The position numbers were made by a program, and so were the translations under genes. Under the pieces are notes generated by a model, which saw nothing but the letters and a program-made list of their open reading frames with translations, did not search any database and was not told where the DNA came from. Positions 1 to 64,000 of a DNA stretch of 64,000 bases are shown here, piece after piece. The stretch is taken from positions 62,001-126,000 of IMG/VR virus record IMGVR_UViG_3300009703_004110. One strand, given 5' to 3'. The number at the start of each line of letters is the position of its first letter. Positions within the stretch are counted from its first letter, which is position 1.

Positions 1-265
1 TAATAACCACCATATCAAGGCTATCTAATATTTTCTTTTTTTGCTCAAAAGTATAAACCAGATGGTCATTAGTTCCGCGTATCCAGACATTAGTCTTTCT
101 TCCATAATCGCGTCTAAATTTTTTATTTAACGAAAAATCATTAAATCTTATTATTAGATCATGACTATCTATTTTGTGCCCATGACGTTGACCAATTTCG
201 CACGGGCTATTTCCCACGATACAATAATCTTTACGTTTTGAGAATAATTTCTCTATATTTGACAT
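1..265 (-). CDS. GT29 (eukaryote-type sialyltransferase-like) glycosyltransferase, 3'-truncated by window edge; absent from ORF track
   Basis: Manual translation of the minus strand from ATG at 265 (in-frame ATGs also at 307/313): MSNIEKLFSKRKDYCIVGNSPCEIGQRHGHKIDSHDLIIRFNDFSLNKKFRRDYGRKTNVWIRG..., open to base 1. This matches sialylmotif L (CxxVGNS...G..ID.HD.(V/I)IR.N...DVG.KT). Confidence 0.8.
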   Translation of the reverse strand, partial: MSNIEKLFSKRKDYCIVGNSPCEIGQRHGHKIDSHDLIIRFNDFSLNKKFRRDYGRKTNVWIRGTNDHLVYTFEQKKKILDSLDMVVI

Positions 266-322
266 CCGCGGCCCCCACAAGTATTTTGTACTGCAGACTA
301 TAATCATGCTCATTTCAAATAC

Positions 323-898
323 TTAATTTTTTGGGACGGCCTCTATTCTAAGCTCTCCCTTTTTTGTAGTCTCTATCCGAACGATATTGAAATATTCAGT
401 GATAGCTCTAGTCCACCAATCTAAGTCTTTTACTGTGATATGAGAATTTCTACCATTCGGAAGAATCTTCCTAGAAAGCCTGGTGGATATTGTAAAGTAT
501 GCTGCCATATTAGTTAGATAAGCAATATACTCTAAAGTCGTTTTAACTTTGTCCTCTTCGATATGCTCCATTACATCCATACAAACTACAAGATCTGCTC
601 TGGATGGAAGACTTGAAAATGATTTAATACACGGATCAAAGTTGGATATCTTTAAATTCAATGGCTCATCTAAAATAAAGTCAGCTATTTCAAAGGCAAT
701 AGAGAGGGTCGCCTTTCCGCATCCATAATCTAATAGGCTTTCTACATTATATCTGTCTATAATATCATGAACTGCTTTGAAATGCTTATAAGAGTGCCTG
801 CCGTACGCCAGCCGGTTTATATGAAGGTCTTTATTTAACTGTCGTAACTCATCTGATACTAAAATACCAAGTTCTAGTTTCTGGCCATTTATTATCAC
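323..898 (-). CDS. Class I SAM-dependent methyltransferase
   Basis: LLDYGCGKATL motif I and ADLVVCMDVMEHIEE; GTG start overlapping the gmd stop, with GGAG SD. Confidence 0.8.
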   Translation of the reverse strand: MIINGQKLELGILVSDELRQLNKDLHINRLAYGRHSYKHFKAVHDIIDRYNVESLLDYGCGKATLSIAFEIADFILDEPLNLKISNFDPCIKSFSSLPSRADLVVCMDVMEHIEEDKVKTTLEYIAYLTNMAAYFTISTRLSRKILPNGRNSHITVKDLDWWTRAITEYFNIVRIETTKKGELRIEAVPKN

Positions 899-1884
899 TC
901 TATCTCCGCAAGATCATTTTCATACATCTCTTTTAATAAGTCTTCACAACTATATGAAGGCTCCCAGCCAAGAACTTTCCTCGCCTTTGTCGCGTCACCC
1001 TTTAGAAAGTTAACCTCTGATGGCCTCATAAATCTTTCATCAACCCTGTAAACATCTTCGACCTTTAATCCGGCCAGATCCTCGCAGACGTACTTGAACA
1101 TTTCCCCAATGGACAGTGGGTTTCCTGTGGCAATTACATAATCATCCGGGACTTCTTGCTGTAACATCATCCATTGGGCCTCAACATAGTCCTTTGCGTG
1201 CCCTTCGTCACGGAAGGCTTCAAGGTTGCCCATTCTAACATGCTCCGCTAGACCACTTTTAACTGCCGCAATACCTTTGGTAATTTTTCTTGTTGCAAAG
1301 TCATGACCACGTCTTGGAGAGCTATGATTAAATAAGATGCCATTTGATGCATGTAATCCATACGCTTCTCTATAGTTAACTACAGCATAAAATGCCGCAG
1401 CCTTTGCTATGGCATATGGTGAACGAGGATGGAATCGGCTGTCTTCATTCAATCCCGCCTCTGGACAGTTAATACCACCAAATAACTCAGAGGTGCTAGC
1501 TTGATAGAACTTTGTGTGCGGTGACAACTGCTTAATCAAATCAAGCTGCATAATTACTGCCTCACCATCAACTCGGAAGGTTGTGATAGGCTCTTTGAAT
1601 GATTGACCAACGTGAGACATTGCGGCCAGATTGTAATATTCATCAGGCTGCCATTCGATCAGCAGCTTTCCAATAAAAGATGAATCTGTTATATCGGAAT
1701 AAAGCAGCTTAAAATTTTCATGCTTCAATATCTTCTCTAGATTCTCTAGTCCATTGTTAACAGACTTTCGCCTGGTTATTCCTATAACCGTGTATCCCTT
1801 CTTTAATAAAAATTCCGATAGGTATGAGCCATCCTGCCCTGCGCATCCGGTCACAATAGCCGTAAGGCTTTTACTTCTTTCCAT
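895..1884 (-). CDS. gmd: GDP-mannose 4,6-dehydratase
   Basis: TAIVTGCAGQDGSYL, YNLAAMSHV, FYQASTSELFG, SPYAIAK, NGILFNHSSPRRG..FATRKIT, MGNL.A.RD.GHAKDYV. Start revised to the ATG at 1884 (MERSKS). Confidence 0.95.
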   Translation of the reverse strand: MERSKSLTAIVTGCAGQDGSYLSEFLLKKGYTVIGITRRKSVNNGLENLEKILKHENFKLLYSDITDSSFIGKLLIEWQPDEYYNLAAMSHVGQSFKEPITTFRVDGEAVIMQLDLIKQLSPHTKFYQASTSELFGGINCPEAGLNEDSRFHPRSPYAIAKAAAFYAVVNYREAYGLHASNGILFNHSSPRRGHDFATRKITKGIAAVKSGLAEHVRMGNLEAFRDEGHAKDYVEAQWMMLQQEVPDDYVIATGNPLSIGEMFKYVCEDLAGLKVEDVYRVDERFMRPSEVNFLKGDATKARKVLGWEPSYSCEDLLKEMYENDLAEIE

Positions 1885-2602
1885 TAATAATCTCCAATAA
1901 TAACTTTTTCCAAATCTCTCTATTAAAATTTGTTTTAGCATGGCAACTTCTACATAAAGTAATTAAATTAAGAACATTGTTATTAAACTTATCATAATCT
2001 ATATGATGTACATCATATCCATTGTTTTTACATATTGCACAAGAAAAATTATCTCTTTTTCGAACTGAAGTTCTTAAGTTATCGTTCCACTCTTTTGGTC
2101 TTTCTAAAAATGAAACTCCACCTTTCCAAGAGCCGTTTTTATCTCCCGAAACTTTATCACCATTTTGATACATTGGATTGTTTGAGCCAGAGACATCTGT
2201 ATGATTTTCAGATATAAGCTTTTTTGATTCAAAAGAATGAGATTTTCCATAAAAGCTATTTTTTGTCCCAGATTGAGCCTCTGATAATTTAGCTTTTATT
2301 AAAGAGGCCTTATATTCTCCATGTTTTTTTACATAAGATCCCTTGTTTGATTCTGATAAAATCTTTTTTGTTTCTTCCGAATGCTTTTTCCCATAAAACG
2401 GATTATTTTCTCCACTTACTTTTTTAGATAACGCCTCTTTAAATTCGTCCGTTCTTTTTCTTCCAGTATTTGTAAATTTTGAAGCACAGCTTCTGCTGCA
2501 AAAACGCCTAACTCTCAATCTTGCAGTATCTCGTACTTCAAAATTTAATCCACATTCTTCACAGATTTTTACAATATATTTTTTTATAAGTCGATTACTC
2601 AT
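1871..2602 (-). mobile_element. Free-standing HNH homing endonuclease with N-terminal Zn ribbon and NUMOD3 repeats
   Basis: CEECG...FCSRSC; SGENNPFYGKKHSEETK and SGTKNSFYGKSHSFESK (NUMOD3); CAIC...DVHHIDYDKFNN...NLITLCRSCH. AAGGA SD before ATG 2602. Confidence 0.85.
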
Positions 2603-2667
2603 AATTATCCTTAATGACATTTATATCTGGTATCACTATATTAAGATATTACCAGTTATGATGACCA

Positions 2668-3693
2668 CTAAGTATTTTCTTTTATAGACATTTTCTTCTT
2701 TCTCTTCTCAATTTTTGATGCTTGAGAGCTTTTCCTGATTGCCTTAAATAATCTTTTGTGATTTTTTACCAAGAAATCAAATGCATGACCAGACTCTATT
2801 TCTGTAATTTCAAATTGGCAATAAGCAAGATGATACAATAAAGGCTCTCTATCTGGATAGATAGGATACTCTATATATCTATAGTCATGAACGGCTATAC
2901 CTTGCGCAGGGCTTATTTTTTCTGTAAATATAGGCACACCCTCGATGATCGCCTCTATTGAAGTCGCACTAGCCGGGGCTACACATGCCCAAGCACCCTT
3001 TAAATCAACTTGAATTGGTCTATCAATAGAGCTGCTTAGGACTTCCGCATTAGATATGCCCTTTACGGCTCTGTAGATTGGCCTTATATCCGTTCCTCCT
3101 GGCTTTGGTCTTACTCTGATTGGTCTATCAGTATTCGCTCTGATAATTTTCATAGTATTCTTTAGCCAGTTTGGCTTCATTCCCATTGCTCCAGAAAAAA
3201 ATCCAGTTGGAGGGCAGACTAGGACGTACTCACCTTCGGTTTTCCACGGCTTAAGCTTTATATTGAATTTCTCAAAGCGATCTGCCGGTCTTCTCTCTAT
3301 CTTGGTTGGATGAATCCCATTGGCTACTATTCTAAAGCTTGGAGGATTTCCAGAATGAACACCCTTCCATCTATAACCTCTATCAAAATATGCATGGTCT
3401 ACATAAAGTAAATCACCAGCACCATCTTGTAAGCATGGCTTAACAATCTTGTGAATAGTATCTTTACCAAAAGCTACAGATAGCCCTGGATATATCTGGT
3501 CTACATCTTGAGACGCATATAAATGCCCATACCCTCTGGATGTATCAACTAGTTTAAGCATGACATATCGCGGGAATAATTTATGCCTATCCATATAAAA
3601 GTTGATATTAAAACGAGACTCGTCCCTATCGCTAGTTTCTTTTGCTACTTTAGCGACCCTCTCTATCCAGCCCGGCTCTAATCTCCATTTCAT
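2668..3693 (-). CDS. KpsS/KpsC (Capsule_synth)-like GT-B glycosyltransferase, paralogue 1
   Basis: Shares with the other four paralogues: YV(D/E)xxYF, VLVCPP, RPIRVRPKP, SIEAIIEGVPIF, YPDREPLLYHLAYCQF. Confidence 0.55.
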   Translation of the reverse strand: MKWRLEPGWIERVAKVAKETSDRDESRFNINFYMDRHKLFPRYVMLKLVDTSRGYGHLYASQDVDQIYPGLSVAFGKDTIHKIVKPCLQDGAGDLLYVDHAYFDRGYRWKGVHSGNPPSFRIVANGIHPTKIERRPADRFEKFNIKLKPWKTEGEYVLVCPPTGFFSGAMGMKPNWLKNTMKIIRANTDRPIRVRPKPGGTDIRPIYRAVKGISNAEVLSSSIDRPIQVDLKGAWACVAPASATSIEAIIEGVPIFTEKISPAQGIAVHDYRYIEYPIYPDREPLLYHLAYCQFEITEIESGHAFDFLVKNHKRLFKAIRKSSQASKIEKRKKKMSIKENT

Positions 3694-3694
3694 A

Positions 3695-4684
3695 TTATGC
3701 AGGACCCATTATAAAGTCTTTTCCGGCCCTCTCTAAAACTTTGTAACCGAAGGTTTTAATGATATACTTTTTTGTTTCATTATTTATTCTGCCCTCTAAC
3801 TCTAGTTCAACTATCATGATTGGCTGGCATCTTTTGATTGTCTCTGTAGCACCTTTAATAACTGCATCTTCAAAACCTTGTACATCTATTTTGATAAGAT
3901 CTACATTTTTAAGCTTGAAGCTGTCAAGCGTTCTTACCGCTGTACCAGTTCCTTTGGTTGCGTATGTATTTCCACTATTTCCAGCTTCAATATTTAAAAA
4001 TACCTCGCCCTCTTCGCTTCCTAGGGCGATATTGTGACATATAAGGTCTGGGCAGTTTTTGATGAAGCATTCATAACTCTCGGCTGACGGCTCGAATGCC
4101 ACCACTCTTTCAAAATGCTCAGACATCGCCTTGGAGTAAAACCCAACATGTCCTCCAATATCTACGGACGTGTTTCTGCCCGATAAATATTTTAGAACCT
4201 TTACGTAGGTATGGTATTGATATCTATCCGTATCTCTTGGAAAATGGTCGTCATCTTTTGGAAGTGCCATCTCACTTGGCCTGCGCTTACTTGCTATCAT
4301 AAAGACTCTTTCGCTATTATTTAGAAAGGTATCTATTCTCCAGCGATGCTGAAAGTGTCGCGCAAAGACGCGCTCATTTTTTAAAAACCTGCTGCTTGGC
4401 ACCTTGGAGTCTATAAGAATAGTATCAGCAACCTTTGGAAGATTTTCGATGATCTTTCTTATATCCACATCCCTGTTTCTTTCTAAGAATTTAGAAACAA
4501 TAACTAGGTCAAAAGAGTGAGCGTCCAGACTTAGAGCCTCAGATGGTGACACGAACCTAACAGAAGCTGTCGGGAAAAATTTACGTAGATGCATCATAAG
4601 ATCACCAGTTTTATTTCCATAAACTCCGATTGTCTCAAACCCGTAACCACGTAAAGAGCGTTTAATTTGTTTCAAATTATGCAT
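3695..4684 (-). CDS. FkbM-family methyltransferase with an extra N-terminal Rossmann-like domain
   Basis: SVDIGGHVGFYS...VVAFEP...IALG...LDSFKL.NVDLIKIDVQGFE..VIKGA; N-domain contains SFDLVIVSKFLE. Confidence 0.8.
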   Translation of the reverse strand: MHNLKQIKRSLRGYGFETIGVYGNKTGDLMMHLRKFFPTASVRFVSPSEALSLDAHSFDLVIVSKFLERNRDVDIRKIIENLPKVADTILIDSKVPSSRFLKNERVFARHFQHRWRIDTFLNNSERVFMIASKRRPSEMALPKDDDHFPRDTDRYQYHTYVKVLKYLSGRNTSVDIGGHVGFYSKAMSEHFERVVAFEPSAESYECFIKNCPDLICHNIALGSEEGEVFLNIEAGNSGNTYATKGTGTAVRTLDSFKLKNVDLIKIDVQGFEDAVIKGATETIKRCQPIMIVELELEGRINNETKKYIIKTFGYKVLERAGKDFIMGPA

Positions 4685-5540
4685 CTAATATTCTCCAAAT
4701 CTTTGGTGACTTCATTTCATGAACAGTAAATTGTCCATAGGATAAGTGTCTCATCCACATTTCCCTATTTGGATAAACAGGGTCATTTATTTTTGACAGA
4801 CGCTTTAAGCCCATTGGCCTAGAAGCATTAGGCCCAAGTGTAAATACCGGAATGCCGTGCATTACCGCCTCAATGCCGGCTACGCTATTATATGTTACCA
4901 TAGCAAAAACATCATTGTCAAAATCATCCTGGATTATGTTTTCAGTCAGTCTAAGGGTTCTAACTCTAGGTTTCAACCTTACTCTGATCTCTTTATCAGT
5001 ATTTTTCTTGAGCCTTTTGACGATTTTTTTTGTCCATACTTCAGCATCAATATTAAAATAGTGAGCGGACTTTAAGGATGGGGGACAGATTAAAATTGTT
5101 CCGCCTTTCTTCTTCCACGGAAGAAGAATCTTATTCCAGTCAACGCCTTGGTGCTTATATATAGTCTTTTGTGCCAGTTTATATCTATCATTGGGACGTG
5201 GTATAATCTTGTCAAATTGCACATCATTTTTAACAATTCTATGGAATAGCTTTCCTGTAGTAAGAATCGGCTTACCCTTTGGATCTGTATAATACTTACT
5301 AAGATTCCCAAAGTAACCGGTCTCTACATAATAATAGTCGATACCGTATTCCAAAGCTAAATGCATAACTCTTCTGTCACGAAGCCCTCTAACTAAAATC
5401 TTAGAGCCTCTATATTTTTCAATATTATTCATGAAGTCTTTTTTGACCATGATTTCTGCATCACAAGACTTGGCAAACTCACTAAGAATGCTGTCTCCTG
5501 GCCTAAAATAAAACGATCTATTCTTCATATCATTTTTCAT
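4677..5540 (-). CDS. KpsS/KpsC-like glycosyltransferase, paralogue 2
   Basis: YYYVETGYF, ILICPPS, IRVRLKP, TYNSVAGIEAVMHGIPVF, YPNREMWMRHLSYGQFT. Confidence 0.6.
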   Translation of the reverse strand: MKNDMKNRSFYFRPGDSILSEFAKSCDAEIMVKKDFMNNIEKYRGSKILVRGLRDRRVMHLALEYGIDYYYVETGYFGNLSKYYTDPKGKPILTTGKLFHRIVKNDVQFDKIIPRPNDRYKLAQKTIYKHQGVDWNKILLPWKKKGGTILICPPSLKSAHYFNIDAEVWTKKIVKRLKKNTDKEIRVRLKPRVRTLRLTENIIQDDFDNDVFAMVTYNSVAGIEAVMHGIPVFTLGPNASRPMGLKRLSKINDPVYPNREMWMRHLSYGQFTVHEMKSPKIWRILDA

Positions 5541-6357
5541 TTACAATCCCCAGGCGTTTATGAAGCCCCTTATCGTGTCGGAAGTATTCGGCTAGCATGC
5601 CTCTTTCTATTACATGTGATTGGCTTCTGCGCTTATTCGAATAATTCGATACTAGATCATTACCCGTTATACCTTCTCTCTCTTTCATTTCAAGAACTAC
5701 ATTGCCAAACATGCCGCCGTCGTCCCACATCATGTATCTTCTAAAGACTTTATTTTTATACTTATCGATCCAGCAATTCAGAACTCGTCGACCTGTTCTG
5801 TCCGTCCGAAAGCCTATAAAACCAGACTCCACTCCGAGGCCCTTCTTGGGCCTCTCACTTCCCCAGTGATAGAAAAATGCCTTTCCGCCAAAAGCTTTAT
5901 CCATGAGCCTTGGTGTTAGGTTTTTAGTTACTTTGGCATCCGCATCTAAAAAAACTATGGCATCATATTGATTTCCATAGTGACTCATTGCATAATCTAA
6001 AGTTACAATTTTTCTAAACCATCCTGCCGCTCTAAAGTTCCACGGCAAAAAAGCTTGAGGCACCTTCTTCCTGTCAGCTCTTCCTCCCATTTCTGGCGGA
6101 ATAACATCAGAGTTTTCTTTTAGCCACTTGACCAGAAATGGATTTCTGGTCATATTGTATGCTTTAATTCTGTGTATATGTTTCTCTCGAATTTTTCGAG
6201 ACTCCATATATGCTGGCTTCATTGCATTATATTTAAAACCTTCATAACACAATAGGAGATCGCCCTCAGATTCGCTCTTGAAAAAAGAGTTGATCATATC
6301 TTTCGCGGACGCTTTCCAGATACGATGGTTGAAGGTGGTTACATATAATACATTCAT
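5530..6357 (-). CDS. GT-A fold glycosyltransferase (DxD)
   Basis: FRKIV...IVFLDADA...VESGFIGF...WDDGG...HDKG. Start revised to ATG 6357 (GAGG SD). Confidence 0.65.
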   Translation of the reverse strand: MNVLYVTTFNHRIWKASAKDMINSFFKSESEGDLLLCYEGFKYNAMKPAYMESRKIREKHIHRIKAYNMTRNPFLVKWLKENSDVIPPEMGGRADRKKVPQAFLPWNFRAAGWFRKIVTLDYAMSHYGNQYDAIVFLDADAKVTKNLTPRLMDKAFGGKAFFYHWGSERPKKGLGVESGFIGFRTDRTGRRVLNCWIDKYKNKVFRRYMMWDDGGMFGNVVLEMKEREGITGNDLVSNYSNKRRSQSHVIERGMLAEYFRHDKGLHKRLGIVNEK

Positions 6358-6370
6358 AAATACCTCTTTA

Positions 6371-6378
6371 TATTTATA
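6371..6378 (-). promoter_or_regulatory. Possible T4-late-like promoter TATAAATA in the divergent gap
   Basis: Exact TATAAATA on the minus strand 13 nt before ATG 6357; the genome is AT-rich, so this is weak evidence. Confidence 0.25.
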
Positions 6379-6431
6379 TACTTGCATAGTAATATAGTGA
6401 CAAATGAAAAGTTAGAGATGGGGTTTTCGAA

Positions 6432-7454
6432 ATGAAAGTTGGTATATTTTTGGCGACTACTAGTGGTAAGGCAAAGCAAGATATTATGCGAAGTTTTGCC
6501 GCTGGTGTCAAAGCCTCTGGTGACCTTGCCAAAATATTTGATAAGCGAGAATATCGCAAGTGTGATTTAGCTTTAATATTTGGATTTTATAATGACCAAA
6601 ACATGGGAGCAATACAGTCCTTTAGAAAAAAAGTTTATGAAACCCACGAAAGTCGTGGAAGAAAATGTTTGTTTGTCGATGCAGATTTTTTGAGATTTGC
6701 AGGAAAAATTAGAGCCGAAGCTCCAGATGATCCAACTCAGCACCTTAGAATCTCTCACGGTTCCATCTTTCCAAGTCGCGCTAATTACTTCAATGAGTTT
6801 TCCGACAATAGACGATGGAAAGAATTAAGAAGAAGAAAGCATATAGTTGTAAAAGATTACCGAACCGATGGGGATCATATCCTAATGTTACTCAATAGCA
6901 GTAGCAAATATGGCAGAGGCTGGTCTGCTCGCGGAACAGATAGTATGTACTGGCTGCAGAAAAGTTTATCCGAAATTCGTCAGTACACAGATCGTCCTAT
7001 TCGAGTTAGATTTCATCCTAATGAAAAGAAGGATTTAAGAGAGTCTAGACCAGTCGAGGCCTTACAGAAAATGTATGGAAATATTACCTTTTCTGGTGGC
7101 GTTGTCGGATCTAATAAAGCGATACTTCCACCCAGAACTTTGATAGAGGATTGTGATAACGCATGGGCCGCCGTAGTCCATACGACCTCTGCTTCCGTTA
7201 TACCAATAATAAATGGGATTCCTGTCTTTACAAGTAGTCGAGACTGTATTGCTTTTCCTATCGCAACACATCGTTTATCAAAAATAGAGAAGCCGAGCCT
7301 GCCAAAACGAGAGCAATGGTTTTATGATCTATCCTATAGTCTATGGAACGTAGAAGAATTGAGGGATGGAGTTGCGTGGAAAAGAATTAAAAGCAGAATA
7401 AACTCTAGCGGAGACTATTCTAAAGCAAAAGCTAAAAAGCTTGGGATTATTTGA
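6432..7454 (+). CDS. KpsS/KpsC-like glycosyltransferase, paralogue 3 (only substantial plus-strand gene)
   Basis: 340 aa; DRPIRVRFHP, SASVIPIINGIPVF, PKREQWFYDLSYSLW..EELRDG.AW match the minus-strand paralogues; 8-nt convergent stop overlap at 7447-7454. Confidence 0.7.
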   Translation: MKVGIFLATTSGKAKQDIMRSFAAGVKASGDLAKIFDKREYRKCDLALIFGFYNDQNMGAIQSFRKKVYETHESRGRKCLFVDADFLRFAGKIRAEAPDDPTQHLRISHGSIFPSRANYFNEFSDNRRWKELRRRKHIVVKDYRTDGDHILMLLNSSSKYGRGWSARGTDSMYWLQKSLSEIRQYTDRPIRVRFHPNEKKDLRESRPVEALQKMYGNITFSGGVVGSNKAILPPRTLIEDCDNAWAAVVHTTSASVIPIINGIPVFTSSRDCIAFPIATHRLSKIEKPSLPKREQWFYDLSYSLWNVEELRDGVAWKRIKSRINSSGDYSKAKAKKLGII

Positions 7455-8085
7455 TATTCTGATTTACAAAGACCCATCCGTTTCTATTTAAGAATGAATC
7501 ATTTATCTTTTTAACAATCACATCGTCACCTTTAAAGATATAATTAAATCCGCCGAGACCTTTCTTCACTCTCATAGTCGAGTTCGCTCTGACTCCCTGT
7601 GTTAATATTCCAGACACTTTAAAGTTATTTTCTGAAAAGATGCTATTCCAATAATTAAAGTGTCTTTCATTAACATGATGGTATCCGCCCTGCCCTGGTC
7701 TTGCGTGCGTCACCACTAGATACTTGCAAGCCGAAAACGTTGCCATGAAGTTGCCTATATATTTCTCTTCGACATGTTCCAGAAACTCAACTGACCATCC
7801 TATATCAAAGTATCCCGATCTTGGTAAACTTGGTATATTTTTGGCCCTAAGCGGCCCAACAGCGTAGTCATGTATATGCACTTCAGGCTTATCTCTGAAG
7901 GTTGGGTCTCCATCCACACCCTGAACTATGAGTCCTAATTTCTTGGCCATTTCAATTTGCCCACCCGGACCACAGCCTATGTCCAAAAAGGTCTTGGCTC
8001 CGACTTCATTCTTTAGGTACTCTAGTGCCCCGTAGTCACTCCATGTTTTATTGTTATGTCCACCTAGATGTTCAGCTCGTCCCAT
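7447..8085 (-). CDS. Class I SAM-dependent methyltransferase
   Basis: FLDIGCGPGG; FDIGWSVEFLEHVEE; PGQGGYHHVNE. Confidence 0.8.
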   Translation of the reverse strand: MGRAEHLGGHNNKTWSDYGALEYLKNEVGAKTFLDIGCGPGGQIEMAKKLGLIVQGVDGDPTFRDKPEVHIHDYAVGPLRAKNIPSLPRSGYFDIGWSVEFLEHVEEKYIGNFMATFSACKYLVVTHARPGQGGYHHVNERHFNYWNSIFSENNFKVSGILTQGVRANSTMRVKKGLGGFNYIFKGDDVIVKKINDSFLNRNGWVFVNQNIK

Positions 8086-8965
8086 TTAAATGCTCCCAGA
8101 ACAGCCCTTGGCTGAGTTCTTCTAATGTCCACTGCTTGTATGCTAGATCGTAAAGCCATTGCGTTCTATCTGGCGTAATAGGGTCATTAATTTTTGTTAA
8201 GTCTGTGTTTGCTATAGGATACGCCATTGAGCCTATATCGCAAGCAAACACAGGAATTCCTTGTATTGCCGCCTCTACGGCTGTATTTGAATTAAATACC
8301 ACAACAGCTTTAGCTCTTTTTAAATCCATTGCAAGCGAGTTCTGAGACCATTCTAGCCACTTTGGTGTAGCAACCTCATACCACTCCTTTCTTCTTCTAA
8401 AAGAGGGGTGTGGTCTAAATACAAGCTTCCTATGCGTATTTTCAGACACTGTCTTAATAGTGTTGCTAAGCCAGTCCATATAGCCCTGCACGGATGCTGG
8501 ACGCTTTTTATATCCAGTGTTCAAATGCTGAACATTGCTATCCCACGGCACTTGTCCGCAGATTAAAATATTCTTTCCTTTGACCTTCCAATCTCGCACA
8601 TCAACATCCAGTTTTTCAAATCTATCTTTAGGACAATTTTTAACGACAAAGTCTGCACGACCATTAATTCCATTCCATCCAACAGAGTGATAAATACTTC
8701 TATTTATAAAGCCTCTTTCGAAGGTCAAAACTTTGTGCCCTAGCGAGTTTTGCGTATCATACATTTCTTTTCTGAAGCTTCCTACTTTAGACATTCTTTT
8801 GTGAAATCCGTATAGTGCGGCAATTTCTGATGGACGATATTCATCCTCATATAATACCTGATAATCTTCACCAACAGCATCTAACCCGGCTATTCCGGCC
8901 TCTAAAGTCGCTCTGACAATTCTATTTGTTCCTCTTCTAATATAGACGATGATTTTGGTTTCCAT
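8072..8965 (-). CDS. KpsS/KpsC-like (GT107/GT99-type, candidate beta-Kdo) transferase, paralogue 4
   Basis: GQVPWDSN (QxxxD), VFRPHP (HP motif), FNSNTAVEAAIQGIPVF. Start revised to ATG 8965 (METKII). Confidence 0.65.
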   Translation of the reverse strand: METKIIVYIRRGTNRIVRATLEAGIAGLDAVGEDYQVLYEDEYRPSEIAALYGFHKRMSKVGSFRKEMYDTQNSLGHKVLTFERGFINRSIYHSVGWNGINGRADFVVKNCPKDRFEKLDVDVRDWKVKGKNILICGQVPWDSNVQHLNTGYKKRPASVQGYMDWLSNTIKTVSENTHRKLVFRPHPSFRRRKEWYEVATPKWLEWSQNSLAMDLKRAKAVVVFNSNTAVEAAIQGIPVFACDIGSMAYPIANTDLTKINDPITPDRTQWLYDLAYKQWTLEELSQGLFWEHLNGTS

Positions 8966-8975
8966 TTTTAAATCC

Positions 8976-9710
8976 CTAAGTACTTTGACGGTCAAAAAAT
9001 TCTCTCAAATAGGTCTTCTGAATCTTTCTAAACTCTTTTCTTTTCTTGCTTCGTCCTTTGCCAGCCCAAATTTTACTTTCTGCGCTGTAGTTCCAGTCAA
9101 TGTATTTTTTAGATAGATTAAAAAAGACTATATCCTCTCTAAGCTTAAAATATTCATAAGTCTTATTAAGAGCCTTCTGATCTGAGTACCAATTTAAAAT
9201 ATTTTCCTCTCTGATTCTTTTACAGTATTCATCCAAGAATTCTAAAGTAACCGGCCTGTTATTTAAGAAGATTATTCCGCTCAAAATATTTCCTATATCT
9301 CTCTCTTTTGGTCTGAAATGAAACATAATATGACATTTATCTTGCAGATCGAATGCACCATCTATATTATCTATTAGAACGGAATCTGCATCTATATATA
9401 CCAGATTATCGAGCTTATCTACAGTCAATAACTCTCGTATGACCTCTCCTCTAATATTTGCACTATAACAGATTACCTCACTTTTTCCCGCCCACTTAAC
9501 CGGGTCTGTGCTGAGGCTCCAGTCGTTCCTCTCTCTTACCACTACCGGCATATTTCCTACTTGCAAGGTTATCTCGTCTATAAATTCTTTTGAAGCATTA
9601 ATTAAATACAAATATATATTGACATCGGCTTGATGCTTTAAAAGTGAAGCTATAAGCGCCCTTCCGTAATTACCATAAGACTCTGTAATTATAATTAAAA
9701 TATTCTTCAC
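8976..9710 (-). CDS. GT-A fold glycosyltransferase (GT8/GT77-like)
   Basis: LVYIDADS, LSGIIF, WYSDQKAL, YIDW...IWAGKG. Confidence 0.7.
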   Translation of the reverse strand: MKNILIIITESYGNYGRALIASLLKHQADVNIYLYLINASKEFIDEITLQVGNMPVVVRERNDWSLSTDPVKWAGKSEVICYSANIRGEVIRELLTVDKLDNLVYIDADSVLIDNIDGAFDLQDKCHIMFHFRPKERDIGNILSGIIFLNNRPVTLEFLDEYCKRIREENILNWYSDQKALNKTYEYFKLREDIVFFNLSKKYIDWNYSAESKIWAGKGRSKKRKEFRKIQKTYLREFFDRQST

Positions 9711-11374
9711 AGCACTTCCGCTAAATGCCTCCAGGCACGTCCTCGACTAATCTCCTTCAAAGTCCATTGCGAATAGGCCATGCCGGCCGTCCACTTCTTT
9801 AAATTCGGATATGCTGGATAATTAATGCTTCGAATATTATGAACTGATGCAGAGTATGCTATACTTTTATTGCTAATCATGAATACTGGGACACCAGCAA
9901 CTAAAGAATCTACGGCTATTTCGGAGCCGTAAGTTACGACGGCATAAGCATTTTCTAAGTCTTTTGTAAGACTGTGATATGACCATCTCATATTATGCGG
10001 AATTGTATCTTTAAATAATTCTTTATCAGAAAAGCCTGGGGCTGGCCTGAATACTATCTCCATTCTAGTATTCTTTTTTAGAATACGTATAGTTGCTTTA
10101 AGCCAAGATAAATAATTATTTATGGCCACATTTTGATCTTCTATATTTTCGTGAAGATCTGTCATATTATAATCCCATGGAATATCACCACATAATAAAA
10201 TATATTTTCCACTTTTACACCATGGTTCTAGTCTTACATTTAATTGTATACGCCTATCTCCAGCTGGTTTTCTAATATTAAAATTATCTACTCCGTTTGG
10301 GTTATACCAACCAGCAGAATGATAAGAATTATTTTTATGAAAGCCTTTATCAAAGATAAGTGTTTTTCCATTATAAAGCTGTTGAGAGTCGCAAATAAAT
10401 TTCTTTGATCTTCCTGCCTTGGTTGTTATATTTGGATGACCATATATAACGGCTATTTTAGATGGGCGATATTCTGACTCGCTCGCTATTGCGACCTCTT
10501 GTCCGTGCCTTTCTATACCACTTTTTGCCGCATTTAAAACATCTATTGATGATGCCGTTCTTTTGCGTTTTGCCACAGCAGTACTTTCGTGATACACGAT
10601 TATTTTAGATGTTAATAATTTGTTTTTCTCTGGGCTGATAAATAACATATCGAATGCGTTTCGATAACTTTCTTGAGCGATTACAAAAGGACCCTTTTTC
10701 TTGCTTCTGCCTTTGCCAACCCATAAGCATGACTTATGGCTGTACTTCCAGTCTATATATGTTTTACTTATATTTCCATAACTTTCTGGATAGTTATGAT
10801 ATAAATAAGATAGAGACATTTGATCTGCAAACCAAGTTAATATTCCATTGTCATTAACTTTGTCATTATATAAGTTTACAAAATCTCTTGCTTCTTGATT
10901 ATTAACATAAAACATTATGCCGCTTAAAACCTTGATTAGACCATCTTTAGGCCTAGCGTGAAATGACACATTGTACTTTTTATATCTTTCAAATAGGCCT
11001 TCTATGCTTTTTGTTATTATAGAATCTGCGTCTATATACAATAAAGAGTCAATATCTTCTGTCTCAAGCAGCTCTTTGATTATGCTAACTCGAACATTCG
11101 CACTAAAGGCCATAAGCTCGCTATATATCAAGCCACCAGCTCTTTTATCTAGTTCGTCACTTAACTCTGGACGATCTATGTTTCTGATGTTAATGGGGTA
11201 TCCAGAAGTTTTATATTTCAACTCTTCTGTAACATCTTTAGGTGTGTTAATAAGATATAAATATATATTAAGTCCCTTTTCATGAATGAAAAAAGAAGCT
11301 AATAATGCCTTAGTGTAGTCTAAATAAGATTCTGATGAAACAATTAGAATGTTTTTTTTTATCTCACTCTCCAT
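9707..11374 (-). CDS. Fusion of GT-A glycosyltransferase and KpsS/KpsC-like domain (paralogue 5)
   Basis: N-half aligns by eye with 8976-9710 (NIYLYLIN, SAN.R, YIDADS, YIDW, GKGRSKK); C-half aligns with 8072-8965 (EYRPS.IA..YG, GK.IL.CG..PWD, FRP.P, G(I/V)PVF). Start revised to ATG 11374. Confidence 0.7.
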   Translation of the reverse strand: MESEIKKNILIVSSESYLDYTKALLASFFIHEKGLNIYLYLINTPKDVTEELKYKTSGYPINIRNIDRPELSDELDKRAGGLIYSELMAFSANVRVSIIKELLETEDIDSLLYIDADSIITKSIEGLFERYKKYNVSFHARPKDGLIKVLSGIMFYVNNQEARDFVNLYNDKVNDNGILTWFADQMSLSYLYHNYPESYGNISKTYIDWKYSHKSCLWVGKGRSKKKGPFVIAQESYRNAFDMLFISPEKNKLLTSKIIVYHESTAVAKRKRTASSIDVLNAAKSGIERHGQEVAIASESEYRPSKIAVIYGHPNITTKAGRSKKFICDSQQLYNGKTLIFDKGFHKNNSYHSAGWYNPNGVDNFNIRKPAGDRRIQLNVRLEPWCKSGKYILLCGDIPWDYNMTDLHENIEDQNVAINNYLSWLKATIRILKKNTRMEIVFRPAPGFSDKELFKDTIPHNMRWSYHSLTKDLENAYAVVTYGSEIAVDSLVAGVPVFMISNKSIAYSASVHNIRSINYPAYPNLKKWTAGMAYSQWTLKEISRGRAWRHLAEVL

Positions 11375-12167
11375 AGCCAAACTCACGCAGTCTGAGCCAT
11401 TCATCACCGTACTTCCAGTCTATTCCTCGTTTTGGTTCCCATATATCAAACCAAGGACCACCATTAGTGAAGTGAACGTTCTTAGCTTCTAAGCTTTCGG
11501 GAGAATGGCCTGGTAACCAATTCCACTCCTCTGGCAATTCACCTATATCTTTATCCTCTAGCCACTTCAGATTATGTAACCAAGTTCCTGGCTTAGTGCT
11601 AACATCAGCCGCTGTTAAATTGTGATGAGCCTGATGGCCGCAATTCCAGAGCATAACACTGGACCAGTTTTTTCTACTATAAAATGTTTGTGGGCATCCG
11701 TAGAGCTTGACAGCAACTTTGCCACCATCCTCAAACTGATGCTTAACACACTGTAAAGCTGGCGCGTCTGCAGTAGCGTAGCGATCAAATATCTCACACG
11801 GGTCGCTGCGAAAATACATATCGTTATCCATAAACAAAGCAAACCCTTCGTGCTGGTTTAAAAAAGGAACTAAAAATCTTGAAAAACTGAACTCTGTCGA
11901 ATACGGCTTACCATCGAACCTGTCTACCATATGGTCTACTTTATTTTGCCCCCATACAGTGGATTCTACATGCGGAACCCTAAAATATAATCCACTTCTT
12001 CTTAAGCTTGTCTGATTTAAGGTCACAATATTAAGCGGCCTAGAGGCGTGTCTTAGGATTGAGTCTGTTAAAACTTCAGAGGCATGATGATCTCTTGGGT
12101 CATAACCGATGTATATTGTATCTAGCTTTCTAACTTCTTTATCATTCTGATTAATGACTTTTCTCAT
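11364..12167 (-). CDS. GT8-like glycosyltransferase
   Basis: IYIGYDPRD, STEFSFSRFLVP, ALFMDNDMYF, RKNWSSVMLWNCGH, WNWL, HFTNGGPW. Confidence 0.75.
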   Translation of the reverse strand: MRKVINQNDKEVRKLDTIYIGYDPRDHHASEVLTDSILRHASRPLNIVTLNQTSLRRSGLYFRVPHVESTVWGQNKVDHMVDRFDGKPYSTEFSFSRFLVPFLNQHEGFALFMDNDMYFRSDPCEIFDRYATADAPALQCVKHQFEDGGKVAVKLYGCPQTFYSRKNWSSVMLWNCGHQAHHNLTAADVSTKPGTWLHNLKWLEDKDIGELPEEWNWLPGHSPESLEAKNVHFTNGGPWFDIWEPKRGIDWKYGDEWLRLREFGYGE

Positions 12168-12954
12168 CAGCAATTCTCCTTACTATAGACTCTATAATTT
12201 CGAGTGTTTGCGCGGGATCACGAGTTTTATATGCAAAGCCCGTAGGTTTAATAGCGTCATATAAAGCAGCATCATTACCAAATTCTTCGCATCTATCACC
12301 TACGAACCATATTTTTTCATAGTCATCGAAATGCTTTAGAACATATGTTTTATCCCAGCCTGACGGATAAATATCAAACGAGGTATTTCCACCTAGTACC
12401 GCCGTTACTCTGCTATCTATCCTTTTAAGCCTTCTATTTAACCTTCCCAAAAAACGAACTCTAAGGCCGGTCTCTTGATCTAATTCTCTAAACTGTTCTC
12501 GTTGATCTGTATTAGCATTTCTACCGATCGGGCACCAATTTATCATTGAGCCTCTAAGCTCTAAAAAATTACCCGTTAAGGGGATTAAAAGCCCTTTCTC
12601 TTTGACAAGACATTTTTGTAAGTCAAAAATAATGGCCATTATTCCGGCCATTACTTCAGCACCTAAATGCTCTTCCATATTATTGAAATAAATCTCTTCA
12701 TAGTCGTCGATCTTATCTTTATGCTTATAAACCTTTGTGCCATTACATGGTAAAATTATAATTCTATTTAAAAGCATATCTTCAAATACTTGCGGCATTT
12801 GCTCTTGCAAGTAATTATAATCGCTTCCTGAAACTACTCCCACTTCTGCGACCCAAAGCAACTCCATTAATGCTTTAGCTATTTCATCTCCCATTTGGCC
12901 GCGCGCAGGTGTTAATGTGCCGTCCATGTCGAACAGCACCAGATGATCGGACAT
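12151..12954 (-). CDS. Phosphomannomutase, eukaryote-type HAD family (PMM2/Sec53-like)
   Basis: LFDMDGTLTPAR, VSGSD, ELRGSMINWCPIGRNA, GGNTSFDIYP.GWDKTY.L, FVGD....GND..LY. GGAG SD before ATG 12954. Confidence 0.9.
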   Translation of the reverse strand: MSDHLVLFDMDGTLTPARGQMGDEIAKALMELLWVAEVGVVSGSDYNYLQEQMPQVFEDMLLNRIIILPCNGTKVYKHKDKIDDYEEIYFNNMEEHLGAEVMAGIMAIIFDLQKCLVKEKGLLIPLTGNFLELRGSMINWCPIGRNANTDQREQFRELDQETGLRVRFLGRLNRRLKRIDSRVTAVLGGNTSFDIYPSGWDKTYVLKHFDDYEKIWFVGDRCEEFGNDAALYDAIKPTGFAYKTRDPAQTLEIIESIVRRIADEKSH

Positions 12955-12955
12955 C

Positions 12956-13426
12956 TTAACTCCTAGATTTAGCAACCAGTTCACTACTGCTCTGAACCTT
13001 TCCACCGCCAACATTCCACAACATGTAGATGCCAAGTTCATTACAGACCTTTACTTCTGGTACGTTATCAGATTTTCTGTCGCCACCATTGGCAAAGAAA
13101 TCTGGACATAGTCTTCTTAGTGCTTCACAAACTGAACCATCCGAGTCATCCACATGGCTCACATGCACTACGCCTCTTATCGCAGATAATATTTCTGCTC
13201 TCTCCTCAAAAGACATAAATACATAACCTTTCTTTCTCATTAGCCACTCATCACTGTTGGCCACAACAATAACTTCCTTGCCACCCTTAGCGGCATCTAA
13301 AATCATTTGAACGTGGCCAACGTGTATTGGGTCAAATCCACCGGAAACAACTACCGAACTCTGTTCGTACCCGTCATAAGTCTTTTTGGTTTCCCAACTT
13401 CCATCATCATTTAACGGCATCATCAT
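12956..13426 (-). CDS. HxGH-family cytidylyl/adenylyltransferase (TagD / RfaE domain II-like)
   Basis: VVVSGGFDPIHVGH, VVANSDEWL.RKKG, FANGGDR, GGGKVQSSS. Confidence 0.8.
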   Translation of the reverse strand: MMMPLNDDGSWETKKTYDGYEQSSVVVSGGFDPIHVGHVQMILDAAKGGKEVIVVANSDEWLMRKKGYVFMSFEERAEILSAIRGVVHVSHVDDSDGSVCEALRRLCPDFFANGGDRKSDNVPEVKVCNELGIYMLWNVGGGKVQSSSELVAKSRS

Positions 13427-14000
13427 CTCCTCTGGCTACTTGCCCTAAGTATCCACCATGATGTCTCTTAGCGTACTCCTCTTTCGTAAATTTTTTCTTT
13501 TCCATCACGACCATAGCTAGTACGTCGCCAATAACTAACATCACTGTTGTTGAGCATGTTGGGGCCATGCCTAGTGGGCATACCTCCGGGTATCCTCCGG
13601 TTTCAATCACTACATCAGATTGTACTGCCAGCGGCGCATCTTTATTAGCAGTGACTGTGATTAGCTTTAAATCACACAGTTGCTTTGCCAAATAAGTAGA
13701 CTCAATAATCTCTCGTGTCTTGCCAGAGTTAGAAAAAGCAATCATTAGATCGCCCTCTGCTACCATTCCAAGATCACCATGTTGAGCTTCGCACGGATGA
13801 AGATAAAAGGCAGGCGTCCCTGTTGACGCGAAAGTAGCGGACACTTTTCTAGCTATTAGCCCCGCCTTCCCCATTCCTATAAAGACAAGCTTGCCTTTAC
13901 ACTTTAGTATCTCCTCTACTGCTTCATCAATTCCGGTCAAAGGAATGGCTTTAATTGCATTAACCTCTTCCTTCAGCACCTCTTTAGCTGTTCTTCGCAT
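13407..14000 (-). CDS. kdsD: Arabinose-5-phosphate isomerase, SIS domain only (no CBS pair)
   Basis: FIGMGKAGLIARKVSATFASTGTPAFYLHPCEAQHGDLG; SNSGKT.E; APT.STT; HHGGYLG; ends at 197 aa. Confidence 0.85.
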   Translation of the reverse strand: MRRTAKEVLKEEVNAIKAIPLTGIDEAVEEILKCKGKLVFIGMGKAGLIARKVSATFASTGTPAFYLHPCEAQHGDLGMVAEGDLMIAFSNSGKTREIIESTYLAKQLCDLKLITVTANKDAPLAVQSDVVIETGGYPEVCPLGMAPTCSTTVMLVIGDVLAMVVMEKKKFTKEEYAKRHHGGYLGQVARGDDDAVK

Positions 14001-14748
14001 CTATCATACCTCGCATTATTGCTCTTGCTTTATCTAAGTCTTTCTGTGTGTCAACTGAAAATTTCTCAGAATCATTACAGTTGGTTGTTCTTATAGTAAT
14101 CTTATTAAATAGCCAAGTAAGCTGCTCTAATTTTTCAGTTTCTTCTAGATATGACATTGGTAAATTTTTAATGATATCTAAAGTAGGACGTGTAAAGCCA
14201 TATGTGCCTACATGTTGGGCATACGGATTATATAGTACCCGATCTCGGCAATGCGGTATTGGACTTCTGCTAAAATATATTGCATCATTATTCTTATCTA
14301 GAACTACTTTAGCTATAGTATCATCGTTTATAGCGTTTTCTGATAGCTCTGTTACAAGAGTAGTGACGGCTATTTCTTTTGGGTCTAAAGATCGCAAGAA
14401 GTCTACTGAATCTTGTACAATTTTTAATGATATTAGAGGCTGGTCTCCTTGGATGTTCAAAAAGTAATCATATCCTGGGTATAATTCCGCCACTTCTGCG
14501 ACCCGTAAAGTGCCGGATATATGATCATGACTTGTCATTACTACAGTTCCACCAAATCCCTCTACTGCTTTAAAAATTCTGATATCATCGGTTGCAACCA
14601 TAGTCGTTGGCAGAATTTTAATTACTCGCTCATAAACCCATTGTATCATAGGCCTGCCACAAATATCCGCCAGAGGCTTCCCTGGCAGCCTGCTAGAATC
14701 ATATCTAGCAGGAATTACTCCAAGCACATTTGCTGACATATTACTCAT
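13984..14748 (-). CDS. kdsB: CMP-Kdo synthetase (3-deoxy-manno-octulosonate cytidylyltransferase)
   Basis: IPARYDSSRLPGKPLADI.G.PMIQWV, SGT.RVAEV, NIQGDQP, YFSRSPIP, H.G.Y, E.LEQL.WL, SVDT..DL. Confidence 0.92.
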   Translation of the reverse strand: MSNMSANVLGVIPARYDSSRLPGKPLADICGRPMIQWVYERVIKILPTTMVATDDIRIFKAVEGFGGTVVMTSHDHISGTLRVAEVAELYPGYDYFLNIQGDQPLISLKIVQDSVDFLRSLDPKEIAVTTLVTELSENAINDDTIAKVVLDKNNDAIYFSRSPIPHCRDRVLYNPYAQHVGTYGFTRPTLDIIKNLPMSYLEETEKLEQLTWLFNKITIRTTNCNDSEKFSVDTQKDLDKARAIMRGMIDAKNS

Positions 14749-15706
14749 CTTCTTCACACATCCAAAATGGGTTCATTCTAAATAGCCCGGTCATTGCGTC
14801 TCTGACAGTTCCGTCCTTCGCAATACCTCTGGCATGGAAGCCCCTTGTGTTAACAATAACCAAAGAATTCCCATCAATAGCCTCTGCGGTTATGGAATTT
14901 CTATAGCCCATTGCCTTGATTTCTTTAGCAGAAGCTCTAAAAGACCCCTCTCTAGTTCCCTTGTTTGATGATTTATATGCATCAATAATTAATTTCTGAG
15001 ACCACGCCAATCTTCCTGGAATACTTCTATGAGATCCTTTAACGTATCTTGTTGGTCCTTGCTCTAAAGTCATTGGGGCTAAATAAAACCAAAATTTAAT
15101 AGTTGGATGGAAAGTATCTTCGTGTATTTGCTTTTGTATATCATTATCTCTATGAACTAAGCGCTCTACTCGCTTGTCATGGAATACGAAGTCGTCTCGT
15201 CCATTGGCCATTCTAACTAGATCAATTAACTCTGGATTATTAAAGAAGCTGAAAAGCTCTTCGTGATGTTTATTTAATCGCAAATATGAGTGCTTCCAGT
15301 TATCAAATCTATCCCTTGGTTGCTCCGCTATTAATCTATAAAATTTCTTTCTAATTCTCTTAAGCTCTTTGCCTTTAATAAAGTCAGGAATTATAACCAT
15401 CCCATCTTCATAAAAGGACCTGATGTAATCATTATGTAGATTGTATGTCATCTCTCGATCATATATAGCTTCCGCCAGGACTACTCTGAAAATATAGAGC
15501 CCCTTTCTATTAAGCTCTTCATCTTTTAAAACTGGAAAGCGTCGAAATTTTTTCTCCTTACTGAAAATCACACTTCTCTCCGCTTCCGGCAGTGAATATA
15601 TAATATCTAGTATTCCAGAGAAATCTTTTTCTCCAAATACTGAGCAAACCTCCTCTTCGTCATATTCATATTCACTAAGAACTCTTTCTATATATTCTCT
15701 CCTCAT
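14741..15706 (-). CDS. Fe(II)/2-oxoglutarate dioxygenase, PhyH-like
   Basis: IHEDTF (HxD), FWFYL, GPTRYVKGSH, distal NTRGFHARG. Confidence 0.75.
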   Translation of the reverse strand: MRREYIERVLSEYEYDEEEVCSVFGEKDFSGILDIIYSLPEAERSVIFSKEKKFRRFPVLKDEELNRKGLYIFRVVLAEAIYDREMTYNLHNDYIRSFYEDGMVIIPDFIKGKELKRIRKKFYRLIAEQPRDRFDNWKHSYLRLNKHHEELFSFFNNPELIDLVRMANGRDDFVFHDKRVERLVHRDNDIQKQIHEDTFHPTIKFWFYLAPMTLEQGPTRYVKGSHRSIPGRLAWSQKLIIDAYKSSNKGTREGSFRASAKEIKAMGYRNSITAEAIDGNSLVIVNTRGFHARGIAKDGTVRDAMTGLFRMNPFWMCEEDE

Positions 15707-15712
15707 AAAACC

Positions 15713-16501
15713 TCACAAAATTTCTATATTTTTATTACATTCAGACAGCCACCACGCCACTTCTGTAAAGGTGCTCATATACGTACCTAATATAGTCTTG
15801 CCCTTTGCCAATAAGTATAGGTCAATAATGTCATCTTCAATAGTTCTATCTTCTGAGTTGGAGTAGACTATTATTCTATCTCCAAAAACTTCTTCTAGTC
15901 GCCTTATATGACTTAATGAATCTGAGGCCACAAAGAATGTAACGCTCGAATCAAACTGCTTCATTCTTGAAATAAATTTATTGATATCAAAGTTTTTTCT
16001 TCTTGAGCTTCCGGCTATATCATACCACGTTCTCATATGTACTGAGATGGTCTCTTTATCAAAGCGCCGCTTATAGAATTTGATTATCTTTCTTTGATAT
16101 CTTCTTTTTAATTTTATTTGTTTAAAAATATCAATATAGACATCTTGAACTGATTTCGGTATCCTGTTGTATTCTAGATCAATATTTCTTCCGCTCTTAT
16201 TTCCTTTTTTATCTGAGAACTTTGAAAATCCGACTGGCAAATCATCATCATCCATAATAGCCAGCCTCCATGAGTCATAAAATTTAGATCTCTTCGGAAA
16301 CGGCTCTGTAACCTCAATGTCATTTTCAAAAAAGTCTGAAAATCTACTTTCTGGCCTATGAGGTGTTCTGCCGTTCTTGTCAATATAGATATTGATGATT
16401 GGTCTCCAAAAAATACCATGACTTTTCGGCTCCAATCTCATACATGAAGCTAGGGCCTTTAATCTGTTCGCAATACCTGCATCTTCTGACGCTATTATCA
16501 T
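15713..16501 (-). CDS. NodZ/GT23/O-fucosyltransferase-like glycosyltransferase
   Basis: GIANRL, SVHMRT, FFVASDS, IDLYLLAK...GTYMSTF. Start revised to ATG 16501. Confidence 0.65.
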   Translation of the reverse strand: MIIASEDAGIANRLKALASCMRLEPKSHGIFWRPIINIYIDKNGRTPHRPESRFSDFFENDIEVTEPFPKRSKFYDSWRLAIMDDDDLPVGFSKFSDKKGNKSGRNIDLEYNRIPKSVQDVYIDIFKQIKLKRRYQRKIIKFYKRRFDKETISVHMRTWYDIAGSSRRKNFDINKFISRMKQFDSSVTFFVASDSLSHIRRLEEVFGDRIIVYSNSEDRTIEDDIIDLYLLAKGKTILGTYMSTFTEVAWWLSECNKNIEIL

Positions 16502-16502
16502 T

Positions 16503-17162
16503 TTACACCTGAAAAATTTTATAACTTGAGATATCTTTATACTTGTATGAACCACCACAGTCCTCGTTAACCTCTGGTAACGAATCCAAAAGAACGATGC
16601 CTCGTGCGGCCTGCTCTGGCGGCATATACATGTTCCAACCGAGGACTGTTAGCTCTTCCATACTATCATGCGGTATTCTTTCGTCTCTTCCTTCGTATCT
16701 GGCTTGTTTGAACCACTTCACAGCATCAGCATCATCGGTCAAAATCATCCCGCCCTTTGTTATTGGTAGAATTTTCTTAATATGAAAAGATAGGCATTGA
16801 TATGTGCCTGGGATGTACATTCCTTTAGTAAACCTTGTTGCCGAATCAATAATTGGATATGGGTTTAGTTGATATAAGCCCCACCATTCTAAATCTGTAA
16901 ACTTTGGCTTGCAGCCGGTATGAATGATTACCCCTGGAACAGAAACGTATGTCTTACCCGGCACCTCTATTTCTCCAGATGCACCAAGATATTTCATTGA
17001 TAAAAATAGGGCGTTAGTGCAACTATCGACTGATACTGCATATTTGCTTCCGGCATATGCCGCTACTTTCTGTTCAAAGATATCAACTATATCCCAAGGA
17101 TCATTAACTTCATAGCCTTCTTTGAGCAAAATTTCTTTTGCTACTTCTAAATCAGAATACAT
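16503..17162 (-). CDS. Short (219 aa) DegT/DnrJ/EryC1/StrS-family PLP enzyme
   Basis: FEQKVAAYAGSKYAVSVDSCTNALFL, IIDSA, SFHIKKILPITKGGMIL, GWNMYM; lacks the usual C-terminal domain. Confidence 0.75.
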   Translation of the reverse strand: MYSDLEVAKEILLKEGYEVNDPWDIVDIFEQKVAAYAGSKYAVSVDSCTNALFLSMKYLGASGEIEVPGKTYVSVPGVIIHTGCKPKFTDLEWWGLYQLNPYPIIDSATRFTKGMYIPGTYQCLSFHIKKILPITKGGMILTDDADAVKWFKQARYEGRDERIPHDSMEELTVLGWNMYMPPEQAARGIVLLDSLPEVNEDCGGSYKYKDISSYKIFQV

Positions 17163-17725
17163 TATAACTTCTCCGAAAACATATGACCTTCAATCGTGGT
17201 AAATTCTAATATATCGAGTGGAAATACTTTAGGATCCAAATCCTTAAAGAGTGTATTTTTGAAGCCCATACTTTTCATATAATCCTCTGATTTAAATTTT
17301 GCTCTATTGAAATTATTTCTGCTCAACATGACGCCGCCCTTGATCATATTTCTAGCTGCCCACTTTTGTACATGTATTTTTAAGTCAGGAGTTGTTGGAA
17401 AACTTCCCATATCGTTGTGACAAAACGCAATAGGAAGGTCGTCTTCATCACTCAGTAGGTTACAGTCTTTTGTAATTACTCGGTCGTGCTCCATTGGATT
17501 AAATAAGTCGTATCCTATGCACCTTTCTCTTCCATACATTTCGCATAAAAGGTCTAATGACACGCATCTATTGCTTCCAAGCAAAACTATATACCCGGCA
17601 TCTGGTATTTCCAATTTCGAGACCAGCCTGTCTATTATCTTATAACCGTAATATTCTTTGCCATAATTACCTACTACGGCATGCTCCTCTGGAGAATCAA
17701 ACCAATACTTATATTCTTTATTCAT
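17162..17725 (-). CDS. Hypothetical protein, possibly methyltransferase-like
   Basis: IVLLGSNR...CIGYDL weakly resembles SAM motif I/II; the coupled ORF boundaries support a real gene. Confidence 0.4.
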   Translation of the reverse strand: MNKEYKYWFDSPEEHAVVGNYGKEYYGYKIIDRLVSKLEIPDAGYIVLLGSNRCVSLDLLCEMYGRERCIGYDLFNPMEHDRVITKDCNLLSDEDDLPIAFCHNDMGSFPTTPDLKIHVQKWAARNMIKGGVMLSRNNFNRAKFKSEDYMKSMGFKNTLFKDLDPKVFPLDILEFTTIEGHMFSEKL

Positions 17726-18383
17726 TTAAATCTCCTAATAAACTGTAATATTCTCCGATTATAAATCTATTTTTCTTTGTAGCTGTAACGGCCGAATATG
17801 TTGGGTCATATTTACTTAATGGTAAGATTCTAAAATCGAAACTAATTCTAGTTGCCCCTGTTTCATTAACTTTATTTCCATGATTACATTTATTTCCATC
17901 AAAGATTAGGCAGTCACCATACTTCATATTAACAGGGCCGAAATCACCAAGACCAGGTGCGCTTTCTACCCACACTGTATTGGTATCAAACGCATTTGTT
18001 ATTGGTATAATAAAATTGATTTCTCCATCTGGATGTAAATGAAGCGCGTCACTATCATGATGCCAAGTTGAAACAGCCTTGTTATTTGGGAATTGTATTC
18101 TATAAGATGGGAACGATTGATATAGAAAGGACTTCTCTGCTGATAAATTAATTATTACTTCTGATACAAACCTTTCATAAGCTTCTCTAATCTCGTTCCA
18201 TCCGGAATTTAATTTCTCATAGAACTTATTATGTAGAATAGAGTGCGTATCATGTCCAATGCCTTTTACGCCATTCTCCTCCGTGAGCTGAGTATGCAAT
18301 GTAGATAAGTCTGAAACTTGATACAAATCAAGAAGAAGTTCTTGAAACTTGTAAATGTTTGTATCGTATTTTATTATCCTCAT
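17718..18383 (-). CDS. Fe(II)/2OG-type oxygenase, StrG-like
   Basis: WHHDSD, HPDGEINFIIPIT, TNTVWVES, FDGNKCNHGNKVN.TG.TRISFDFR. Confidence 0.65.
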   Translation of the reverse strand: MRIIKYDTNIYKFQELLLDLYQVSDLSTLHTQLTEENGVKGIGHDTHSILHNKFYEKLNSGWNEIREAYERFVSEVIINLSAEKSFLYQSFPSYRIQFPNNKAVSTWHHDSDALHLHPDGEINFIIPITNAFDTNTVWVESAPGLGDFGPVNMKYGDCLIFDGNKCNHGNKVNETGATRISFDFRILPLSKYDPTYSAVTATKKNRFIIGEYYSLLGDLNE

Positions 18384-18391
18384 CTTTCTTC

Positions 18392-19339
18392 CTATATTTG
18401 AAACTCGTGATTCGTTTCTTTTATAAATTCTTTTATTGTATGAAAAGCTAAATCATCAGGGTCTGTAAAGTGCTTTACTTTCTCATAATTCATATGAGCA
18501 TATCTAAGCATTTTATTGTATTTTGCTGGAGATAGTTTTAACAGAATATCTTTGAGCTCATCTATTGTATCAAATATTAAGACTCCTCCTATATCGAAGA
18601 AATCTCCTATACTTGGACATCCTTTGTAAATTGGAATAGTTCCTGTTGCAAAACAATCGAATATTTTCTCAGTCATATTGTAATCTATAAATCCATTCTC
18701 AACCACAAGAGAAAACATATACGGATTAATAGTCGGACCTTTTTCTGGCAAATACGGGCCTACTCCAGAGCCATAATAATCAACAAAATCAATACTTGGT
18801 TCTTTTATAAGCGCATTGTATATAATCCGTCTCTCTTTATGCCCCGGAGCATATTTTTTATTCGAAAACATATAAGATACAAGCTTATTTTTATCATGCA
18901 TAGCTATATTTGAATAGCCAAGGGCAGGGCATGAAGGCATAAAAAATCTAGTATTCTTTGGAAATTTTTCAAGCAGCTCTCTATCGTGTGTTAGGATTAA
19001 ATCGAAACGATGATGTATTCTTTCTATCTCTTCATGCACATGATTAATTAGATACTTAGGCTCTCCTAGCATGGCGACTCTAAATCCGGCCCCATATCCG
19101 TCGATCATCTTATTGTTTATATATTTATCAGTATGGACGGTTATTCCGTCCCAATCCGTCTTGAAAAAAAGATACTGTACATACTTCGGTTTTCTTATTT
19201 CCTTCCCGCCACTATAGCACTCTGACTCAACAATGCTCGCACCTTTGAATCCAGTGTCTATCATATTTATAACATATCTATCTTTGGTACAATACCTTTT
19301 GGTCCATTGCTTTAAAGACCTTAGTTGAACTCGATCCAC
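18392..19339 (-). CDS. GT10 (alpha-1,3-fucosyltransferase-like) glycosyltransferase
   Basis: KLVSYMFSNK; YMFSLVVENG..DYNMTEKIFDCFATGTIPIYKG. Confidence 0.75.
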   Translation of the reverse strand: MDRVQLRSLKQWTKRYCTKDRYVINMIDTGFKGASIVESECYSGGKEIRKPKYVQYLFFKTDWDGITVHTDKYINNKMIDGYGAGFRVAMLGEPKYLINHVHEEIERIHHRFDLILTHDRELLEKFPKNTRFFMPSCPALGYSNIAMHDKNKLVSYMFSNKKYAPGHKERRIIYNALIKEPSIDFVDYYGSGVGPYLPEKGPTINPYMFSLVVENGFIDYNMTEKIFDCFATGTIPIYKGCPSIGDFFDIGGVLIFDTIDELKDILLKLSPAKYNKMLRYAHMNYEKVKHFTDPDDLAFHTIKEFIKETNHEFQI

Positions 19340-20253
19340 TATACGCCCCTAACATTTGGATAGCTTTCTTTAAACCACTTACATGTTTCGGCCAGACCTT
19401 CACTTAGTTTAGTATATTTAAAGTCAGGATATAACTCCAAGAACTTCGTATTATTAGACGGCTTTCTGTGTTGACCTTTCGGCATAGAAATATCCCATTT
19501 GATTTTTCCATCAAATTCCATCTCCTTCATAATATATCCGGCCACCTCTTTGATGCTGTATTCTTTGGTAAATCCAATGTTTACTGGATTTGAGTCTTCG
19601 TAATTATCTAGCAACCATAGCAGGGACCTTGCCGTGTCTTTAGCATAGGTAAATTCTCTGAGTGGCGTTCCATCGCCCCAAAGGATTATCTCGTCCCTTC
19701 CTTCTAATTTTGCCTCATGAATCTTTCTAATCATAGATGGGATTACGTGACTACATACTTTGTCAAAATTATCATTAGCGCCATATAAGTTATTCGGTAT
19801 TGCAACTGTAAAGTTACACCCCCATTCTTTTCTATATGCTAAAGACTGAATATGCAGCATTCTTTTCGCATAGGCATATCCAAAGTTTGACTCATGTGGA
19901 GGTCCCTCATGAACACTAGTTTCTGTTAAAGGATACGATGCAGCATCCGGATAAATACAGGTGCTCAGAAGTGACAAAACCTTCTCTACTTTTGTTATTC
20001 TAGCTGCTTCCAAAAGATTTGTGTTCATCAAAATGTTATCTCGAAAGAAGGTTCCGACATAATCCATGTTGCCTTTAACGCCACCAACTCTAGCTGCTAA
20101 GTGAATTATTCTTTCGACTTGATTTTCTTCAATCATGGCTACACATTGCTCGAAGCTTGTTAGGTCATAGTCAGATGACCCTACCCTTAAAACATCATAA
20201 TCACCAAAAGCGTATCCCACCATTCCTGTTCCGCCAGTAATAAGAGTTGTCAT
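19339..20253 (-). CDS. fcl: GDP-4-keto-6-deoxymannose epimerase/reductase (Fcl/WcaG; could be ColC)
   Basis: ITGGTGMVG, HLAARVGG, LSTCIYP, YAYAKR, PNNLYG.NDNF, HVIP.MIRK, WGDG.PLREF. Confidence 0.85.
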   Translation of the reverse strand: MTTLITGGTGMVGYAFGDYDVLRVGSSDYDLTSFEQCVAMIEENQVERIIHLAARVGGVKGNMDYVGTFFRDNILMNTNLLEAARITKVEKVLSLLSTCIYPDAASYPLTETSVHEGPPHESNFGYAYAKRMLHIQSLAYRKEWGCNFTVAIPNNLYGANDNFDKVCSHVIPSMIRKIHEAKLEGRDEIILWGDGTPLREFTYAKDTARSLLWLLDNYEDSNPVNIGFTKEYSIKEVAGYIMKEMEFDGKIKWDISMPKGQHRKPSNNTKFLELYPDFKYTKLSEGLAETCKWFKESYPNVRGV

Positions 20254-20254
20254 T

Positions 20255-21418
20255 TTATTCTCCCAAGGTAACTTGGTTTATGATTTCAGACACCATAAAT
20301 ACATCCGCATCAGTTAATGCGTGATGATTTGGAATATAAAATCCATAATCATTTATCAAGTCACAGTTTTTAAGTTCGTTAATTCCGTATTTTTTAATCC
20401 AAAATGGACTTCTACCTATTGAACCAGCAATTAATGGCCTTACTTCTATATTATTGCTTCTTAAGGCAGAAACAATTTTATTTCTCTTTTTAGAGACAAC
20501 CGGATATGCAAAATTAGATACAAAATCACCTGGACGCTCTAACGTCGATAAAAGATTTCCTTTTATTAATCTATTATAAACATAAAAATTACGCCTTCTT
20601 TGTGATTTATATTCAAAAATTTTATCTAGCTGTCTAAGCCCAAGAAAAGCCTGAAGATCTGTTGGTCTCAGATTAAATCCTGGGTAATAAAAAGTATATA
20701 GGCAGTCAAAATCATTAATGCCCCATTCTCCCCTTAGCCTCTGCTGAGTCTCAGTTGATAAATTTCTATCCCATCCATGACTTCTTAGGGAGACCAATAT
20801 TTCATACAGCTCTTCATCATCCGTAGAGATCATCCCGCCTTCAATTGTGCTTATGTGATGGCCATAAAATAATGAGAAAATTGACACCTTTCCGTACGTT
20901 CCCAACTGTACTCCCTGATACTCTGCACCAGTACTCTCTGCCACATCTTCTATCAGGACAACATCATACTCTTTACAAAGCGCCTGGATCTTTTCCATTT
21001 CCGGTACAAGACCTAATACAGAAACCAATATCATTCCTGCCGGCTCATGCTCTATAAATAATTGCTCAAGATGCTCTAAATCTACAGATAGATCTGATAA
21101 ATTGCAATCACATAATATCGGCTCTAATCCTATTTGCATACAACTACTGACATCCGTAACCCATCCAAGACCAGGTACAACTATCTTTTTATTTTTAAAG
21201 TATCCGCCCTCTAGTAGTCCATATAAGCTAAGAAGTATAGCAGAAGAGCCTGAGTTTACAAATACACTATGCTTTACACCTAGTAGTTCAGACCACTTGG
21301 CCTCAAACTCTTCAGTTAACTTATGCATAGTCAAACGAGGAACGGGATCTTGCAATAGCCATGCAGCAAGAGCGTTCGTATCTTCTCGGCTTATTGTATC
21401 GCTTGCAAGTTTAATCAT
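20255..21418 (-). CDS. colD: GDP-4-keto-6-deoxy-D-mannose 3-dehydratase-like PLP enzyme (ColD type)
   Basis: 387 aa; His replaces the Schiff-base Lys in FSLFYGHHISTIEGG; also EDVAESTGA, TDDEELYEILVSLRSHGWDRNL, PGFNLRP, as I recall the ColD/WbdK pattern. Confidence 0.75.
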   Translation of the reverse strand: MIKLASDTISREDTNALAAWLLQDPVPRLTMHKLTEEFEAKWSELLGVKHSVFVNSGSSAILLSLYGLLEGGYFKNKKIVVPGLGWVTDVSSCMQIGLEPILCDCNLSDLSVDLEHLEQLFIEHEPAGMILVSVLGLVPEMEKIQALCKEYDVVLIEDVAESTGAEYQGVQLGTYGKVSIFSLFYGHHISTIEGGMISTDDEELYEILVSLRSHGWDRNLSTETQQRLRGEWGINDFDCLYTFYYPGFNLRPTDLQAFLGLRQLDKIFEYKSQRRRNFYVYNRLIKGNLLSTLERPGDFVSNFAYPVVSKKRNKIVSALRSNNIEVRPLIAGSIGRSPFWIKKYGINELKNCDLINDYGFYIPNHHALTDADVFMVSEIINQVTLGE

Positions 21419-21428
21419 TCAAACTCCT

Positions 21429-22136
21429 TTAAATCCATTTAAAAACATAGTCAAACTCTACGTTTCCAACACATGTTGCGCCCAAATTCTCCAGAAATTT
21501 TCCAGAAGCAAAAGGCTCTTGCTTTATTTTACGCGCCCTTAACTTTTCTTCTGGCAATTGTTCTATCACAATTACTGGCTTACTTATTTTAATAGTTTTT
21601 ATTGCTCCATGTAATACGTCAAGCTCATATCCATCTACATCGATTTTTATATAATCAACATTTCTAAGCTTAAAATGATCTAGTGGCAGAATCGGCATTC
21701 TTCCCTCTAAAATATCTCCACTGTACTTGATTGTTTTGGTAATAGAGTTACCTTGCATTGAGCCTATAAAACCATAATGTGCGCCTAAGCCACATGGATA
21801 TATTGTCACATTCGAAGTATCTACATTTTTTGCCAATAATGGCAGCCACTTCCATCTTGGTTCAAATGCAAAGACATGATCAAATTCTTGTCCAAGGTGT
21901 CTGCACCACTCTCCAAATCTGGCTCCAATGTCCAGCGCTATTCCTCTGCCTTCACAATGATCCAGACTAAGCTGCCTTTGCTTTATTTGACCGGGACCCC
22001 TACAGACGTCTGCCTTAATATTCGTCTTTTTAAGATAGGCCGATTGCTTGTAAAGATCTTGCTTGGTGATGATCTGATCTCTCATATAAGTATAAGATCC
22101 GAGATCTTCTATCGTATAGGGATTCACATTAAACAT
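21429..22136 (-). CDS. FkbM-family methyltransferase
   Basis: ALDIGARFGEW, VFAFEP, LDHFKL.NVDYIKIDVDGYE..VLHGA. Confidence 0.8.
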   Translation of the reverse strand: MFNVNPYTIEDLGSYTYMRDQIITKQDLYKQSAYLKKTNIKADVCRGPGQIKQRQLSLDHCEGRGIALDIGARFGEWCRHLGQEFDHVFAFEPRWKWLPLLAKNVDTSNVTIYPCGLGAHYGFIGSMQGNSITKTIKYSGDILEGRMPILPLDHFKLRNVDYIKIDVDGYELDVLHGAIKTIKISKPVIVIEQLPEEKLRARKIKQEPFASGKFLENLGATCVGNVEFDYVFKWI

Positions 22137-22909
22137 TATTGTAATTGACCTCTTATCTTGAGAGCTTGTACCAAGATACCTTCTAGTCTATCAAGCTGCA
22201 ATTGTGTTGCTGAATCACTGCCTGCTGAAGCCGGATCTGGATGTGTTTCGATAAACAATCCATCAACTCCAACTGCTACTGCCGCATTAACCATTGTGCC
22301 TATCATAGTCGGATCACCACCAGTTACGCCATGCGTCTGATTAGGCATCTGAAGGCAATGAGTGCAATCCATAATTACTGGAGCAAACTTTTGCATCCTT
22401 GGGATAGAAGTAAAGTCTACGATTAAATTGCTATACCCAAATGTCGTTCCTCGTTCAGTCAAGAAGACTTGTTCATTTCCAGTAGAACGTACCTTTTCTG
22501 CTGCAAATCCCATCATTTCTGGAGAGACAAATTGACCCTTCTTTACGTTGACCGGAAGGCCCGTCTCTCCTGCCGCAATTAACAGGGCGGTCTGCCTACA
22601 TAGAAAGGCCGGGATTTGAAGGTGGGTCACGTACGGAGCTACTAGGGCTGCTTCATGACTCTCGTGTATGTCTGTGATTACAGGCACATCATATGTATCA
22701 CGAATTTCTTTCAAAATGCCCAGCGCCTCTTGTTGATCGATTCCCGTAAATGAAGTTAGTCGCGTACGATTCGCCTTCGCCCATGATGCCTTAAAGATAT
22801 AATCTATCCCAAGCCTATCCGTCATCTCCTTAACTGCCTCAACAACTTGAAACGGTGTTTTTCTGTTTTCAATTGCGCAAGGTCCGGCCATCAATATTAA
22901 CTTCTTCAT
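22136..22909 (-). CDS. kdsA: Kdo-8-phosphate synthase
   Basis: AGPCAIE, FKASWAKANRT, TDIHE, QIPAFLCRQT, VNVKKGQF, ERGTTFGY, DCTH, FIETHPDP..A.SD. Confidence 0.95.
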   Translation of the reverse strand: MKKLILMAGPCAIENRKTPFQVVEAVKEMTDRLGIDYIFKASWAKANRTRLTSFTGIDQQEALGILKEIRDTYDVPVITDIHESHEAALVAPYVTHLQIPAFLCRQTALLIAAGETGLPVNVKKGQFVSPEMMGFAAEKVRSTGNEQVFLTERGTTFGYSNLIVDFTSIPRMQKFAPVIMDCTHCLQMPNQTHGVTGGDPTMIGTMVNAAVAVGVDGLFIETHPDPASAGSDSATQLQLDRLEGILVQALKIRGQLQ

Positions 22910-23574
22910 TTGTCTCTCCTGGCAAGTAATGCCTCAATTATTATTAGGTCATCTGGCACATCAACTTGAAAGCTTTCGGATGGGTACATTTCATAAACCC
23001 CTACTTTTCCAGATACGCGAACTTTATTTTTAAGCAATAGCTCTTTGGATGTAATATAGAATGCGCCATTTTCTTGGCAGCTTAAAGAAACTATTACATC
23101 TTGTCGTCTCGGCCTGTTATCTAGGGTCCATCCGTCCGGAGCCCATCCGTCCTCACTTATTTCCCATTGCGCAGGCCAATGCATTTTTGTGCCAGAGAAT
23201 ATAGAGTCTAACTTTGCATCTTTTAAAACTCTGAGTCCTTCGTTAATATCTTTTGAACGTAAAAGCGGAGATGTAGGTTGTATAAAAACTAGCTTATCAA
23301 AATCTATATTCTCTGCAAAATGAAGTAATGCACTTTCTGATGTAGACGTATCTTTTGCTAATTTTGGTGGCCTCATCAATACCATGGCCCCCCATGCTTC
23401 TGCCACCATAGCTATCTCTTCATCATCAGTACTTACCCAAGTTTCATCTACGTTTGACATAATTGCCGCTTCAATAGTGTAAGCTAACATGGGCTTGCCT
23501 CTAAGCTTCATTATATTTTTTCCAGGGATGCCTTTGCTCCCTCCTCTTGCCAAAATTACTGCTACAGTTTTCAT
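22906..23574 (-). CDS. neuA: CMP-N-acylneuraminate (nonulosonate) cytidylyltransferase
   Basis: ILARGGSKGIPGKNI, VSTDD, RP..LA.D, QPTSPL, RPRRQD, ENGAFY, VD.PDD. Confidence 0.9.
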   Translation of the reverse strand: MKTVAVILARGGSKGIPGKNIMKLRGKPMLAYTIEAAIMSNVDETWVSTDDEEIAMVAEAWGAMVLMRPPKLAKDTSTSESALLHFAENIDFDKLVFIQPTSPLLRSKDINEGLRVLKDAKLDSIFSGTKMHWPAQWEISEDGWAPDGWTLDNRPRRQDVIVSLSCQENGAFYITSKELLLKNKVRVSGKVGVYEMYPSESFQVDVPDDLIIIEALLARRDK

Positions 23575-24428
23575 ACACCACCTCTAAATTTAATTCGTTG
23601 CTCTATCTCTACGTCTAAGATTTCTTTATCTTTATATCTCAAGGCCTGCTCCATTCCTTTGACGTCGCGAACCAACTTTCGTAGGCCATCAGGCTCTAGA
23701 GATGCCGCATGATCTGTACCTTTCCACGTTCTATCCATAGTAAAGTGCCTTTCTATATATTCCGCTCCGAGAGCAACAGCCCCCATATCCATTGCGATTC
23801 CAAGATGATGACCAGAGAACCCAACGCCCTTTACTGTCTTACCCCAAATGTCTTTTAGCCTCTTAATTTCTAGCAGGCATAAGTCGCCATGAGATACTGG
23901 GTATCCAGAGGTGCAACTGTAAATAACCAAATCCTTGGCCCTGTCTTCATCTACAAATAATTTTAGCAGGGTCTTCTCTTCCGCCTTTGTTGTCATTCCA
24001 AGAGACAAATGAATCTCTCCTTCGTAATTTTCAATAAGCCAGCTTATCATGTCATACTTATTATTCATTGGCGATGGAATTTTAATCTTTTTAGGCTTTA
24101 GTGAGGCAATCTCCTGCGCAGAGGTCATATCCCATACTGAACAAGAATATTCAATATTGTGCTTCTCGCAGTAGGCCAGAAGCTCCTTATGGTCTTCAAG
24201 GCTTAGCTCTAAGAAATCTCTATGTGCGCCGTATGACGGACCATACGAATTCCACGGAGAAGGGTGTGGAGCGTGATATTCTTCATCTGTAAGCAGCTCC
24301 TTGACTGTTCTCTTTTGAAGCTTAACTACGTTTACTCCGGCATAATATTTTGCTTGATAAATAAGCTTCTTGGCTATTTCAAGTTGACCTTTATGGTTAC
24401 AACCTATTTCTGCTATAACTTGAACCAT
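23571..24428 (-). CDS. neuB: NeuB-family nonulosonate synthase lacking the C-terminal antifreeze/SAF domain
   Basis: IAEIGCNHKG, VKLQKR, KIPS, SLGMT, CTSGYP, GFSGHH, IERHFT.DR...GTDH.ASLEP; 285 aa. Confidence 0.9.
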   Translation of the reverse strand: MVQVIAEIGCNHKGQLEIAKKLIYQAKYYAGVNVVKLQKRTVKELLTDEEYHAPHPSPWNSYGPSYGAHRDFLELSLEDHKELLAYCEKHNIEYSCSVWDMTSAQEIASLKPKKIKIPSPMNNKYDMISWLIENYEGEIHLSLGMTTKAEEKTLLKLFVDEDRAKDLVIYSCTSGYPVSHGDLCLLEIKRLKDIWGKTVKGVGFSGHHLGIAMDMGAVALGAEYIERHFTMDRTWKGTDHAASLEPDGLRKLVRDVKGMEQALRYKDKEILDVEIEQRIKFRGGV

Positions 24429-24751
24429 TAGTCCTCCATTTTCTCAATACGCTTAAGAAGATCGTCTTCTCGTCCATCTGTCCAATGAAATCCACGATCG
24501 TCTACAAATAGATGTACAGATATCTTGTTTAAAACAAGGCCATGATATTTCGCTCCTGCTTCTTCCAACACTTCAGTCGTGTACTTAAAGTGCTTAAAAT
24601 GTCTCGCAGAGAAGAAGTAAATCTCATGCCCCTCGTCATAAAGCTTATTAACTAGCTCAATCATATGAGGCTTTGGAAAGGAATCTCTATAGTCATTGGC
24701 AGGATTACCTTGGGTAAATACAGTGTCATCTAAATCAAATGCTATCTTCAT
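24428..24751 (-). CDS. Small HAD-superfamily phosphatase
   Basis: FDLDDTV (DxDxT), FSAR, K, VDD motifs in 107 aa. Confidence 0.75.
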   Translation of the reverse strand: MKIAFDLDDTVFTQGNPANDYRDSFPKPHMIELVNKLYDEGHEIYFFSARHFKHFKYTTEVLEEAGAKYHGLVLNKISVHLFVDDRGFHWTDGREDDLLKRIEKMED

Positions 24752-25767
24752 GAGTTGCCCCTAATGTGAGCCAGTATAGCTTTACTAGCTGTAGTTTTTT
24801 CAGTGTACCTTTTGAGATTCTGACCTAAAAATCTATGATATGTAGGATCTTCTTTTAAGTACCTCTCAAGGCTTTGTACCTTACCTTTAAATATAAATAT
24901 ATCCTCACGGTATCGGTGAGAATAAACTTTTGCTGCGGCACTAAAATGATTGCCGTAAGTGCCGACAATTTTTTTGTCAAGGAGCGCTGGAAGTAACATG
25001 GCTGAGGACGGTAGGGTAAATAAAAAGATTTCAGATTTTGCGGCTATCTCCGCCTCGCTCCATGAATTAACTAAGGTATATTCTCCAAGTTTATGTTTTT
25101 TAAAAGCCTTTCGTATTAATTTTGGAGATCGCGAATGCTCTCTTAAATAGACCTTTACTCCGGTTTTGTCTGCCAAATCTTTAGATAATATTGCAGTCAT
25201 TTCTGCAACCTTTTCATCTTCCATTCTATGGCTAGTATCAAAAATAACTATATTCTTCTCAGGCTTGTGAATATTTACCTGCTCTAACATGTCTTCTATT
25301 CTTGGAGAACCAATGGCTGTCATCTTTTCTCCGCATCCAACTTTAGACATTATAGAGAGAGTTTCCTTACCGTATGCAAAAAAGGCTTTGGCGCCCATTA
25401 GGTTTGCCCTGTATAAATGGCTTTTCTTTCCGTTTGACTCAGTATATCTAAACATCGGCGGCGCATGATCCACGATATAGAATGGAATTTTTTTATTTAC
25501 CGCATGTTGGGCTGCCAGTCTATCTCCGTACCACCAAGGCTGCACTAGGATAACCGCATCAGGTTTTAATTTGTTAGTCAGGAAATCTCGCATCGGCGTA
25601 TCTGACAGACTCGTGTAGGGTGACTCTTTGAATTTTTTTGGATTATCCGTCATTTCATAAGAAAAGGAGCCGTACACTTCGTCGCCAGACTCCATAGCCT
25701 CTCTAACTAATGGTCTTAAATTATCTGCATAATAATCATATGGAGAGCTATAAAACAGTAATTTCAT
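24748..25767 (-). CDS. GT-B fold transferase (CDP-glycerophosphotransferase / epimerase-like fold); candidate acidic-sugar transferase
   Basis: AIGSPRI, REHSRS, SSAMLLPALLDK; directly upstream of the HAD-neuB-neuA-kdsA run. Confidence 0.4.
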   Translation of the reverse strand: MKLLFYSSPYDYYADNLRPLVREAMESGDEVYGSFSYEMTDNPKKFKESPYTSLSDTPMRDFLTNKLKPDAVILVQPWWYGDRLAAQHAVNKKIPFYIVDHAPPMFRYTESNGKKSHLYRANLMGAKAFFAYGKETLSIMSKVGCGEKMTAIGSPRIEDMLEQVNIHKPEKNIVIFDTSHRMEDEKVAEMTAILSKDLADKTGVKVYLREHSRSPKLIRKAFKKHKLGEYTLVNSWSEAEIAAKSEIFLFTLPSSAMLLPALLDKKIVGTYGNHFSAAAKVYSHRYREDIFIFKGKVQSLERYLKEDPTYHRFLGQNLKRYTEKTTASKAILAHIRGNS

Positions 25768-26774
25768 ATATATCTCCTAATTAATCCAGTGAATTCTTTT
25801 GCCCTTCTATCATGATTATGCTTTGCCATGACATACTTATGTGCTGTATGTATCTTATCTCTTAGTAAATCCGGATTTCTGACGTGATAATATATCTCTC
25901 GATGCATACGCTTTAAATCACCACGATCCTTGCTGTATGGAATAAAGGTCCCCTCTGGCAAGATTTCTGAGCCATTGGTTGGGACTCCTACCAACATTGA
26001 ATAGCTAGCCGGTATTTGAAAGTATTTTGCCGTCATGAAGTTGCAAGTTCCGCCACAAGCTAATCCGAACTGATTGGCCGTATAAAACCTTACAAATTTT
26101 TCTCCGGTTAATATCTCCCTTCTAAATTTTCTTCTATTTGTAATCTTGGAAACTTGAAGCATCTTTCTTTTTTCCAGAAAATCCATCGCCGCAATACGAT
26201 GCGCATACAACTCCTTAGATGAGTTATGAGCTGCACCAAGAAATCCAACCTTAAAGTTCTTAGCCTTAACATCCTTTATTATGTTATTTTTATACAGCTT
26301 GCGATCTATAGAGAACGGCAGCCAATGGCCATCTATTTCTAATGGATTCTCTAATGCAATTTTGTGTCTGAAAAATGCTGCGGTATATCCCAAATCTTTA
26401 AACCAGTCTGCTTGACTCTGCCTAAATCCGGAGCGGCAATAATCTGTTGTTACATGAAACTTCGGAATGCTAGTTTTTGATAAAAAATCCTCGACCCACT
26501 GATATCTATGTACATTATCTAAGCCTATTTCGTAACTAGAGCCATTGCAGTTATATGTCAATATAATATCTGGCTTCATTCTGGACGCTATATGGTCAAG
26601 TTCCTTCGTAACTGCCGCCCTATTTGGATTTGTTGACTTCGGAAGATATTTATGCATATATCTGCCATAGCCCATAATGCGATGTATATTGTTCTTGTGC
26701 ATATGAGATATAAAATCTATATGCAAATCGGCATTATGTCCGTAATCCCTGTTGTCAATATACAGTATCTTCAT
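25764..26774 (-). CDS. CgeB / Glyco_trans_1_2-like glycosyltransferase
   Basis: WLPFSID..LY, VGFLG..H..Y..R, AKYFQIPASYSMLV, NHD.RAKE. Confidence 0.6.
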   Translation of the reverse strand: MKILYIDNRDYGHNADLHIDFISHMHKNNIHRIMGYGRYMHKYLPKSTNPNRAAVTKELDHIASRMKPDIILTYNCNGSSYEIGLDNVHRYQWVEDFLSKTSIPKFHVTTDYCRSGFRQSQADWFKDLGYTAAFFRHKIALENPLEIDGHWLPFSIDRKLYKNNIIKDVKAKNFKVGFLGAAHNSSKELYAHRIAAMDFLEKRKMLQVSKITNRRKFRREILTGEKFVRFYTANQFGLACGGTCNFMTAKYFQIPASYSMLVGVPTNGSEILPEGTFIPYSKDRGDLKRMHREIYYHVRNPDLLRDKIHTAHKYVMAKHNHDRRAKEFTGLIRRYI

Positions 26775-27634
26775 AAGTATTTTCTTATTAGATTAAAACA
26801 GTTTTCTTTATATAACTTCTGACTAAGAAGCCTGGTATCTCTATTCCCATATCTCAATATATAGTTACCTCTATCACAACGAATAGTTCCTTTAAATAAA
26901 TTTAAGTGCTCTTTTATACTTTTTAAAAAGTTATTAGAATTTGAATATATTGAAATATTTTTATATTTTCCATTAGAATAGAGAGAGCCGTCACCTTCAT
27001 AAAAACCTTTTATGAAGTAGTCTATATATTGATCCTCAATGTTTGGAAAAATTAAATTATTAGACTTAGGAGAATGTATATTAAAATCTCTGACAATTTC
27101 TGAACATATTTTTTTATTTGACAAGACCCATTTGGCATATTTATCGTTCACTATATAAATTTTTGAAATTGGATACATTTTCTTAAAATATTCTAATACT
27201 TCTATATCATTTTTAGATATTTTAATTTCAATCTTTTGATTTGTAATATATCCATCCGCAAATATCCATCCTAAAAGATAAAAGAATTTATAGTCTCTTT
27301 TACGCAAAAAATTACGTTTGCTTAACCCAAGTCTTTTAAGCTTTGCGCTTATAGCCCCAGAAGTATATGGAAGATATTTCGACATTTCATTGGAGGACAT
27401 TTCTAAGTAGTTATCTTTCAAAAAAGATTCGTCGCTTTCTGTCCATTTTTTATTCTGCCTCTTCAGACATCCGCATGATTTAGTTATATTTTGAACCAAA
27501 CTACTTGATGCAATAATTTTTGTATTTCCACATTCACATTTACATATCCAGGTAAATCGCCCATTATTATCTATACTACCTGCTTTAATAATCGTTAATT
27601 TTCCTATTTTTTTATTCGTCAGGTCTTTCATCAT
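26771..27634 (-). mobile_element. Free-standing LAGLIDADG homing endonuclease with N-terminal accessory domains
   Basis: Two LAGLIDADG helices (YLLGWIFADG, FIKGFYEGDG); DLT.KKIGKLT..WICKCECG..KSCGC module; KKW..LKD.Y HTH-like module. Confidence 0.8.
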
Positions 27635-27641
27635 CCTCTCT

Positions 27642-28565
27642 TTATAATAATGAAAATATATTATTCCACTTGCTTGTGAAGTCTCTAATGTGAAAATGTT
27701 TTATAGCGGCCTCTCTTCCATTTGCCGACATCTCTATTCTTAAATCATCATTTTTAAGTAACAATTTTATATACTTTGTTAATTCTTTTGGGTCATTTGA
27801 TAAATATCCGCTCTTTTTATGTTTAATATATCTTCTTATATCAAAATTATTAGTAGAAACTATTGGACACCCGCTCATCATTGCTTCCGCCCTACTACGT
27901 GGCATCGCAGAATTTGTTGTCGGATTAAAAAACAAACTATATTGACTGTGATAATTGACAAGGTCCTCGAAGGTATCTGCGTCTCCAATACTCATTTTAA
28001 GCCCTGGGTTTCCATGACCTAATACATCACATATGCTGCCAGTCTTGTCATTCACCTTGTTCCACAAGTCCCAGCCTAAAAATCTGGCCCTCTTCTCAAA
28101 AACATTCAGGATGCACAACACACGTCCATTCTTCTCTACGCCTTTCATTGGCTTAAACTCTTTTGGATCAAATCCGTGCACTATATAATGATGTTTCATC
28201 TTACGATGATAGTGTCCCTTATATTTATTCATAACATCGAGAGAATTCCAGACCATATGTTTTACTTGTGGAATTACACCATATGGACTCGTTGTCTGCC
28301 CCACCGCTATCGGTATCGCTCCATTTTTAACAAACGGCATATACCTTTGTGGATTTAATGGTGAGCGAACAATCACTACGTCGTACTTTAGCTCGTGAGC
28401 CCTTCTCTCATCTATTAGCAGGACATTGTCATTTAGCGGCCTGTGCGCCTTATTCCAATTCGGCTTAACTGAATTAAGTCCAGTAAGGTGAAACTCATGC
28501 CCTGTTTTAAAAAACTCATACTGATGGCCTTGATGGCAGTAGTAATCAAGAACTCTTAATTTCAT
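27642..28565 (-). CDS. GT4-like glycosyltransferase
   Basis: IVHGFD..EF, FFNPT..SAMPRSRAEAMMSGCPIVS, GREAA..HF. Confidence 0.75.
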   Translation of the reverse strand: MKLRVLDYYCHQGHQYEFFKTGHEFHLTGLNSVKPNWNKAHRPLNDNVLLIDERRAHELKYDVVIVRSPLNPQRYMPFVKNGAIPIAVGQTTSPYGVIPQVKHMVWNSLDVMNKYKGHYHRKMKHHYIVHGFDPKEFKPMKGVEKNGRVLCILNVFEKRARFLGWDLWNKVNDKTGSICDVLGHGNPGLKMSIGDADTFEDLVNYHSQYSLFFNPTTNSAMPRSRAEAMMSGCPIVSTNNFDIRRYIKHKKSGYLSNDPKELTKYIKLLLKNDDLRIEMSANGREAAIKHFHIRDFTSKWNNIFSLL

Positions 28566-29671
28566 TTCAATCTCCTAATTGCAAATTCCTTATTTATAAT
28601 GTTTTTGACCGCTTCTGTTGTCATTTTATTGGCTATATTCTTAGCTCTAACGATTTTTTCAGAGTAACTCTCTGGATTGGTGTATATTCTTCTCATCTGA
28701 ACTGATAACGATCGAATACTGGGGTATGCCCAACTTTGATAGTTGTTATATAAAACAGACCAATCCATCCCAGCAACAGGACCGAGCTTGTGCTCAATTA
28801 TATTTGCGCTATTCTCATCCAAGTGTTCTGTAATTCCACCGTACTTTGTTACTATTAGATGATTTCCAGATAGCATTGCATCATGGATTGGAACACCCCA
28901 ACCTTCTCCGTGATGAGGTGAGACATAGCAGTCACAAGTATTGTGTAAAGCCTGGATATAATATTCATCTATAACATCTCGGCACATATATATTCTAGGG
29001 TAATACTTCAGGTTCAGCCTTCGTTTTACCTCAAGTATATCTCTTTTAATCTTATCTTTGGTGTAATTACCAACACCAAGCGAGTTAACTTTCAGAATTA
29101 GAATAACATTGTCATTTTCATTAAAGGTCTTGTAATAGGCATGCAACAACTCCTTAAACCCTTTTCTTTCATGCCATTGGAATACTGAGTAAAATTTAAA
29201 AACATCATCAGATATTCTATGTGTTTTTGAGAAATCTGATGGAAAAAATAGCCTATCCTCATTGTCCCAGTAATCTATCGGAGTTGGGACTATTTTAATT
29301 GGACCCTTAAATTTTGCTTTGCGACATGCATCCTCAACTAATTTGCACGGTAACCATAACTCATCCACTTGATTAATCATGCGCTCCCAACTTATTGGAA
29401 GCCTATCAGCCTCCCAATAAAAGTACCCTATCTTATATGCCTGACTACGATGCTTACTCCACGGTGGTCCATGCAAATAGAAGTCTACATTTGTCTGCCC
29501 AGTATAGTCATTCAGAGTCATAAAAAAGTCGTAATTCTTCTCTTCTGCTTTCTGACCAAAATGAAATTTGGTCGGTATGTCAGAGTTTGAAAATGCCCTT
29601 GCAAATCCCTTCACGGCATTACCATATCCAGAGGTTCCGCCAAGTGGGCCAAAAAGTCTAATTTTATTCAT
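28562..29671 (-). CDS. GT4-like glycosyltransferase (paralogue of 31200-32303)
   Basis: YFYWEADRLP..W, FYSVFQWHERKG, YVSPHHGEGWGVPIHDAM. Confidence 0.75.
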   Translation of the reverse strand: MNKIRLFGPLGGTSGYGNAVKGFARAFSNSDIPTKFHFGQKAEEKNYDFFMTLNDYTGQTNVDFYLHGPPWSKHRSQAYKIGYFYWEADRLPISWERMINQVDELWLPCKLVEDACRKAKFKGPIKIVPTPIDYWDNEDRLFFPSDFSKTHRISDDVFKFYSVFQWHERKGFKELLHAYYKTFNENDNVILILKVNSLGVGNYTKDKIKRDILEVKRRLNLKYYPRIYMCRDVIDEYYIQALHNTCDCYVSPHHGEGWGVPIHDAMLSGNHLIVTKYGGITEHLDENSANIIEHKLGPVAGMDWSVLYNNYQSWAYPSIRSLSVQMRRIYTNPESYSEKIVRAKNIANKMTTEAVKNIINKEFAIRRLK

Positions 29672-31203
29672 CAGATATATTCTCCCGGAAACTTGACAAG
29701 TCCCTCACTCTTTGATATTTCAATATAAAAATTATCCATGCATAAAATGGATTCATAAAATAATTTTGAATTGTCTTCAATATTATGATTTAATTCTATA
29801 TACTCTCGTGCGTTTTCTATGAGGTCTTTATTGTCAACTATCCTTCGTATAATCTTTGAATCTTTTTTTGGATTCATAGTTAAAAACCTTCCATTATAAC
29901 CATCTTTTAGTATATCAGGTATGGCCCCTACTTTAGATGCACATACCGGAGTACCAGAGGACATAGCTTCTAATATCGATATTGGCGTACCTTCCATTTT
30001 TGATGGTAAAACAAAGACGTCAAAAACATTATAAAACTTTTCCACTTCTGGCTTAAATCCCATCATACGAACATTTTCTGTCTTCTGACTATTTATAGCT
30101 TTGGAACGCGGGCCATCACCTACAATGAGAAATACCGCATCCGGCATAGTCTTGGCTAACTCCAAAATGTATTCATGATTCTTTTCTGGAGATAGCCTCG
30201 CAACAGTTCCAACTATTATAGAGTCGTGGGGCAGGCCGAGCATGGTCTTTATGTTCTTTTTATTTCTTACATTAAAGCGCTCCAAGTCTACGCCTACTGG
30301 AACGACTGTTCTGGCGTCACCACGTATACCATCTATATTTTTAGCTAAGCTATCAGCTATAGTGATTATATGCTCTACATAGTCTCGTCTTGGTAGTTTA
30401 GACACAGCGTCTGGCCAGCTAAAATCGCTGTGGTATATTTCCACTAACTTTGCCGAAAGCTCTCCATCCTTCTTCATATTAGATAATATCTTATAGACTG
30501 ATGCACTATTGTAGTAAACCACATAATTAAAGTTTTCCGCCTTAAGCATTCCCATCAGATGTGCCGAACTTTTAACATCTTTATGATTAACCGCCCCATC
30601 AATCTTAAACTTGACAGGGTTAGGCTTCATATAGATCATAGTTATGTTCATCGACTTGTTTTGTATTCGATTCACTATTTCTTGCAAGTAGATCTCACCA
30701 CCGCCATATATTCCGTATGGCACTACGAATGCAATCTTCTTTTTGGAGACCTTTTTGAGTTCGTCAGGATATATAACCTTTCCTTTCTTTCTCTTGTACT
30801 TTGGAACGGTTTTGGGCTGAGATGCCTCTTTCTTTTCTGATTTCTTGTCTATCATAAGTCGCGCTATTTCCACACTTCCAAATGTGGTGCCGGAACGTGA
30901 CAGTATAAGGCTCGCACTACCCGACTTTTTGACTCTGAACGGAAAGGCATATTCTGACCAAGATGATGTAGAAAAGGTAATTCTCTTATTTATATAGTTG
31001 ACCGAGTCTCCGTCTTCCACTCTGAAATCCATAACGCCATTACCACTTCTTTTTTTGCCTATTATTTTGATATTGTATTCGCCAGGAGATAACAAAAGCT
31101 TATGCTCGAAATTTGCAGATTTTAGGACTACAAGATTCGTTCCGTCAATCTTGACGCCGCGCCCATTCCAGTTCTTTGCCCTAGCTGAGTCGAAAATTAT
31201 CAT
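29671..31203 (-). CDS. GT4 glycosyltransferase with an N-terminal beta-sandwich-like domain
   Basis: C-terminal GGGEIY, GTVARLSPEK, IVGDG, FVLPSKMEGTPISILEAM; about 120 aa beta-rich N-domain plus a Lys-rich linker. Confidence 0.8.
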   Translation of the reverse strand: MIIFDSARAKNWNGRGVKIDGTNLVVLKSANFEHKLLLSPGEYNIKIIGKKRSGNGVMDFRVEDGDSVNYINKRITFSTSSWSEYAFPFRVKKSGSASLILSRSGTTFGSVEIARLMIDKKSEKKEASQPKTVPKYKRKKGKVIYPDELKKVSKKKIAFVVPYGIYGGGEIYLQEIVNRIQNKSMNITMIYMKPNPVKFKIDGAVNHKDVKSSAHLMGMLKAENFNYVVYYNSASVYKILSNMKKDGELSAKLVEIYHSDFSWPDAVSKLPRRDYVEHIITIADSLAKNIDGIRGDARTVVPVGVDLERFNVRNKKNIKTMLGLPHDSIIVGTVARLSPEKNHEYILELAKTMPDAVFLIVGDGPRSKAINSQKTENVRMMGFKPEVEKFYNVFDVFVLPSKMEGTPISILEAMSSGTPVCASKVGAIPDILKDGYNGRFLTMNPKKDSKIIRRIVDNKDLIENAREYIELNHNIEDNSKLFYESILCMDNFYIEISKSEGLVKFPGEYI

Positions 31204-32303
31204 AACAATCCTAAAATCTGATTAGCGGCATTTTCCCAAGTAAACCTTCTTAACGTTTCTTGCCTTCCTAACTCAAACTTATTCATTAAGGTTTGGTGGT
31301 TGTTAAATGCCAGCAACATTGCCTCAGCTAAATCATCTTTATGCGGCATAAATGTTGTTGCGCCAGGTGTCGGTCTCCAATATTGGTAGTGCCCCGGCGC
31401 CTCAACCTCTTTTACATCATACAAGATCGAATTTTCATTATTTAGAAAATCTAGTTGACCAGTACACTTTGGCGAAATAACCAGCATATTAGCCGCTAGA
31501 CCTTCCAGCAGTGGTAGGCCAAATCCTTCCGATGATGCTGCACTAACTAGGCAATTACATGAGTTATATAATGGGACCATGCTTGGAAACTTTGTTTGTA
31601 TAATCTCTACCTGAGGAAGTCGTTTACCTTTATTCTTATAATATCCCTGAACTGTCAGAAACTGTTTCATGATATCAACTTCAAAACTAAACCTCTTTCT
31701 ACTTTTAGGAGGGTTTAAATCTGTCTTTATTACGAGACATACGTCATCGTCCTGATCAAAAGCCGTGTAATATGCCTCAAGTACGACATTCATATTCTTT
31801 CTATAATGAGGAATTGATACATTAAGAAATCTGAAGCTCTTTTTGTTTCCAAGGTTAACAGTGCTCTTGTTATCAAAATCTTCTGGATGAATACCGTGCG
31901 GGACTACTACGCATTTATCTGGGTTTACACCGCTATTAACAAAAACCTCTTTTGAGAAATTACTTGATGGTAAAGCCACATCCAAATGATCAAACTTCTT
32001 TGCCCACTCTGGCGGCATTAAACTAGTCTCATAATTATAAATTGCCATTTTCATTCGAGACTTCTTAGCGAATCTTGCCGGGAAGTTACGTGGCAATGTA
32101 TAACATATGTCAAGATCCGGACTATGATAATCCCTCTCTTTATGAGGATCCCAGGATGGCGGAACATTATTATAGTTATTGGTAGTCGTTATATAGCAGT
32201 CATGCTCTTGTTTTATAAATTCACCAAGAAGGGCCCGCATTGTGACAGCCCATGAATGGTGAGTACCTATTATCCCCCTGCTTCTGATTTTGAGCTTACT
32301 CAT
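31200..32303 (-). CDS. GT4-like glycosyltransferase (first gene of the island)
   Basis: YNYETSLMP.EW, VVPHGI, HYRKN, LYNSCNCLVS.ASSEGFGLPLLE. Confidence 0.78.
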   Translation of the reverse strand: MSKLKIRSRGIIGTHHSWAVTMRALLGEFIKQEHDCYITTTNNYNNVPPSWDPHKERDYHSPDLDICYTLPRNFPARFAKKSRMKMAIYNYETSLMPPEWAKKFDHLDVALPSSNFSKEVFVNSGVNPDKCVVVPHGIHPEDFDNKSTVNLGNKKSFRFLNVSIPHYRKNMNVVLEAYYTAFDQDDDVCLVIKTDLNPPKSRKRFSFEVDIMKQFLTVQGYYKNKGKRLPQVEIIQTKFPSMVPLYNSCNCLVSAASSEGFGLPLLEGLAANMLVISPKCTGQLDFLNNENSILYDVKEVEAPGHYQYWRPTPGATTFMPHKDDLAEAMLLAFNNHQTLMNKFELGRQETLRRFTWENAANQILGLL

Positions 32304-32715
32304 CTAGTTTCTCCAGCAAATCATTGTACTTTCTTCGTCTTAAGCTTTGGCAGCTCCTACATATATTATCATGTCCATCTATAGATGCGCTTCTTTTATT
32401 GAAGTCATCTATATCACGAATATTCTCACAGAAATAGCATCGTTTCTCATCTCTAGAGATATAGACTTTTGCATCCGTTATCTCTTTGTCACGCTGCTGC
32501 CTATATTCACGCTTCTCTTCACGATGATCTTCATAATATGTCTTTGATGCCTGAATTCTTGCACTTTTGTGCTTTTCGTAACTTTCGCGATTACGCTTTC
32601 TGGAGCAATATTTACATATTCGGCTTAAGCCGCTTTTTCGAGATTTATCTTTAGTAAACTCGTCTGGCGCCCTAAACTCATCACACTCTGGGCAAATTTT
32701 AGTATCTAGATGCAT
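32296..32715 (-). CDS. Tandem zinc-finger protein (HNH/EndoVII-associated type), no nuclease domain
   Basis: Two CxxC..F.K..s..dG....CxxC units (CPEC...CKYC; CYFC...CRSC). Confidence 0.55.
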   Translation of the reverse strand: MHLDTKICPECDEFRAPDEFTKDKSRKSGLSRICKYCSRKRNRESYEKHKSARIQASKTYYEDHREEKREYRQQRDKEITDAKVYISRDEKRCYFCENIRDIDDFNKRSASIDGHDNICRSCQSLRRRKYNDLLEKLDE

Positions 32716-32789
32716 ATTATTATGTTACTGTATGAAAAAATGAAATTTAGTTAAAAATGAAGTTAACAGCAGGAAACTTTTTTCGAGTG

Positions 32790-32921
32790 AGTATAGTATA
32801 TGCCCAATTAATTCGACAAAACTCTCGCGCGCGAATAGTTGTAGTATATACCCCTATGGAGATTCATGGAGGAGTATATACGCTAACAGGGAAGTCCTTT
32901 GATCCGCTGCTCCATAGTATA
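32790..32921. repeat. Cluster of AGTATA repeats and short palindromes in the module-boundary intergenic region
   Basis: AGTATA at 32790, 32795, 32843, 32873, 32916; GTATATAC palindromes at 32844-32851 and 32874-32881; TCGCGCGCGA palindrome at 32825-32834. Confidence 0.6.
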
Positions 32922-32953
32922 GAGCTATAGTGTACTGGGCCAAGCATTGTCGA

Positions 32954-33184
32954 TCAAGAATTTGTATGATCTTTTTCTAGTCGGTCTAAATAATCCTTTA
33001 ACTCTTCTGTGCCGGTGACGAGTGCTTCGTCTCGTTGTGCTTCAAGTTCAGCCCATGAAGTACCCATTTTTGCATCAAAGTCAATCATCCACTGGTCGAT
33101 TTCATTTATAAATTCTTCTGTGGTTTGATTTGGATCACGCGTAGGTGATCCATTGTTCTTCTTTATTTTAATTGGTCTGGTCAT
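32954..33184 (-). CDS. Small hypothetical protein
   Basis: 76 aa; GGGA SD; starts 1 nt after the HNH stop. Confidence 0.55.
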   Translation of the reverse strand: MTRPIKIKKNNGSPTRDPNQTTEEFINEIDQWMIDFDAKMGTSWAELEAQRDEALVTGTEELKDYLDRLEKDHTNS

Positions 33185-33185
33185 T

Positions 33186-33590
33186 TTATTCCCTGTGTAT
33201 TGTTTTATGGCAGTCTTGGCATAGGGTTATTCCGTTCCAAAGTTTAAGCGCCAGCTCAGGGTGCTTCGCTTTCTCTCGAATATGATGCGCTTCAATATTT
33301 TCTATTGCATCACATTCGATGCATTTATTATTGTCTCTTTTCTTAACGGCATTTGCCCATTTGTATAAGTCCCATCCGGACAGTTGAGCCTTTTCTCTAA
33401 ACTTCTTTTTAGATAGTCGAGATGGATACGGGTTACGCTTTTGATAGTCGATAGAACGCTGAATTTCTTTTTCGCGATTATTGTTATATACACAAGGGGA
33501 GGCAAAATTTACTAGGGAAGTGCGAACTGGCAGGGAAACGGTCCTTGAACAAATGTTCCTGTTGCTGTTGTTCCAGCTATGAAGAAGCAC
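33186..33590 (-). mobile_element. HNH endonuclease (134 aa), start overlapping the upstream structural gene
   Basis: W.NAVKKRDNNKCIEC...IEAHHI...P.LAL...NGITLC..CH..IH; GTG 33590 with GAGGA 6 nt upstream. Confidence 0.65.
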
Positions 33591-36500
33591 TCGTCATCCT
33601 CATCAAGCACCTCTTCGTCAGCACATGTGCCAAGACCTATTCTGTTTAGATCGTTGATCGGTATGTACAGATCGTCGTTGATAAAGCCTGCCTTCTTGAG
33701 GTAAACTCCAAAGCTTATGACGGTTCTTGATTCCTCGATAGAAGAATCGTAAAGAATGTTTCTTGTATTAAATGTGGCGATACCAGTTTCGTTATCTATT
33801 GAGACACCTACTTTAAAGATCACACCAGTGGTGGTATCTTCATATCCAATAACCAAAGTTACATTTGGATCGATCTCGAATTCAGCGTCAGCTGTTATAT
33901 CAGGTTCAATAGTGAACCCTTTAAGAAACCCAGGAAGATGTCCGGTATTAGCTAGCATAGCTATAACAGTTGAAGTTACATCGATTGAAATCTCGCCGCC
34001 ATCAACTATGGTGCCGGGTGAGAATGGTATAATCTGTGACACATCTTGAACAATAGGATAGTCGAAATATTTACTCAGGTTATCTGCGTCTACAATATCA
34101 AGTGGTAGCACATTATATGTACTAGATATAGTGTCGCTTGTTTTTGAAGTTAAAATTAGATCGGCAGATACTACGCTAGTTTTGCTAGTTAGGTTAACAG
34201 GGAATGTGTATGTCGCCCTTCGAATTTCTCTGGTATCCTTATCTCTTCCGATGATAACGTTAGTAGGTTCATCATCAGATATGTAATCGTATCGAACTAC
34301 AGCCTCATGAAGCTTCGAGAAGAAAGACAGAGCCTCGGTAGGGCTTCCGGTTTGCATAATCTCAAAGCTAGTTGATACGGTTCCCTCACCTGGCTGAACA
34401 TCTGGGTTGGTTCCAATACGAACATACTGACCAAAGGGACTTTCTGTTTCGGATATAGTACCTGGAACAACATAGTGTGCGGTTATAACATCATTTAGTC
34501 TTCTAAATCTAAATAACACTTCGTCACCAACGGCATCGGGTGCATCAATAGTATGTTCAAAAGTAGAGATCGTTGTCGCAAGAGTATTCTTAATATCTCC
34601 AAAGAAGAACAGTGATGTTTTTCCATCATTTTTGACAACCCATCCCATCTTATATATCGCAGATGAGCCATCAGTATTAGTGACGGTTATTGTCATAAAA
34701 GAGGATACCTCTCCGGCCGCCATACTTGAATCAGGCCAGGTAGATCTTGAAGCTGTCCAGTCAAGAACGAAGTCTCCAGTGAAATCATCAGCGGCCGACT
34801 CTATATTAAGTCTTCCGAATCTATCTCCAGAATCACCAGTAGTTGTGAGTTCAAAGTTTGCCGGAGTATTGGATCCGGCTGCATTTGTAATATCAGTTAT
34901 AGTGGTATTGTTAGATGGGTCTGCAGACCAGTCTTCAAAGGAATCGTAACTATAATCTGTAAACAGTTCTGTGACAAGCTGCTCATCAGTAATTGTTAAG
35001 GTAGCATCAGCATATCCGTCTGTTGCGTAGCCATCGACTAATGCATCAACGTGCAAACTGGCAATAGCATGGGAGATCTTAACCTTTCCATTTGCAATAT
35101 CTGTGTCATCACCGCTATCATTGCATCCAACATAAGTACCGTCGGAGTATTTCATCGCCGGGAATCCAGACTCAGTCTTGCAAGCGCTGATATCTGATGC
35201 TTTAATAAAGTTTGTATATAGGTTTACAGAGCAGTCACTTATTGTGCCAGGAGGAAGTGGGATATCTACTTTGGTAAATTCTATATCACCATGATATGGA
35301 ACTCCAGGCTCAGATAGTATGCTTCCACCGATGTACATGTCATCCGGTACATATGTTTGGTTCTTATATATAGGCGTGCAATCTGGTGTAGGCAGACATT
35401 CATCTTCGTCGCAAAGACAATCTTCCTCTTCTTCCTCTAAAAAGCTGACGCCAACGAATCTTCTTAGGTCGCAAACCTCTAGGAACCTTGCCTCAAATGG
35501 CGCTTCAATAAATGAAATTTCATAGTTGGTGGAAGCGAATGGAACATCTGTTAATTCATTATTATCTGCAAAGGTATTAACTTCAGTTGCACTTACAACC
35601 GTAACATTAAATCCTGTATCTCCAGAAAAAGATGCTGCATCTCCTGCGCTATCATTAACTTCGACGGTAACTGTGATATTATCATCAGCAATTTGCTTAG
35701 AAGTTATAGTATAGACTCCTGCATCAGAAGAGCTTGACTCTATCTCTACAGTATCACCAATCCTCATAGAGAGTCCCAAGTTATCGGTTGTTACTTCAAA
35801 TGTAATTTCGTTAGTATCGGCAGTGGTTAAACCAGAGTCTGCAGCGTCTGTAAATATAGTTGGATTATCGCTTGAGGATAATATATTTTCAAGTCTCAGT
35901 GTTAAGAACTGTATTTCTTCGGCTACAGTAAAATTAAAGTAACCATCTATTGCGTCTTCCAAAAGCTCAATATCAAACCCGTCTACTGTCTCATTCAGAT
36001 CAAGATCTGATAGAATGAAGTCTGCTAAGTCTAAGTCGCCAGTCAGAATTTCTCTTTCTGTCTTTTCAGAGTTAATAGTATGACCAACCACATCAAGCAA
36101 AAGCCCCATATCAGCTTCTGTAACTTCTCCATCTCTTCCAAGATCTCCAGCTCTTACTGTATCACACTCTACCTTGGCTATGCGATAACTTGCTGTACAC
36201 TGACAATCTGTATCAGGAACTATAATTCTTCCAACAAGGTTCTCTTGGATCAGTTCCGAGGACGGGCTGCTAATAACAACTCTGTCTGGCAAAACCATTC
36301 CTGGCTTTGAAAAACTGCCGGTGATGCTCTGTGCATCTCTAACATTCTTATCGATAATCTTTGCTAGTAGAAGCGGAGTCGTATCTTCGAGCAATTCTGT
36401 CAGCCCATCTGCATCTACGATCGAGATAGCACCAGTGTCCTTGATCCTTGTGAATACATAATTTCCGGTTCTCGGATGAACGTTTGGAGTTACAAACTCT

Positions 36501-38062
36501 TCAATATGAGATAGAACAACATAATTTTTTGCGTCCGCAGACACGTCGGCTAGAGCTGTATTTCTATGGTATTTTGATATCTCTGCTCCGCCAACATAGT
36601 CCTCTGTCTTTTCTAAAGTAACAGCAAATCCATCATCAGAATAAGCTGTACCATTAACTACCTCAATGCCATCAGAGTGCACTACATACCATAATGAATG
36701 CTCAGAGTCATCAACATATCTTTGCGTATTTGGATCAAACTCAGTAAACTTGCTTTCTTGCTTTGCAAATTTCTCTAATGTAGTAAGAGGCACACCTTCT
36801 TCGTTCTTTTTAATAACCTTATCAAAGCCCTTTTCCATTAAGACTTTACCCGTTCTATTGTCACCTCGGCGACTTACTAAAAAGGCGTAGTACTTATCAG
36901 GCTCTACTGAAGGGTCTATATTTGGATCTGCTAGCAGCGTGCCAGAGAAGTTGAAGCTAACAACTCTCGGAGTATCGTCCAGAACATATCCCAGGTCTTC
37001 CAAGTCAGACTGATTAAAAGACATCTCTATAATTGGAGATCCCTCTGGATCGAAATCTATTAGATCGTCTGGAACTGCATCGGTAGGGCACTTTGGTTCT
37101 AAAGCTAGTTCATGCAGGGCAATAACTAAGTCACCAGACCAGTCAAATTCTTCATCTGCATTTGCCGTATCATCTTCTTCTACAGATAGAAGAATATCTA
37201 TTCTCTGTATATTATTAGAATGAGATAAGAACTTCTGGCCATAAGATATGGTGGTGTCTGCATCAACATCGAAGGCAATTTGCCCGTTACCCACCAATTC
37301 TATATACATATCTGATATACTAATCGCAGAACCAAGAGCGTCCTCTATTTCCTCTTCGATATCTTTGTCAATATCTGAAGTAACAAAGTCTCTTAGGCTA
37401 ATATTTGGAGATTCTACCTGGCTTGACATCAATGGATATGGATATACTCTAAGTGGCTCTGCCTTCTTGACAATCATATATCCGCTATTTAAGGCAATTA
37501 AATCTTCACTTTCTACGGAGGCATCAAGCTCGGTCCTGCCGGTTCCTCCAGAGAAATTATTAAACATGATGGCTACAACTTCTCTATAATAATACTTGGT
37601 AAGCCTCTGTCCGTTCTGTTTGAACTCTATGACTTCGCCAACCAACTGGCCCTTGGCATCGATTCCGTCAAAAGCCCAGCCAATAAGAAGGACTCTAACT
37701 GATTTTCTTCCGATCACATCTGCGTCAACTAATTCTAATACTAATCTTTCACCTCTGACACTATCAGTAGGCTGCCTGTCAAAGAATATGCCTTTTCCGT
37801 CATATTCTCCGCCCTCTATATCTTCTTTAGATTCGTTCTCGTCGTCGTCATCTATAACATATTTACCAGGGAACCTTGTATCTAAAAGAATCTCCTCTTC
37901 GAACGGGTTACTGTTTACCACACCACTACCATGATAATCAATAACTAAATCTGACAAGACAGAAGTTTTATGAATCTGCTCGGTATCTAAATCTGATTCC
38001 GTAACTCTCTGCCCGTCAAAGAAGTTTACTCTTTTCGGGATCTGGCGTTCTCGTCTTGCCAT
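33512..38062 (-). CDS. 1516-aa acidic virion (baseplate/fibre-attachment) protein with dockerin-like loop pair
   Basis: N-terminal RVNFFDGQRVTESDLDTEQ resembles contractile-tail baseplate-associated proteins; position after the wedge genes; AGGAG SD. Confidence 0.6.
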   Translation of the reverse strand: MARRERQIPKRVNFFDGQRVTESDLDTEQIHKTSVLSDLVIDYHGSGVVNSNPFEEEILLDTRFPGKYVIDDDDENESKEDIEGGEYDGKGIFFDRQPTDSVRGERLVLELVDADVIGRKSVRVLLIGWAFDGIDAKGQLVGEVIEFKQNGQRLTKYYYREVVAIMFNNFSGGTGRTELDASVESEDLIALNSGYMIVKKAEPLRVYPYPLMSSQVESPNISLRDFVTSDIDKDIEEEIEDALGSAISISDMYIELVGNGQIAFDVDADTTISYGQKFLSHSNNIQRIDILLSVEEDDTANADEEFDWSGDLVIALHELALEPKCPTDAVPDDLIDFDPEGSPIIEMSFNQSDLEDLGYVLDDTPRVVSFNFSGTLLADPNIDPSVEPDKYYAFLVSRRGDNRTGKVLMEKGFDKVIKKNEEGVPLTTLEKFAKQESKFTEFDPNTQRYVDDSEHSLWYVVHSDGIEVVNGTAYSDDGFAVTLEKTEDYVGGAEISKYHRNTALADVSADAKNYVVLSHIEEFVTPNVHPRTGNYVFTRIKDTGAISIVDADGLTELLEDTTPLLLAKIIDKNVRDAQSITGSFSKPGMVLPDRVVISSPSSELIQENLVGRIIVPDTDCQCTASYRIAKVECDTVRAGDLGRDGEVTEADMGLLLDVVGHTINSEKTEREILTGDLDLADFILSDLDLNETVDGFDIELLEDAIDGYFNFTVAEEIQFLTLRLENILSSSDNPTIFTDAADSGLTTADTNEITFEVTTDNLGLSMRIGDTVEIESSSSDAGVYTITSKQIADDNITVTVEVNDSAGDAASFSGDTGFNVTVVSATEVNTFADNNELTDVPFASTNYEISFIEAPFEARFLEVCDLRRFVGVSFLEEEEEDCLCDEDECLPTPDCTPIYKNQTYVPDDMYIGGSILSEPGVPYHGDIEFTKVDIPLPPGTISDCSVNLYTNFIKASDISACKTESGFPAMKYSDGTYVGCNDSGDDTDIANGKVKISHAIASLHVDALVDGYATDGYADATLTITDEQLVTELFTDYSYDSFEDWSADPSNNTTITDITNAAGSNTPANFELTTTGDSGDRFGRLNIESAADDFTGDFVLDWTASRSTWPDSSMAAGEVSSFMTITVTNTDGSSAIYKMGWVVKNDGKTSLFFFGDIKNTLATTISTFEHTIDAPDAVGDEVLFRFRRLNDVITAHYVVPGTISETESPFGQYVRIGTNPDVQPGEGTVSTSFEIMQTGSPTEALSFFSKLHEAVVRYDYISDDEPTNVIIGRDKDTREIRRATYTFPVNLTSKTSVVSADLILTSKTSDTISSTYNVLPLDIVDADNLSKYFDYPIVQDVSQIIPFSPGTIVDGGEISIDVTSTVIAMLANTGHLPGFLKGFTIEPDITADAEFEIDPNVTLVIGYEDTTTGVIFKVGVSIDNETGIATFNTRNILYDSSIEESRTVISFGVYLKKAGFINDDLYIPINDLNRIGLGTCADEEVLDEDDECFFIAGTTATGTFVQGPFPCQFALP

Positions 38063-38118
38063 TAAATTAACTCCTAAGTACTGCGGTCCTCGTAAAAAAC
38101 CATATAATTAATAGAGGT

Positions 38119-38853
38119 CTATGTATCTAAAAATCTATTATACTTTCTTTCTAGATATAGTTCTGCATCATTATATATCCACTTACCAAACTTTATAGTG
38201 TCTTTTTTGCTCATTCTAAAGTGATAGCAATTATTATAATTATATACACAACCACCAGATACTTCAGATTCACTTCTTATAACATTAATAAGTTCATTTA
38301 AAAAAGCTTCAGATGCGGACAAGATAGTACTATGGTATGACTTACTTGCCTTATGAAAATAAATTGTTCCATCACCATCAAAAAAGCCTCTTATATAGTG
38401 ACTTAAAAACCTATTAGGAATGTTAGGAAACTTCATATTAAATGTTTTTCTCGGCCTAATGCCAAGATCAGATATCTCCCTATGAAGGTTCTTGTTAACA
38501 ATAGAAAATGTAACAGTTGGACTCCGTCCCTCATAGTTATAATAATAAATAGAGCCGAATCCTAGTTTTTGCTTTAAAGACTCAAGTAATAATTTATCTT
38601 TTTGATGCAAAGTTATAGTCACATTATATCTTTTTGATGATAAATTACCATCAGCAGATAATAATCCTAAGAAGTAATAAAACTCTTTATTTTCATTTAT
38701 TCTAATATCAATAAATTTACTTAAGCCGAGATATCTAACTTTTTTATTTATAGAACCAAGACTTCGTCCTAGACTTTTGGCTATTTCTTTAGCAGTTTTA
38801 TACTTGTAAAAATCTTTAAGATACTTCGTTTCTTCATCTGACCATTTTTTCAT
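38119..38853 (-). mobile_element. Free-standing LAGLIDADG homing endonuclease
   Basis: YFLGLLSADG and YIRGFFDGDG helices; N-terminal KKWSDEE..LKD.Y HTH-like module. Confidence 0.82.
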
Positions 38854-38854
38854 C

Positions 38855-41800
38855 TTAACATTCCGATTTTACAAATTTAACTAACGCATTAGAATGTGCC
38901 GGTTTAAGTCTGTCTACTAAGTCAATAATTAAGTCCTCTACTTCTCCGTCATTTTTACCCACAACCTTGTCAAAATTGTCAATTATTAGTATATCAAAAT
39001 CAAATATACCATTTTTAGGATCGATTATAGTTGCAAATTTATCCAGCTTTTCTCCATCGGCATCGAAATCTAAAATAAATGATGTCGCATCGTCCTCCAC
39101 AACGGGGAAGATGGTGTCGGTATTACTCGAATAATTAGTATCTACGAAGTTTCCTAATGAGTCTCTGGTTGTATTTCTCATTATTCTACTGAATCTCATA
39201 TTGTCTAATCGTGATCGCGCAGTGTTATCTCCGTATACATCAGAGCCTATTGATATGATTCTAAACTCAGAACCTAAATCAATTCTATAATCCTTTGATT
39301 TTGCTTGACCTGAATTTTGAATGTACTGACCATAAATATATCCTGTACCATAAATTAGACCAGTACCGTATCTGATTATACCACCTTCAACTCCGTCTAC
39401 AAATATTCTCATAGTATCACTAGACTTGGTGCCAGTTTTATAAACGCACATTACTCTGTGCCAAGTATTCTTCTTCCAGTTGACATCAGAAGTTACCACA
39501 TTGTCTACTCCATCAGCAGTTATGCCAAAGACAATTTGGCTATATTCATTCTTAAATATGGAGACTCTATCACCAGAGGAATCTAGTGGAATATATGTAA
39601 CTACTACATCTATAACTTGGCCAGGAAGAGCATCAGATAGATGAATAGTTTTGCCATCGGCAGATAGCTTGCTTCCGATCGAGAAGTCTTTATCGACCCC
39701 TGTGCCGCCCTCAAGTCTACCACTTATCTCACGCCTTGAAATCTCATCAAAAAGTATAGAATTGATTTCACTATCGCTATACATAGATTCAAATCTTGCA
39801 GCGGCGGTTAGCAGTTTAACGCTTACAACTTCGCTGGCCGGATTAGGCAATTCAATTATAGTAGAAGACTCAGACTTTATTCTTTCTCTTTTAATATCAG
39901 CAATGTCAACGTAATACCTTCTATCCTGGTCTATCTTTGTATCCAGAACAGGGCTCACCCAAAACTCTATAGTTCCCTCTGATGCTCTGAAATGTGCCAA
40001 GTCATTATCAAATAGAAGCCCAGAACCAGATTTGAAATATCCAGATTTTCCAAATGAATCATTGACACTCTCACTACCAATTTGAGTTTCGCTAAAGTTG
40101 TTATAATAAAAGGCTTTATTCATGATTGGACCATCACCAGCATAAAGAGCTTCATAATAAGTTTTCTCAGCCATATCCTGATCAAATCCCATGTGAATCA
40201 TGGCCGATACAAATTCATCTGAACTACCAATTAAAGTAAGAAGCTCTTCGCGTTGACTTACTGTTAATTTAAACTTCACATTGTTATCTTCATCTAGATA
40301 TTCTTTTGTTCTTAACTTTCTATTCTGTTGCTCTATTGGGTTATTAAAATGTATCAAAGCAAGGGTTTGCTCATCAGCACAGAATGGATTAGTAGTATTA
40401 AAATCCTTAGTTATGCTTCTAGTTCCAGCGGTCTCAGTTTCATAACTTCTAGTGTCACTTGAAAGTTCAGATATGATTCTAAACTCATCTATCACACCAT
40501 CCCAACTATGCTCTCCATGGTTGTCAGAACCAATATATAATCTACTTCCAATCTGCGGAACAGAGACTCTTAAGTATGATGGATAATCTATACGATACTT
40601 ACCCTGATGTAATTCAAATGGGAATAAGCCATTTGAACCCTGGGTTGTTATAGTGTATGTTCCGTTTTGATAATCAAAAATCTCTGCATAGTCGCCACTA
40701 TTATCGGATACAGTTATTGGGTTTACTTCCTCTATAGATACAACTCCAAGCTCGAAGTAATCTGGGTCAGCTATGATAACAGAGCCTTCTATTCTATCAA
40801 CATCTGTAAAGAACAGTTCACCAGAAAAATATCCATTTCTAGATATAATAAATGTTTCTTCATCAGCGTTATCTGTTGTCTCTCCATAAACTGTTATCAG
40901 ATTTTGGCCGCCAGTTACATACCCATCAGTATATCCGTCAGTATCACAGAAGACAATATTATCTGAATCAAACCAAAGATTAAGAAGCCTTCCAAGGTCC
41001 TGCTTATTAACTCTTCCAGGATTAGAAGAGACGTTGTTTGTTTCCTTATCTAAAGATATGCTGAACGTTGCTAGATAATTTCCATCAGCCCTAAGCTCTG
41101 TACCGCCTATATCAATAACCGTACGATCCATTATAATCCTGGTTAACTTAACATCTGCTAGAGACAATGGTTCGGTACCATAAACTCTGGCCACGCTTTT
41201 ACCACTATGAGGTGAGTCGTCTGTCAAATATGATGACGCAGATAGATCTAGGATCTGCTTGCAGCGCTGCAAGTTTAGTCCGAAAGTTTCTAGATGAATG
41301 TCTATATCGCTCAACAAGACGGTGGCAACTGTATCACAATTTCCATCTTCACCGACAAATTCAACAACACGAGTATCTAGATTTGCTCTGAATTGAGGCT
41401 TCTCTATATTGGTACCACTAATGATATCAATCTCACCATCAGACACTTCATATAGAATGCCTCCAAGCTCTTCGATTGAACTATCGGACAAGGTTCTGTA
41501 TATTGTAAACTTAGAATTTCTAAGATCAGTTAATACAGGTGATAATAGCCCAGCAGTTGGAGGAAATTTAAACTCAATATCTGATGCAGAAACAGAAAAT
41601 GTTATAGTTTCAAAACTACTTCCAGAGCCAAGAATTGCGGCCCCACCTACCACGCTTTTAATTATATATTCTCCATTGATCAAATTAGAACCAATGGTAC
41701 TTCCGGTAATCAGAATACTTCTTCCGACCATGTCATCCGTAAATGTTAGTTTACTAGATGAGAAGCTGGTACCGCCCGCAGAAACTGTTCCTTCTGTATA

Positions 41801-44800
41801 TGTATCACAAAACTCTATGTCATCTACTAGGAAGTTATGTAGAGTTTCTTTACTTACATCAGAGAACTTTGCATTTACTTTTAATGGCACTGTTCCACCA
41901 AACTTGTAAATATTTGGAGCCTCAATTCCGTCAACAAATAGATGCATCTCATCTTGCTCGTCGATAGAATTCAACTTCCAACTAGCAGCAATGTGATGAA
42001 GTTCGCCAGCAACCCAGTGCTTAATATTGGTACCTAGATTATACATACCAACTTCTTGACCAAGAGAAAGTGATTCATCATATATTCTGAAGTTCAAGAA
42101 CCCTTTTCCGTCTTTGAAAATAGATATTCTTCCATGATGGTCATCCATAGCAGAGTCTATAAAGTATTTTGCCGAATCTGCTGACATCAAAATTTCATCT
42201 ACGCCAACAACTGGGACTATATAACCATCACTACTTCCGTATGCATCGAAATATCCGTCCAAACTATCAATATTAAATTCAAATCTAATGTTTGAATCAG
42301 TATTTACAAAGATATCTGTACTTTCTAATTGATCAGTTCCATCAAAGTTATTTCCAGAATATTCAATTAAATCAACATCTATTATATTTGATTCATTTGC
42401 AGCATTAAATTCTGCAACAGATAGAATGTCACCGTCAAGTACATGTACCGCAAGTTTTGGATCCTCCATGCTTTCTGGAGTATCAAATTCTGATATTGAC
42501 ACCTGGCTTAACAATAGTTCATCAACATAGAGTTGAAAAATCTGGGTAGATTCTGTAATCACTACTTTGTATTCGTGATATGCATTATCATTCCAATCAT
42601 AAGAAATATAATCCACAATCATTCCAAGTGAATTGTCATAAATGATAACCAATGGTTCTGCAGTAGATGTAACACCAAGTACGATTTTAATATCGGCATA
42701 TGTATTAGCTATATGTATTGGAACAATGCCTGTGATAACACCGGATACTGCTCCAGAGAAAGTACCAACCCCGCTATCTTGTATGTCCGTATCAACCTGT
42801 GCTACCCTCATAGAATTAATAAATTCTATATTTCCACCGCCACATGGAATCCTTGTGTAAAGAAAATTTCCATTTTCATCTTTACATTCATCTGGATCTG
42901 CTGAAGACATACGATAAATACCATCACTGACTGTAGTTAAGAAATCACCAACCTTAATCCATGGCTCATAGAAGGTCTCACGACCACCTAGAATAACGTT
43001 GATCAAATCAGAATCTACTTCCTCAAGGTTGACCCACCCTATGTTTTCAAGAAGCTCTTCGCTGCAATATCTGAAGGATGCACTGCATTCTCCAGCATCT
43101 GTACAGCCGTCAATCTCATCTCTAGAGGCTCTAACTACAGAAGAAAATGCACCATCAGTGTCAATCTCGCCAGAGAATTTATGATCTACCTCGAAGGTAG
43201 TAAAGATTGAAGTATATGTTCCATCATCATGAAAGACCACACCGTCTGGTATGTCGAGACCCCTAGTAGATCTTGCTCTAAAGATCCATTGGCCTGCTAT
43301 ATCAGATAGTGGAGACACGCATAGTTCGTCATATCCGATAAAGATTCCATCGTCTGTATCAATATTTTTAGGCAGCCCAATAGATGTTTTAGGAGAATCT
43401 TCTCGGTTGATTGTGAATGGAGATGTAGTTGGGTTGTATCCATCACGTCCAATATACACATCTGATAAACTATAGCGATTTTCAACAGTGATTCTGTTTC
43501 TAAATATCTGTACCTCGGCATATAGATTGTTCACAGGCACAGATAGAATTCCTCCAAATGGCTGCGTAACAAGCTTCATAGTTGTCAATGGAAGAGTTAC
43601 TGCATCTTCAAGATCGCTATAAAAGAACTTGAATATTGCTCCATCTATTCTAATATCAACAATATTATCTTTCAATATCTTGACTAGTTTTATATTCTTA
43701 TATTCACTCCAATTAATCATGCTATATTCTAAATTAGAAAATGCTCTTAAGGAGGATGAGTTACTGGTGCTTGAGACTCTGAATGCCTTTGCATATATAT
43801 TTAGTAATCCGCTTGGCAAGTTTGCGTTAATCGCATCACGACCCTGCTGAGACATATGCTGACCATTAATTGGGAACCTTTCTACCAGGACTTTCCTTGC
43901 ACTGCTTGGAATTACATCATTAACAATGTCTCCATTGTCTAGTTCAAAGCCTATAACCTGCCAGTGCGTACCAGTTGTATCAATAACAACTAGCGATTCC
44001 GGAACAAAGTCAATTAAAGTTAGCTTGTCTGTATGTGTTTTAAAATCAATAGAGACGCCAAGATCAATTTCTATTATTTCACTATTGAATTTTTCTAATA
44101 GAGCGACGTTGTCTGTTATAGAGCAGCTGCACGACCTTAGATAATGTGGCCTGTCATACTGGGGAAGATTTGTAGAACTAATATCATATTCGCTTGTGTT
44201 GAAAGAGGTACCCTCAAACAACTCTTTTAAGACCAGCTCTCCACCGATAAGTTTTGTTCCATCTAGCATTCCAAATTTAGTGAATGTATAGGAAGATTCA
44301 AGTTCATAAGTCTCAACCTGAGAGTGATGTCTAATTGCCGCATAAGGCAATTTAATTCTAACCTCATGAATTGAATCTGTTGCTTCATTATAGTGATTAA
44401 TCTGGTTGACCAAAGCGAAGTACCCTTGTGCCAGTCCGGTCGCAACGCTATCATCAGATCTATAATTAAAGAATCTAAATCCAAGACCAGTATCATCTAT
44501 CCCGCCTTGCAGATCGTCCGCCTCTGGAATGTCCCATCCGGATGCAAAAAGCTTATCCTTAGGGTCTGTGAAAAACTTCTGCTTTCCGAGATTATCAATT
44601 GAGAAAGTTAAGTCTGCGTCGTTGTCAATTCCGGACCAGTTTGGTCGAACCCATCCCTCAACCGTACCTTCTTCCAGGGCAAGGCTTGATATTGCTGGTA
44701 TGTCAACGGTGGTATCTTCTTGAAATAGAAGGCCATCTTCGAACTTTCCGTCTTGGAATTCTAAATCTCCAGAGAATTGTGGCTTATCAATATGCAGATG

Positions 44801-47800
44801 ATCTCTTCCGAGAATCCAGTTACCAAATATCATCTCGTCGATGGCCGGATTTATTTTAGTAAATGATTTAACCAAGTCTTCAAAGGCGGGGATTGTTGGT
44901 CCTTTCGGAAATGCCTGTAAAGTTCCGGAGATGGCATCACGATATAGTTCCCTGTCTATGTTAAGAGGGAAGGTTCCAAAGAATGGAATGTCTGTAAGAG
45001 ATCCGAAATTGGCTCTTAGGGCTTCACGCCCAGCACCGTACCTGTAAGAAACATAGTAGCTATCACCTTCTAGTCGGGCGTCGCTAATGCTCCAGTCTAT
45101 CTGATTGTCACCGTACTCATAGGATATTGACAGCTTGTCTTTGACGTAATTATAATCTACATATACAAAGCCGTATCTAAAGTCAATGGCCAGGGCCTCT
45201 CCTACATCTGGAATTAATGTTGTTAGATAAATAACCCTAAGGACGTCTCCAGAGTTAATAGGGGCATCAGATGGGATGGTGATAGTCAGCACGCCACCAG
45301 ATATATCAACCGTTGGCTTAACCACTATGGCCGTACCTTCTCCTGAAGAATCCAGCTCCGGCAGATCTGCATTAGAGTTATTTATTGCTGGTGATACCAA
45401 AGTAAGTGTAGATAGGGTTGTATCTGCTGCGGTAATTTCAAATCTGTTGCCATCAGAATCTAGCAGGAAGTCTCCTGACGCATCTATATCATCAAGATCG
45501 TCTGTTGAAATAAAGGCTGTTGCTGCCCCAGATCCTGCAGATTCGGCTGCAACAACTTTAATGCCGGAGAACTTAGTAATATTCAATTTATCATCAAACA
45601 AGTCTAGTTCAGTTTTTACTTCGACCACTTTATGCAGAGAGGAGACATTGCTATCGTATATAGTTATAACAAAATCACCGTCACTATTTGCATAAGCACG
45701 TCTTTCTTTTATAGTCTTTAAGTCTATTACATTTTTCTCGAATGTAACAATGGAATTGTCATATAGATTCTTACCGCCATCTGCTGCTATCTTTAGAAGA
45801 TCGGATGCAGATGATTCGGCAACTCTATTTTCAATATCGTTACGATCAAGACCAGTTCCGGTCAAGTCAGTTACTTTGTTAATTGATAAAATAGACTGAA
45901 CATCATGTGGCACTACTATAGTGTAGTCTTCTAATACTTCATAAATAGTTTGGAACTCACCATCTAAATCAGCAGCCTCAACATCTTCTTCCCAGATAGC
46001 AGTAGACTGTTCTATATCCAGGATCTTAATTATCTCTGTGTCATTACTTAGAAGATCATAAATTATTCTAGCATCTTCCAGAAGGTCAGGACTGTTAGAT
46101 TTCTTGGCTGCACCGGCCGCATCAAGAACATTACCATTGCGAGCCTTAACTCCAAAATAATTATAAGATGTATTTCCAATTGTAATATTCTGGGTATTAG
46201 ATGTTGCTAAATAAACAATTCCATTCTCATAATCAATAGCATAGTCACCAATTTTACGTAGTCTAGATAGATTTTCATAGAAATCTGTAGTCTTATCAAT
46301 AGTTAAAGCCTTACTTATTCCACCATCTGTAGTGTCATCAATACCTCCAGTTGAAGATACAGGAGAGAAGTATTTTTCATCCAAGAAGAGCGTCTTCTCT
46401 GAAAAACTAATAGAAGAATTAACCAAGCTTCCAAGTGCGTCGAGATTATTATTCATAATCCCTTCTTGATCAAGGTAAATCTGATAAGTATTTAATCCGA
46501 TAATTACGGTAGAGCCCGAGGATGGAGGAGTGGCCGCTGAATTCATAGCAAAAGATGTAATTAGATTATTGCTATCTGGGTCTCCAAAGAATTTGATTTG
46601 AGTATCCTCAATAACCACATCATCATTTGTTGTTGTGCCTCTTACAAAATAGCTATCTGAAGTAAATGTAATTAGCTCTGCAGGTATGCCTGGTGTAAAC
46701 TGAGTAGAATTAATGGACGCAGTAGAAGTAATCTCCACAGTAAAGGCCGGAGATACAAATGCTCCAATGACTTCAAGCTCCTCATTAATTACACGTTCAA
46801 ATCTTGCGACTTCAGAATTTACTTCGATTATCTCTGGCGATCTATTTCCGGAAAAGAAAATTTCTGTATCTGAATGATAAAGCGGATTATAAATTTCTCC
46901 AGTAGTTTGATTCAAAATTCTGAAGACGTCTGTTACGGGAGCATTTTGCGGAAGTACGCTGAATGAACCGGATAGATTATTTTCAACTTGCTCGTTTATA
47001 ACCTCTATATGGGAAGAGACCTTGTAGTCTGTACCCTCTGCAAAAACTTTGTCATAATTGATTTCTATTTCAGCTTCTTCACTTATGATGCTTCGATCAG
47101 GATGGCCAACAAGATCCTGGCCATCTATAGAATAGTCCACATCCTGAGAGAATTCTTTGCGATAGTTATAATCCATTACATAATTGTTGCGGGCAGTACC
47201 CTCACCAATCTCTACGCCAAGAACGAATACCTCTCCGGTCTCATAATTAACAGAGTACTCTCCAGACAATAATGGCATCCTAGAAGATCCGAATAGAACT
47301 TCCGTTGCAAACTCTGGAGGTGTTTCATCGGACTTTTCAGTTAACTTAAAAGTAACTCCACCTTTAGAACTGAACACATCATTGCTGCTATCTACAACTG
47401 GCGCATTATCCAAAAAGAAGCTAACCGCATTTGAAGGCACAGGCTCGTTTACTACACTCTTTATTTTAGATACAGAAACCGAGTTTTCCAAAATATATCT
47501 GCCGAGATCTTTATACAGGTAAGAAACCTTAATAGTATCTAGAGAACCAGGTCTACTGATATTTCCAAATTCAGATAGGAGCACCTGGTTACTTTTCAAC
47601 TTACTGAAAGAAAAGGCGTTTAGTTGATCATACCTATTGCTAAGTATTGTATACTTATGTTTATCAAGATCATATTCATCACCAAGGTTTCCATCACAAT
47701 CCTCTATTTCTCCATTTCGTATATGAAGAACAGATAGAATTCGAATTACATTATTCTTAGCTAGGCTTAAAAGATACCCATCAAAACTATTTCCTTCTGA

Positions 47801-48502
47801 GTCTGGAGAAATCTCCTCCTCTTTGACCAGTGCCTGCTGAAGAGCAACTGGAAAGAACGGCATGGCCTGAAGATTCTCAAAATCATTATCAGAAGTATAC
47901 TCTAGTTTATCATACTTAGATAGAGATGTGGACGGATCTTCAGAAATTCTTGTAACTTCGTATGCATTTTCATTTGCCATACGGTCACTTGCGCCAGGAC
48001 CACGAACTCGTACTTCGTCTTCGACCTCTATAGAGATATAGTTATTGCTCAAATTCCTACTTATCGCAATTTGCGCCTTTAGCATTTCATCTGCTTGTAC
48101 AGAGATAATCTCTCTCAGGGTTGTGTTCTCTACGTCAAATAATTGCGGTACATTGTCAAGCAGCCTATCTCGAATAGGGTTTACTTTGTCTATACCAACG
48201 AAGAATAGTTCGCGTGAAATAGAGTCATCAAGCAGCCTTTCGCCCTTTTCGGAAGCAAAAATTATATCTGTCGTGTCAAGAAATTTAAGTAGGTAATAGT
48301 TGCCAGAGACATGTGGGCGTGTTTTGACTAAAGCTACCTTTCCATCAAGGGTGACTCCAGTAACTTCAAGATCAGATACAGCCCCGCCCAGTGATTCAAC
48401 TTCAAAATTCTCTTTTGAAATCTTCTCAGAAAGGCTATCGCTGAATGTGATCTTTAGTTCTGTAGTTGATGGAATGGAAAAAGCAATTGGTCTTAAAGCC
48501 AT
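38855..48502 (-). CDS. 3215-aa giant baseplate wedge-like virion protein with LamG/ConA-like segments
   Basis: Follows baseplate J; C-terminal ..LKPAHS motif typical of P2 gpI/T4 gp7-like wedge proteins; LamG strands EGT(V/I)E.W, HHIAASW, LFVDG, DG.IDEFRI; Ig-like N-terminus. Confidence 0.6.
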   Translation of the reverse strand: MALRPIAFSIPSTTELKITFSDSLSEKISKENFEVESLGGAVSDLEVTGVTLDGKVALVKTRPHVSGNYYLLKFLDTTDIIFASEKGERLLDDSISRELFFVGIDKVNPIRDRLLDNVPQLFDVENTTLREIISVQADEMLKAQIAISRNLSNNYISIEVEDEVRVRGPGASDRMANENAYEVTRISEDPSTSLSKYDKLEYTSDNDFENLQAMPFFPVALQQALVKEEEISPDSEGNSFDGYLLSLAKNNVIRILSVLHIRNGEIEDCDGNLGDEYDLDKHKYTILSNRYDQLNAFSFSKLKSNQVLLSEFGNISRPGSLDTIKVSYLYKDLGRYILENSVSVSKIKSVVNEPVPSNAVSFFLDNAPVVDSSNDVFSSKGGVTFKLTEKSDETPPEFATEVLFGSSRMPLLSGEYSVNYETGEVFVLGVEIGEGTARNNYVMDYNYRKEFSQDVDYSIDGQDLVGHPDRSIISEEAEIEINYDKVFAEGTDYKVSSHIEVINEQVENNLSGSFSVLPQNAPVTDVFRILNQTTGEIYNPLYHSDTEIFFSGNRSPEIIEVNSEVARFERVINEELEVIGAFVSPAFTVEITSTASINSTQFTPGIPAELITFTSDSYFVRGTTTNDDVVIEDTQIKFFGDPDSNNLITSFAMNSAATPPSSGSTVIIGLNTYQIYLDQEGIMNNNLDALGSLVNSSISFSEKTLFLDEKYFSPVSSTGGIDDTTDGGISKALTIDKTTDFYENLSRLRKIGDYAIDYENGIVYLATSNTQNITIGNTSYNYFGVKARNGNVLDAAGAAKKSNSPDLLEDARIIYDLLSNDTEIIKILDIEQSTAIWEEDVEAADLDGEFQTIYEVLEDYTIVVPHDVQSILSINKVTDLTGTGLDRNDIENRVAESSASDLLKIAADGGKNLYDNSIVTFEKNVIDLKTIKERRAYANSDGDFVITIYDSNVSSLHKVVEVKTELDLFDDKLNITKFSGIKVVAAESAGSGAATAFISTDDLDDIDASGDFLLDSDGNRFEITAADTTLSTLTLVSPAINNSNADLPELDSSGEGTAIVVKPTVDISGGVLTITIPSDAPINSGDVLRVIYLTTLIPDVGEALAIDFRYGFVYVDYNYVKDKLSISYEYGDNQIDWSISDARLEGDSYYVSYRYGAGREALRANFGSLTDIPFFGTFPLNIDRELYRDAISGTLQAFPKGPTIPAFEDLVKSFTKINPAIDEMIFGNWILGRDHLHIDKPQFSGDLEFQDGKFEDGLLFQEDTTVDIPAISSLALEEGTVEGWVRPNWSGIDNDADLTFSIDNLGKQKFFTDPKDKLFASGWDIPEADDLQGGIDDTGLGFRFFNYRSDDSVATGLAQGYFALVNQINHYNEATDSIHEVRIKLPYAAIRHHSQVETYELESSYTFTKFGMLDGTKLIGGELVLKELFEGTSFNTSEYDISSTNLPQYDRPHYLRSCSCSITDNVALLEKFNSEIIEIDLGVSIDFKTHTDKLTLIDFVPESLVVIDTTGTHWQVIGFELDNGDIVNDVIPSSARKVLVERFPINGQHMSQQGRDAINANLPSGLLNIYAKAFRVSSTSNSSSLRAFSNLEYSMINWSEYKNIKLVKILKDNIVDIRIDGAIFKFFYSDLEDAVTLPLTTMKLVTQPFGGILSVPVNNLYAEVQIFRNRITVENRYSLSDVYIGRDGYNPTTSPFTINREDSPKTSIGLPKNIDTDDGIFIGYDELCVSPLSDIAGQWIFRARSTRGLDIPDGVVFHDDGTYTSIFTTFEVDHKFSGEIDTDGAFSSVVRASRDEIDGCTDAGECSASFRYCSEELLENIGWVNLEEVDSDLINVILGGRETFYEPWIKVGDFLTTVSDGIYRMSSADPDECKDENGNFLYTRIPCGGGNIEFINSMRVAQVDTDIQDSGVGTFSGAVSGVITGIVPIHIANTYADIKIVLGVTSTAEPLVIIYDNSLGMIVDYISYDWNDNAYHEYKVVITESTQIFQLYVDELLLSQVSISEFDTPESMEDPKLAVHVLDGDILSVAEFNAANESNIIDVDLIEYSGNNFDGTDQLESTDIFVNTDSNIRFEFNIDSLDGYFDAYGSSDGYIVPVVGVDEILMSADSAKYFIDSAMDDHHGRISIFKDGKGFLNFRIYDESLSLGQEVGMYNLGTNIKHWVAGELHHIAASWKLNSIDEQDEMHLFVDGIEAPNIYKFGGTVPLKVNAKFSDVSKETLHNFLVDDIEFCDTYTEGTVSAGGTSFSSSKLTFTDDMVGRSILITGSTIGSNLINGEYIIKSVVGGAAILGSGSSFETITFSVSASDIEFKFPPTAGLLSPVLTDLRNSKFTIYRTLSDSSIEELGGILYEVSDGEIDIISGTNIEKPQFRANLDTRVVEFVGEDGNCDTVATVLLSDIDIHLETFGLNLQRCKQILDLSASSYLTDDSPHSGKSVARVYGTEPLSLADVKLTRIIMDRTVIDIGGTELRADGNYLATFSISLDKETNNVSSNPGRVNKQDLGRLLNLWFDSDNIVFCDTDGYTDGYVTGGQNLITVYGETTDNADEETFIISRNGYFSGELFFTDVDRIEGSVIIADPDYFELGVVSIEEVNPITVSDNSGDYAEIFDYQNGTYTITTQGSNGLFPFELHQGKYRIDYPSYLRVSVPQIGSRLYIGSDNHGEHSWDGVIDEFRIISELSSDTRSYETETAGTRSITKDFNTTNPFCADEQTLALIHFNNPIEQQNRKLRTKEYLDEDNNVKFKLTVSQREELLTLIGSSDEFVSAMIHMGFDQDMAEKTYYEALYAGDGPIMNKAFYYNNFSETQIGSESVNDSFGKSGYFKSGSGLLFDNDLAHFRASEGTIEFWVSPVLDTKIDQDRRYYVDIADIKRERIKSESSTIIELPNPASEVVSVKLLTAAARFESMYSDSEINSILFDEISRREISGRLEGGTGVDKDFSIGSKLSADGKTIHLSDALPGQVIDVVVTYIPLDSSGDRVSIFKNEYSQIVFGITADGVDNVVTSDVNWKKNTWHRVMCVYKTGTKSSDTMRIFVDGVEGGIIRYGTGLIYGTGYIYGQYIQNSGQAKSKDYRIDLGSEFRIISIGSDVYGDNTARSRLDNMRFSRIMRNTTRDSLGNFVDTNYSSNTDTIFPVVEDDATSFILDFDADGEKLDKFATIIDPKNGIFDFDILIIDNFDKVVGKNDGEVEDLIIDLVDRLKPAHSNALVKFVKSEC

Positions 48503-51500
48503 TATGTAATCCTAAAGTCTCTCCTGGTTACCACTTCAAATGAGACGCTATTAGCAGTGATGGTCTGATTGTCTAGCGCCGTTATGAAGGATTTTCTACC
48601 AGTCTGGTCTGCTTCGTTAAAGAGAGATACGTTTACAGAGTCTACGCCCGTGATCGATGTCGCAACTGATATAATGTCTGAATAATCTACTGTACTTCCT
48701 AATGCTGAAGTATTCATAAGGTTTACTACCGCGTTCTCAACATTTTCTCTAATCGTGTCTGATGCACTTTCGGCATCTTCATTAATTAGTAGTTCACCAG
48801 CAACGTCAACAGGTAGTTCAAACGCTTCTTTAACTAAAACATCAGCAGTAATTGATCTAACATCTTCTAATCCTGATGTTACATCAATTATTAGTCTATT
48901 TAGATTATACCTAATTGTTAACCTTTCTCCTTCTTTTGGCGCTGTAAAATTATAATCGCTAGAATAAGTTCCGCCGTTTTCTGGCTGCTGCTTAATATCA
49001 ACTGAAACAGAACCGACCAGAGAACCAATAGAGTTTCTAAATCCAGAAGATGCAGAGATTGTTTCTATACGTCCAAACACTTTATCTGTATATACTGTTC
49101 CATCTCCACTGAAATAAAGATCTTCAAAGTCTCCATTATTAAATAATAAGAGAGATATCTTAAGCTGCTCTCCACTAGATGGACTTATATCAGAATTATC
49201 GTCAGTAGAAACTAGAGTAAACTCAGAGTTAGAAAGGCTGGCATCTAGATATGCTGAACGAGGATCGTATACATTAGTGGCTAGAGAGTATCCGGAAACA
49301 TCGTATACCTCTCCAGTGTCTATAACTTCAACTCTATCAACTCTCGCTATACCGAGTCCAGCAGTGACCTCAGATACATCAAAATGTTTTTTTAATTCAG
49401 ATTTAAGATCTACTGTTGAGCCGCTCAAAGCAGTGCCGGCAAAGACTGTAAACTCTTTTCGTGTTAAAGTTTCGCCAGTCACTTTTATTTTTCCGTCGGT
49501 AGTTGAGCCTGTGACGTTCACAGCGAGTCTTCCAATACCAAATCTAGATAGACCATTTATAACGTTACTAGAATCAAATGTATAAAAGATTGGCTGGTTG
49601 CTACTATCAATCAAGGAAAGACTTGAGTCAACTATAATATTTGATGTTGCTAATCCTGATGCAGGGAGATCTGAAAGAGATTGGGATGGAAGAATCGTAG
49701 TTATATTTGCAATGTAATCAATATAGATATCATCTTCTGTTAAGAATAGATCATCTACAGTTTCGAGAACCTCCCCTCCTTCCAGGATGTCTGATGATGG
49801 CATAATAATTATATTGTTTGAGAATGAACCATCGGAATCATCAATGTTATACAGCTCCACTTTATTATAAAGTACGGTATAAGTATCTCCGCTCACACCA
49901 GAACTATCAGATGGGAAAAAGATAGTTTTGCCACTAAAAGTTCCATCTGCTGCATTTGTATTATAAACTTCAACGCCAGTTTCGCTAATAATAGACTCTA
50001 CATTTAGTATATTATCATCTTCATCAGAAATTATAACCCCAACTGTAGTTGTGTCTAACGTTAGCTCAATAGTCTCAGCTTCAACTTCTACGGAGGTAGC
50101 TGAAAAGATTGAGATAACCCTGGAAATATCGTATTCCGTAGTTACTTTAAATTCTATTTCATCATCAGTCTTTTCCATAAGACCAATCTCTCGTGTAATA
50201 CCGTTACCAACACCCCAGTCTATTGAATCAGTGACGTCTTCATCCAAGAAGATAGACGGACTTGCTTCTCCATTATAGTCAACATACCTGTCATATACAA
50301 GTCGCCAAACATAATCTATGCTCAAAATATCAGCAGAAGTAGGAAGCGTTTTTCCGGATATTTCAATTTGGCCAGTGTCATTAAGGCCAGTGTCCTCATC
50401 GAGATTTTGATCTTCAATGGTATATACTTCGCCAGTCGTACTATTTGTAACGCTCGTTACGGAAATAATTGGTTTATGTGATAATTGAATTATACTTCTA
50501 TCAACTGATGAGACTGTTGAGTTTTCTCCAGTTACTTGTATATCCTCATAAACATCATCGAGATCATCAATATCAGAGAATCTTAAAGCGTCGATACTAT
50601 TGGTATCCTGCTTTATAATGGTTTCACCAATAACATCTTTAGTGTTCGAGATAAAGATAATTTCATCAAATCCAAATGGGCTTCCACCGGTTTCTACATT
50701 CTCATCTTTAACCAGTTTATAATTACCCGTAGTTACACCATCATCATCTGTAGATGATTCCGCTAATATTCCTGAGGCGCTACCAATTACAGAGACTATA
50801 GAATCAATTGGCTGCAAAGGAACGGCCCCGGCCTTGAAAGCCTCAACTCGTCTTTCTTCTGATGTTAGAGAGTCATCAAGTCCTTGTAGTCCTGGGGTTA
50901 CATTATTACGTTCATCAGTAGCATCACCAATTCCAGATAAATCTGTGAAAATTGAAGACTCTACAACCTCTTCCAGTTTTGATCCAAGAATATATAAGTC
51001 TACTTTTCCGCCGGTACCAGAATTTAAAATTCTAAATGAGCCATCATTAACTTCTATAGTTTCGGTTCCGTCTCTTTCCATCAGAGTATTGCCAGGCTCT
51101 ACAACCAAGACGTCTAGCACGCCGTCAATGGCTAGTGCAGCGTTTCTGTAGCCTGCAGCAGTACCTGTGTTGGCGCCGCTAAAGACGGCAAAAATTCTGC
51201 TTCTAAAGGCATTATCACTTTCTGTATTGGAGCCGCCATTAAAAGCTCTAATATTGGTAACCTTGGCAGAGTCATCTAGATTCGAACTTATAATTTGAAA
51301 CGTAGAAATATTCCCAGAGGTGCCAGATCTGGTCGCCTCAACAGGAACTTCTATAGCATAAGAATCATTAATACCCGCAAGGTTTAGTGATTTTTTAAGC
51401 CTATTGGCCGTAGCAGAATGCTTATTCTTCTCAACGGCAGACAGTAGAAAGTTTCCAATTGTTTTAAATGTTGTACCATTACGAGCAGTCACAACTGTTC

Positions 51501-51816
51501 CGCTCGGAATAGAAGTATCTGCAGTCAAGTCATCAATAGTGAAAGCAATAATTCCGGACGCTGGGACGCCAGACTTACGAACAATTCCGAAGTTACGAGC
51601 CCATCGATCTAAGTCGCGTCCAACAGCTTTCTCTGGAGATTGTTTTTCTGAAACAAGCATCAGGGATTTATGAAGCCTCTCAATTTGCTCAGCTTGAATG
51701 TCTATAAACAAATCTCTAGCCACAGTGCCAGGCTTGGTATCTAGGTTTGGCTGAGTCAATCTTAGCCTGTCAGTCATAGAGTTGACGATTTCACTATATG
51801 ATCTAAATAAAGCCAC
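48502..51816 (-). CDS. Baseplate J-like (T4 gp6 / P2 gpJ) protein, enlarged to 1104 aa
   Basis: DTKPGTVARDL, GRDLDRWARNFG..RKSG..ASG, IPSGTVV, VPVEA..SG..GNI, GG...ESD..FRSRI, GKVDLYI; C-terminal D...G..VDYSDI....GVD.V. Confidence 0.85.
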   Translation of the reverse strand: MALFRSYSEIVNSMTDRLRLTQPNLDTKPGTVARDLFIDIQAEQIERLHKSLMLVSEKQSPEKAVGRDLDRWARNFGIVRKSGVPASGIIAFTIDDLTADTSIPSGTVVTARNGTTFKTIGNFLLSAVEKNKHSATANRLKKSLNLAGINDSYAIEVPVEATRSGTSGNISTFQIISSNLDDSAKVTNIRAFNGGSNTESDNAFRSRIFAVFSGANTGTAAGYRNAALAIDGVLDVLVVEPGNTLMERDGTETIEVNDGSFRILNSGTGGKVDLYILGSKLEEVVESSIFTDLSGIGDATDERNNVTPGLQGLDDSLTSEERRVEAFKAGAVPLQPIDSIVSVIGSASGILAESSTDDDGVTTGNYKLVKDENVETGGSPFGFDEIIFISNTKDVIGETIIKQDTNSIDALRFSDIDDLDDVYEDIQVTGENSTVSSVDRSIIQLSHKPIISVTSVTNSTTGEVYTIEDQNLDEDTGLNDTGQIEISGKTLPTSADILSIDYVWRLVYDRYVDYNGEASPSIFLDEDVTDSIDWGVGNGITREIGLMEKTDDEIEFKVTTEYDISRVISIFSATSVEVEAETIELTLDTTTVGVIISDEDDNILNVESIISETGVEVYNTNAADGTFSGKTIFFPSDSSGVSGDTYTVLYNKVELYNIDDSDGSFSNNIIIMPSSDILEGGEVLETVDDLFLTEDDIYIDYIANITTILPSQSLSDLPASGLATSNIIVDSSLSLIDSSNQPIFYTFDSSNVINGLSRFGIGRLAVNVTGSTTDGKIKVTGETLTRKEFTVFAGTALSGSTVDLKSELKKHFDVSEVTAGLGIARVDRVEVIDTGEVYDVSGYSLATNVYDPRSAYLDASLSNSEFTLVSTDDNSDISPSSGEQLKISLLLFNNGDFEDLYFSGDGTVYTDKVFGRIETISASSGFRNSIGSLVGSVSVDIKQQPENGGTYSSDYNFTAPKEGERLTIRYNLNRLIIDVTSGLEDVRSITADVLVKEAFELPVDVAGELLINEDAESASDTIRENVENAVVNLMNTSALGSTVDYSDIISVATSITGVDSVNVSLFNEADQTGRKSFITALDNQTITANSVSFEVVTRRDFRIT

Positions 51817-51825
51817 ATTAACTCC

Positions 51826-52257
51826 TTAAGAAATTCTAACAGTCACGTTCTCTGTGATGTTATCCAGCTTCTCTGTTAAAACAGATATAAATATATTATA
51901 CAACCTTGGGTCTATCTGGTCCCTCTCAACAGATACTCCAACCACATTTAAAATAACTTCCGATGGAGATAGGAACTGCCTTCTAGCTTGTGATCTTTGA
52001 AGAGACATAATCTTTCTAACCGCTTGTTCTGCAGACGATGACATGTCAAGCTCCATCATCTCTGCGTCCAAAACAGAACCTATCTGTAAGGCACCTGTCT
52101 GGCTTCCATAAGATGGATGATATTTATTCTCACCCAATTCGGTTAACATTATTTTTATGATATCTTGCTTCAATTTGCTATTGCCAATTACAATATCAAC
52201 ACTTCCATCTTTACTTATAGAAATGTCACCTTTGACAATTTTAAGATCAAAAGACAT
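51826..52257 (-). CDS. gp25/gpW-like baseplate wedge subunit
   Basis: 143 aa; FDLKI..GDI, KL.QDI.KI.LT.LG.N.YHP.YGS; immediately upstream of J. Confidence 0.78.
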   Translation of the reverse strand: MSFDLKIVKGDISISKDGSVDIVIGNSKLKQDIIKIMLTELGENKYHPSYGSQTGALQIGSVLDAEMMELDMSSSAEQAVRKIMSLQRSQARRQFLSPSEVILNVVGVSVERDQIDPRLYNIFISVLTEKLDNITENVTVRIS

Positions 52258-52324
52258 AGATACCCCTCATTATAGTATACTGTTTCTCGTAAGTATCCTA
52301 TGAAAATAATAGAAAGAAAGGGCA

Positions 52325-54055
52325 TTAAGTATCAAGTATCTGATCGTCACTATCAAATGCTTTTTGAAACTCCTGATAACCAGCTAGTACCAAACTAGTA
52401 AACTCGTTAACTGAATCAACCATATCACTCTTCGTAACTACTGAAGCTGGCAGATCAGCATATTCATTGTTCAGAAGATTTTCATAATCCTCTGAAGATA
52501 ATAATCCTATCAGGCCCTCTTCTGACATGGTAAATAGAGCTAAGCAGAATACTGCTACATCAATAGTTCCCACGCCCATTGCCACGCCAAGATCCCTGTT
52601 AATGCCCTTAACAGGATCTGAGCCAGGCCCATCCATCTGTTGCTCTAGAGTCTCGGCCTTTTCAGCAATCTCTCTCTGTATCCTCTTACGAGGGATATCT
52701 ACAATACCAAGAAGGCTGCTCATTAAATGTGCATCATGAATCGAAGAGTTCCTTTGACTTTGAATTTGAAGATCTAGGACTTCACTATTATCTCCAACGA
52801 GAGACATGATTGCGTCCTCTATCACAAGTTGATTTTCTAATAATTTAAGGCTTCGACAAACATCATCATCTTCTGCGCACGGCTCATTTTTACTCGACAC
52901 ATTTTCATTAGCACCATCGTCTCGTTCAACAATGGGATTCAGCCCCTCTACCTCCTGAGGTCCTACATTTTTTGGTATCAATCTAACCTTCTCAGAGACT
53001 TCGATAAAGTCATCAATATCATCTTGAAGTCTCTTTCCTAGACCGCCAATTGCTGCACGCAGCCTCAAGATAAATAGCGATTCTAACATACCATATGAAT
53101 TAGAATTGACAGGGGCAGCTTCATCTTCGCCAAAATCTACACCAACTTCAATGCCGCCCGTTTCTTCCGGAACTTCAAAGAAGCTATCAGTACCAGATAA
53201 ACGGTCTAGTCTAATTCTAATTACACTCTCCAACAATGTGGGATGTATCTTCGAGCTATTAACTACACGCCCACCAACTAGAGAAAATGGAGCTGCTACA
53301 ATCTTTTCAGTTTCACTAATGCAATCAGAGACTCTACTATCTTGTATGGCTGGTAATAGAAGATAAGAGAACTTAAAGATGTCATCTCCAAGTTCAGTAA
53401 TTCTGGCCTCTATCTTTTGAGCTTCTTCATCACCAGTAGATAGGTCTCCAGATATTACACCACTTAAAGATAAATCTAAAGCCTCGGACCCTTCTTCTAT
53501 AATGCTTATATACTCTGGAGTTAAATTATTTATATTATAGATAGAGTTATTTATAATAACATCTCTTTTGTCTCTTGTTTTATTTCGTTGATCAAGAATA
53601 GCTTCTTCAACTACTGAGAATTTCTGATCATACTGTGGCTCTCCGCTCTCATTTATATAGATTAGATCTGCAGCAGATGCTAATCGAGTGTTGGAAGAGG
53701 ATGGCATACCTAGCATCCTCATAAATGCATTCTCATATGACTCTTGTTCGGAGACTTGATCTGCTATAGATGATTCAAAAGTTCCAGTTTCATTTCTGAA
53801 GAAATCAATCGGTAAATAGCTGGAGCGCACTCTTTTTATACTTAAAGCTATATCAGAGAAGTTTTCAACTACTACATTAGTATCCTTAGTTTCATTTCTA
53901 TATGCAGTTATTAAAGAATCTAAGCTAAGAAATCGAAATGGGCCATTTCCAGACAAGGCTGCGCCCTCTCCGAACGCATCATTAAGAGCCTGCTGAGCAT
54001 TATTTATAGCATTAGCTAGCTGTGTTTCTCCAGCTGTATTAATATCATCAGCCAT
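52325..54055 (-). CDS. Hypothetical acidic virion protein (576 aa)
   Basis: Long intact ORF inside the baseplate module; no recognised motif. Confidence 0.55.
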   Translation of the reverse strand: MADDINTAGETQLANAINNAQQALNDAFGEGAALSGNGPFRFLSLDSLITAYRNETKDTNVVVENFSDIALSIKRVRSSYLPIDFFRNETGTFESSIADQVSEQESYENAFMRMLGMPSSSNTRLASAADLIYINESGEPQYDQKFSVVEEAILDQRNKTRDKRDVIINNSIYNINNLTPEYISIIEEGSEALDLSLSGVISGDLSTGDEEAQKIEARITELGDDIFKFSYLLLPAIQDSRVSDCISETEKIVAAPFSLVGGRVVNSSKIHPTLLESVIRIRLDRLSGTDSFFEVPEETGGIEVGVDFGEDEAAPVNSNSYGMLESLFILRLRAAIGGLGKRLQDDIDDFIEVSEKVRLIPKNVGPQEVEGLNPIVERDDGANENVSSKNEPCAEDDDVCRSLKLLENQLVIEDAIMSLVGDNSEVLDLQIQSQRNSSIHDAHLMSSLLGIVDIPRKRIQREIAEKAETLEQQMDGPGSDPVKGINRDLGVAMGVGTIDVAVFCLALFTMSEEGLIGLLSSEDYENLLNNEYADLPASVVTKSDMVDSVNEFTSLVLAGYQEFQKAFDSDDQILDT

Positions 54056-54057
54056 TT

Positions 54058-57000
54058 TTAGTTCTCCAATTTAGTTCCGAAGGCTTGTGGATCGGTGTGG
54101 GCAACTGTACCTGGGTCATCTCCGCTACCTAGCTTAACAGTGCTCTTCTTGATAAAGAAGACAGAAATGATTCTATCGACCTTAGTAAGCGCGCCAAGTG
54201 ACGGAGAACTTTCCGTTTCTTCTGTTCCAACATCCTCAATACAATCTACTTCCGAATCAGAAGATCCATCAGTTCCTTCTAGTCCAGCAAAGGTCACCGC
54301 TTGAATAGTTCTATCACAAACTTTAGCTCTTAATCTAACTTCTCCTACTGAGTTGGCCGTCACAAATGCTATATAGTCATCCCCGTCTTGCTCAAAGAAG
54401 GTTCCGTTTTCATTTTCAATAATTTCAGCATCGCCTGTATCATCAGATACAATCTCTAAGATTATTCTCTCAGTAAAATCTCCGCCTAGTGGAAGGTCTG
54501 ATGAATCTCGTGGAGTCACAATGATGGTGGCCTTTTCTCCAAGACCTAGGATCGCACTATCTCCATCACCTTCTGCATACTCGTTTGATCCAGTTATGTC
54601 TCTCGGATCTTCCTCAAAGCCAAGCTCCTCTAATTCATCTGAATCTACCTCAACTACAACAAACTCATCAAGAGGAGTATCGTCATCGTCTTCTGCTACC
54701 TTAAATGATGTATTCAAAGTATTAAGTGCGAATCTACACATTTTATCCACACCATCATTTAAACATTCTTCCATAGTAGCTACGGCCGTATCAAACAATG
54801 ATGAGTCTATTAGGTCGGGGATTTCTCCAGCATTTAATGATGCCCTCATTGTGTCTGCAAATCCGCGTACTGTATTTTGGAACTCCTCAAGACAGTCCTG
54901 GGTTTCCTCAACAATATCTATAATCTCTTCCGTATTATCTTCTTCTAGCAGGAAGCTATTCATGGAGGCGTTGTAACATGCCTGTTGTATTTCTTCGTGG
55001 CATTCTCTCATATCTAAGAAGTAAAGCTGAGGGAAGTCATAAACTCTTATCTCTACATCGTCTTCATTGATATCACCATCATCAGGATCTATATCCAAAG
55101 GCTGAGACTCTTTGGAGAACTTAAGCTTAGGTGCCGAAATATTATTAATCATTAAGGCCCTTATCTTAGATACTTTATCATCACTATCAAACTCTATGCC
55201 ACCCTTCTCTATAAAGTAAACATTAAACTCTTCATCTAAGATAACCATCTTTGGAATTTCATCAAATGTTCTTAGCTTAGATTCCATACCAACTACTTCC
55301 ACGTCTCCTGTTTCGTCATTGACTTCATATATTGGCACCTCCAGTCTTAGCTCGAGAGGCTTAACGGTTCCAAAGTCTCCATCTTTTGTGATGAATGTTG
55401 AGCCATCTATTGGACTTACGAAGTTACCTTTGCCTGATGCTATCTCAATATTTCCACTTCCATCTTCATCCATTAATGATAACGGAGAATCAGCAGATTG
55501 ATCTGGATCGATAATTTTACTTGGTATGAAGAAAGTAATCGGATCATATTTTTCACTGAATAAGAACTCAACGGCATTTGGAGTCTTAAAGGCCTTTCTT
55601 GACTTAGTAAATGAAATACCGAACTGAGCTAAGAAGCCAAGATCAACATCATTAGTAGCCCTTAAAGTGTCCTCATTAAGTTTCATAGACTCAATGTATC
55701 CACCTGGAGATTCTTCGTCGTCACTATTTTCTGCGCTTATAAATTGAGCAACAATCTGTCCTGAAACTGGTTGGGTTATAGTAGAGCCACCAGAAGCTGC
55801 CGCTGTCTCAATCGAGTCTTTGGTGTATGCCTGTCCAACTGGAATCATAGCACCGGCAGTAAAGGCGTTGCCATCATCCACCGCCTTGCCAGAAATAATA
55901 CCTGCCAACAATGTTCCGTCAAGTCCACAAGCAGCCTCTGCCTCTCCCGGGGTTACTTGACATGGGAATCTAAATACTAGTTGCAAAAGCTGCAAGAAAA
56001 TAGCCAGGATCGCAATCACCGGCGCTAGTATATCTAGATCGACATTTAGATCAAACAAGTACTCGGAGAGAACCTCCTCCAAGGCCTTTAGTGAGGCCCA
56101 ATCCTTGTTTTCTAATGCGGCCTTCATGGCAGGAACAATCGCATTAATAGCCAGGATGATTCCAAGAATCTTGTTAATGATACATTCTAGCAGGTTGAGT
56201 AAGTGAAGTATTAACTTCAAGTACATAACAGGGACAGATATCTGTGGTATCAATAAGACTAAATCAAAGACGCATTCAAACAACCTAATCATCGCCTTAG
56301 CTGTTTTAATCGGATTTAATAGTGCACAAAGAACATCAATAATACAGAAGATAACCTGAATAGGGATCATCAATACTTGGAATCCATTAAGTGCTAGTTT
56401 AAGATCGGCCATCAAATGCCAAGAAAGATCACAGAAGCTGTTTATAAGTTCCAGTGGAACCATTGATGTGTCCAATTCTACACTCAAAAACTTCAATGGG
56501 AATCTGGCTAGAATATCTTTAAGGTCTTGTACATCAGGAATTTTACCATTAAACTTTCCAAACAGACGCTCTTTCATCTTCTCTTCAATATCTATTACGA
56601 AGCTACTTCCAAGAATCTTCTTGGCCTTCAGCCTATCTGAATTTGTGCCAGATGCACAGAGAACCAGGCAGTCGTCAGTTGGAATAAACCCAGATAAAGT
56701 TGATGGAATTGTTGCCTGTACATCATACGTAGCAGTCTTACTTGCAACCTTAACTGGTGCAACAGCTTTGACTACAGAAGAACCAAGTTTAATTGAGAAG
56801 TTTTTCTTTACATTTTCAACTCTAAAGAATATAGTATCTCCGGCGTTTGCTGCAATCTGGTCTGGAAGAGTTGGCGGCTCAAGTCCTGCCATGCTTGTCG
56901 CTATTCCAACAATTCTAGGTATGTTAAAACCTAGTGATACAGGATTAACTATGCCCGCTCTACCAAATACCAAGGCCTTGGTGGCGCTAGCAATGTCACC

Positions 57001-60000
57001 ACCCTTGGCAACGTCTGTAATATATTCACCACTTGCATATATAGAGCCACTGGGAAGACTTAGATCAAGTCTTGATATTTCAATGACATCTGACTCAGTT
57101 GAGTTCGCAATGATCTTGGTATTGGAAAAACTTGATGAGCCCACAGTTCTGAGAGTTAGATTAAAATCGCCCTGCTTAGATATGATTGATGCAGGATTAT
57201 ATAGAGTATAGTTTGCAGTATCACTAGGATCAACAACTATAGCTCCAGACCCTGCAACTTTAAAGAGGCTGTTTAAAACTTCGGCACCACTAGTCTCATT
57301 AACAATCGAACTAGTTTCGCCAGGTATCTCAGTAGAAAGGGTTAACTCTTGAGTCTTACTGTCTATATCAAAAGAATCAGATGTTACTTCTCCGGTTACA
57401 GTTCCGTATGCTATACCAGAATCGTAAGTAACATTATATCTTTTATCATTTCTTTCGACTTTAAAGTCTAAAAAGCCTTCGTCATTGCTGTTTACATTTC
57501 TAAAGACAGCGGTTACTTCTTTTCCGTTTTCTCGCACCTCTATTGGAGCGTGAAGCTTACTCTTAATACTCTTGTCTCCGAGAAAGAAATCGTGTCTCTT
57601 TCTCATAAATGGCATATCAGATCCTGCAAAGACTACTGCCAGTTTTGGTATAGTTTTAAAGACACTTATGTTTCCAGGGTCGGGCTTTTTACCGAATATA
57701 TCTATCAGGTCCGTATCGCTTGCACCAATCTCTGCCATAGATATAACTTTACCACCAGGCACCTCTGCGATAACCTGAGTAATAGATGCCGGATTTATAA
57801 AAGTCGGAGGAGAGCTTTTGTCAGGATCTGTTGAGGTGTTCCCGCCAAGAGTAAGGATGTTGTGTTGTGTTGAATCTAGAGTCAGTTCTGTTGCAGAACC
57901 AGCTATATCTTTAATAGTGCTATTTGTAAATAGAATATGCGCTTCTTTTACTTCAGTCAGTCTTGAAAAATTATATCCCTTGTAGCCCTTCCCTGGAAAA
58001 CGAATGGCGGCCTTTCGCTTTGTCAACTTATAAAAATCTTCAACCGGTGATTCACTAAATTCAAACTCAACGCCCGCTGCCACTATAAGATCTCCGAAGG
58101 TTCTTATGTCGAATTCAAACTCTTTCATGATTTCTTCGTCATCTTTGCCTAACGCTAGATAAGCAAAGAGAGGATAATTTCCTGAAAACAGTTTGGACTT
58201 TGATCTTATTTTTATTTCAGCATTTAAACCGTCACTCAATAATGGAATTCCGTCCGGATTCTCAGAGAAAGACGCGGAACTAAATTCTGTATCAGATTCA
58301 AATTCGATGATCAGATCTGGATGAGGCGGAGCCAAAGCAGGTGTTCCAATGTATATTGGAAGCTTGTTACTCTTACCGCCCGAAACGTTCAAAACTTGAA
58401 GATCATACGTAGCTTCAAACTCTGCAGACAAATCGCTATAAGCATCGGGGCCGAGTTTGAATTGTATAATAGAGGAAGATGCTGAGATTTCAAAGTCCTC
58501 ATAGTCTACTGAATTCACACTCACAACATTGCCACTTCCAGAAGTAAAAATGAGTTCAAAGACTCCATTTAAATCTTCGCCACCAATTCGAATTGAATCT
58601 TCTGCGGTGATAATACTACTACCCGCAAAACCATTAGGTGAGATTGACTCAATTGATGGCGATGGTGCTCCAAGGACTATATTTGATCCAGGGACTCTAG
58701 CGATCTGAGTACCATTTCCGACATACAGAGCGAAGTCTGTGCTGCCTGCATCTGCACTTTGCTTTATCTTAGCCATATCACCTGCGGTGAAAGTTATAAT
58801 TGTACCGTCGCTACTAGGCGTACCTTTAACCCAAGACTCTGGAACATCCTCATAAAACCTTGGACGAGTCTGAGCGAATAATTCTCTGGCCATAGTCATT
58901 TTTGGGTTGCCGTACTTACGATTATTTCGCCTATTGGATTTATCTTTAGTACGATTTGCCAAAAGTATCTCTGGCCTATTCTGCTCTCCGTATATAGATG
59001 CCAAATCTGTTTCTGAATCTAACGAGATCTTGCCATACTTACCATCAAAACCGTCGATTGCTAAAATCGCTTCGTTTTCAGTTAGATGATTAGAAAGTGT
59101 GGCGGCATCAAAATCTTCTATACTTTCATAGTTAAATACACCGAAAGGAGAATTGGAATTCAGTTTACTTGATACAGGTTTCGTTAGCATCGGAATAGTA
59201 GTTAGCTCTATACCATTATTAAATACCTTAACCCCTCTAACACTAGGCTTTGACTTGGCAACTATTAAGGATAGATATGCAGAACTAATATCAGACTCAG
59301 TATCTAATTCAATCTCTATAGTCCCTGTAACTGGAAATACTGCATCGTATCCTGCCACTGTTGCTGCTGGTGGAGTAGATATATCAGAAACAGTAATTCT
59401 TGTTAAAGTAGCACCATTCAAAATTTCAAAATATAGGGAGCGTTCTTCGTCTTCACTATAGAGATCAGAATCAAATCCAGCAGAGTCCCTTCCGGTTAGA
59501 TCAGGTACCTTGAGGTACGCCGTATCGTCAACTATCGTATAATATCCGCCGACGGAAGGCTTGCCCCTCTTTTTAACAATCTCATTTTCGCTAATATTAT
59601 AAAACGGTAGGAGGTCTATAGCGGCACTAATTGCCAGATCATCACTACTTAGATCTGCAAAATCTCCAAACTTCAAGCCCGAGGCTCCAAAGATTGGTGC
59701 ATCAGAAGTACCAAATGCATCAGAGTTTTCTAAGTTAAAAAAGTGTAGACCAATCGCCTCTAAAACCTCAACAGGTATAAACTTTAATTGACAGATCTTA
59801 TTCACAGCTGCATTGGCAGTATTAGATTTCAGCGAACTATCATCACCAATAAAGGTTGAGATAAATACTTCCGGGAAATCATCAAGAGATGCGTGCTTAC
59901 CGACATCAAAGATTATAGAATTCACTAAAATTCTAGCCTGAGTTAGACCTTCTATATTTGAATCAAAAGAGCTTGAGCTAAGTTCGTCAGCTAGCTTTGT

Positions 60001-60228
60001 TAGTAGAGCTATAGCTTGATCGTCTACTGTAGTAGGAAGAGAAGAGAAGTCTATAGTAACAACGGCGCCACCAGCTATAGGAAGTGTTGCTCCGGAGCCA
60101 ACTGGAAACACAACGCTATATGATTCAGAAGCAGAATTACTACCTACCTCTTCATCACAATTTATTTGAACCTCTTCACCGCATTGTTCGGGCAGTTGAG
60201 GGGTAATACTTCCGTCTAAAACACCCAT
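54058..60228 (-). CDS. 2056-aa virion protein with IPT/Ig-like segments and a hydrophobic Cys-containing helical region
   Basis: PSIESISP..G (IPT/TIG-like); hydrophobic tract at 55958-56385; follows the spike gene. Confidence 0.55.
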   Translation of the reverse strand: MGVLDGSITPQLPEQCGEEVQINCDEEVGSNSASESYSVVFPVGSGATLPIAGGAVVTIDFSSLPTTVDDQAIALLTKLADELSSSSFDSNIEGLTQARILVNSIIFDVGKHASLDDFPEVFISTFIGDDSSLKSNTANAAVNKICQLKFIPVEVLEAIGLHFFNLENSDAFGTSDAPIFGASGLKFGDFADLSSDDLAISAAIDLLPFYNISENEIVKKRGKPSVGGYYTIVDDTAYLKVPDLTGRDSAGFDSDLYSEDEERSLYFEILNGATLTRITVSDISTPPAATVAGYDAVFPVTGTIEIELDTESDISSAYLSLIVAKSKPSVRGVKVFNNGIELTTIPMLTKPVSSKLNSNSPFGVFNYESIEDFDAATLSNHLTENEAILAIDGFDGKYGKISLDSETDLASIYGEQNRPEILLANRTKDKSNRRNNRKYGNPKMTMARELFAQTRPRFYEDVPESWVKGTPSSDGTIITFTAGDMAKIKQSADAGSTDFALYVGNGTQIARVPGSNIVLGAPSPSIESISPNGFAGSSIITAEDSIRIGGEDLNGVFELIFTSGSGNVVSVNSVDYEDFEISASSSIIQFKLGPDAYSDLSAEFEATYDLQVLNVSGGKSNKLPIYIGTPALAPPHPDLIIEFESDTEFSSASFSENPDGIPLLSDGLNAEIKIRSKSKLFSGNYPLFAYLALGKDDEEIMKEFEFDIRTFGDLIVAAGVEFEFSESPVEDFYKLTKRKAAIRFPGKGYKGYNFSRLTEVKEAHILFTNSTIKDIAGSATELTLDSTQHNILTLGGNTSTDPDKSSPPTFINPASITQVIAEVPGGKVISMAEIGASDTDLIDIFGKKPDPGNISVFKTIPKLAVVFAGSDMPFMRKRHDFFLGDKSIKSKLHAPIEVRENGKEVTAVFRNVNSNDEGFLDFKVERNDKRYNVTYDSGIAYGTVTGEVTSDSFDIDSKTQELTLSTEIPGETSSIVNETSGAEVLNSLFKVAGSGAIVVDPSDTANYTLYNPASIISKQGDFNLTLRTVGSSSFSNTKIIANSTESDVIEISRLDLSLPSGSIYASGEYITDVAKGGDIASATKALVFGRAGIVNPVSLGFNIPRIVGIATSMAGLEPPTLPDQIAANAGDTIFFRVENVKKNFSIKLGSSVVKAVAPVKVASKTATYDVQATIPSTLSGFIPTDDCLVLCASGTNSDRLKAKKILGSSFVIDIEEKMKERLFGKFNGKIPDVQDLKDILARFPLKFLSVELDTSMVPLELINSFCDLSWHLMADLKLALNGFQVLMIPIQVIFCIIDVLCALLNPIKTAKAMIRLFECVFDLVLLIPQISVPVMYLKLILHLLNLLECIINKILGIILAINAIVPAMKAALENKDWASLKALEEVLSEYLFDLNVDLDILAPVIAILAIFLQLLQLVFRFPCQVTPGEAEAACGLDGTLLAGIISGKAVDDGNAFTAGAMIPVGQAYTKDSIETAAASGGSTITQPVSGQIVAQFISAENSDDEESPGGYIESMKLNEDTLRATNDVDLGFLAQFGISFTKSRKAFKTPNAVEFLFSEKYDPITFFIPSKIIDPDQSADSPLSLMDEDGSGNIEIASGKGNFVSPIDGSTFITKDGDFGTVKPLELRLEVPIYEVNDETGDVEVVGMESKLRTFDEIPKMVILDEEFNVYFIEKGGIEFDSDDKVSKIRALMINNISAPKLKFSKESQPLDIDPDDGDINEDDVEIRVYDFPQLYFLDMRECHEEIQQACYNASMNSFLLEEDNTEEIIDIVEETQDCLEEFQNTVRGFADTMRASLNAGEIPDLIDSSLFDTAVATMEECLNDGVDKMCRFALNTLNTSFKVAEDDDDTPLDEFVVVEVDSDELEELGFEEDPRDITGSNEYAEGDGDSAILGLGEKATIIVTPRDSSDLPLGGDFTERIILEIVSDDTGDAEIIENENGTFFEQDGDDYIAFVTANSVGEVRLRAKVCDRTIQAVTFAGLEGTDGSSDSEVDCIEDVGTEETESSPSLGALTKVDRIISVFFIKKSTVKLGSGDDPGTVAHTDPQAFGTKLEN

Positions 60229-62580
60229 TTACCTTCCTTCTGACTTAAGAGTTTTCATCCTTCCGGACGCATCTACCATCTTGACATCTTGGCCTTTTAA
60301 TATTACATCTGATCCAGCGCTCTCTATTAGTATTTTATCTTGATTCCTAATAACCATCGGCAAGCCTGGCTTCATTCCTGCAATTACTATACCGTTTTCA
60401 CTAAGAGAAATCATGATGTCTGAAGCCCCAAGTGGATTAGAACCTGACTCAGTATTGTCACTATCTTCAGAATTAAACTCTGAATTAACAAATTGTTTAT
60501 CTGTTATATTAACTCTTAATTCAAATCGACCAATGTTCATTACTTTGTCTTCCGGATTTGGTCCGCTACCAGAATACGATCCTCCTATGTTTAATAGAAC
60601 ATCTCCGTCCGTTTGGGTCACCATGCTTCTGCCGGCCTTATCAGCACCAAACCATGAGATTACGCTGCCCTCTGTATCCATCATTAGGCTTTTGCCATCA
60701 ACATCATCTCTACCGATAGAACTATAGATAGCTCCACCAAAGTTGAGATTTGCGCTGACGCCGCCTACAGATATTAATTCTTTACCACTAGCGTCTGTGG
60801 TTGTTGCTGAAAACCCGGTACCTTCTTGCTCCAGTTTAAAAGAATTAGAGCATGGTGTAATCTTCTTGTCATAATACACACCACTAACCAGCACATCACC
60901 ACCGGTATATATCGCTGATGTTGCTGGAGCAACAGCAACAACTGACATAAAAATTGGAAATGGATCGTCTGACCCTCCGAGCAATGTGCCGACCGATTGG
61001 TCTTCATCCTCTTCATAGAATGCTTCTGGATATAAAATTTCAAATGGTTTACCAGATGCATTGCCACCGGGAAGTCCATTGTCATCAACAAATAGCGCTG
61101 GAATATTTACAAGGTCAACTGTATTAGCTATAAGCCTTTCTGCTGCAGAATACATGTTGTGATACTTTGTTGGGTTTATTCTTACAATCTGCTTAATACT
61201 TCCATCGTCCGTTCCGGATGGAAAATAAGGATTGTCATCTGTATTACTGAATCTAATTCCAGTACTTCTACTTTCTATACCCTGAGATAGGGCGTTCGGC
61301 AAAACAATCTCACCAAGATCGTCTCTAAGCATTACAGGTATAGGCTCTTCTTCGCTAGGCAGAGCATAAGATACTGTTGGAAAGCCGCCACCAAAACTTG
61401 CTTTTGACGCAAAAGGATAGTTGCCTGTACTGGACGACCTTGGCACATTTACTTTAAGCACGCCCTCTTTGTCAATATCAAATACAAAGTTCGATCCAAA
61501 ACTATTACTCTCTGTACTAGAGCTGGCAGTGGATAACTGAAAGTGATAACCTATACCTCGTCTGCTGATACGTTTTGCATTTTCAATTTTCTTCGCAGTA
61601 AGAGCTAAAGGTATTTTATTTCCAGGTCTTCCATAAGAAAGCTGATTATAATTAAGATCTAATATTTTTCCTGTAACACTTACAACGTTACCGCCGATAA
61701 TTTCAATTAATTCTCCTGGTGATATATCAAGAGTATTCCCTCGTTCAAAAAATTTACTATCCAATCCCGTTGCTGAATATGGGCCTGCTAAACCTGAATT
61801 CTTTTTGCTTTCGAAGTCGAATCCAGAAAAATTAGAGTCTACGGAAAATTCTGTAATAACAGTTCGGTGCTCCGCCAGCGCCATATTCCTCTTCTTTCTT
61901 CCATAATTTCGGCGGAACACCTTAGTTCCAGAGAAAAAGCCAAGCTCTACTGCCCTCTTGTGGTATTCAACATCGGAACGAATTGGAGCTTCACCAACGT
62001 CTTTAGTTGGAAAAACATTGCTCTGAACTGCAGTAGTACGAAGAACTGCACCAGAGATTCCTTTTCCAGAATTAGAATATATAGTCTGGTCTTCTGCCAC
62101 CAGATAATGCGCCATCTTAAGTCTATTGCCCTTAAAAAAGCTACCATGATTGCTAATCGTTGAGACGTGAATATCTCCGGTTTCAAACATGGAGACACCA
62201 TTGCCTCGACCACCTCTTATAACAATGCGCCCATTTTGCATCTTAGGATAAGGAAGAGTTCCGCCAGGAATGTTTTTCATTCTTCCTGCGCCTCTAAAGT
62301 TATCACCTATTCGTCTCTTGCTAGGTATGGTTCCAACAATTACTGTATATTCCGGACCAGATCCAGACGTATCTGCTGCAATAACTCGTGAACCACGTTC
62401 GAGACCATGAAAGATACCAGCGTTTCCGCTTCCCGCATGATATGGCAACGGTACATCTGGAATCATATCTTCCAGCCCAAATGATAACGGGCTTAAAGTA
62501 CAGGTACCATTTTCGTAGTCGACCTTCTCGACGATGGCTTCATAAATAAATTCTGAAAATGGTGTACGTAATTGACTCAT
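60229..62580 (-). CDS. gp5/VgrG-like central spike protein
   Basis: N-terminal OB-fold-like segment (AIVEKVDYENGTCT...DVPLP...G..HGLERGSRV); beta-strand-rich C-terminus; located after the hub gene. Confidence 0.55.
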   Translation of the reverse strand: MSQLRTPFSEFIYEAIVEKVDYENGTCTLSPLSFGLEDMIPDVPLPYHAGSGNAGIFHGLERGSRVIAADTSGSGPEYTVIVGTIPSKRRIGDNFRGAGRMKNIPGGTLPYPKMQNGRIVIRGGRGNGVSMFETGDIHVSTISNHGSFFKGNRLKMAHYLVAEDQTIYSNSGKGISGAVLRTTAVQSNVFPTKDVGEAPIRSDVEYHKRAVELGFFSGTKVFRRNYGRKKRNMALAEHRTVITEFSVDSNFSGFDFESKKNSGLAGPYSATGLDSKFFERGNTLDISPGELIEIIGGNVVSVTGKILDLNYNQLSYGRPGNKIPLALTAKKIENAKRISRRGIGYHFQLSTASSSTESNSFGSNFVFDIDKEGVLKVNVPRSSSTGNYPFASKASFGGGFPTVSYALPSEEEPIPVMLRDDLGEIVLPNALSQGIESRSTGIRFSNTDDNPYFPSGTDDGSIKQIVRINPTKYHNMYSAAERLIANTVDLVNIPALFVDDNGLPGGNASGKPFEILYPEAFYEEDEDQSVGTLLGGSDDPFPIFMSVVAVAPATSAIYTGGDVLVSGVYYDKKITPCSNSFKLEQEGTGFSATTTDASGKELISVGGVSANLNFGGAIYSSIGRDDVDGKSLMMDTEGSVISWFGADKAGRSMVTQTDGDVLLNIGGSYSGSGPNPEDKVMNIGRFELRVNITDKQFVNSEFNSEDSDNTESGSNPLGASDIMISLSENGIVIAGMKPGLPMVIRNQDKILIESAGSDVILKGQDVKMVDASGRMKTLKSEGR

Positions 62581-62589
62581 TTATCACCT

Positions 62590-64000
62590 TTAATTGCCTA
62601 GACCGCTAGCACTAATTTCTCCGCCGCCGATGGCAATCCCACCTTCTCCAGGATCTTCTTCAAGCCCTCTAGTTAAATCAATTATACCAACTTCTACAAC
62701 TTTAAAAAGCTTGGTAAAATCATCTCTAAAGTCTAACCAAGTTTTTTGTTTTGGTCCGCCTTTTGGATATGCCGGAGAATCGACCGACGCTAAGATTTCT
62801 TTATCCAAACACTTTATTTCAAATTCAGCCGAGCCTTCTAGTATGGACACCTGCTGCACAATGGCGTCAGCGGGCACAGGAGCTGCCTGGAGGCCGTTTG
62901 GCAATACCAGGCTGGTGAGGCCCTTCTCGGAGCCTGTATCCAGCCCTAGCAGGTTGGAGGCCGACAAATCGATACTATCGGATAGGCCGGTCGTTTCAAA
63001 TTGCGTAATCATCTGAGGGTTCTGCAACAACTCCTTTATTATGTTCATATTATTTTCGACTTCTGAACGGTGTATGTCATCTCTCTGCTTAACAAAGCCA
63101 CGTATTAATACCTTCTTATTACCAAGCAACAAAGTATTTAGCTCAATCATCATATTTGCAAAGCGAACCATATTGTCTTGATGATCCAAGAGGACATCTA
63201 TATTGTCTGTAGTAATCTCTTTATTATTCGGGAATAGAATAGCGCAATCTGGACGCAGCTCTCTGTATTTATCGTCTCCATCTGAATTTCTATACGTTGT
63301 AATCTGTCTATCAAATGGGTCCTTTGTTAGTTGCTGACCTATAACATCCAATGGGCTTGGCAGATACACACCTGGAGGATGACCATTGTTTAAAGTTAAC
63401 TGTGTAGTAAAGCTTTGGCCGGCAAAATCAAAAGAGTGATTGACTGAAGTTACATAATACAGGAGGCCTTTTCCTCGAACAAAGACTACGTCTCCAGGTT
63501 CATAATACTCATTACCAACTACGGTTATACTGGCTTGTTGAATCTTTGTTCTCTGTATTTGAAGTTCCATTATGGCAAACGGTCTAGACTGAAGATCTGC
63601 ATTGCTTGCAAACGGAAGATCAATCTTACTTGGTTTATAGCCATACTGTCTCCACATATCAAAGTCTGTTGCACCGGCCCAATAATATGTATTTTCAAAA
63701 CTCTGCTGAAGATTTTCTAGTAGCGGAGCATTACCAACTACATCAACTCTAGTAAATTCTGGAGGCATTTCATTAAATGTGCAGGTTATAATATCATGGT
63801 CTTCAATAACAAAGCGCCTTCCTGAGCCAGGACCTTTAAGATTCTTAGAGTCATCGGAAACTAAGTGGTCTAAGAGATTGCCTTTAGTGGAGTCACCTGT
63901 AATAATATCCTTTGCGGTTGATATGGTGTTACTTGCATTTGTCAAGAATTCTTCAGCGCCAGCCAGTGGGCCTGTAGCTTCTGTATCTTCTGCTGTAAAT
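62590..64000 (-). CDS. Baseplate hub (T4 gp27 / Mu gp44 / P2 gpD-like), 5'-truncated by window edge
   Basis: ASITVVGN.YYEPGD.V....LLYYVTSV.HSFD....FTT.L.L..G; the frame stays open from the track's TTG (63945) to the window end. Confidence 0.65.
   Translation of the reverse strand, partial: FTAEDTEATGPLAGAEEFLTNASNTISTAKDIITGDSTKGNLLDHLVSDDSKNLKGPGSGRRFVIEDHDIITCTFNEMPPEFTRVDVVGNAPLLENLQQSFENTYYWAGATDFDMWRQYGYKPSKIDLPFASNADLQSRPFAIMELQIQRTKIQQASITVVGNEYYEPGDVVFVRGKGLLYYVTSVNHSFDFAGQSFTTQLTLNNGHPPGVYLPSPLDVIGQQLTKDPFDRQITTYRNSDGDDKYRELRPDCAILFPNNKEITTDNIDVLLDHQDNMVRFANMMIELNTLLLGNKKVLIRGFVKQRDDIHRSEVENNMNIIKELLQNPQMITQFETTGLSDSIDLSASNLLGLDTGSEKGLTSLVLPNGLQAAPVPADAIVQQVSILEGSAEFEIKCLDKEILASVDSPAYPKGGPKQKTWLDFRDDFTKLFKVVEVGIIDLTRGLEEDPGEGGIAIGGGEISASGLGN

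Follow-up and report, generated by a model that had tools for sequence, protein, structure and literature searches.

An uncultured marine jumbo phage (about 390-420 kb) carries, directly after its tail-fibre genes, a block of roughly 44 kb and about 50 genes for soluble sugar-making and sugar-transferring enzymes which, judged by family and fold, build an acidic, methylated glycan with no exporter of their own. We favor, tentatively, the virus particle as the place where this glycan ends up, although none of our results identifies what it is attached to. The window analyzed is a 64,000-nucleotide stretch (positions 62,001 to 126,000) of IMG/VR record IMGVR_UViG_3300009703_004110, and all coordinates below refer to it. 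The original prediction, made from the sequence alone, described about 37 co-oriented, coupled genes for three sugar donors, about 17 glycosyltransferase (GT)-like domains, four to five methyltransferases, and two oxygenases, starting ~1.2 kb after the last baseplate gene. That observation is confirmed, with counts close to ours, and the island proved larger than described. The accompanying interpretation, a soluble phage analogue of giant-virus glycosylation systems acting on virion proteins, is only partly supported.

Gene content of the island

We first listed the open reading frames. There are 38 ORFs between 323 and 32715, of which 37 lie from 323 to 32303; 36 of these are on the minus strand and one, 6432-7454, is inverted. 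Most neighbors overlap by 1-20 bases or lie under 10 bases apart. The proteins were then compared with Pfam and NCBIfam profiles, and selected members with PDB profiles and by structure prediction. In the order of transcription of the minus strand, beginning with the tail genes, the features are:

54058-60228 (-), putative tape measure protein of 2056 aa; hydrophobic segments at residues 1278-1425, a position upstream of the baseplate genes that matches Bacillus phage G, conserved in relatives, no family hit
51826-52257 (-), gp25-like sheath initiator/baseplate protein; Pfam Sheath_initiator E 1.6e-6, below the cut-off, 84% identical in relatives
48502-51816 (-), baseplate wedge (gp6/J-like), 1104 aa; phrog_6 E 5.6e-43, 29% identity to phage G gp188 baseplate wedge
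38855-48502 (-), giant fibre/receptor-binding-type protein, 3215 aa; C-terminal ConA-like lectin domain (Laminin_G_3, E 4e-12), conserved at 51-65% in three lineages
33512-38062 (-), 1516-aa distal tail protein, constant upstream neighbor of the island and inferred candidate acceptor; no family hit, orthologs at 57-66% identity directly before the first GT in all three lineages
33186-33590 (-), HNH homing endonuclease (insert); Pfam HNH E 1.6e-5, absent in relatives
32716-32953, 238-base spacer with three to four TATATACT-like repeats, inferred as a possible start of the island's own transcription unit; a similar AT-rich spacer precedes the first GT in the relative L021
32296-32715 (-), Cys-rich zinc-ribbon ORF (Stc1-like) overlapping the first GT by 8 bases; Pfam Stc1 E 6e-4, below the cut-off, not found in the relatives L012 or L021
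31200-32303 (-), GT4-type glycosyltransferase 1 of the conserved head; Glycos_transf_1 E 6e-8, orthologs at 56% and 72% identity
29671-31203 (-), GT4-type glycosyltransferase 2 (510 aa, TarM/GtfA-sized); Glycos_transf_1 E 1.6e-29, PDB hits TarM, BshA, and PglA, orthologs at 40% and 52% identity
28562-29671 (-), GT4-type glycosyltransferase 3; Glyco_trans_1_4 E 5.6e-8, orthologs at 55% and 68% identity
27642-28565 (-), GT4-type glycosyltransferase 4, last gene shared by all three lineages; Glycos_transf_1 E 7e-12, orthologs at 47% and 57% identity
26771-27634 (-), LAGLIDADG homing endonuclease (insert); Pfam E 4e-10, GC 0.27, paralog of 38119-38853, absent in relatives
25764-26774 (-), probable GT-B glycosyltransferase; Glyco_trans_1_2 E 6e-4, below the cut-off, 58% identical ortholog in L012
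24748-25767 (-), clade-restricted protein; 33 homologs, all on metagenomic contigs, several of 200-420 kb, no PDB profile hit, and only 11% probability in hhalign against the Kdo-transferase-like family
24428-24751 (-), short HAD-type phosphatase, inferred candidate Kdo-8-P/nonulosonate-9-P phosphatase; weak HAD hits, 65% identical ortholog, always directly upstream of NeuB
23571-24428 (-), NeuB-family nonulosonate synthase without C-terminal SAF domain; Pfam NeuB E 3e-62, NCBIfam NeuB/PseI hits below the cut-offs
22906-23574 (-), CMP-nonulosonate synthetase (PseF/NeuA-like); CTP_transf_3 E 1e-27, PseF E 2.8e-35
22136-22909 (-), Kdo-8-phosphate synthase KdsA; NF003543 at 338.6 bits, above the 242 cut-off
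21429-22136 (-), FkbM-type methyltransferase, start of a 7.4-kb lineage-specific cassette; Methyltransf_21 E 6.5e-13; the cassette is absent from the relatives L012 and L016, where KdsA and KdsB are adjacent
20255-21418 (-), DegT-family sugar aminotransferase/dehydrase; Pfam E 7.8e-61, RfbH/PseC-like
19339-20253 (-), GDP-L-fucose-synthase-like epimerase/reductase; Epimerase E 2.4e-49, Fcl model E 4.7e-70, below the cut-off
18392-19339 (-), GT10 (fucosyltransferase-type) glycosyltransferase; Glyco_transf_10 E 5.5e-7
17718-18383 (-), 2OG-Fe(II) oxygenase of the carbohydrate-cluster type; TIGR04324 E 1.5e-12, weak PhyH hit
17162-17725 (-), 187-aa ORF with no hits in the profile searches
16503-17162 (-), truncated DegT-like protein (219 aa); DegT E 7.8e-23 on the N-terminal part only, aligning to residues 38-228 of the full-length paralog
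15713-16558 (-), possible O-fucosyltransferase-like GT (weak); O-FucT E 0.005, below the cut-off
14741-15706 (-), PhyH-type 2OG oxygenase, end of the cassette; PhyH E 1.5e-10
13984-14757 (-), CMP-Kdo synthetase KdsB; NF003952 at 256.7 bits, above the 193 cut-off
13407-14000 (-), arabinose-5-phosphate isomerase (SIS domain only); SIS E 2.3e-22, KdsD/KpsF E about 1e-51
12956-13426 (-), HIGH-family sugar-phosphate nucleotidyltransferase; CTP_transf_like E 4.6e-11, RfaE domain II E 2e-16
12151-13041 (-), eukaryote-type phosphomannomutase; PMM E 2.6e-37
11364-12173 (-), GT8/GT24-type GT-A glycosyltransferase (73% conserved); profile hit to WbbM at E 2.7e-5, AlphaFold pLDDT 90.8, top Foldseek hits UGGT, WbbM, GlyE, glycogenin, and LgtC, invariant D116 and D118
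9707-11407 (-), fusion of a GT8-like N-terminal and a beta-Kdo-transferase-like C-terminal domain; paralogy with 8976-9710 and 8072-8995, weak GT8 and DUF6716 hits
8976-9710 (-), GT8-like domain protein; 41% identical to the N-terminal domain of 9707-11407, weak GT8 PDB hit
8072-8995 (-), beta-Kdo-transferase-like glycosyltransferase, the modelled member; AlphaFold pLDDT 95, top 28 PDB matches all KpsC/WbbB/KrkA with E down to 2e-8, invariant RPHP motif
7447-8085 (-), class I SAM methyltransferase; Methyltransf_11 E 1.3e-6, 49% identical ortholog in L016
6432-7454 (+), beta-Kdo-transferase-like paralog, assigned by paralogy; 48% identical ortholog on the opposite strand in L012, so that the gene is also inverted in the relative
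5530-6387 (-), protein that travels with the Kdo-transferase-like family; no Pfam hit, homologs next to family members in the Planctomycetota loci L022 and L028, an 11/12 sigma-70-like promoter match at 6511-6483
4677-5540 (-), beta-Kdo-transferase-like paralog; Capsule_synth 20.8 bits against a cut-off of 20, paralogy
3695-4684 (-), FkbM-type methyltransferase; Methyltransf_21 E 6e-16
2668-3693 (-), beta-Kdo-transferase-like paralog; paralogy, best match to the Caulobacter phage CcrSC homolog
1871-2620 (-), NUMOD3/HNH homing endonuclease (insert); NUMOD3 E 2.5e-23, GC 0.295
895-1941 (-), GDP-mannose 4,6-dehydratase; GDP_Man_Dehyd E 7e-107, gmd model E 5.7e-107
323-898 (-), class I methyltransferase; Methyltransf_23 E 8e-6, 30% identical homolog in the CcrSC mini-cluster
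1-265 (-), 5' part of a minimal GT29 (sialyltransferase-family) gene that runs off the window; GT29 E 7e-11, homologs only on marine metagenomic contigs, including Tara

Within the window, about 15 GT domains are supported: five GT4/GT-B, one GT10, one weak O-FucT-like, three GT8-like (one of them, 11364-12173, confirmed by profile and fold), and five beta-Kdo-transferase-like, confirmed by fold. With the two ORFs 24748-25767 and 5530-6387 left without assignment, the predicted figure of about 17 is a fair upper estimate. The tailoring enzymes comprise four methyltransferases and two 2OG oxygenases. Three ORFs inside the island are homing endonucleases or mobile-type genes rather than glycan genes.

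No protein of the island shows a 19-residue hydrophobic window typical of a membrane helix; the only two values above 1.6 lie inside the KdsA and SIS folds. All island enzymes are predicted to be soluble, with no membrane segment in any of the roughly 50 island proteins.

Extent, flanks and conservation

The island is cut by the window. Gene tables and Pfam searches of the adjoining sequence showed that it continues for about 11.6 kb past position 1 with a sugar dehydrogenase, an epimerase, a GT4, a DUF7487 mobile-type gene, a 1385-aa protein without assignment, a GT2, and a GT4. It ends next to a phage tubulin and a UvsW helicase, with more GTs on that side, while the tail module forms the other flank. 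A cellular chromosome with export genes on the flanks had been named in advance as grounds for rejecting the prediction; both flanks are phage, and no priming phosphoglycosyltransferase, flippase, polymerase, ligase, or ABC exporter appears in the about 75 kb of sequence read. Base composition and codon use of the island match the phage.

At the tail side, only 48502-51816 and 51826-52257 are baseplate genes by homology. The two giant genes between them and the island, encoding the 3215-aa and 1516-aa proteins, occupy the fibre position. The island therefore follows the fibre-type genes and does not replace them, in contrast to its predicted location directly downstream of the baseplate genes. 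The 1.2-kb gap is real, but it is filled by an HNH endonuclease, two small ORFs, and the 238-base spacer; in relatives the gap is only 0.3-0.45 kb.

We next compared the region with related jumbo phages, and the synteny check asked for in the original prediction was positive. Three lineages, which have diverged to 50-70% amino-acid identity, keep the order tape measure, baseplate, 3,200-aa fibre, 1,500-aa protein, and four GTs, whereas the rest of the island varies between lineages. However, the related genomes are collinear over the whole stretch read, so the conserved adjacency to the fibre gene may only reflect general genome collinearity and is weak evidence of a functional link.

A family predicted to fold like beta-Kdo transferases

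The five paralogous domains, with the fold predicted for the member 8072-8995, resemble retaining beta-Kdo transferases (KpsC/WbbB), a finding not part of the original prediction. The best viral structural matches of this family are four paralogs in the algal giant virus TetV-1 (E 5e-20, TM 0.75-0.77), which gives the proposed giant-virus analogy a concrete link. The same family occurs in a mini-cluster between tail-fibre and lysis genes of cultured Caulobacter jumbo phages, an independent parallel in isolates. In the jumbo siphophage CcrSC, homologs of three island genes (the Kdo-transferase-like gene, the GT8-like gene, and the methyltransferase) sit between the tail-fibre genes and the lysis cassette, a late region, together with Maf/GT42-like and GT9-like genes.

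On the other hand, the solved relatives of the family (KpsC, WbbB, KrkA) all work on lipid-linked, exporter-dependent surface polysaccharides, and a cellular homolog lies in a Planctomycetota polysaccharide locus with an ABC transporter.

Possible acceptors of the glycan

We consider the island to be a self-contained cytoplasmic glycan-assembly line of an uncultured marine jumbo myophage. The supply of donors, the assembly, and the tailoring are shown at the level of family and fold, whereas the acceptor and the function are inferred. In this view, phage enzymes top up activated sugars: CMP-Kdo from the isomerase, KdsA, probably the small HAD phosphatase, and KdsB; a CMP-nonulosonate from the NeuB-like, HAD, and PseF/NeuA-like enzymes; GDP-6-deoxyhexoses from phosphomannomutase, GMD, the Fcl-like enzyme, and DegT; and a uronic acid added by the sugar dehydrogenase and epimerase just beyond the window. 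About 19 soluble GTs, including those beyond the window, build the glycan, among them the four conserved GT4 enzymes next to the fibre gene, the five beta-Kdo-transferase-like domains, the three GT8-like domains, the GT10, and the minimal GT29, and the FkbM-type and class I methyltransferases and 2OG oxygenases modify it.

We hypothesize that the acceptor is a phage structural protein made at the same time, the best candidates being the 1516-aa or 3215-aa distal tail proteins encoded just upstream. The four conserved GT4 enzymes would lay down a constant inner part and the lineage-variable remainder would add an outer, acidic, methylated part. The resulting coat would change the virion surface through shielding, colloidal behavior, or mimicry of host or prey surface glycans. 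Besides the conserved gene order, the native composition, and the Caulobacter and TetV-1 parallels, this reading is favored by the island lying on the same strand as the tail genes and being tightly coupled to them, although the 238-base spacer with repeated motifs means that it may be a separate transcription unit of unknown timing. No recognised protein-priming transferase (Maf, OGT, TibC, or HMW1C type) was detected in the island, and the reading remains tentative.

Host-envelope remodelling, somewhat less probable in our view, remains a serious rival. It is the usual reading of such clusters, and published interpretations of comparable jumbo-phage and cyanophage clusters favor host-surface modification (PMC7824862, PMC12801897, PMC13282480). 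The absence of membrane machinery speaks for the virion, since phage systems proven to convert the host surface (gtrABC, wzy, oac) all include, to our knowledge, membrane proteins. However, peripheral GT-B enzymes of LPS core synthesis also lack membrane segments, so the solubility of all island enzymes does not exclude a lipid acceptor at the inner membrane. DNA glycosylation is unlikely: phage DNA glycosylation with Kdo is now known (10.1101/2023.12.21.572611), which makes this alternative more real than the original prediction assumed, but the evidence here is against it.

The novelty was overstated in the original prediction, as large phage-encoded glycan clusters are already described, including ones with kdsA/kdsB and 13 GTs; the present island is a new and unusually large example. 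Virion glycosylation itself has precedents, being proven in mycobacteriophages (Freeman 2023, cited in PMC12619734) and in chloroviruses and Mimiviridae, whose glycan clusters are clade-specific (PMC9614988).

Gene content and extent of the island

The window is part of the 332-kb IMG/VR contig IMGVR_UViG_3300009703_004110, with window position x corresponding to contig position x + 62,000, and the same sequence occurs in a 391-kb JGI contig and a 420-kb ENA contig. All long ORFs but one lie on the minus strand, the GC content is even at 0.32-0.42, and no tRNAs were found. A nucleotide search of both halves of the window against 50,697 phage records returned no match, so there is no close isolate. 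In the upper half of the window, we identified a contractile-tail module: a 2056-aa protein with hydrophobic segments in the tape-measure position, a gp25-like sheath initiator, a gp6/J-like baseplate wedge (phrog_6, E 5.6e-43; 29% identity to Bacillus phage G gp188, whose neighbourhood has the same order), a 3215-aa protein with a C-terminal ConA-like lectin domain, and a 1516-aa protein with no family match. A PHROGs search with the eight large tail-region proteins matched only the gp6-like protein and the endonuclease. The island therefore follows fibre-type genes and does not take their place.

We next scanned all 38 ORFs between 323 and 32715 with Pfam and NCBIfam. The scans confirmed the inventory of the original prediction, which had described a three-donor glycosylation machinery, and its observation thus held. 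Most neighbouring genes overlap or lie a few bases apart. The donor-pathway and related features with their scores are as follows, all on the minus strand.

22136-22909: Kdo-8-phosphate synthase (KdsA), NF003543 at 338.6 bits against a cut-off of 242 and TIGR01362 at 328.6 against 314
13984-14757: CMP-Kdo synthetase (KdsB), NF003952 at 256.7 bits against 193 and TIGR00466 at 175 against 155
13407-14000: SIS-only putative arabinose-5-phosphate isomerase, matching the SIS half of KdsD/KpsF (E about 1e-51), without CBS domains and below the cut-offs
24428-24751: short 107-aa HAD-like ORF, the only candidate Kdo-8-phosphate phosphatase (KdsC), with weak sub-threshold hits
16503-17162: 219-aa DegT-like protein, apparently truncated, lacking the C-terminal domain

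The nonulosonate branch consists of a NeuB-family synthase (Pfam E 3e-62) and a PseF/NeuA-like cytidylyltransferase (CTP_transf_3 and PseF E 2.8e-35). Both score below the NCBIfam equivalog cut-offs, which leaves the exact sugar undefined. Of the upstream steps that make the six-carbon precursor (NeuC, PseB/C/H/G or LegB/C/H/G), only DegT-type aminotransferases were found in these scans, with no 2-epimerase, N-acetyltransferase or PseB/LegB equivalog; we infer that the precursor may come from the host or from mannose-6-P. The GDP-deoxyhexose branch comprises a phosphomannomutase, a GDP-mannose 4,6-dehydratase (GMD), a fucose-synthase-like reductase and a DegT enzyme. Tailoring is represented by four methyltransferases, of FkbM or generic class I type, and two 2OG oxygenases, of the PhyH type and of the type matched by the 'sporadic carbohydrate cluster' oxygenase model (TIGR04324). 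A hydropathy scan revealed no membrane-type segment in any island protein.

Homing-endonuclease or mobile-type ORFs, at least five in total, pepper the tail and glycan region. They are two paralogous LAGLIDADG-type genes, one NUMOD3/HNH gene, one HNH gene and one HTH+DUF7487 gene (window 26771-27634, 38119-38853, 1871-2620 and 33186-33590, and 10001-11581 of L011, the sequence fetched beyond the window start). Three ORFs in the island are homing endonucleases, read as recent arrivals from their much lower GC (0.27-0.30, a value that holds for two of the five ORFs). Relatives lack these genes or carry them at other positions: the DUF7487 gene sits among the head glycosyltransferases (GTs) in L012, a relative's locus.

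The flanking sequence showed that the island is larger than the window. Window 1-265 is the start of a minimal GT29-family gene, followed by a nucleotide-sugar dehydrogenase, a TviC/GalE-like epimerase, a GT4, the DUF7487 mobile-type gene, a lysine- and glutamate-rich, apparently helical 1385-aa protein with no family match (L011 11653-15810), a GT2 and another GT4. Right after the island lie a TubZ/PhuZ-like tubulin, a membrane protein of the fatty-acid-hydroxylase family and a UvsW-type helicase interrupted by an intein with Hint and LAGLIDADG domains (L011 17543-18964, 19057-19590 and 19651 onward). The island thus spans about 44 kb and about 50 genes, with about 19 supported GT domains. 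The dehydrogenase (L011 6344-7547) looks truncated or split, as its 278-aa product lacks the C-terminal domain and is followed by a 130-aa ORF; the short form is conserved in the relative (283 aa). The GT29-like protein (212-228 aa; L011 5702-6340) scores 42.4 bits against a gathering threshold of 23 (10586-11269 of L008, another extract of this flank), but the match covers only profile positions 52-110 of 272, the sialyl-motif-L region of this otherwise eukaryotic and viral sialyltransferase family. Its 33 homologs are all on marine metagenomic contigs, including Tara, several of 200-420 kb, making it a useful marker for this phage clade. The 'alpha-2,3-sialyltransferase' of Caulobacter phage CcrSC is not detectably related to it.

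Both flanks are phage genes on a 391-420-kb viral contig, which led us to reject a cellular chromosome or a prophage; a cellular flank with export genes, the condition set beforehand as refuting the original prediction, was not found. Recent horizontal acquisition of the whole island was also rejected, because its composition is native and its core is shared by a lineage at about 55% identity. Membership of the 'moraphage' lineage (PMC12619734), whose genomes reach only 307 kb and lack a tape measure gene, was considered as well.

Predicted transferase families and their relatives

An all-against-all comparison of the island proteins revealed five paralogous domains and a second, GT8-like pair, which are listed below together with the other ORFs examined by profile or structure.

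8072-8995 (-): beta-Kdo-transferase-like protein
9707-11407 (-): fusion of an N-terminal GT8-like domain and a C-terminal beta-Kdo-transferase-like domain
8976-9710 (-): GT8-like protein, paired with the N-terminal half of 9707-11407
6432-7454 (+): beta-Kdo-transferase-like protein, the only inverted gene
4677-5540 (-): beta-Kdo-transferase-like protein
2668-3693 (-): beta-Kdo-transferase-like protein
11364-12173 (-): most conserved of the initially unidentified ORFs
24748-25767 (-): clade-restricted protein
5530-6387 (-): protein with homologs beside the family in Planctomycetota
323-898 (-): methyltransferase

The region 8976-11407 represents a tandem duplication with fusion, as the two genes that follow 9707-11407 encode the same two domains as separate proteins, at 41% and 36% identity. 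The five-member family has 240 homologs (at least 240 members at 90% clustering), almost all unannotated and metagenomic, and the named cellular ones are mainly Planctomycetota. A model based on a 41-sequence alignment was confident (pLDDT 95), and its top 28 PDB matches are all retaining beta-Kdo transferases of the GT99/GT107 type, KpsC, WbbB and KrkA (E from 2e-8 to 7e-6, TM 0.41-0.58, about 0.55 for the best). An R-P-H-P motif is invariant or nearly so across the 41 sequences; its correspondence to the His-Pro nucleotide-binding motif of these enzymes is inferred from the published motif and not from a structural overlay. No Asp is invariant in the 41-sequence alignment, although several are in a 7-sequence subset, and the catalytic Asp nucleophile that forms the Kdo adduct (KpsC D160, WbbB D232) was not located. 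Sequence similarity is marginal: only 4677-5540 reaches Pfam Capsule_synth, at 20.8 bits against 20 over a 32-residue stretch, and the profile scores E 0.084 against KpsC in the PDB. Use of CMP-beta-Kdo as donor is inferred, with co-encoded KdsA, KdsB and isomerase providing only circumstantial support.

Single-sequence PDB searches with 11364-12173, 24748-25767 and 8976-9710 gave nothing significant, and profiles were needed. By profile and predicted fold, 11364-12173, which belongs to a family of about 1,500 members, is a GT8/GT24-type transferase. In contrast, a 20-sequence profile of 24748-25767 found nothing in the PDB, and hhalign against the Kdo-transferase-like family gave only 11% probability. 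The first head transferase gave only non-significant PDB hits, including chlorovirus B736L at E 0.056, which we did not use.

Three lineages of 230-420-kb contigs keep the order tape measure, 576-aa protein, gp25, gp6, 3200-aa fibre, 1515-aa protein, small ORF and four GT4 genes. The lineage at about 55% identity shares most of the island, including the inverted gene, the nonulosonate and Kdo genes, the GT8-like gene, the Kdo-transferase-like genes, GMD, GT29, the dehydrogenase and the epimerase. It has KdsA, KdsB and the isomerase adjacent, while in the window a 7.4-kb cassette (21429-14757: methyltransferase, DegT, Fcl-like, GT10, oxygenases) is inserted between KdsA and KdsB. The closer lineage (66-77% identity in the fibre proteins) shares only the four head GTs and then carries quite different genes: a GT-methyltransferase fusion, more GT4s, sulfatase-family and sulfotransferase-like proteins, and a nucleotidyltransferase. 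The locus therefore has a constant head next to the fibre gene and a body that is exchanged between lineages.

Beyond this clade, the Kdo-transferase-like family is present in 13 Caulobacter jumbo siphophage records and in one Pelagibacter phage. In a 42.7-kb podovirus genome from a freshwater spring (MW202713.1, 2165-6581), four genes lie directly upstream of terminase, portal and capsid: a transferase annotated TibC, a methyltransferase, an unannotated Kdo-transferase-like ORF (40% identity) and a DegT enzyme. In one Planctomycetota genome, the family lies in a polysaccharide locus with GT4, GT8-like, polysialyltransferase-like and methyltransferase genes and an ABC transporter, and in another it is adjacent to homologs of 11364-12173 and 5530-6387. 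A 462-kb uncultured huge phage carries KdsA (55%), KdsB and the isomerase.

Possible acceptors of the glycan

The analysis establishes a native, conserved, exporter-less, predicted soluble assembly line for an acidic, methylated, multi-sugar glycan in a jumbo phage, whereas the acceptor, the donor used by the expanded family and expression together with the structural genes are inferred. We tentatively favour phage structural proteins as the acceptor. As far as is known, every phage system proven to alter the host surface uses membrane proteins, and none was found in the island. The locus and its small Caulobacter-phage counterpart lie in late-type, structural territory; the constant head travels with the fibre gene while the body varies, like an inner core plus a variable outer part; the key enzyme family is shared with a giant virus of a eukaryote; and virion glycosylation is proven in mycobacteriophages and giant viruses (PMC9614988; Freeman 2023 as cited in PMC12619734). 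However, adjacency to the fibre gene could reflect plain collinearity, the nearest solved enzymes and the cellular homologs belong to exported surface polysaccharides, and LPS-core-type transferases are also soluble. The original interpretation, a phage analogue of giant-virus systems that glycosylates virion proteins, is partly supported, being neither demonstrated nor refuted, although it can now be tested in cultured Caulobacter phages.

The island is on the same strand as the tail module and contiguous with it, but a 238-base spacer (32716-32953) filled with three to four TATATACT-like repeats precedes it. One more copy lies at 6375-6382, about 50 bases upstream of the only plus-strand gene. 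The repeat may be a phage promoter element, though its count across the whole window is only about twice the chance expectation. An 11/12 match to the sigma-70 consensus lies at 6483-6511 (-), inside the 5' end of the inverted gene, and could restart transcription of the downstream minus-strand genes. Sigma-70 promoter and intrinsic-terminator scans were at chance level and say nothing about timing.

Alternatively, the transferases might act at the inner face of the host membrane on lipid-linked acceptors such as lipid A-core, undecaprenyl-linked O-units or a lyso-phosphatidylglycerol capsule primer, with host MsbA/Lpt or KpsMT-type machinery exporting the altered LPS or capsule. This would block superinfection or stop progeny from sticking to debris, and it is the standing interpretation of comparable clusters in cyanophages and jumbo phages (PMC7824862, PMC13282480, PMC12801897). 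The five expanded domains are predicted to fold like enzymes of capsule and O-antigen synthesis, a cellular homolog sits in the ABC-transporter polysaccharide locus, Kdo, nonulosonates and fucose are typical bacterial surface sugars, and the variability between lineages resembles O-antigen and capsule loci. On the other hand, no priming enzyme, lipid A Kdo transferase (GT30), flippase, polymerase, ligase or exporter is present in about 75 kb, and Pfam and hydropathy revealed no priming phosphoglycosyltransferase, flippase, polymerase or ABC exporter in the window or in the 17 kb beyond it. Late-type structural surroundings, and a position between tail-fibre and lysis genes in the Caulobacter phages, are poor places for a function that should act early. 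The family also occurs in a giant virus of a eukaryotic alga, and no lytic phage is known, including in the papers examined, to have been shown experimentally to rebuild host LPS or capsule with such a cluster. We consider host-envelope remodelling rather unlikely, but the leading alternative.

Another cytoplasmic or released product seems unlikely. The island might make a free or lipid-anchored polysaccharide released at lysis, such as a decoy or matrix, or might glycosylate host flagellin, pilin or S-layer protein to remove receptors. The soluble, exporter-less system and the phage-supplied donors, which suggest bulk synthesis, would agree with this, and nonulosonate and Kdo transfer to flagellins is known (10.1101/2020.06.03.131540). 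However, no Maf-type transferase was detected in the island, such a product has no precedent in phages, and this reading explains the conserved placement next to the fibre genes no better than virion glycosylation does.

DNA hypermodification, by which sugars on modified bases would help escape restriction and other nucleic-acid defences, is very unlikely. Phage GTs do attach Kdo, heptose, uronic acids and up to trisaccharides to 5-hydroxymethylcytosine, in clusters with HAD enzymes and cytidylyltransferases (10.1101/2023.12.21.572611), and the island contains cytidylyltransferases, methyltransferases and 2OG oxygenases. Yet no C5-cytosine methyltransferase, TET/JBP-type oxygenase or hydroxymethylase was detected in the island or its flanks, which make up only about a fifth of the genome, so that base-modifying genes elsewhere are not excluded. 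The oxygenases and methyltransferases are of carbohydrate or generic type, and about 19 transferases from at least six families far exceed any known DNA glycan. Assembly into 390-420-kb contigs from ordinary short-read data in several independent samples is only weak evidence against bulky base modification.

If the glycan is on the virion, complex self-glycosylation would not be limited to giant eukaryotic viruses and a few actinophages: marine jumbo phages would join them, devoting about a tenth of a 400-kb genome to it, with effects on how the particles adsorb, aggregate, survive grazing and are recognised, and on how virome fractions behave. In its boldest form, which is possible but still doubtful, a cosmopolitan clade of marine jumbo phages coats its own tail fibres or virions with a lineage-variable, methylated glycan rich in Kdo and nonulosonate and built entirely in the cytoplasm without lipid carriers or exporters. 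This would be a bacterial-virus counterpart of Mimivirus and chlorovirus glycans, using a previously uncharacterised branch of the retaining beta-Kdo-transferase fold shared with the algal giant virus TetV-1 and cultured Caulobacter phages. If the target is the host envelope, this would be the most elaborate phage system for rewriting a cell surface, built without any membrane component. Either way, a widespread, unannotated protein family of phages, a giant virus and Planctomycetota gains a fold-based functional lead as a Kdo-type transferase, and the Caulobacter-phage cluster makes the long-standing question of what phage polysaccharide clusters are for directly testable in a laboratory host.

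Comparison with described systems

Phage-encoded polysaccharide gene clusters are already described. Those of large cyanomyoviruses and other jumbo phages (P-SSM2, S-SCSM1, S-SCSM2R; Iyer et al. 2021) likewise combine many GT families with nucleotide-sugar enzymes, HAD phosphatases, 2OG oxygenases and O-methyltransferases and vary between related phages, and S-SCSM2R also has kdsA/kdsB, with 40% identity to the KdsA found here (PMC12801897; PMC7824862). The present island belongs to a different, uncultured marine lineage and is larger, with about 44 kb and about 19 GTs against 13 GTs recently described as possibly a record (PMC12801897). It forms one contiguous block directly after the fibre genes, with a head-and-body architecture, and has three donor branches, among them a nonulosonate branch and a nearly complete Kdo branch with a putative isomerase step, together with five beta-Kdo-transferase-like paralogs and a minimal GT29-like enzyme; for neither system is a function known from experiment. 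Our literature searches found no paper describing this clade's island or glycosylation in Caulobacter phages.

The clusters that glycosylate phage DNA (Pyle et al.) also use GTs for Kdo, heptose or uronic acids, with accessory HAD and cytidylyltransferase genes, but they are small, centred on a cytosine methyltransferase plus a TET-like oxygenase, neither of which was detected here, and their glycans have at most three sugars. The characterized beta-Kdo transferases KpsC/KpsS (GT107), WbbB (GT99) and KrkA act on lipid-linked polysaccharides exported by ABC transporters. Virion glycosylation in mycobacteriophages (Che8, Corndog, Myrna; Freeman et al. 2023) is the only proven phage precedent: the GT genes lie within or next to the structural operon and act in the cytoplasm on capsid or tail-tube proteins. 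It involves two to four genes without sugar-donor pathways, a Gram-positive-type host and C-terminal extensions of major capsid and tube proteins as acceptors. A distant baseplate J match to Myrna was found.

In the cultured Caulobacter jumbo siphophages (CcrSC, CcrBL9, CcrColossus and relatives), homologs of the Kdo-transferase-like gene, the GT8-like gene (32%) and the methyltransferase 323-898 (30%) lie in a row directly after the tail-fibre genes. In CcrSC they belong to a six-gene cluster, with Maf/GT42-like and GT9-like genes and no donor pathways, which lies after the tail and tail-fibre genes and before the endolysin and spanin genes. The genes are annotated as hypothetical, and we found no study of them in the papers searched.

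Giant eukaryotic viruses (Mimivirus/Megavirinae fibril glycans, chlorovirus capsid glycans, the CroV Kdo cluster, TetV-1) infect eukaryotes and are unrelated to tailed phages, but encode soluble pathways for bacterial-type sugars plus many GTs with clade-specific content. CroV encodes the Kdo pathway in a 38-kb, 34-ORF cluster (PMC9614988). Virion glycans are chemically proven for chloroviruses and Mimiviridae, but not for CroV, TetV-1 or this phage. Against predicted viral structures, the best matches of the Kdo-transferase-like family are four paralogs of TetV-1, Tetraselmis virus 1 (BFVD A0A2P0VP54, A0A2P0VNK4, A0A2P0VP72 and A0A2P0VP74; E 5e-20, TM 0.75-0.77). The cell covering of Tetraselmis is rich in Kdo-type keto-sugar acids, and this may be a case of viral use or mimicry of host Kdo glycans.

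What the first reader, a model, noticed from the sequence alone, without database searches (positions are those of the whole stretch)
1..265. Hidden eukaryote-type GT29 sialyltransferase-like gene at the left edge
Seen: an ORF missing from the track reads YCIVGNSPCEIGQRHGHKIDSHDLIIRFNDFSLNKKFRRDYGRKT. Known: this is the sialylmotif L pattern of GT29 (vertebrate ST3/ST6/ST8 enzymes, plant homologues proposed to use CMP-Kdo, poxvirus ST). Classical bacterial sialyltransferases belong to other families (GT38/42/52/80). Inference: this phage carries a GT29 together with its own CMP-nonulosonate and CMP-Kdo donor pathways, so it could sialylate or Kdo-ylate a target.
Basis: partly seen in the sequence, partly recalled or inferred. 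Interest (0 to 1): 0.85.

Follow-up and report, generated by a model that had tools for sequence, protein, structure and literature searches.

The report
Minimal GT29 sialyltransferase-like gene in jumbo phage
A marine jumbo phage carries a complete, very small (212 aa), soluble sialyltransferase-family (GT29) enzyme, whose nearest relatives are bacterial and phage rather than animal or plant, next to its own pathways for CMP-activated acidic sugars, so it probably adds a sialic-acid-like or Kdo sugar to a phage-made glycan.

Summary
On the minus strand, window 1-265 encodes the first 88 codons of a gene that runs off the left edge. The quoted peptide is present exactly. The source contig (IMG/VR UViG_3300009703_004110, a contractile-tailed jumbo phage) shows the ORF continuing without a stop to 212 aa.

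The protein passes the Pfam GT29 threshold. All four sialylmotifs (L, S, III, VS) align in register with pig ST3Gal-I. An AlphaFold model (pLDDT 94.6) matches only GT29 structures.

"Eukaryote-type" is not supported. The protein has no membrane anchor, no stem and no motif-S cysteine. Its closest relatives are about 30 clusters of 140-220 aa phage proteins, then bacterial GT29 proteins, which are already documented.

The donor claim holds. KdsA and KdsB score above curated cut-offs, and a KdsD-like isomerase, a NeuB-like synthase, a second cytidylyltransferase and a small HAD phosphatase are also present. The same cassette, and the same order GMD-GT29-UGD-epimerase, recur in two other jumbo phages.

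The most likely role is an inverting, cytoplasmic CMP-ulosonate transferase in a phage glycan pathway. Donor (nonulosonate or Kdo) and acceptor (virion protein or host envelope) are unresolved. It is a new member of a known family, of moderate interest.

The parts
1..265 (-). First 88 of 212 codons of the GT29-like gene (start ATG at 263-265). Contains sialylmotif L (CIVGNSP...RFNDF...DYGRKT). The remaining 124 codons, with motifs S, III and VS, lie beyond the left edge at L001:9130-9503.
895..1941 (-). GDP-mannose 4,6-dehydratase. It is the gene upstream of GT29 in all related phages examined. In this phage a 191-aa methyltransferase (323-898) sits between them.
   Evidence: Pfam PF16363 7.2e-107; synteny
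13407..14000 (-). SIS-domain arabinose-5-phosphate isomerase-like protein (KdsD/KpsF family, no CBS domains). First step of the Kdo route.
   Evidence: below the curated cut-offs
13984..14757 (-). KdsB, CMP-Kdo synthetase
   Evidence: NCBIfam NF003952 256.7 bits against a cut-off of 193
22136..22909 (-). KdsA, Kdo-8-phosphate synthase
   Evidence: NCBIfam NF003543 338.6 bits against a cut-off of 242
22906..23574 (-). Second CTP_transf_3 cytidylyltransferase (PseF-like, below cut-off). Putative CMP-nonulosonate synthetase.
23571..24428 (-). NeuB-family nonulosonate synthase, 285 aa, specificity unresolved. It is 58-59% identical to NeuB-like genes that sit directly upstream of GT29 genes in two bacterial MAGs.
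24428..24751 (-). 107-aa HAD-like phosphatase, conserved directly upstream of the NeuB-like gene in three phages. Candidate Kdo-8-P and/or nonulosonate-9-P phosphatase.

Best explanation
The ORF is the 5' part of an intact gene for a minimal, cytoplasmic GT29-family glycosyltransferase of 212 aa.

Shown:
- It has the GT29 HMM signature, all four sialylmotifs and the GT29 GT-A-variant fold.
- The motif III histidine, the motif VS histidine and the motif VS glutamate are invariant in the 21-sequence phage alignment.
- It belongs to a phage-specific clade nested among bacterial GT29 proteins.
- It sits in a glycan island of more than 30 kb, in which none of the 38 listed ORFs (window 323-32715) is a membrane protein. 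The island lies next to the baseplate/tail module of a jumbo myovirus.
- The gene order GMD-GT29-UGD-epimerase recurs in the relatives (here a methyltransferase sits between GMD and GT29). A HAD/NeuB-like/cytidylyltransferase/KdsA/KdsB/KdsD cassette lies upstream. Both features are conserved in at least three phage genomes.

Inferred from what is known of GT29:
- It is a metal-independent inverting transferase.
- It takes a CMP-beta-ulosonic acid made by the phage's own enzymes and puts it in alpha linkage on a sugar hydroxyl of a glycan built by the island's other glycosyltransferases (GT4, GT10-like, GT2). His197 would act as the catalytic base.

My preferences:
- Donor: a nonulosonate from the NeuB-like cassette, about 55%; Kdo, about 35%.
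- Acceptor: a glycan assembled in the cytoplasm on a virion protein, somewhat favoured over a host envelope glycolipid or polysaccharide.
For: Identity:
- Pfam PF00777 at 42.4 bits against a cut-off of 23.
- Profile searches of PDB sequences return only GT29 chains at E of 1e-7 or better. With the broader profile, ST3Gal-I is hit at E=1.5e-13 with motifs L, S, III and VS in register.
- AF2 model with pLDDT 94.6 and pTM 0.91. The Foldseek top 30 are all GT29, probability 1.00, TM 0.5-0.62.

Selection:
- 21 homologues at 51-66% identity keep GNSP, RFNDF, PSxGL, GFSxCxEN, HYY and HxWxxE invariant.

Phage clade:
- SH-aLRT 95 and 100.
- A sister sequence sits in a similar island.

Donor supply and conservation.

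Link of GT29 to ulosonic acids in bacteria:
- NeuB-like genes lie within 6 kb in 5 of 24 loci, and kds genes in 2 of 24.
- One MAG has the operon GT2-NeuB-GT29-x-CTase-HAD.
- 16 of 95 relatives are fused to the PF05159 (GT107-type) domain.
- The E. coli K6 GT29-GT107 protein is tied to poly-Kdo (PMC13171606).

Cytoplasmic setting:
- No hydrophobic anchor in any phage GT29.
- No TM protein among the 38 island ORFs.
Against: - No bacterial or phage GT29 has been assayed, so donor, linkage and acceptor are all inferred.
- TM-scores to animal enzymes are only 0.5-0.6.
- Only one recognisable ulosonate transferase is present for two CMP-ulosonate pathways, so assigning the donor is ambiguous.
- GT29's immediate neighbours make GDP- and UDP-sugars, not CMP-sugars. 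The CMP-sugar genes lie 13-24 kb away in this phage.
- No acceptor has been identified.
- The host is unknown.
Confidence: 0.72

Rival explanations
1. It is specifically a Kdo transferase: it uses the CMP-Kdo made by the phage's KdsD/KdsA/KdsB, not a nine-carbon sialic-acid-like sugar.
For: The phage's KdsA and KdsB score above curated cut-offs, and the kds cassette is conserved with GT29 in three phages. No GT30 Kdo transferase, and no convincing GT99 or GT107 one, is recognisable in the island, so something must consume the CMP-Kdo. Of 95 bacterial relatives, 16 are fused to the PF05159 Kdo-transferase domain. E. coli K6 GT29-GT107 is linked to poly-Kdo. Plant GT29-like RCKT1 is a putative CMP-Kdo transferase (PMC11288761).
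Against: NeuB-like genes are the more frequent neighbour of bacterial GT29 (5 of 24 loci against 2 of 24). Two of those NeuB-like genes are 58-59% identical to the phage's. Every assayed GT29 uses CMP-sialic acids (established knowledge).
Confidence: 0.3
2. The island, GT29 included, remodels the host cell envelope (LPS or capsule) during infection rather than decorating the virion. The purpose would be, for example, to block superinfection or change recognition by grazers.
For: This is the usual reading of LPS and cell-wall genes in large marine myoviruses (PMC12801897). Bacterial GT29 relatives sit in capsule- or LPS-type loci. Kdo is an LPS and capsule sugar.
Against: The 38 island ORFs include no flippase, polymerase, ligase, ABC-transporter membrane component or polyprenyl-phosphate priming transferase, and none has a TM segment. 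The island abuts baseplate and fibre-sized structural genes.
Confidence: 0.35
3. It hypermodifies phage DNA, adding an ulosonic acid to a modified base.
For: Phage glycosyltransferases can put Kdo-like sugars on 5hmC (bioRxiv 10.1101/2023.12.21.572611).
Against: Those DNA glycosyltransferases are T4 beta-GT-like GT-B enzymes, not GT29. No cytosine methyltransferase/TET pair or dCMP hydroxymethylase was seen in the island. About ten glycosyltransferases plus O-methyltransferases point to a complex heteroglycan.
Confidence: 0.04
4. It is a recent capture of a eukaryotic Golgi sialyltransferase.
For: The Pfam model and all solved structural matches are eukaryotic enzymes. The motif-L cysteine is retained.
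Against: The profile scores bacterial proteins at 88-208 bits but animal enzymes at 20-29 bits. The nearest named relatives are Alphaproteobacteria, Micavibrio and Alkalihalobacillus. There is no TM or stem, and the motif-S cysteine is replaced by Leu. Bacterial GT29 are basal to eukaryotic ones in PMC5811610.
Confidence: 0.03

Closest known systems
Bacterial GT29 proteins (Petit et al. 2018, PMC5811610; NCBI 'glycosyltransferase family 29 protein'; E. coli K6 GT29-GT107 protein, PMC13171606)
   Same: Same Pfam family and sialylmotifs. Both lack the TM anchor and the L-S disulfide. They are the closest cellular relatives (25-37% identity, 88-208 bits). Both are associated with NeuB, cytidylyltransferase or Kdo genes.
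   Different: Most bacterial relatives carry an N-terminal extension of more than 100 aa (116 of the 175 collected sequences, which include the 24 phage ones). Of the 95 closest relatives scanned, 16 carry a PF05159 domain and about 11 carry TPR repeats. The phage protein is the bare catalytic domain of about 212 aa and forms its own clade. None has been characterised biochemically.
Animal Golgi sialyltransferases (ST3Gal-I 2WML, ST6Gal-I 4JS1, ST8Sia-III 5BO6, ST6GalNAc-II 6APJ)
   Same: Same fold and four sialylmotifs in register, including the motif VS His and Glu.
   Different: About 20% identity and TM 0.5-0.62. The animal enzymes are type II membrane glycoproteins of 300-400 aa with a stem, disulfides and large acceptor-binding inserts. 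The phage enzyme is cytosolic and 212 aa.
Plant GT29-like proteins (RCKT1 and other sialyltransferase-like proteins) proposed as CMP-Kdo/Dha transferases for RG-II (PMC11288761, PMC3522684)
   Same: GT29 members in organisms that make Kdo. This is a precedent for a non-sialic ulosonate donor.
   Different: They are Golgi membrane proteins, and their activity is likewise inferred rather than assayed. No direct sequence comparison was made here.
Viral GT29: poxvirus and herpesvirus sialyltransferases, giant-virus GT29 (ChoanoV1, Fadolivirus), and UniProt 'Glycosyl transferase family 29 [uncultured Caudovirales phage]' A0A6J5NLG3
   Same: Foldseek probability 1.00 and TM 0.5-0.6. This shows GT29 has been captured by viruses repeatedly, phages included.
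   Different: The pox and herpes enzymes are host-derived ST6Gal/ST3Gal-like proteins. The uncultured phage entry is 492 aa at 20% identity. None is linked to virus-encoded donor pathways in the literature searched.
GT42 (Campylobacter Cst-I/II) and Maf flagellin nonulosonate transferases
   Same: Related GT-A-variant fold and CMP-ulosonate donors.
   Different: No Pfam CST-I or MptE/Maf hit, and no GT42 or Maf chain among the sequence or fold matches.

Membership tests
CAZy GT29 / Pfam PF00777 | Scores above the curated gathering threshold of the family HMM | tested here: met
   42.4 bits against 23 for the full length, and 37.4 bits for the in-window fragment. All 24 homologue clusters carry PF00777.
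CAZy GT29 / Pfam PF00777 | Sialylmotif L (CMP-donor binding; C-x-V-G-N-S ... I-D ... R-x-N) | tested here: met
   CIVGNSP..IDSHDLIIRFNDF at residues 15-44. It aligns with ST8Sia-III and ST3Gal-I motif L. G18, N19, S20, P21, I32, D33, R40 and N42 are invariant.
CAZy GT29 / Pfam PF00777 | Sialylmotif S (P-S-T-G ... Y-G-F) | tested here: met
   PSTGL at 128 through YGFSF at 151, aligned to PSTGILS...LYGFG of ST3Gal-I.
CAZy GT29 / Pfam PF00777 | Motif III (H/Y-Y-x) and motif VS (H-x4-E, catalytic His) | tested here: met
   HYY at 170-172 and H197-x4-E202 are invariant in the phage family. H197 and E202 are at least 90% conserved across 100 phage and bacterial domains. They align to HYW and H..DFE of ST3Gal-I. 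The catalytic role is from established knowledge and was not tested.
CAZy GT29 / Pfam PF00777 | GT-A variant 2 fold of the solved sialyltransferases | tested here: met
   AF2 pLDDT 94.6. The Foldseek PDB top 30 are all GT29, probability 1.00, TMq 0.50-0.62.
CAZy GT29 / Pfam PF00777 | Transfers a CMP-activated ulosonic acid with inversion | not testable with these tools
   Needs an enzyme assay. Only the genomic association with CMP-Kdo and CMP-nonulosonate genes is shown.
Eukaryotic (Golgi) subtype of GT29 | Type II topology: N-terminal TM anchor plus stem, and the conserved motif L to motif S disulfide | tested here: not met
   Motif L starts at residue 15. The maximum 19-residue hydropathy lies in the motif-S helix only. 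The motif-S Cys position is Leu.
Eukaryotic (Golgi) subtype of GT29 | Closest relatives are eukaryotic | tested here: not met
   Bacterial and phage relatives score 88-332 bits, animal enzymes 20-29 bits. The named nearest relatives are bacterial. No protist or plant sequences were in the tree.
CAZy GT42 (Cst-I/II, Lic3B) | Match to the CST-I family HMM or to solved Cst structures | tested here: not met
   No such Pfam hit at E of 0.01 or better. No GT42 chain in the PDB sequence or fold searches.

The most novel reading that the evidence does not exclude
A lineage of marine jumbo phages makes its own CMP-KDN-like or CMP-Kdo sugars. It uses a phage-specific, 212-aa minimal GT29 to cap glycans on its virion proteins in the bacterial cytoplasm. 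That would be a 'sialylated' phage particle, built with the smallest and only soluble, disulfide-free GT29 known. It would also be a living example of the prokaryotic stock from which eukaryotic sialyltransferases arose.
Probability: 0.25. Interest if true: 0.8.

Novelty: new member of a known kind. Interest (0 to 1): 0.55.

Why it matters
No prokaryotic or phage GT29 has been characterised. Their donors, linkages and acceptors are unknown, although they are proposed to be ancestral to all eukaryotic sialyltransferases.

This phage clade offers the barest form of the enzyme: 212 aa, soluble and with no disulfide. It sits beside its presumed donor pathways. That makes the function of bacterial-type GT29 directly testable.

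It could also yield an easily expressed sialyl/Kdo-transferase scaffold for glycoengineering, since animal enzymes are hard to make in bacteria.

Biologically, it points to a conserved ulosonic-acid glycan module in a lineage of uncultured marine jumbo phages. Whether the target is the virion or the host surface is an open question in phage glycobiology.

Tried and rejected
1. Megablast of window 1-4000 against GenBank phages gave no match. tblastn of the protein gave one weak hit, an uncultured 484-kb phage at 27% identity.
2. NCBIfam has no model that hits the GT29.
3. I first read window 4677-5540 and its paralogue 2668-3693 as KpsC/KpsS-like (PF05159) Kdo transferases, which would mirror the bacterial GT29-GT107 fusions. 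This did not hold. The hit is 20.8 bits over 32 residues, in only 1 of 30 family members, and neither the single sequences nor a family profile hit KpsC or WbbB in PDB. I leave them as an abundant unknown family, possibly GT-B-like, that is conserved near GT29.
4. Single-protein scans of IMG/VR for the NeuB-like and KdsB genes were too insensitive to test co-occurrence. I replaced them with contig walks in two related phages.
5. I checked whether the TPR-fused bacterial relatives equate to the flagellin pseudaminyl transferase FlmG. The authors describe FlmG as GT-B, so there is no link.
6. The tree does not separate relatives with NeuB neighbours from those with Kdo neighbours, so phylogeny does not settle the donor.
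7. The window contains no tRNA genes that could hint at the host.
8. Literature searches for GT29/PF00777 in phages found no description.

Full report
**1. Observation**

- The feature lies on the minus strand. Reverse-complement translation of window 1-265 gives 88 sense codons, MSNIEK...DMVVI, and contains the quoted peptide exactly.
- The frame is open up to an ATG at 313 and is closed just above it.
- The ATG at 263-265 is the better start. It is preceded by a G-rich stretch. JGI and ENA gene calls use it. All homologues begin there.
- The ORF is missing from ORF lists only because it runs off the left edge.
- The in-window fragment alone hits Pfam Glyco_transf_29 at E=2.4e-9, 37.4 bits against a gathering score of 23. 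It is not a chance motif.

**2. The rest of the gene**

- An exact 40-mer located the source: IMGVR_UViG_3300009703_004110, 332 kb. The same genome is also assembled as 391-kb and 420-kb contigs.
- Window position 1 corresponds to L001 position 9504.
- The ORF continues 124 codons beyond the edge to a natural stop, at L001:9130-9768, 212 aa.
- The beyond-edge part contains PSTGL...YGFSF (motif S), HYY (motif III) and HDWRMEE (motif VS, H-x4-E).
- The full protein scores 42.4 bits on PF00777.

**3. Family membership**

- About 24 clusters of 208-221 aa proteins, 51-66% identical, all carry PF00777. They sit on contigs of up to 420 kb.
- In their alignment the four motifs are invariant, which indicates purifying selection on a working active site.
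- A profile of this family finds only GT29 chains in the PDB (ST8Sia-III, ST6Gal-I, ST3Gal-I, ST6GalNAc-II) and no GT42 chain.
- A broader profile of 100 phage and bacterial domains hits pig ST3Gal-I at E=1.5e-13 over profile positions 8-186. Motifs L, S, III and VS are all in register.
- AlphaFold2 with that alignment gives pLDDT 94.6 and pTM 0.91.
- The 30 best Foldseek PDB matches are all GT29, at probability 1.00 and TM 0.50-0.62.

**4. Not 'eukaryote-type'**

- A whole-library profile search finds 1869 representative proteins at E of 1e-3 or better, and 669 at 1e-10 or better.
- The closest ones that carry names are bacterial 'glycosyltransferase family 29 protein' entries from Micavibrio, Alkalihalobacillus and Thermodesulfobacteriota.
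- Species-representative genomes give 21 bacterial loci at 25-37% identity. They include Alphaproteobacteria MAGs, Micavibrio, Salinicola, Melainabacteria, Thermoguttaceae and Akkermansia.
- The phage profile scores these at 88-208 bits and animal enzymes at 20-29 bits.
- The phage proteins have no N-terminal anchor or stem, since motif L starts at residue 15. The motif-S cysteine of the eukaryotic disulfide is a leucine.
- This matches what Petit et al. reported for 23 bacterial GT29 sequences, which they place basal to the eukaryotic enzymes (PMC5811610).
- In a 196-row tree the 24 phage proteins plus one fragment form a clade (SH-aLRT 95). With six further proteins of 139-200 aa they form a clade at 100. 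One of those six lies in a similar phage-type sugar island.
- Most other relatives carry N-terminal extensions of more than 100 aa. Of 95 scanned, 16 have a PF05159 (KpsC/KpsS, GT107-type) domain and about 11 have TPR repeats.
- The phage enzyme is therefore the bare catalytic domain.

**5. Precedent**

- No paper in the library describes a phage GT29.
- Among 50,697 GenBank phage records only one uncultured 484-kb phage has a weak match.
- BFVD, however, contains an uncultured Caudovirales 'Glycosyl transferase family 29', a 222-aa unnamed viral protein, giant-virus GT29 proteins, and the pox and herpes sialyltransferases. All match the model at probability 1.00.
- The kind is therefore known. 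This clade is a new, uncharacterised member.

**6. Context**

- The window is phage. It has a baseplate wedge subunit (phrog_6, 5.6e-43), a gp25-like sheath initiator, and giant structural ORFs.
- Window 323-32715 plus the DNA left of the edge form one co-directional sugar island.
- The island encodes:
  - GMD, an Fcl-like enzyme, a eukaryotic-type PMM and a GT10-like fucosyltransferase;
  - UGD and a UXS-like epimerase;
  - two DegT aminotransferases (one a fragment), FkbM and other methyltransferases, and a PhyH-type oxygenase;
  - five or more GT4/GT1 glycosyltransferases and a GT2.
- The donor claim is upheld:
  - KdsA scores 338.6 bits against a cut-off of 242, and KdsB 256.7 against 193.
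  - A KdsD-like SIS protein, a NeuB-family synthase (equidistant from NeuB and PseI), a PseF-like cytidylyltransferase and a 107-aa HAD are also present.
- None of the 38 island ORFs has a TM-like segment that would mark a flippase, polymerase, transporter or priming enzyme.

**7. Conservation**

- In four related phage contigs the order GMD-GT29-UGD-epimerase is kept, with overlapping or abutting genes.
- Walking upstream in two of them (a 414-kb and a 224-kb contig, GT29 64% and 59% identical) reveals the same block. Its order is HAD(107 aa)-NeuB-cytidylyltransferase-KdsA-KdsB-SIS.
- The fucose, aminotransferase and GT10 genes seen in this window were not seen in the stretches examined in those two phages.
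- The conserved core is therefore both ulosonate pathways, GT29, several unknown proteins, and the GDP/UDP-sugar enzymes.

**8. What bacterial relatives say about the donor**

- Within 6 kb of 24 bacterial GT29 genes, NeuB-like genes occur in 5 loci, kds genes in 2, and a lone cytidylyltransferase in 2.
- In a Lentisphaeria MAG the operon is GT2-NeuB-GT29-x-cytidylyltransferase-HAD. In a Lachnospiraceae MAG it is NeuB-GT29.
- Those NeuB-like proteins are 58-59% identical to the phage's.
- A synthase paired with a phosphatase is what a 9-phosphate route such as KDN-9-P or Neu5Ac-9-P needs (my knowledge of the Bacteroides KDN pathway; not tested here).
- Pointing the other way are the GT107 fusions and the E. 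coli K6 GT29-GT107 protein linked to poly-Kdo.
- Plant GT29-like putative Kdo transferases also point the other way.
- The phage also has no other recognisable consumer of CMP-Kdo.
- I rate a nonulosonate donor at about 55% and Kdo at about 35%.

**9. Mechanism and role**

- By homology, the enzyme is a metal-independent, inverting CMP-ulosonate transferase, with His197 as the base and motifs L and S binding CMP (established for GT29; PMC9587256 lists GT29 as inverting).
- It works in the cytoplasm on a glycan built by the island's other transferases.
- The lack of export or lipid-carrier genes and the adjacency to tail genes tilt me towards virion-protein glycosylation. That would be analogous to mycobacteriophage and giant-virus self-glycosylation.
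- Host envelope remodelling is the usual reading of such islands in marine myoviruses and remains a strong rival. DNA glycosylation is unlikely.

**10. Verdict**

- It is a new member of a known family and of moderate interest. Its main value is as a tractable entry point to the unstudied prokaryotic GT29 enzymes and to phage ulosonic-acid glycobiology.

Noticed in passing
window 1871-2620, 26771-27634, 33186-33590, 38119-38853 (all minus strand): Four free-standing homing-endonuclease-like genes: HNH+NUMOD3, LAGLIDADG, HNH, LAGLIDADG. Three have much lower GC (0.27-0.29) than the window (0.385). One overlaps the 5' end of the GMD gene, whose start is called differently by JGI (348 aa) and ENA (329 aa).
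   Followed up: partly
window 16503-17162 (-) and neighbour 15713-16558 (-): A 219-aa ORF matches only about the first 106 positions of the 360-position DegT/DnrJ aminotransferase profile. The next ORF has no Pfam hit. This may be a split, truncated or interrupted aminotransferase gene. A full-length DegT lies at 20255-21418.
   Followed up: no
window 4677-5540 (-) and paralogue 2668-3693 (-): An abundant family of unknown function: at least 147 clusters in metagenomes, all 'hypothetical', with 21 invariant residues in a 30-sequence alignment. It is conserved near GT29 in related phages. It has only a borderline 32-residue PF05159 match and no PDB sequence match. It is a candidate for the second ulosonate transferase.
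   Followed up: partly
window 12151-13041 (-), 895-1941 (-), 19339-20253 (-), 18392-19339 (-): A eukaryotic-type phosphomannomutase (PF03332, 2.6e-37), GMD, an Fcl-like GDP-fucose synthase and a GT10-like fucosyltransferase. Together they look like a phage-encoded GDP-fucose route with its transferase. These fucose-route genes other than GMD were not seen in the stretches examined in two related phages.
   Followed up: partly
L001:8290-9126 (-) and L001:7923-8315 (-), just left of the window: The UDP-glucose/GDP-mannose dehydrogenase-family gene after GT29 is short (278 aa; only the N-terminal and central domains hit). In this phage it is followed by an overlapping 130-aa ORF with no Pfam hit. 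The short form is conserved in related phages.
   Followed up: no
window 38855-48502 (3215 aa), 54058-60228 (2056 aa), 33512-38062 (1516 aa), 60229-62580, 62590-63945 (all minus strand): Giant ORFs next to the baseplate genes have no PHROG hit at E of 1e-5 or better. The 2056-aa protein has six hydrophobic segments. They are candidate fibre or tape-measure-like proteins and possible glycosylation targets.
   Followed up: partly
L032:15536-17977 (+), related phage contig ERZ3422319 NODE_1600: An 813-aa product carries both GT4 (Glycos_transf_1) and Tubulin Pfam hits in the precomputed annotation. This is an odd combination for a jumbo phage.
   Followed up: no
L020:6104-9844 (+), Lachnospiraceae MAG: A 1246-aa bacterial protein combines two GT29 stretches, a GT4 domain, an MptE/Maf-like domain and a Nucleotid_trans domain, downstream of a NeuB-GT29 pair.
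   Followed up: no

What the first reader, a model, noticed from the sequence alone, without database searches (positions are those of the whole stretch)
2668..11374. Five KpsS/KpsC-like paralogues with a diversified catalytic motif
Seen: ORFs 2668, 4677, 6432(+), 8072 and the C-half of 9707 share R.(R/F)x(H/K/A)P, S/T..EA...G(I/V)P(V/I)F and P.Re.W...L(A/S)Y.Q(W/F). Only 8072 keeps both QVPWDS and RPHP. The fusion has DIPWDY/RPAP; 2668 and 4677 have CPP and xKP; 6432 has FHP but no QxxxD. Known: KpsC/KpsS/WbbB retaining beta-Kdo transferases use a QxxxD-type Asp and an HP motif. Inference: one true Kdo transferase plus four variants that may use other CMP-sugars (nonulosonates) or other mechanisms, i.e. 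a possibly uncharacterised viral GT subfamily.
Basis: partly seen in the sequence, partly recalled or inferred. Interest (0 to 1): 0.75.

Follow-up and report, generated by a model that had tools for sequence, protein, structure and literature searches.

The report
Phage KpsC-like glycosyltransferase paralogue array
A 332-kb marine jumbo phage carries five diverged copies of an unnamed enzyme family with the rare fold of bacterial Kdo-sugar transferases; only one copy keeps the full catalytic kit, so the others probably work differently or not at all.

Summary
Five ORFs (2668, 4677, 6432+, 8072 and the C-half of 9707) are homologous: pairwise BLASTP E is 1e-14 to 9e-65, and they are the only copies in the genome.

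The five do not reach Pfam Capsule_synth or GT99 thresholds. They belong to a large unannotated family (4,931 clusters at 50% identity) that is mostly phage-borne and usually occurs as cassettes of 3-7 paralogues.

The variants are not local decay. CPP..KP (2668, 4677) and NS..HP (6432) are old clades whose motifs persist in orthologues at 43-73% identity. The fusion's C-half is the exception: it derives recently from the canonical clade, has lost Gln, His and Arg277, and evolves about four times faster.

KdsD, KdsA and KdsB lie in the island, as do NeuB/PseF-like genes and a TagD-like nucleotidyltransferase. No membrane, lipid-carrier or export genes were found.

8072 is probably a retaining Kdo transferase. 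The roles of the other four are inferred.

The parts
8072..8965 (-). Canonical family member (297 aa from the ATG; the ORF extends to a TTG at 8995). It carries QVPWD-S (nt 8537-8557), RPHP (8405-8416), a conserved Glu in TFERGF (8708-8725) and GIPVF (8246-8260). It is the candidate retaining beta-Kdo (ulosonic acid) transferase.
9707..11374 (-). Two-module fusion (555 aa). The N-half (about nt 10649-11356) is GT8-like GT-A with IDADS (11021-11035). The C-half (about nt 9707-10615) is KpsC-like with GDIPWDY (10169-10189) and RPAP (10037-10048).
   Evidence: Pfam gives weak GT8 and DUF6716 hits. The C-half is 36% identical to 8072 at E 9e-65 and sits in the same small clade as 8072. It lacks Gln148, His196 and Arg277. 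The syntenic orthologue in L086 reads CGQRPLG/RPHP. Between the two phages the C-half is 33% identical with dN 0.69; the N-half is 53% identical with dN 0.37.
8976..9710 (-). Free-standing GT8-like GT-A gene. It is a paralogue of the fusion's N-half, and together with 8072 it forms a split copy of the fused two-module unit.
   Evidence: BLASTP gives 41% identity over 242 aa at E 3e-56 to fusion residues 18-253. The L086 orthologue is 63% identical.
6432..7454 (+). Paralogue of the 'NS..RGW + RFHP' clade. The HP motif is kept, Asn replaces the carboxylate-binding Gln, and there is no nucleophile Asp. It is the only gene here on the + strand.
   Evidence: Orthologues at 73% and 43% identity keep both the motif and the opposite orientation. 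It forms a small clade nested in the Q..G/H clade. Its ESM Atlas structural neighbours are viral clusters with TM 0.83.
4677..5540 (-). Paralogue of the 'CPP(S/T) + R.KP' clade (CPPSL at 5073-5087, RLKP at 4968-4979).
   Evidence: It is the only one of the five to touch Pfam Capsule_synth (20.8 bits, aa 207-238). The L086 orthologue is 73% identical and keeps the motif.
2668..3693 (-). Paralogue of the 'CPP(S/T) + R.KP' clade (CPPTG at 3202-3216, RPKP at 3100-3111). It has a basic C-terminal helix (aa 317-340).
7447..8085 (-). SAM methyltransferase immediately downstream of 8072 and overlapping it. It is a conserved partner of canonical-clade members.
   Evidence: Pfam Methyltransf_11 matches. 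Homologues occur in 9 of 80 viral loci, and all 9 carry a Q..D/H member (9 of the 13 such loci).
11364..12173 (-). Uncharacterised DxD (GT-A-like) protein, phrog_28018. It is a conserved cassette partner directly upstream of the fusion.
   Evidence: PHROGs match at E 5e-49. Homologues occur in 57 of 80 viral loci. In L008 and L025 the homologue is fused to a PP/K-type member.
12956..13426 (-). HIGH-superfamily nucleotidyltransferase (TagD/RfaE-domain-II-like). It could supply a second class of nucleotide-activated donor.
   Evidence: Pfam CTP_transf_like matches. NCBIfam rfaE_dom_II scores 60 bits and g3p_cytidyltrns 40 bits, both below cut-off. Homologues head the cassette in 51 of 80 viral loci.
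13407..14757 (-). KdsD-like SIS isomerase (13407-14000) and KdsB, the CMP-Kdo synthetase (13984-14757).
   Evidence: KdsB scores 257 bits on NF003952 (cut-off 193) and 175 bits on TIGR00466 (cut-off 155). The KdsD match covers the SIS domain only, at 177 bits.
22136..24428 (-). KdsA (22136-22909), a PseF-like CMP-nonulosonate synthetase (22906-23574) and a NeuB-like synthase (23571-24428).
   Evidence: KdsA scores 339 bits on NF003543 (cut-off 242). PseF scores 122 bits and NeuB 186 bits, both below their cut-offs.
3695..4684 (-). FkbM-family methyltransferase between the two CPP..KP paralogues.
   Evidence: TIGR01444 scores 82 bits. FkbM homologues occur in 40 of 80 viral loci.
5530..6387 (-). 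Unannotated 285-aa protein with an LDADA (DxD-like) motif next to 4677. It may be another GT-A.
   Evidence: No Pfam, NCBIfam or PHROG hit. An orthologue sits at the same position in L086. The motif was read from the translation. The function is inferred only.

Best explanation
The region holds five paralogues of a large, unnamed and mainly phage-borne glycosyltransferase family. The family has the unusual modified GT-B architecture of the retaining beta-Kdo transferases KpsC/KpsS (GT107), WbbB (GT99) and KrkA (GT140).

Shown: common descent of the five, the shared fold, which catalytic motifs each copy keeps or lacks, and conservation of those states in orthologues.

Inferred:
1. ORF 8072 keeps the carboxylate-binding Gln, the nucleophile Asp followed by Ser, and R-x-H-P. 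It most likely takes CMP-beta-Kdo, made by the phage's own KdsD, KdsA and KdsB. It would transfer Kdo with retention through a covalent Asp152-Kdo intermediate. The product may then be methylated by the linked methyltransferase 7447-8085.
2. ORFs 2668 and 4677 (CPP..KP clade) and 6432 (NS..HP clade) keep the nucleotide-binding core: Arg194, Ser236, Gly246-x-Pro248, Arg277 and Glu293. They lack the nucleophile, so they cannot use double displacement. 6432 keeps HP and has Asn in place of Gln. It may be a single-displacement (inverting) CMP-ulosonate transferase.
3. The CPP..KP pair lost Gln, Asp and His together, with Lys in place of His. These enzymes probably use another cytidine- or nucleotide-activated donor.
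4. The C-half of the fusion is a recent, fast-evolving copy of the canonical type that has lost Gln, His and Arg277. It probably no longer catalyses transfer and instead serves its GT8-like N-domain, for example by binding the acceptor.
5. Together with more than ten other soluble GTs, methyltransferases and sugar-nucleotide enzymes, these proteins build an acidic glycan in the cytoplasm. The target is perhaps the virion proteins.
For: Homology.

Fold:
- 8072 model, pLDDT 95.6.
- Foldseek's top 28 hits are all KpsC, WbbB or KrkA, E 4e-8 to 1e-5.
- The Swiss-Prot AFDB top 8 are all Capsule_synth proteins.
- 2668 model, pLDDT 93.4, gives the same top hits, also in an exhaustive search.

Active site:
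- A 115-sequence profile hits KpsC 6mgd at E 8.6e-5 and WbbB 5fa0 at E 2.5e-3.
- That alignment places Q..D-(x)S on QVESD, QTFND (D160) and QVEDD (D232), and RpHP on KPHP, KVHP and RAHP.
- The roles of these residues are taken from PMC9587256, PMC10148158 and PMC12887879.

Clade structure and conservation.

Orthologue conservation:
- Motif states hold at 43-78% identity.
- dN is 0.15-0.23 with saturated synonymous sites for four genes, against 0.69 for the fusion's C-half.

Donor supply: KdsB and KdsA score above the curated cut-offs. A KdsD SIS domain, PseF- and NeuB-like genes and a TagD-like nucleotidyltransferase are also present.

Soluble pathway:
- No Bac_transf, WecA-type, ABC-2 or Wzy genes in the genome.
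- No transmembrane proteins in 50 kb around the locus.

Virion hint:
- A canonical homologue lies two genes downstream of a major head protein, in a terminase-portal-scaffold-capsid module.
- The island abuts the baseplate and giant fibre genes.
Against: - No biochemical data exist for any member of this family.
- Residue-level 3D superposition was not possible because no coordinates were available. The Asp equivalence therefore rests on an HMM alignment over about 110 residues at E 1e-4 to 1e-3.
- The general-base equivalence of Glu93 is untested.
- In the wider family the QxxxD Asp is not universal. The large Q..G/H and Q..S/H clades lack it and still sit next to KdsA and KdsB in 8 loci. Kdo use therefore need not track the Asp, and the motif-to-mechanism logic may be too simple.
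- The island also makes a nonulosonate, and GT118 KpsS1 shows this fold can transfer Pse. 8072's sugar could therefore be a nonulosonate rather than Kdo.
- A GT29-like gene could instead account for nonulosonate transfer.
- The virion-glycosylation idea rests on gene neighbourhood only.
Confidence: 0.55

Rival explanations
1. Only 8072 is an enzyme. The four non-canonical copies are catalytically dead pseudo-glycosyltransferases. They would act as scaffolds, acceptor-binding subunits or chaperones for partner GTs, as GtfB and Asp1/Gap1 do in serine-rich-repeat protein glycosylation.
Against: The CPP..KP and NS..HP clades have their own strictly conserved replacement motifs: C-P-P is invariant and Lys nearly invariant in 25 sequences. 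They also keep the nucleotide-binding residues Arg194, Ser236, Gly246, Pro248 and Glu293 at 90-100%. dN against the L086 orthologues is low, 0.19-0.23. This pattern suggests a working ligand site rather than a relic. The rival fits the fusion's C-half well, and the best explanation already treats that domain this way.
Confidence: 0.2
2. The family, including 8072, does not handle Kdo. It transfers the nonulosonic acid made by the NeuB- and PseF-like genes, as GT118 KpsS1 does with Pse, or some other CMP-sugar. The phage Kds genes would serve a different transferase or boost host LPS synthesis.
For: A NeuB-like and PseF-like gene pair plus aminotransferases lie in the same island. KpsS1 shows that the QxxxD/HP scaffold can transfer Pse. 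Only 1 of the 13 canonical-clade viral loci has KdsB within 10 kb.
Against: KdsD and KdsB lie 5 kb from 8072, and KdsA, KdsB and the SIS gene are syntenic with 8072 orthologues in L086 and L088. The closest solved folds are all Kdo enzymes. PMC12887879 argues that retaining Kdo-like GTs do not readily adapt to ulosonic acids with equatorial C5 substituents. A GT29-like sialyltransferase homologue is available for the nonulosonate. Most viral contigs are 9-25% fragments, so the absence of KdsB there says little.
Confidence: 0.15
3. The cluster remodels the host cell surface (LPS, capsule or another envelope glycan) during infection, for superinfection exclusion or grazing defence, as proposed for cyanophage 'cell wall synthesis and modification' clusters. 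It does not decorate virions.
For: This is the standard reading of such clusters in large marine phages. KpsS and KpsC act on a lipid at the inner membrane without being integral membrane proteins. 2668 and 6432 have basic C-terminal tails. The bacterial homologue in Pirellulaceae lies in a cluster with an ABC exporter.
Against: The phage encodes no initiating phosphoglycosyl transferase, flippase, polymerase or ABC-2 exporter, and no membrane protein in the 50-kb island. One canonical homologue is embedded in a head-morphogenesis module. Host machinery could still export the product, so this rival concerns the target rather than the enzymology, and it is compatible with the rest of the best explanation.
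Confidence: 0.35

Closest known systems
KpsC / KpsS (CAZy GT107; Pfam Capsule_synth PF05159): retaining beta-Kdo transferases of group 2 capsule linker synthesis
   Different: Sequence identity is 11-17%. Pfam Capsule_synth is not reached by four of the five and only marginally by 4677. The proteins are about 300 aa and have no N-terminal extension. Four copies lack the nucleophile. No KpsMTED export partners are present.
WbbB N-terminal domain (GT99) from Raoultella terrigena
   Different: None of the five hits the Pfam GT99 N-terminal model, and only 2 of 115 homologues do so weakly. WbbB has a larger inserted linker domain (about 400 aa against about 300).
KrkA (GT140), E. coli K13 capsule retaining Kdo transferase fused to a ribosyltransferase
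   Different: KrkA replaces the motif Arg with Ser, whereas Arg194 is universal in the phage family. KrkA is a trimer, and no oligomer information exists here.
KpsS1 (GT118), retaining pseudaminic acid transferase of Acinetobacter baumannii
   Same: It is a precedent that the same scaffold and motifs can transfer a nonulosonate, the kind of sugar the island's NeuB- and PseF-like genes could make.
   Different: KpsS1 is about 30% identical to E. coli KpsS, so it is much closer to GT107 than the phage family is. No solved structure appeared in the searches. It keeps the Asp, unlike the four variants.
'Cell wall synthesis and modification' gene clusters of large marine cyanophages (S-SCSM2R, S-SCSM1, P-SSM2) and jumbo-phage glycan clusters
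   Same: These are large blocks of GTs, epimerases, HIGH-family nucleotidyltransferases and, in S-SCSM2R, kdsA and kdsB.
   Different: Those reports do not recognise a KpsC-like family or its paralogue cassettes. This phage has no psbA. Its island is larger, at least 50 kb, and includes both Kdo and nonulosonate pathways plus a GT29-like gene.

Membership tests
Retaining beta-Kdo glycosyltransferases (mechanistic class: GT99, GT107, GT140) | QxxxD motif: the Gln binds the Kdo carboxylate and the Asp is the covalent nucleophile. | tested here: met
   This is met for 8072 only. QVPWD aligns with KpsC QTFND (D160) and WbbB QVEDD (D232). It is not met for 2668 (CPPTG), 4677 (CPPSL) or 6432 (NSSSK..). 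It is half met for the 9707 C-half (DIPWD: Asp kept, Gln lost).
Retaining beta-Kdo glycosyltransferases (mechanistic class: GT99, GT107, GT140) | (K/R)xHP motif that binds CMP: Arg to the cytosine, His to the phosphate. | tested here: met
   This is met for 8072 (RPHP) and 6432 (RFHP). It is not met for 2668 (RPKP), 4677 (RLKP) or the 9707 C-half (RPAP). The Arg is kept in all five.
Retaining beta-Kdo glycosyltransferases (mechanistic class: GT99, GT107, GT140) | General-base Glu in the N-terminal domain or linker (WbbB Glu158, KpsC Glu66, KrkA Glu102). | tested here: inconclusive
   An acidic residue is conserved at 86-98% in each clade at column 93 (E in 8072 and 4677; D in 2668, 6432 and 9707), at the end of a beta-strand in the N-domain.
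Retaining beta-Kdo glycosyltransferases (mechanistic class: GT99, GT107, GT140) | Use of CMP-beta-Kdo and formation of a covalent Asp-Kdo adduct, giving a beta-linked product. | not testable with these tools
   Only context is available. KdsB and KdsA score above the curated cut-offs and a KdsD SIS domain lies in the same island. The same genes are syntenic in L086 and L088.
Pfam PF05159 Capsule_synth (the GT107 sequence family, KpsS/KpsC) | Match to the family HMM above the gathering threshold across the domain. | tested here: not met
   8072, 2668, 6432 and 9707 give no hit at E <= 0.1. 4677 scores 20.8 bits (cut-off 20) over residues 207-238 only. Of 115 homologues, 11 hit weakly.
CAZy GT99 (Pfam PF21912 Glyco_transf_99 N-terminal domain) | Match to the family HMM. 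| tested here: not met
   None of the five hits the model. Of 115 homologues, 2 hit at E about 1e-3.
Inverting CMP-sialic acid transferases with an HP motif (GT38, GT52, GT80), considered for 6432 | An HP motif with no covalent nucleophile, plus a general base near the acceptor. | tested here: inconclusive
Pseudo-glycosyltransferases (GtfB, Asp1, Gap1 type), considered for the 9707 C-half | GT-B fold kept, catalytic and nucleotide-binding residues lost, constraint relaxed, and function coupled to an active GT partner. | tested here: inconclusive
   It has lost Gln148, His196, Arg277 and Asn235. Motif states differ between the window and the L086 orthologue. dN is 0.69, against 0.15-0.23 for the other four. 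It is fused to a GT8-like domain. Loss of activity itself is untested.

The most novel reading that the evidence does not exclude
A mainly phage-borne sister family of GT99, GT107, GT118 and GT140 has repeatedly rebuilt the nucleophile loop of the Kdo-transferase scaffold. Besides QxPxD there are CPP(S/T), NS..RGW, QR(D/N)GGW and QH.KS.QW versions, each conserved. If these loops mark different chemistries, the same CMP-binding core would support several mechanisms: covalent retaining transfer, single-displacement transfer, and possibly CDP- or NDP-linked donors. Marine jumbo phages deploy 3-7 of these enzymes as cassettes. They would assemble a Kdo- or ulosonic-acid-containing glycan entirely in the cytoplasm, plausibly on capsid or fibre proteins.
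Probability: 0.3. Interest if true: 0.8.

Novelty: new variant of a known kind. Interest (0 to 1): 0.62.

Why it matters
Retaining ulosonic-acid transferases are rare and have an unusual mechanism, a covalent Asp-sugar intermediate in a glycosyltransferase. Four CAZy families are known, all from bacterial capsule or O-antigen systems.

This locus points to a fifth lineage. It is much larger (thousands of clusters), it lives mostly in phages, and no function is annotated for it. Natural sister clades have swapped out the nucleophile loop while keeping the nucleotide pocket. That amounts to a ready-made comparative series for asking how this scaffold changes donor or stereochemistry.

The locus also suggests that abundant marine jumbo phages make Kdo-containing glycans with their own soluble machinery. 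This bears on phage surface chemistry, host-range and immune recognition, and the annotation of a very common group of 'hypothetical proteins'.

All of this can be tested directly with the adduct-trapping assay already established for WbbB, KpsC and KrkA.

Tried and rejected
- Megablast of the 8.7-kb region against 50,697 phage records gave no match.
- PHROGs has no family for any of the five.
- A profile of the five alone against PDB sequences gave only noise. A profile of the CPP..KP subfamily alone also gave only noise. Only the 115-sequence family profile reached KpsC and WbbB.
- NCBIfam gave only sub-threshold hits (LIC12162 family at 22 bits for 8072).
A9-sequence canonical alignment then found only 11 full-length close homologues, mostly in Planctomycetota.
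- Looking up P0027 (Blastopirellula) for genomic context found no record.
- I tried to correlate family clades with a CMP-sugar synthetase across 31 larger viral records. It was uninformative because nearly all are 9-25% fragments of genomes of about 350 kb. The co-occurrence counts come from related phages and are not independent.
- dN/dS could not be computed because synonymous sites are saturated (pS about 0.8). Only dN is reported.
- Cyanophage origin was considered and not supported: no psbA in the genome and no tRNA in the window.
- A TagF-like (CDP-glycerol) fold was considered for the CPP..KP type. It did not appear in the exhaustive structure search.
- No paper in the searchable library mentions a phage KpsC-like family, DUF6716 or LIC12162.
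- Complex prediction was not used, because no protein-protein binding claim is made.
- Residue-level 3D superposition was not possible, because the model coordinates are not exposed.

Full report
**Setting.** The window is bases 62,001-126,000 of a 332,270-bp IMG/VR virus record that CheckV rates 99% complete. It is a tailed jumbo phage. A Baseplate_J protein and giant fibre-like ORFs of 1,516 to 3,215 aa fill window 33.5-64 kb, and a TubZ/PhuZ-like tubulin lies just upstream. There is no psbA. Nearly all genes are on the minus strand, and GC is about 38%. Related scaffolds come from TARA Oceans and JGI marine metagenomes.

**Checking the observation.** The five ORFs exist as described.
- They align end to end at 25-36% identity to 8072.
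- All ten pairwise BLASTP comparisons are significant, from E 9e-15 to 9e-65.
- A profile built from them finds exactly these five copies in the genome.
- Database gene calls start 8072 at the ATG at 8965 and the fusion at 11374.

So 8072-11374 is a tandem duplicate of a two-module unit, [GT-A]+[KpsC-like]. One copy is fused and the other is split.

**What the proteins are.** Curated libraries barely detect them.
- Pfam gives only a 20.8-bit Capsule_synth match over 32 residues of 4677, plus weak GT8 and DUF6716 hits on the fusion.
- NCBIfam and PHROGs give nothing usable.
- An exhaustive profile search finds 4,931 clusters (at 50% identity) at E <= 1e-3 and 3,597 at E <= 1e-10. Almost all are unnamed.
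- A 115-sequence family profile reaches solved structures by sequence: KpsC 6mgd at E 8.6e-5, KpsC 6mgc at 7e-4 and WbbB 5fa0 at 2.5e-3.

In those alignments the family's 'cgQvpwDaS' lies on KpsC QVESDAS and QTFNDMS, and on WbbB QVEDDSN. The aligned Asp is the residue mutated in the D160N and D232N/C entries. 'RpHP' lies on KPHP, KVHP and RAHP.

The AlphaFold model of 8072 is confident, with pLDDT 95.6 and pTM 0.92.
- Its 28 best Foldseek matches in the PDB are all retaining beta-Kdo transferases: KpsC, WbbB and KrkA.
- Among Swiss-Prot models, the top eight are LpsZ, FixF, KpsS, LipB, KpsC and LipA. E-values then fall by three orders of magnitude.

The model of 2668 (pLDDT 93.4) gives the same ranking: KpsC 12.9, WbbB 11.4 and KrkA 10.7 over the full length. 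The ranking holds in a search of 48,161 chains that does not rely on Foldseek. Its margin over generic GT-B C-domains is smaller.

The fold is the expected one, and the Asp aligns with the nucleophile. That equivalence rests on sequence-profile alignment, not on 3D superposition, which I could not run.

**Not local variants but old clades.** I aligned 268 fetched homologues and 237 family ORFs from 80 IMG/VR loci to the family model. They fall into recurring types:
- canonical CGQxPxD(x)S + RPHP;
- (C/A)PP(S/T) + R.(K/R)P;
- NS..RGW + RFHP;
- LQR(D/N)GGWSM + R.HPG;
- CGQH.KS.QW + FRPHPR.

In a FastTree of 395 sequences, the five window genes place as follows.
- 8072 and the fusion's C-half fall in one small clade inside the canonical clade of 191.
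- 2668 and 4677 fall in the PP/K clade.
- 6432 falls in a six-member NS/H clade nested in the Q..G/H clade.

Column statistics show a core shared by every clade: an acidic residue at position 93, then Arg125, Trp175, Arg194, Ser236, Gly246, Pro248, Arg277, Trp280, Glu293 and Gly297. Only three positions vary by clade: Gln148, Asp152 and His196.

In the literature those three are the Kdo-carboxylate ligand, the covalent nucleophile and the phosphate ligand. The Arg of (K/R)xHP binds the cytosine (PMC9587256, PMC12887879).

Syntenic orthologues in two other phage scaffolds keep each variant state:
- 8072 at 78% and 60% identity;
- 6432 at 73% and 43%;
- 2668 at 71% and 43%;
- 4677 at 73%.

Synonymous sites between the window and L086 are saturated. 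Non-synonymous divergence is only 0.15-0.23 for these four genes, which indicates strong purifying selection.

The fusion's C-half is different. Its orthologue reads CGQRPLG/RPHP. Identity is 33%, against 53% for its own N-half, and dN is 0.69. It has also lost the otherwise near-universal Arg277.

**Family distribution.**
- 117 relatives were confirmed in IMG/VR. Of the 80 loci fetched, 64 carry two or more family members within 20 kb; three is the most common number and seven the most.
- A recurrent order is HIGH-family nucleotidyltransferase, then an orf11364-like DxD protein, then the PP/K(R) type, the Q..G/H type, one other gene, and the Q..S/H type. Sometimes the DxD protein is fused to the PP/K member.
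- CheckV rates most of these contigs as 9-25% of a genome, which implies genomes of about 350 kb.
- The ESM Atlas neighbours of 2668 and 6432 are many clusters of 50-190 proteins that are 94-100% viral.
- The family is not exclusively viral. Planctomycetota genomes hold close canonical homologues. In the complete Pirellulaceae SH449 chromosome the gene sits among methyltransferases, GT4s, a GT8-like gene, a weak polysialyltransferase-like gene and an ABC exporter.

**Genomic context.** The island spans at least 50 kb and contains the following.
- Kdo pathway: a KdsD-like SIS gene, KdsB (257 bits against a cut-off of 193) and KdsA (339 bits against 242).
- Nonulosonate-like pathway: a PseF-like cytidylyltransferase, a NeuB-like synthase, and RfbH/PseC-like aminotransferases.
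- Other sugar-nucleotide enzymes: GMD and an Fcl-like gene with a GT10; a PMM; a TagD/RfaE-II-like nucleotidyltransferase; and a UGDH.
- Transferases and modifiers: several GT4 and GT2 enzymes, FkbM and other methyltransferases, and a GT29-like gene.

The genome has no Bac_transf, WecA-type, ABC-2 or Wzy gene. No ORF in the 50 kb has a predicted transmembrane helix, apart from single hydrophobic stretches in the KdsD-like SIS gene and KdsA. One canonical homologue (P0052) lies in a terminase, portal, MptE/Maf-like, scaffold and major-head-protein module.

**Mechanism (inferred).**
- 8072 has every sequence feature of the double-displacement Kdo transferases, and a phage-made donor is at hand. 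I rate 'retaining Kdo (or closely related ulosonic acid) transferase' at about 0.6.
- 6432 keeps HP and the acidic column. It has Asn in place of Gln and lacks the Asp. A single-displacement CMP-ulosonate transferase, like the sialyltransferase-type ancestor proposed for this fold, is the simplest reading.
- 2668 and 4677 lost Gln, Asp and His together and gained an invariant CPP and a Lys, while keeping the cytosine-binding Arg. I suggest a switch to another cytidine- or nucleotide-linked donor, possibly one made by the conserved HIGH-family nucleotidyltransferase. This is speculative.
- The fusion's C-half is best read as a decaying or repurposed domain.

**Caveat.** Large sister clades that lack the Asp sit next to KdsA and KdsB in eight loci. 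Kdo use may therefore not depend on the Asp, and the variants might still handle Kdo by another route.

**Novelty.** I found no paper describing this family or its phage cassettes. The retaining Kdo-transferase literature lists GT99, GT107, GT118 and GT140. The phage literature describes such islands only as generic cell-wall-modification clusters.

I class the finding as a new variant of a known kind. It is a new, deep, mostly viral lineage on the KpsC scaffold, with conserved sublineages that lack the nucleophile.

Noticed in passing
window 1871-2620, 26771-27634, 33186-33590, 38119-38853: Four free-standing homing-endonuclease genes are scattered through the glycan island and the tail-fibre block. 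They are NUMOD3/HNH-like, LAGLIDADG, HNH and LAGLIDADG respectively. One sits between GMD and paralogue 2668.
   Followed up: no
window 2-313 (minus strand), continuing to genome 61627-62313 (L090:15627-16313): A 228-aa ORF matches Pfam GT29 (sialyltransferase family) at 42 bits over the sialyl-motif region. It is conserved in L086 and L088. GT29 is unusual in a phage, and this gene is an alternative candidate for transferring the nonulosonate.
   Followed up: partly
L090:14420-15623 (genome about 60.4-61.6 kb) compared with L086:18475-20367: The UDP-glucose dehydrogenase gene here is a 278-aa ORF followed by a 130-aa ORF. The L086 homologue is a single 630-aa product that carries an intein with a LAGLIDADG domain. 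This suggests intein gain or loss, or a split gene.
   Followed up: no
window 7447-8085 and 80 viral loci: Homologues of the methyltransferase overlapping the 3' end of 8072 occur in 9 of 80 viral loci, and all 9 of those loci contain a canonical Q..D/H member. Methyltransferases also flank the canonical homologues in L091 and in Pirellulaceae. This suggests a conserved transferase-plus-methyltransferase pair.
   Followed up: partly
L091 (15.9-kb contig), 1575-10451: A small phage contig carries a canonical family member two genes downstream of the major head protein (phrog_283, E 2e-73). The order is terminase, portal, an MptE/Maf-like protein, then scaffold. Maf proteins add nonulosonates to flagellins, so this module may glycosylate the capsid.
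   Followed up: partly
L008:6406-8124 and L025:6244-7998: In other phage contigs the orf11364-like DxD protein (phrog_28018) is fused to a PP/K-type family member of about 573 aa. This is a second, independent kind of GT-A::KpsC-like fusion besides the GT8-like::canonical one in the window.
   Followed up: partly
window 16503-17162: A 219-aa DegT/PseC-like ORF matches only the N-terminal quarter or so of the aminotransferase models. It may be a truncated or split gene.
   Followed up: no
window 12151-13041 and 12956-13426: A eukaryote-type phosphomannomutase (Pfam PMM, 129 bits) lies next to a TagD/RfaE-II-like HIGH nucleotidyltransferase. As listed, the two ORFs overlap by 86 nt, so the PMM start is probably further downstream. 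The sugar activated by this pair is unknown.
   Followed up: no
L090:3003-4424 (genome about 49.0-50.4 kb): A TubZ/PhuZ-like tubulin gene lies 12 kb upstream of the window, among GT genes.
   Followed up: no
window 2668-2790 and 7380-7454: 2668 ends in a long basic helix (model residues 317-340, KRKKK-rich) and 6432 ends in a Lys-rich tail. Most homologues lack both. They could be membrane- or nucleic-acid-binding extensions.
   Followed up: no
window 38855-48502, 54058-60228, 33512-38062: Three giant ORFs of 3,215, 2,056 and 1,516 aa lie next to Baseplate_J. Only one has a Pfam hit (Laminin_G_3 near the C-terminus of the largest). They are candidate fibres and possible glycan acceptors.
   Followed up: no
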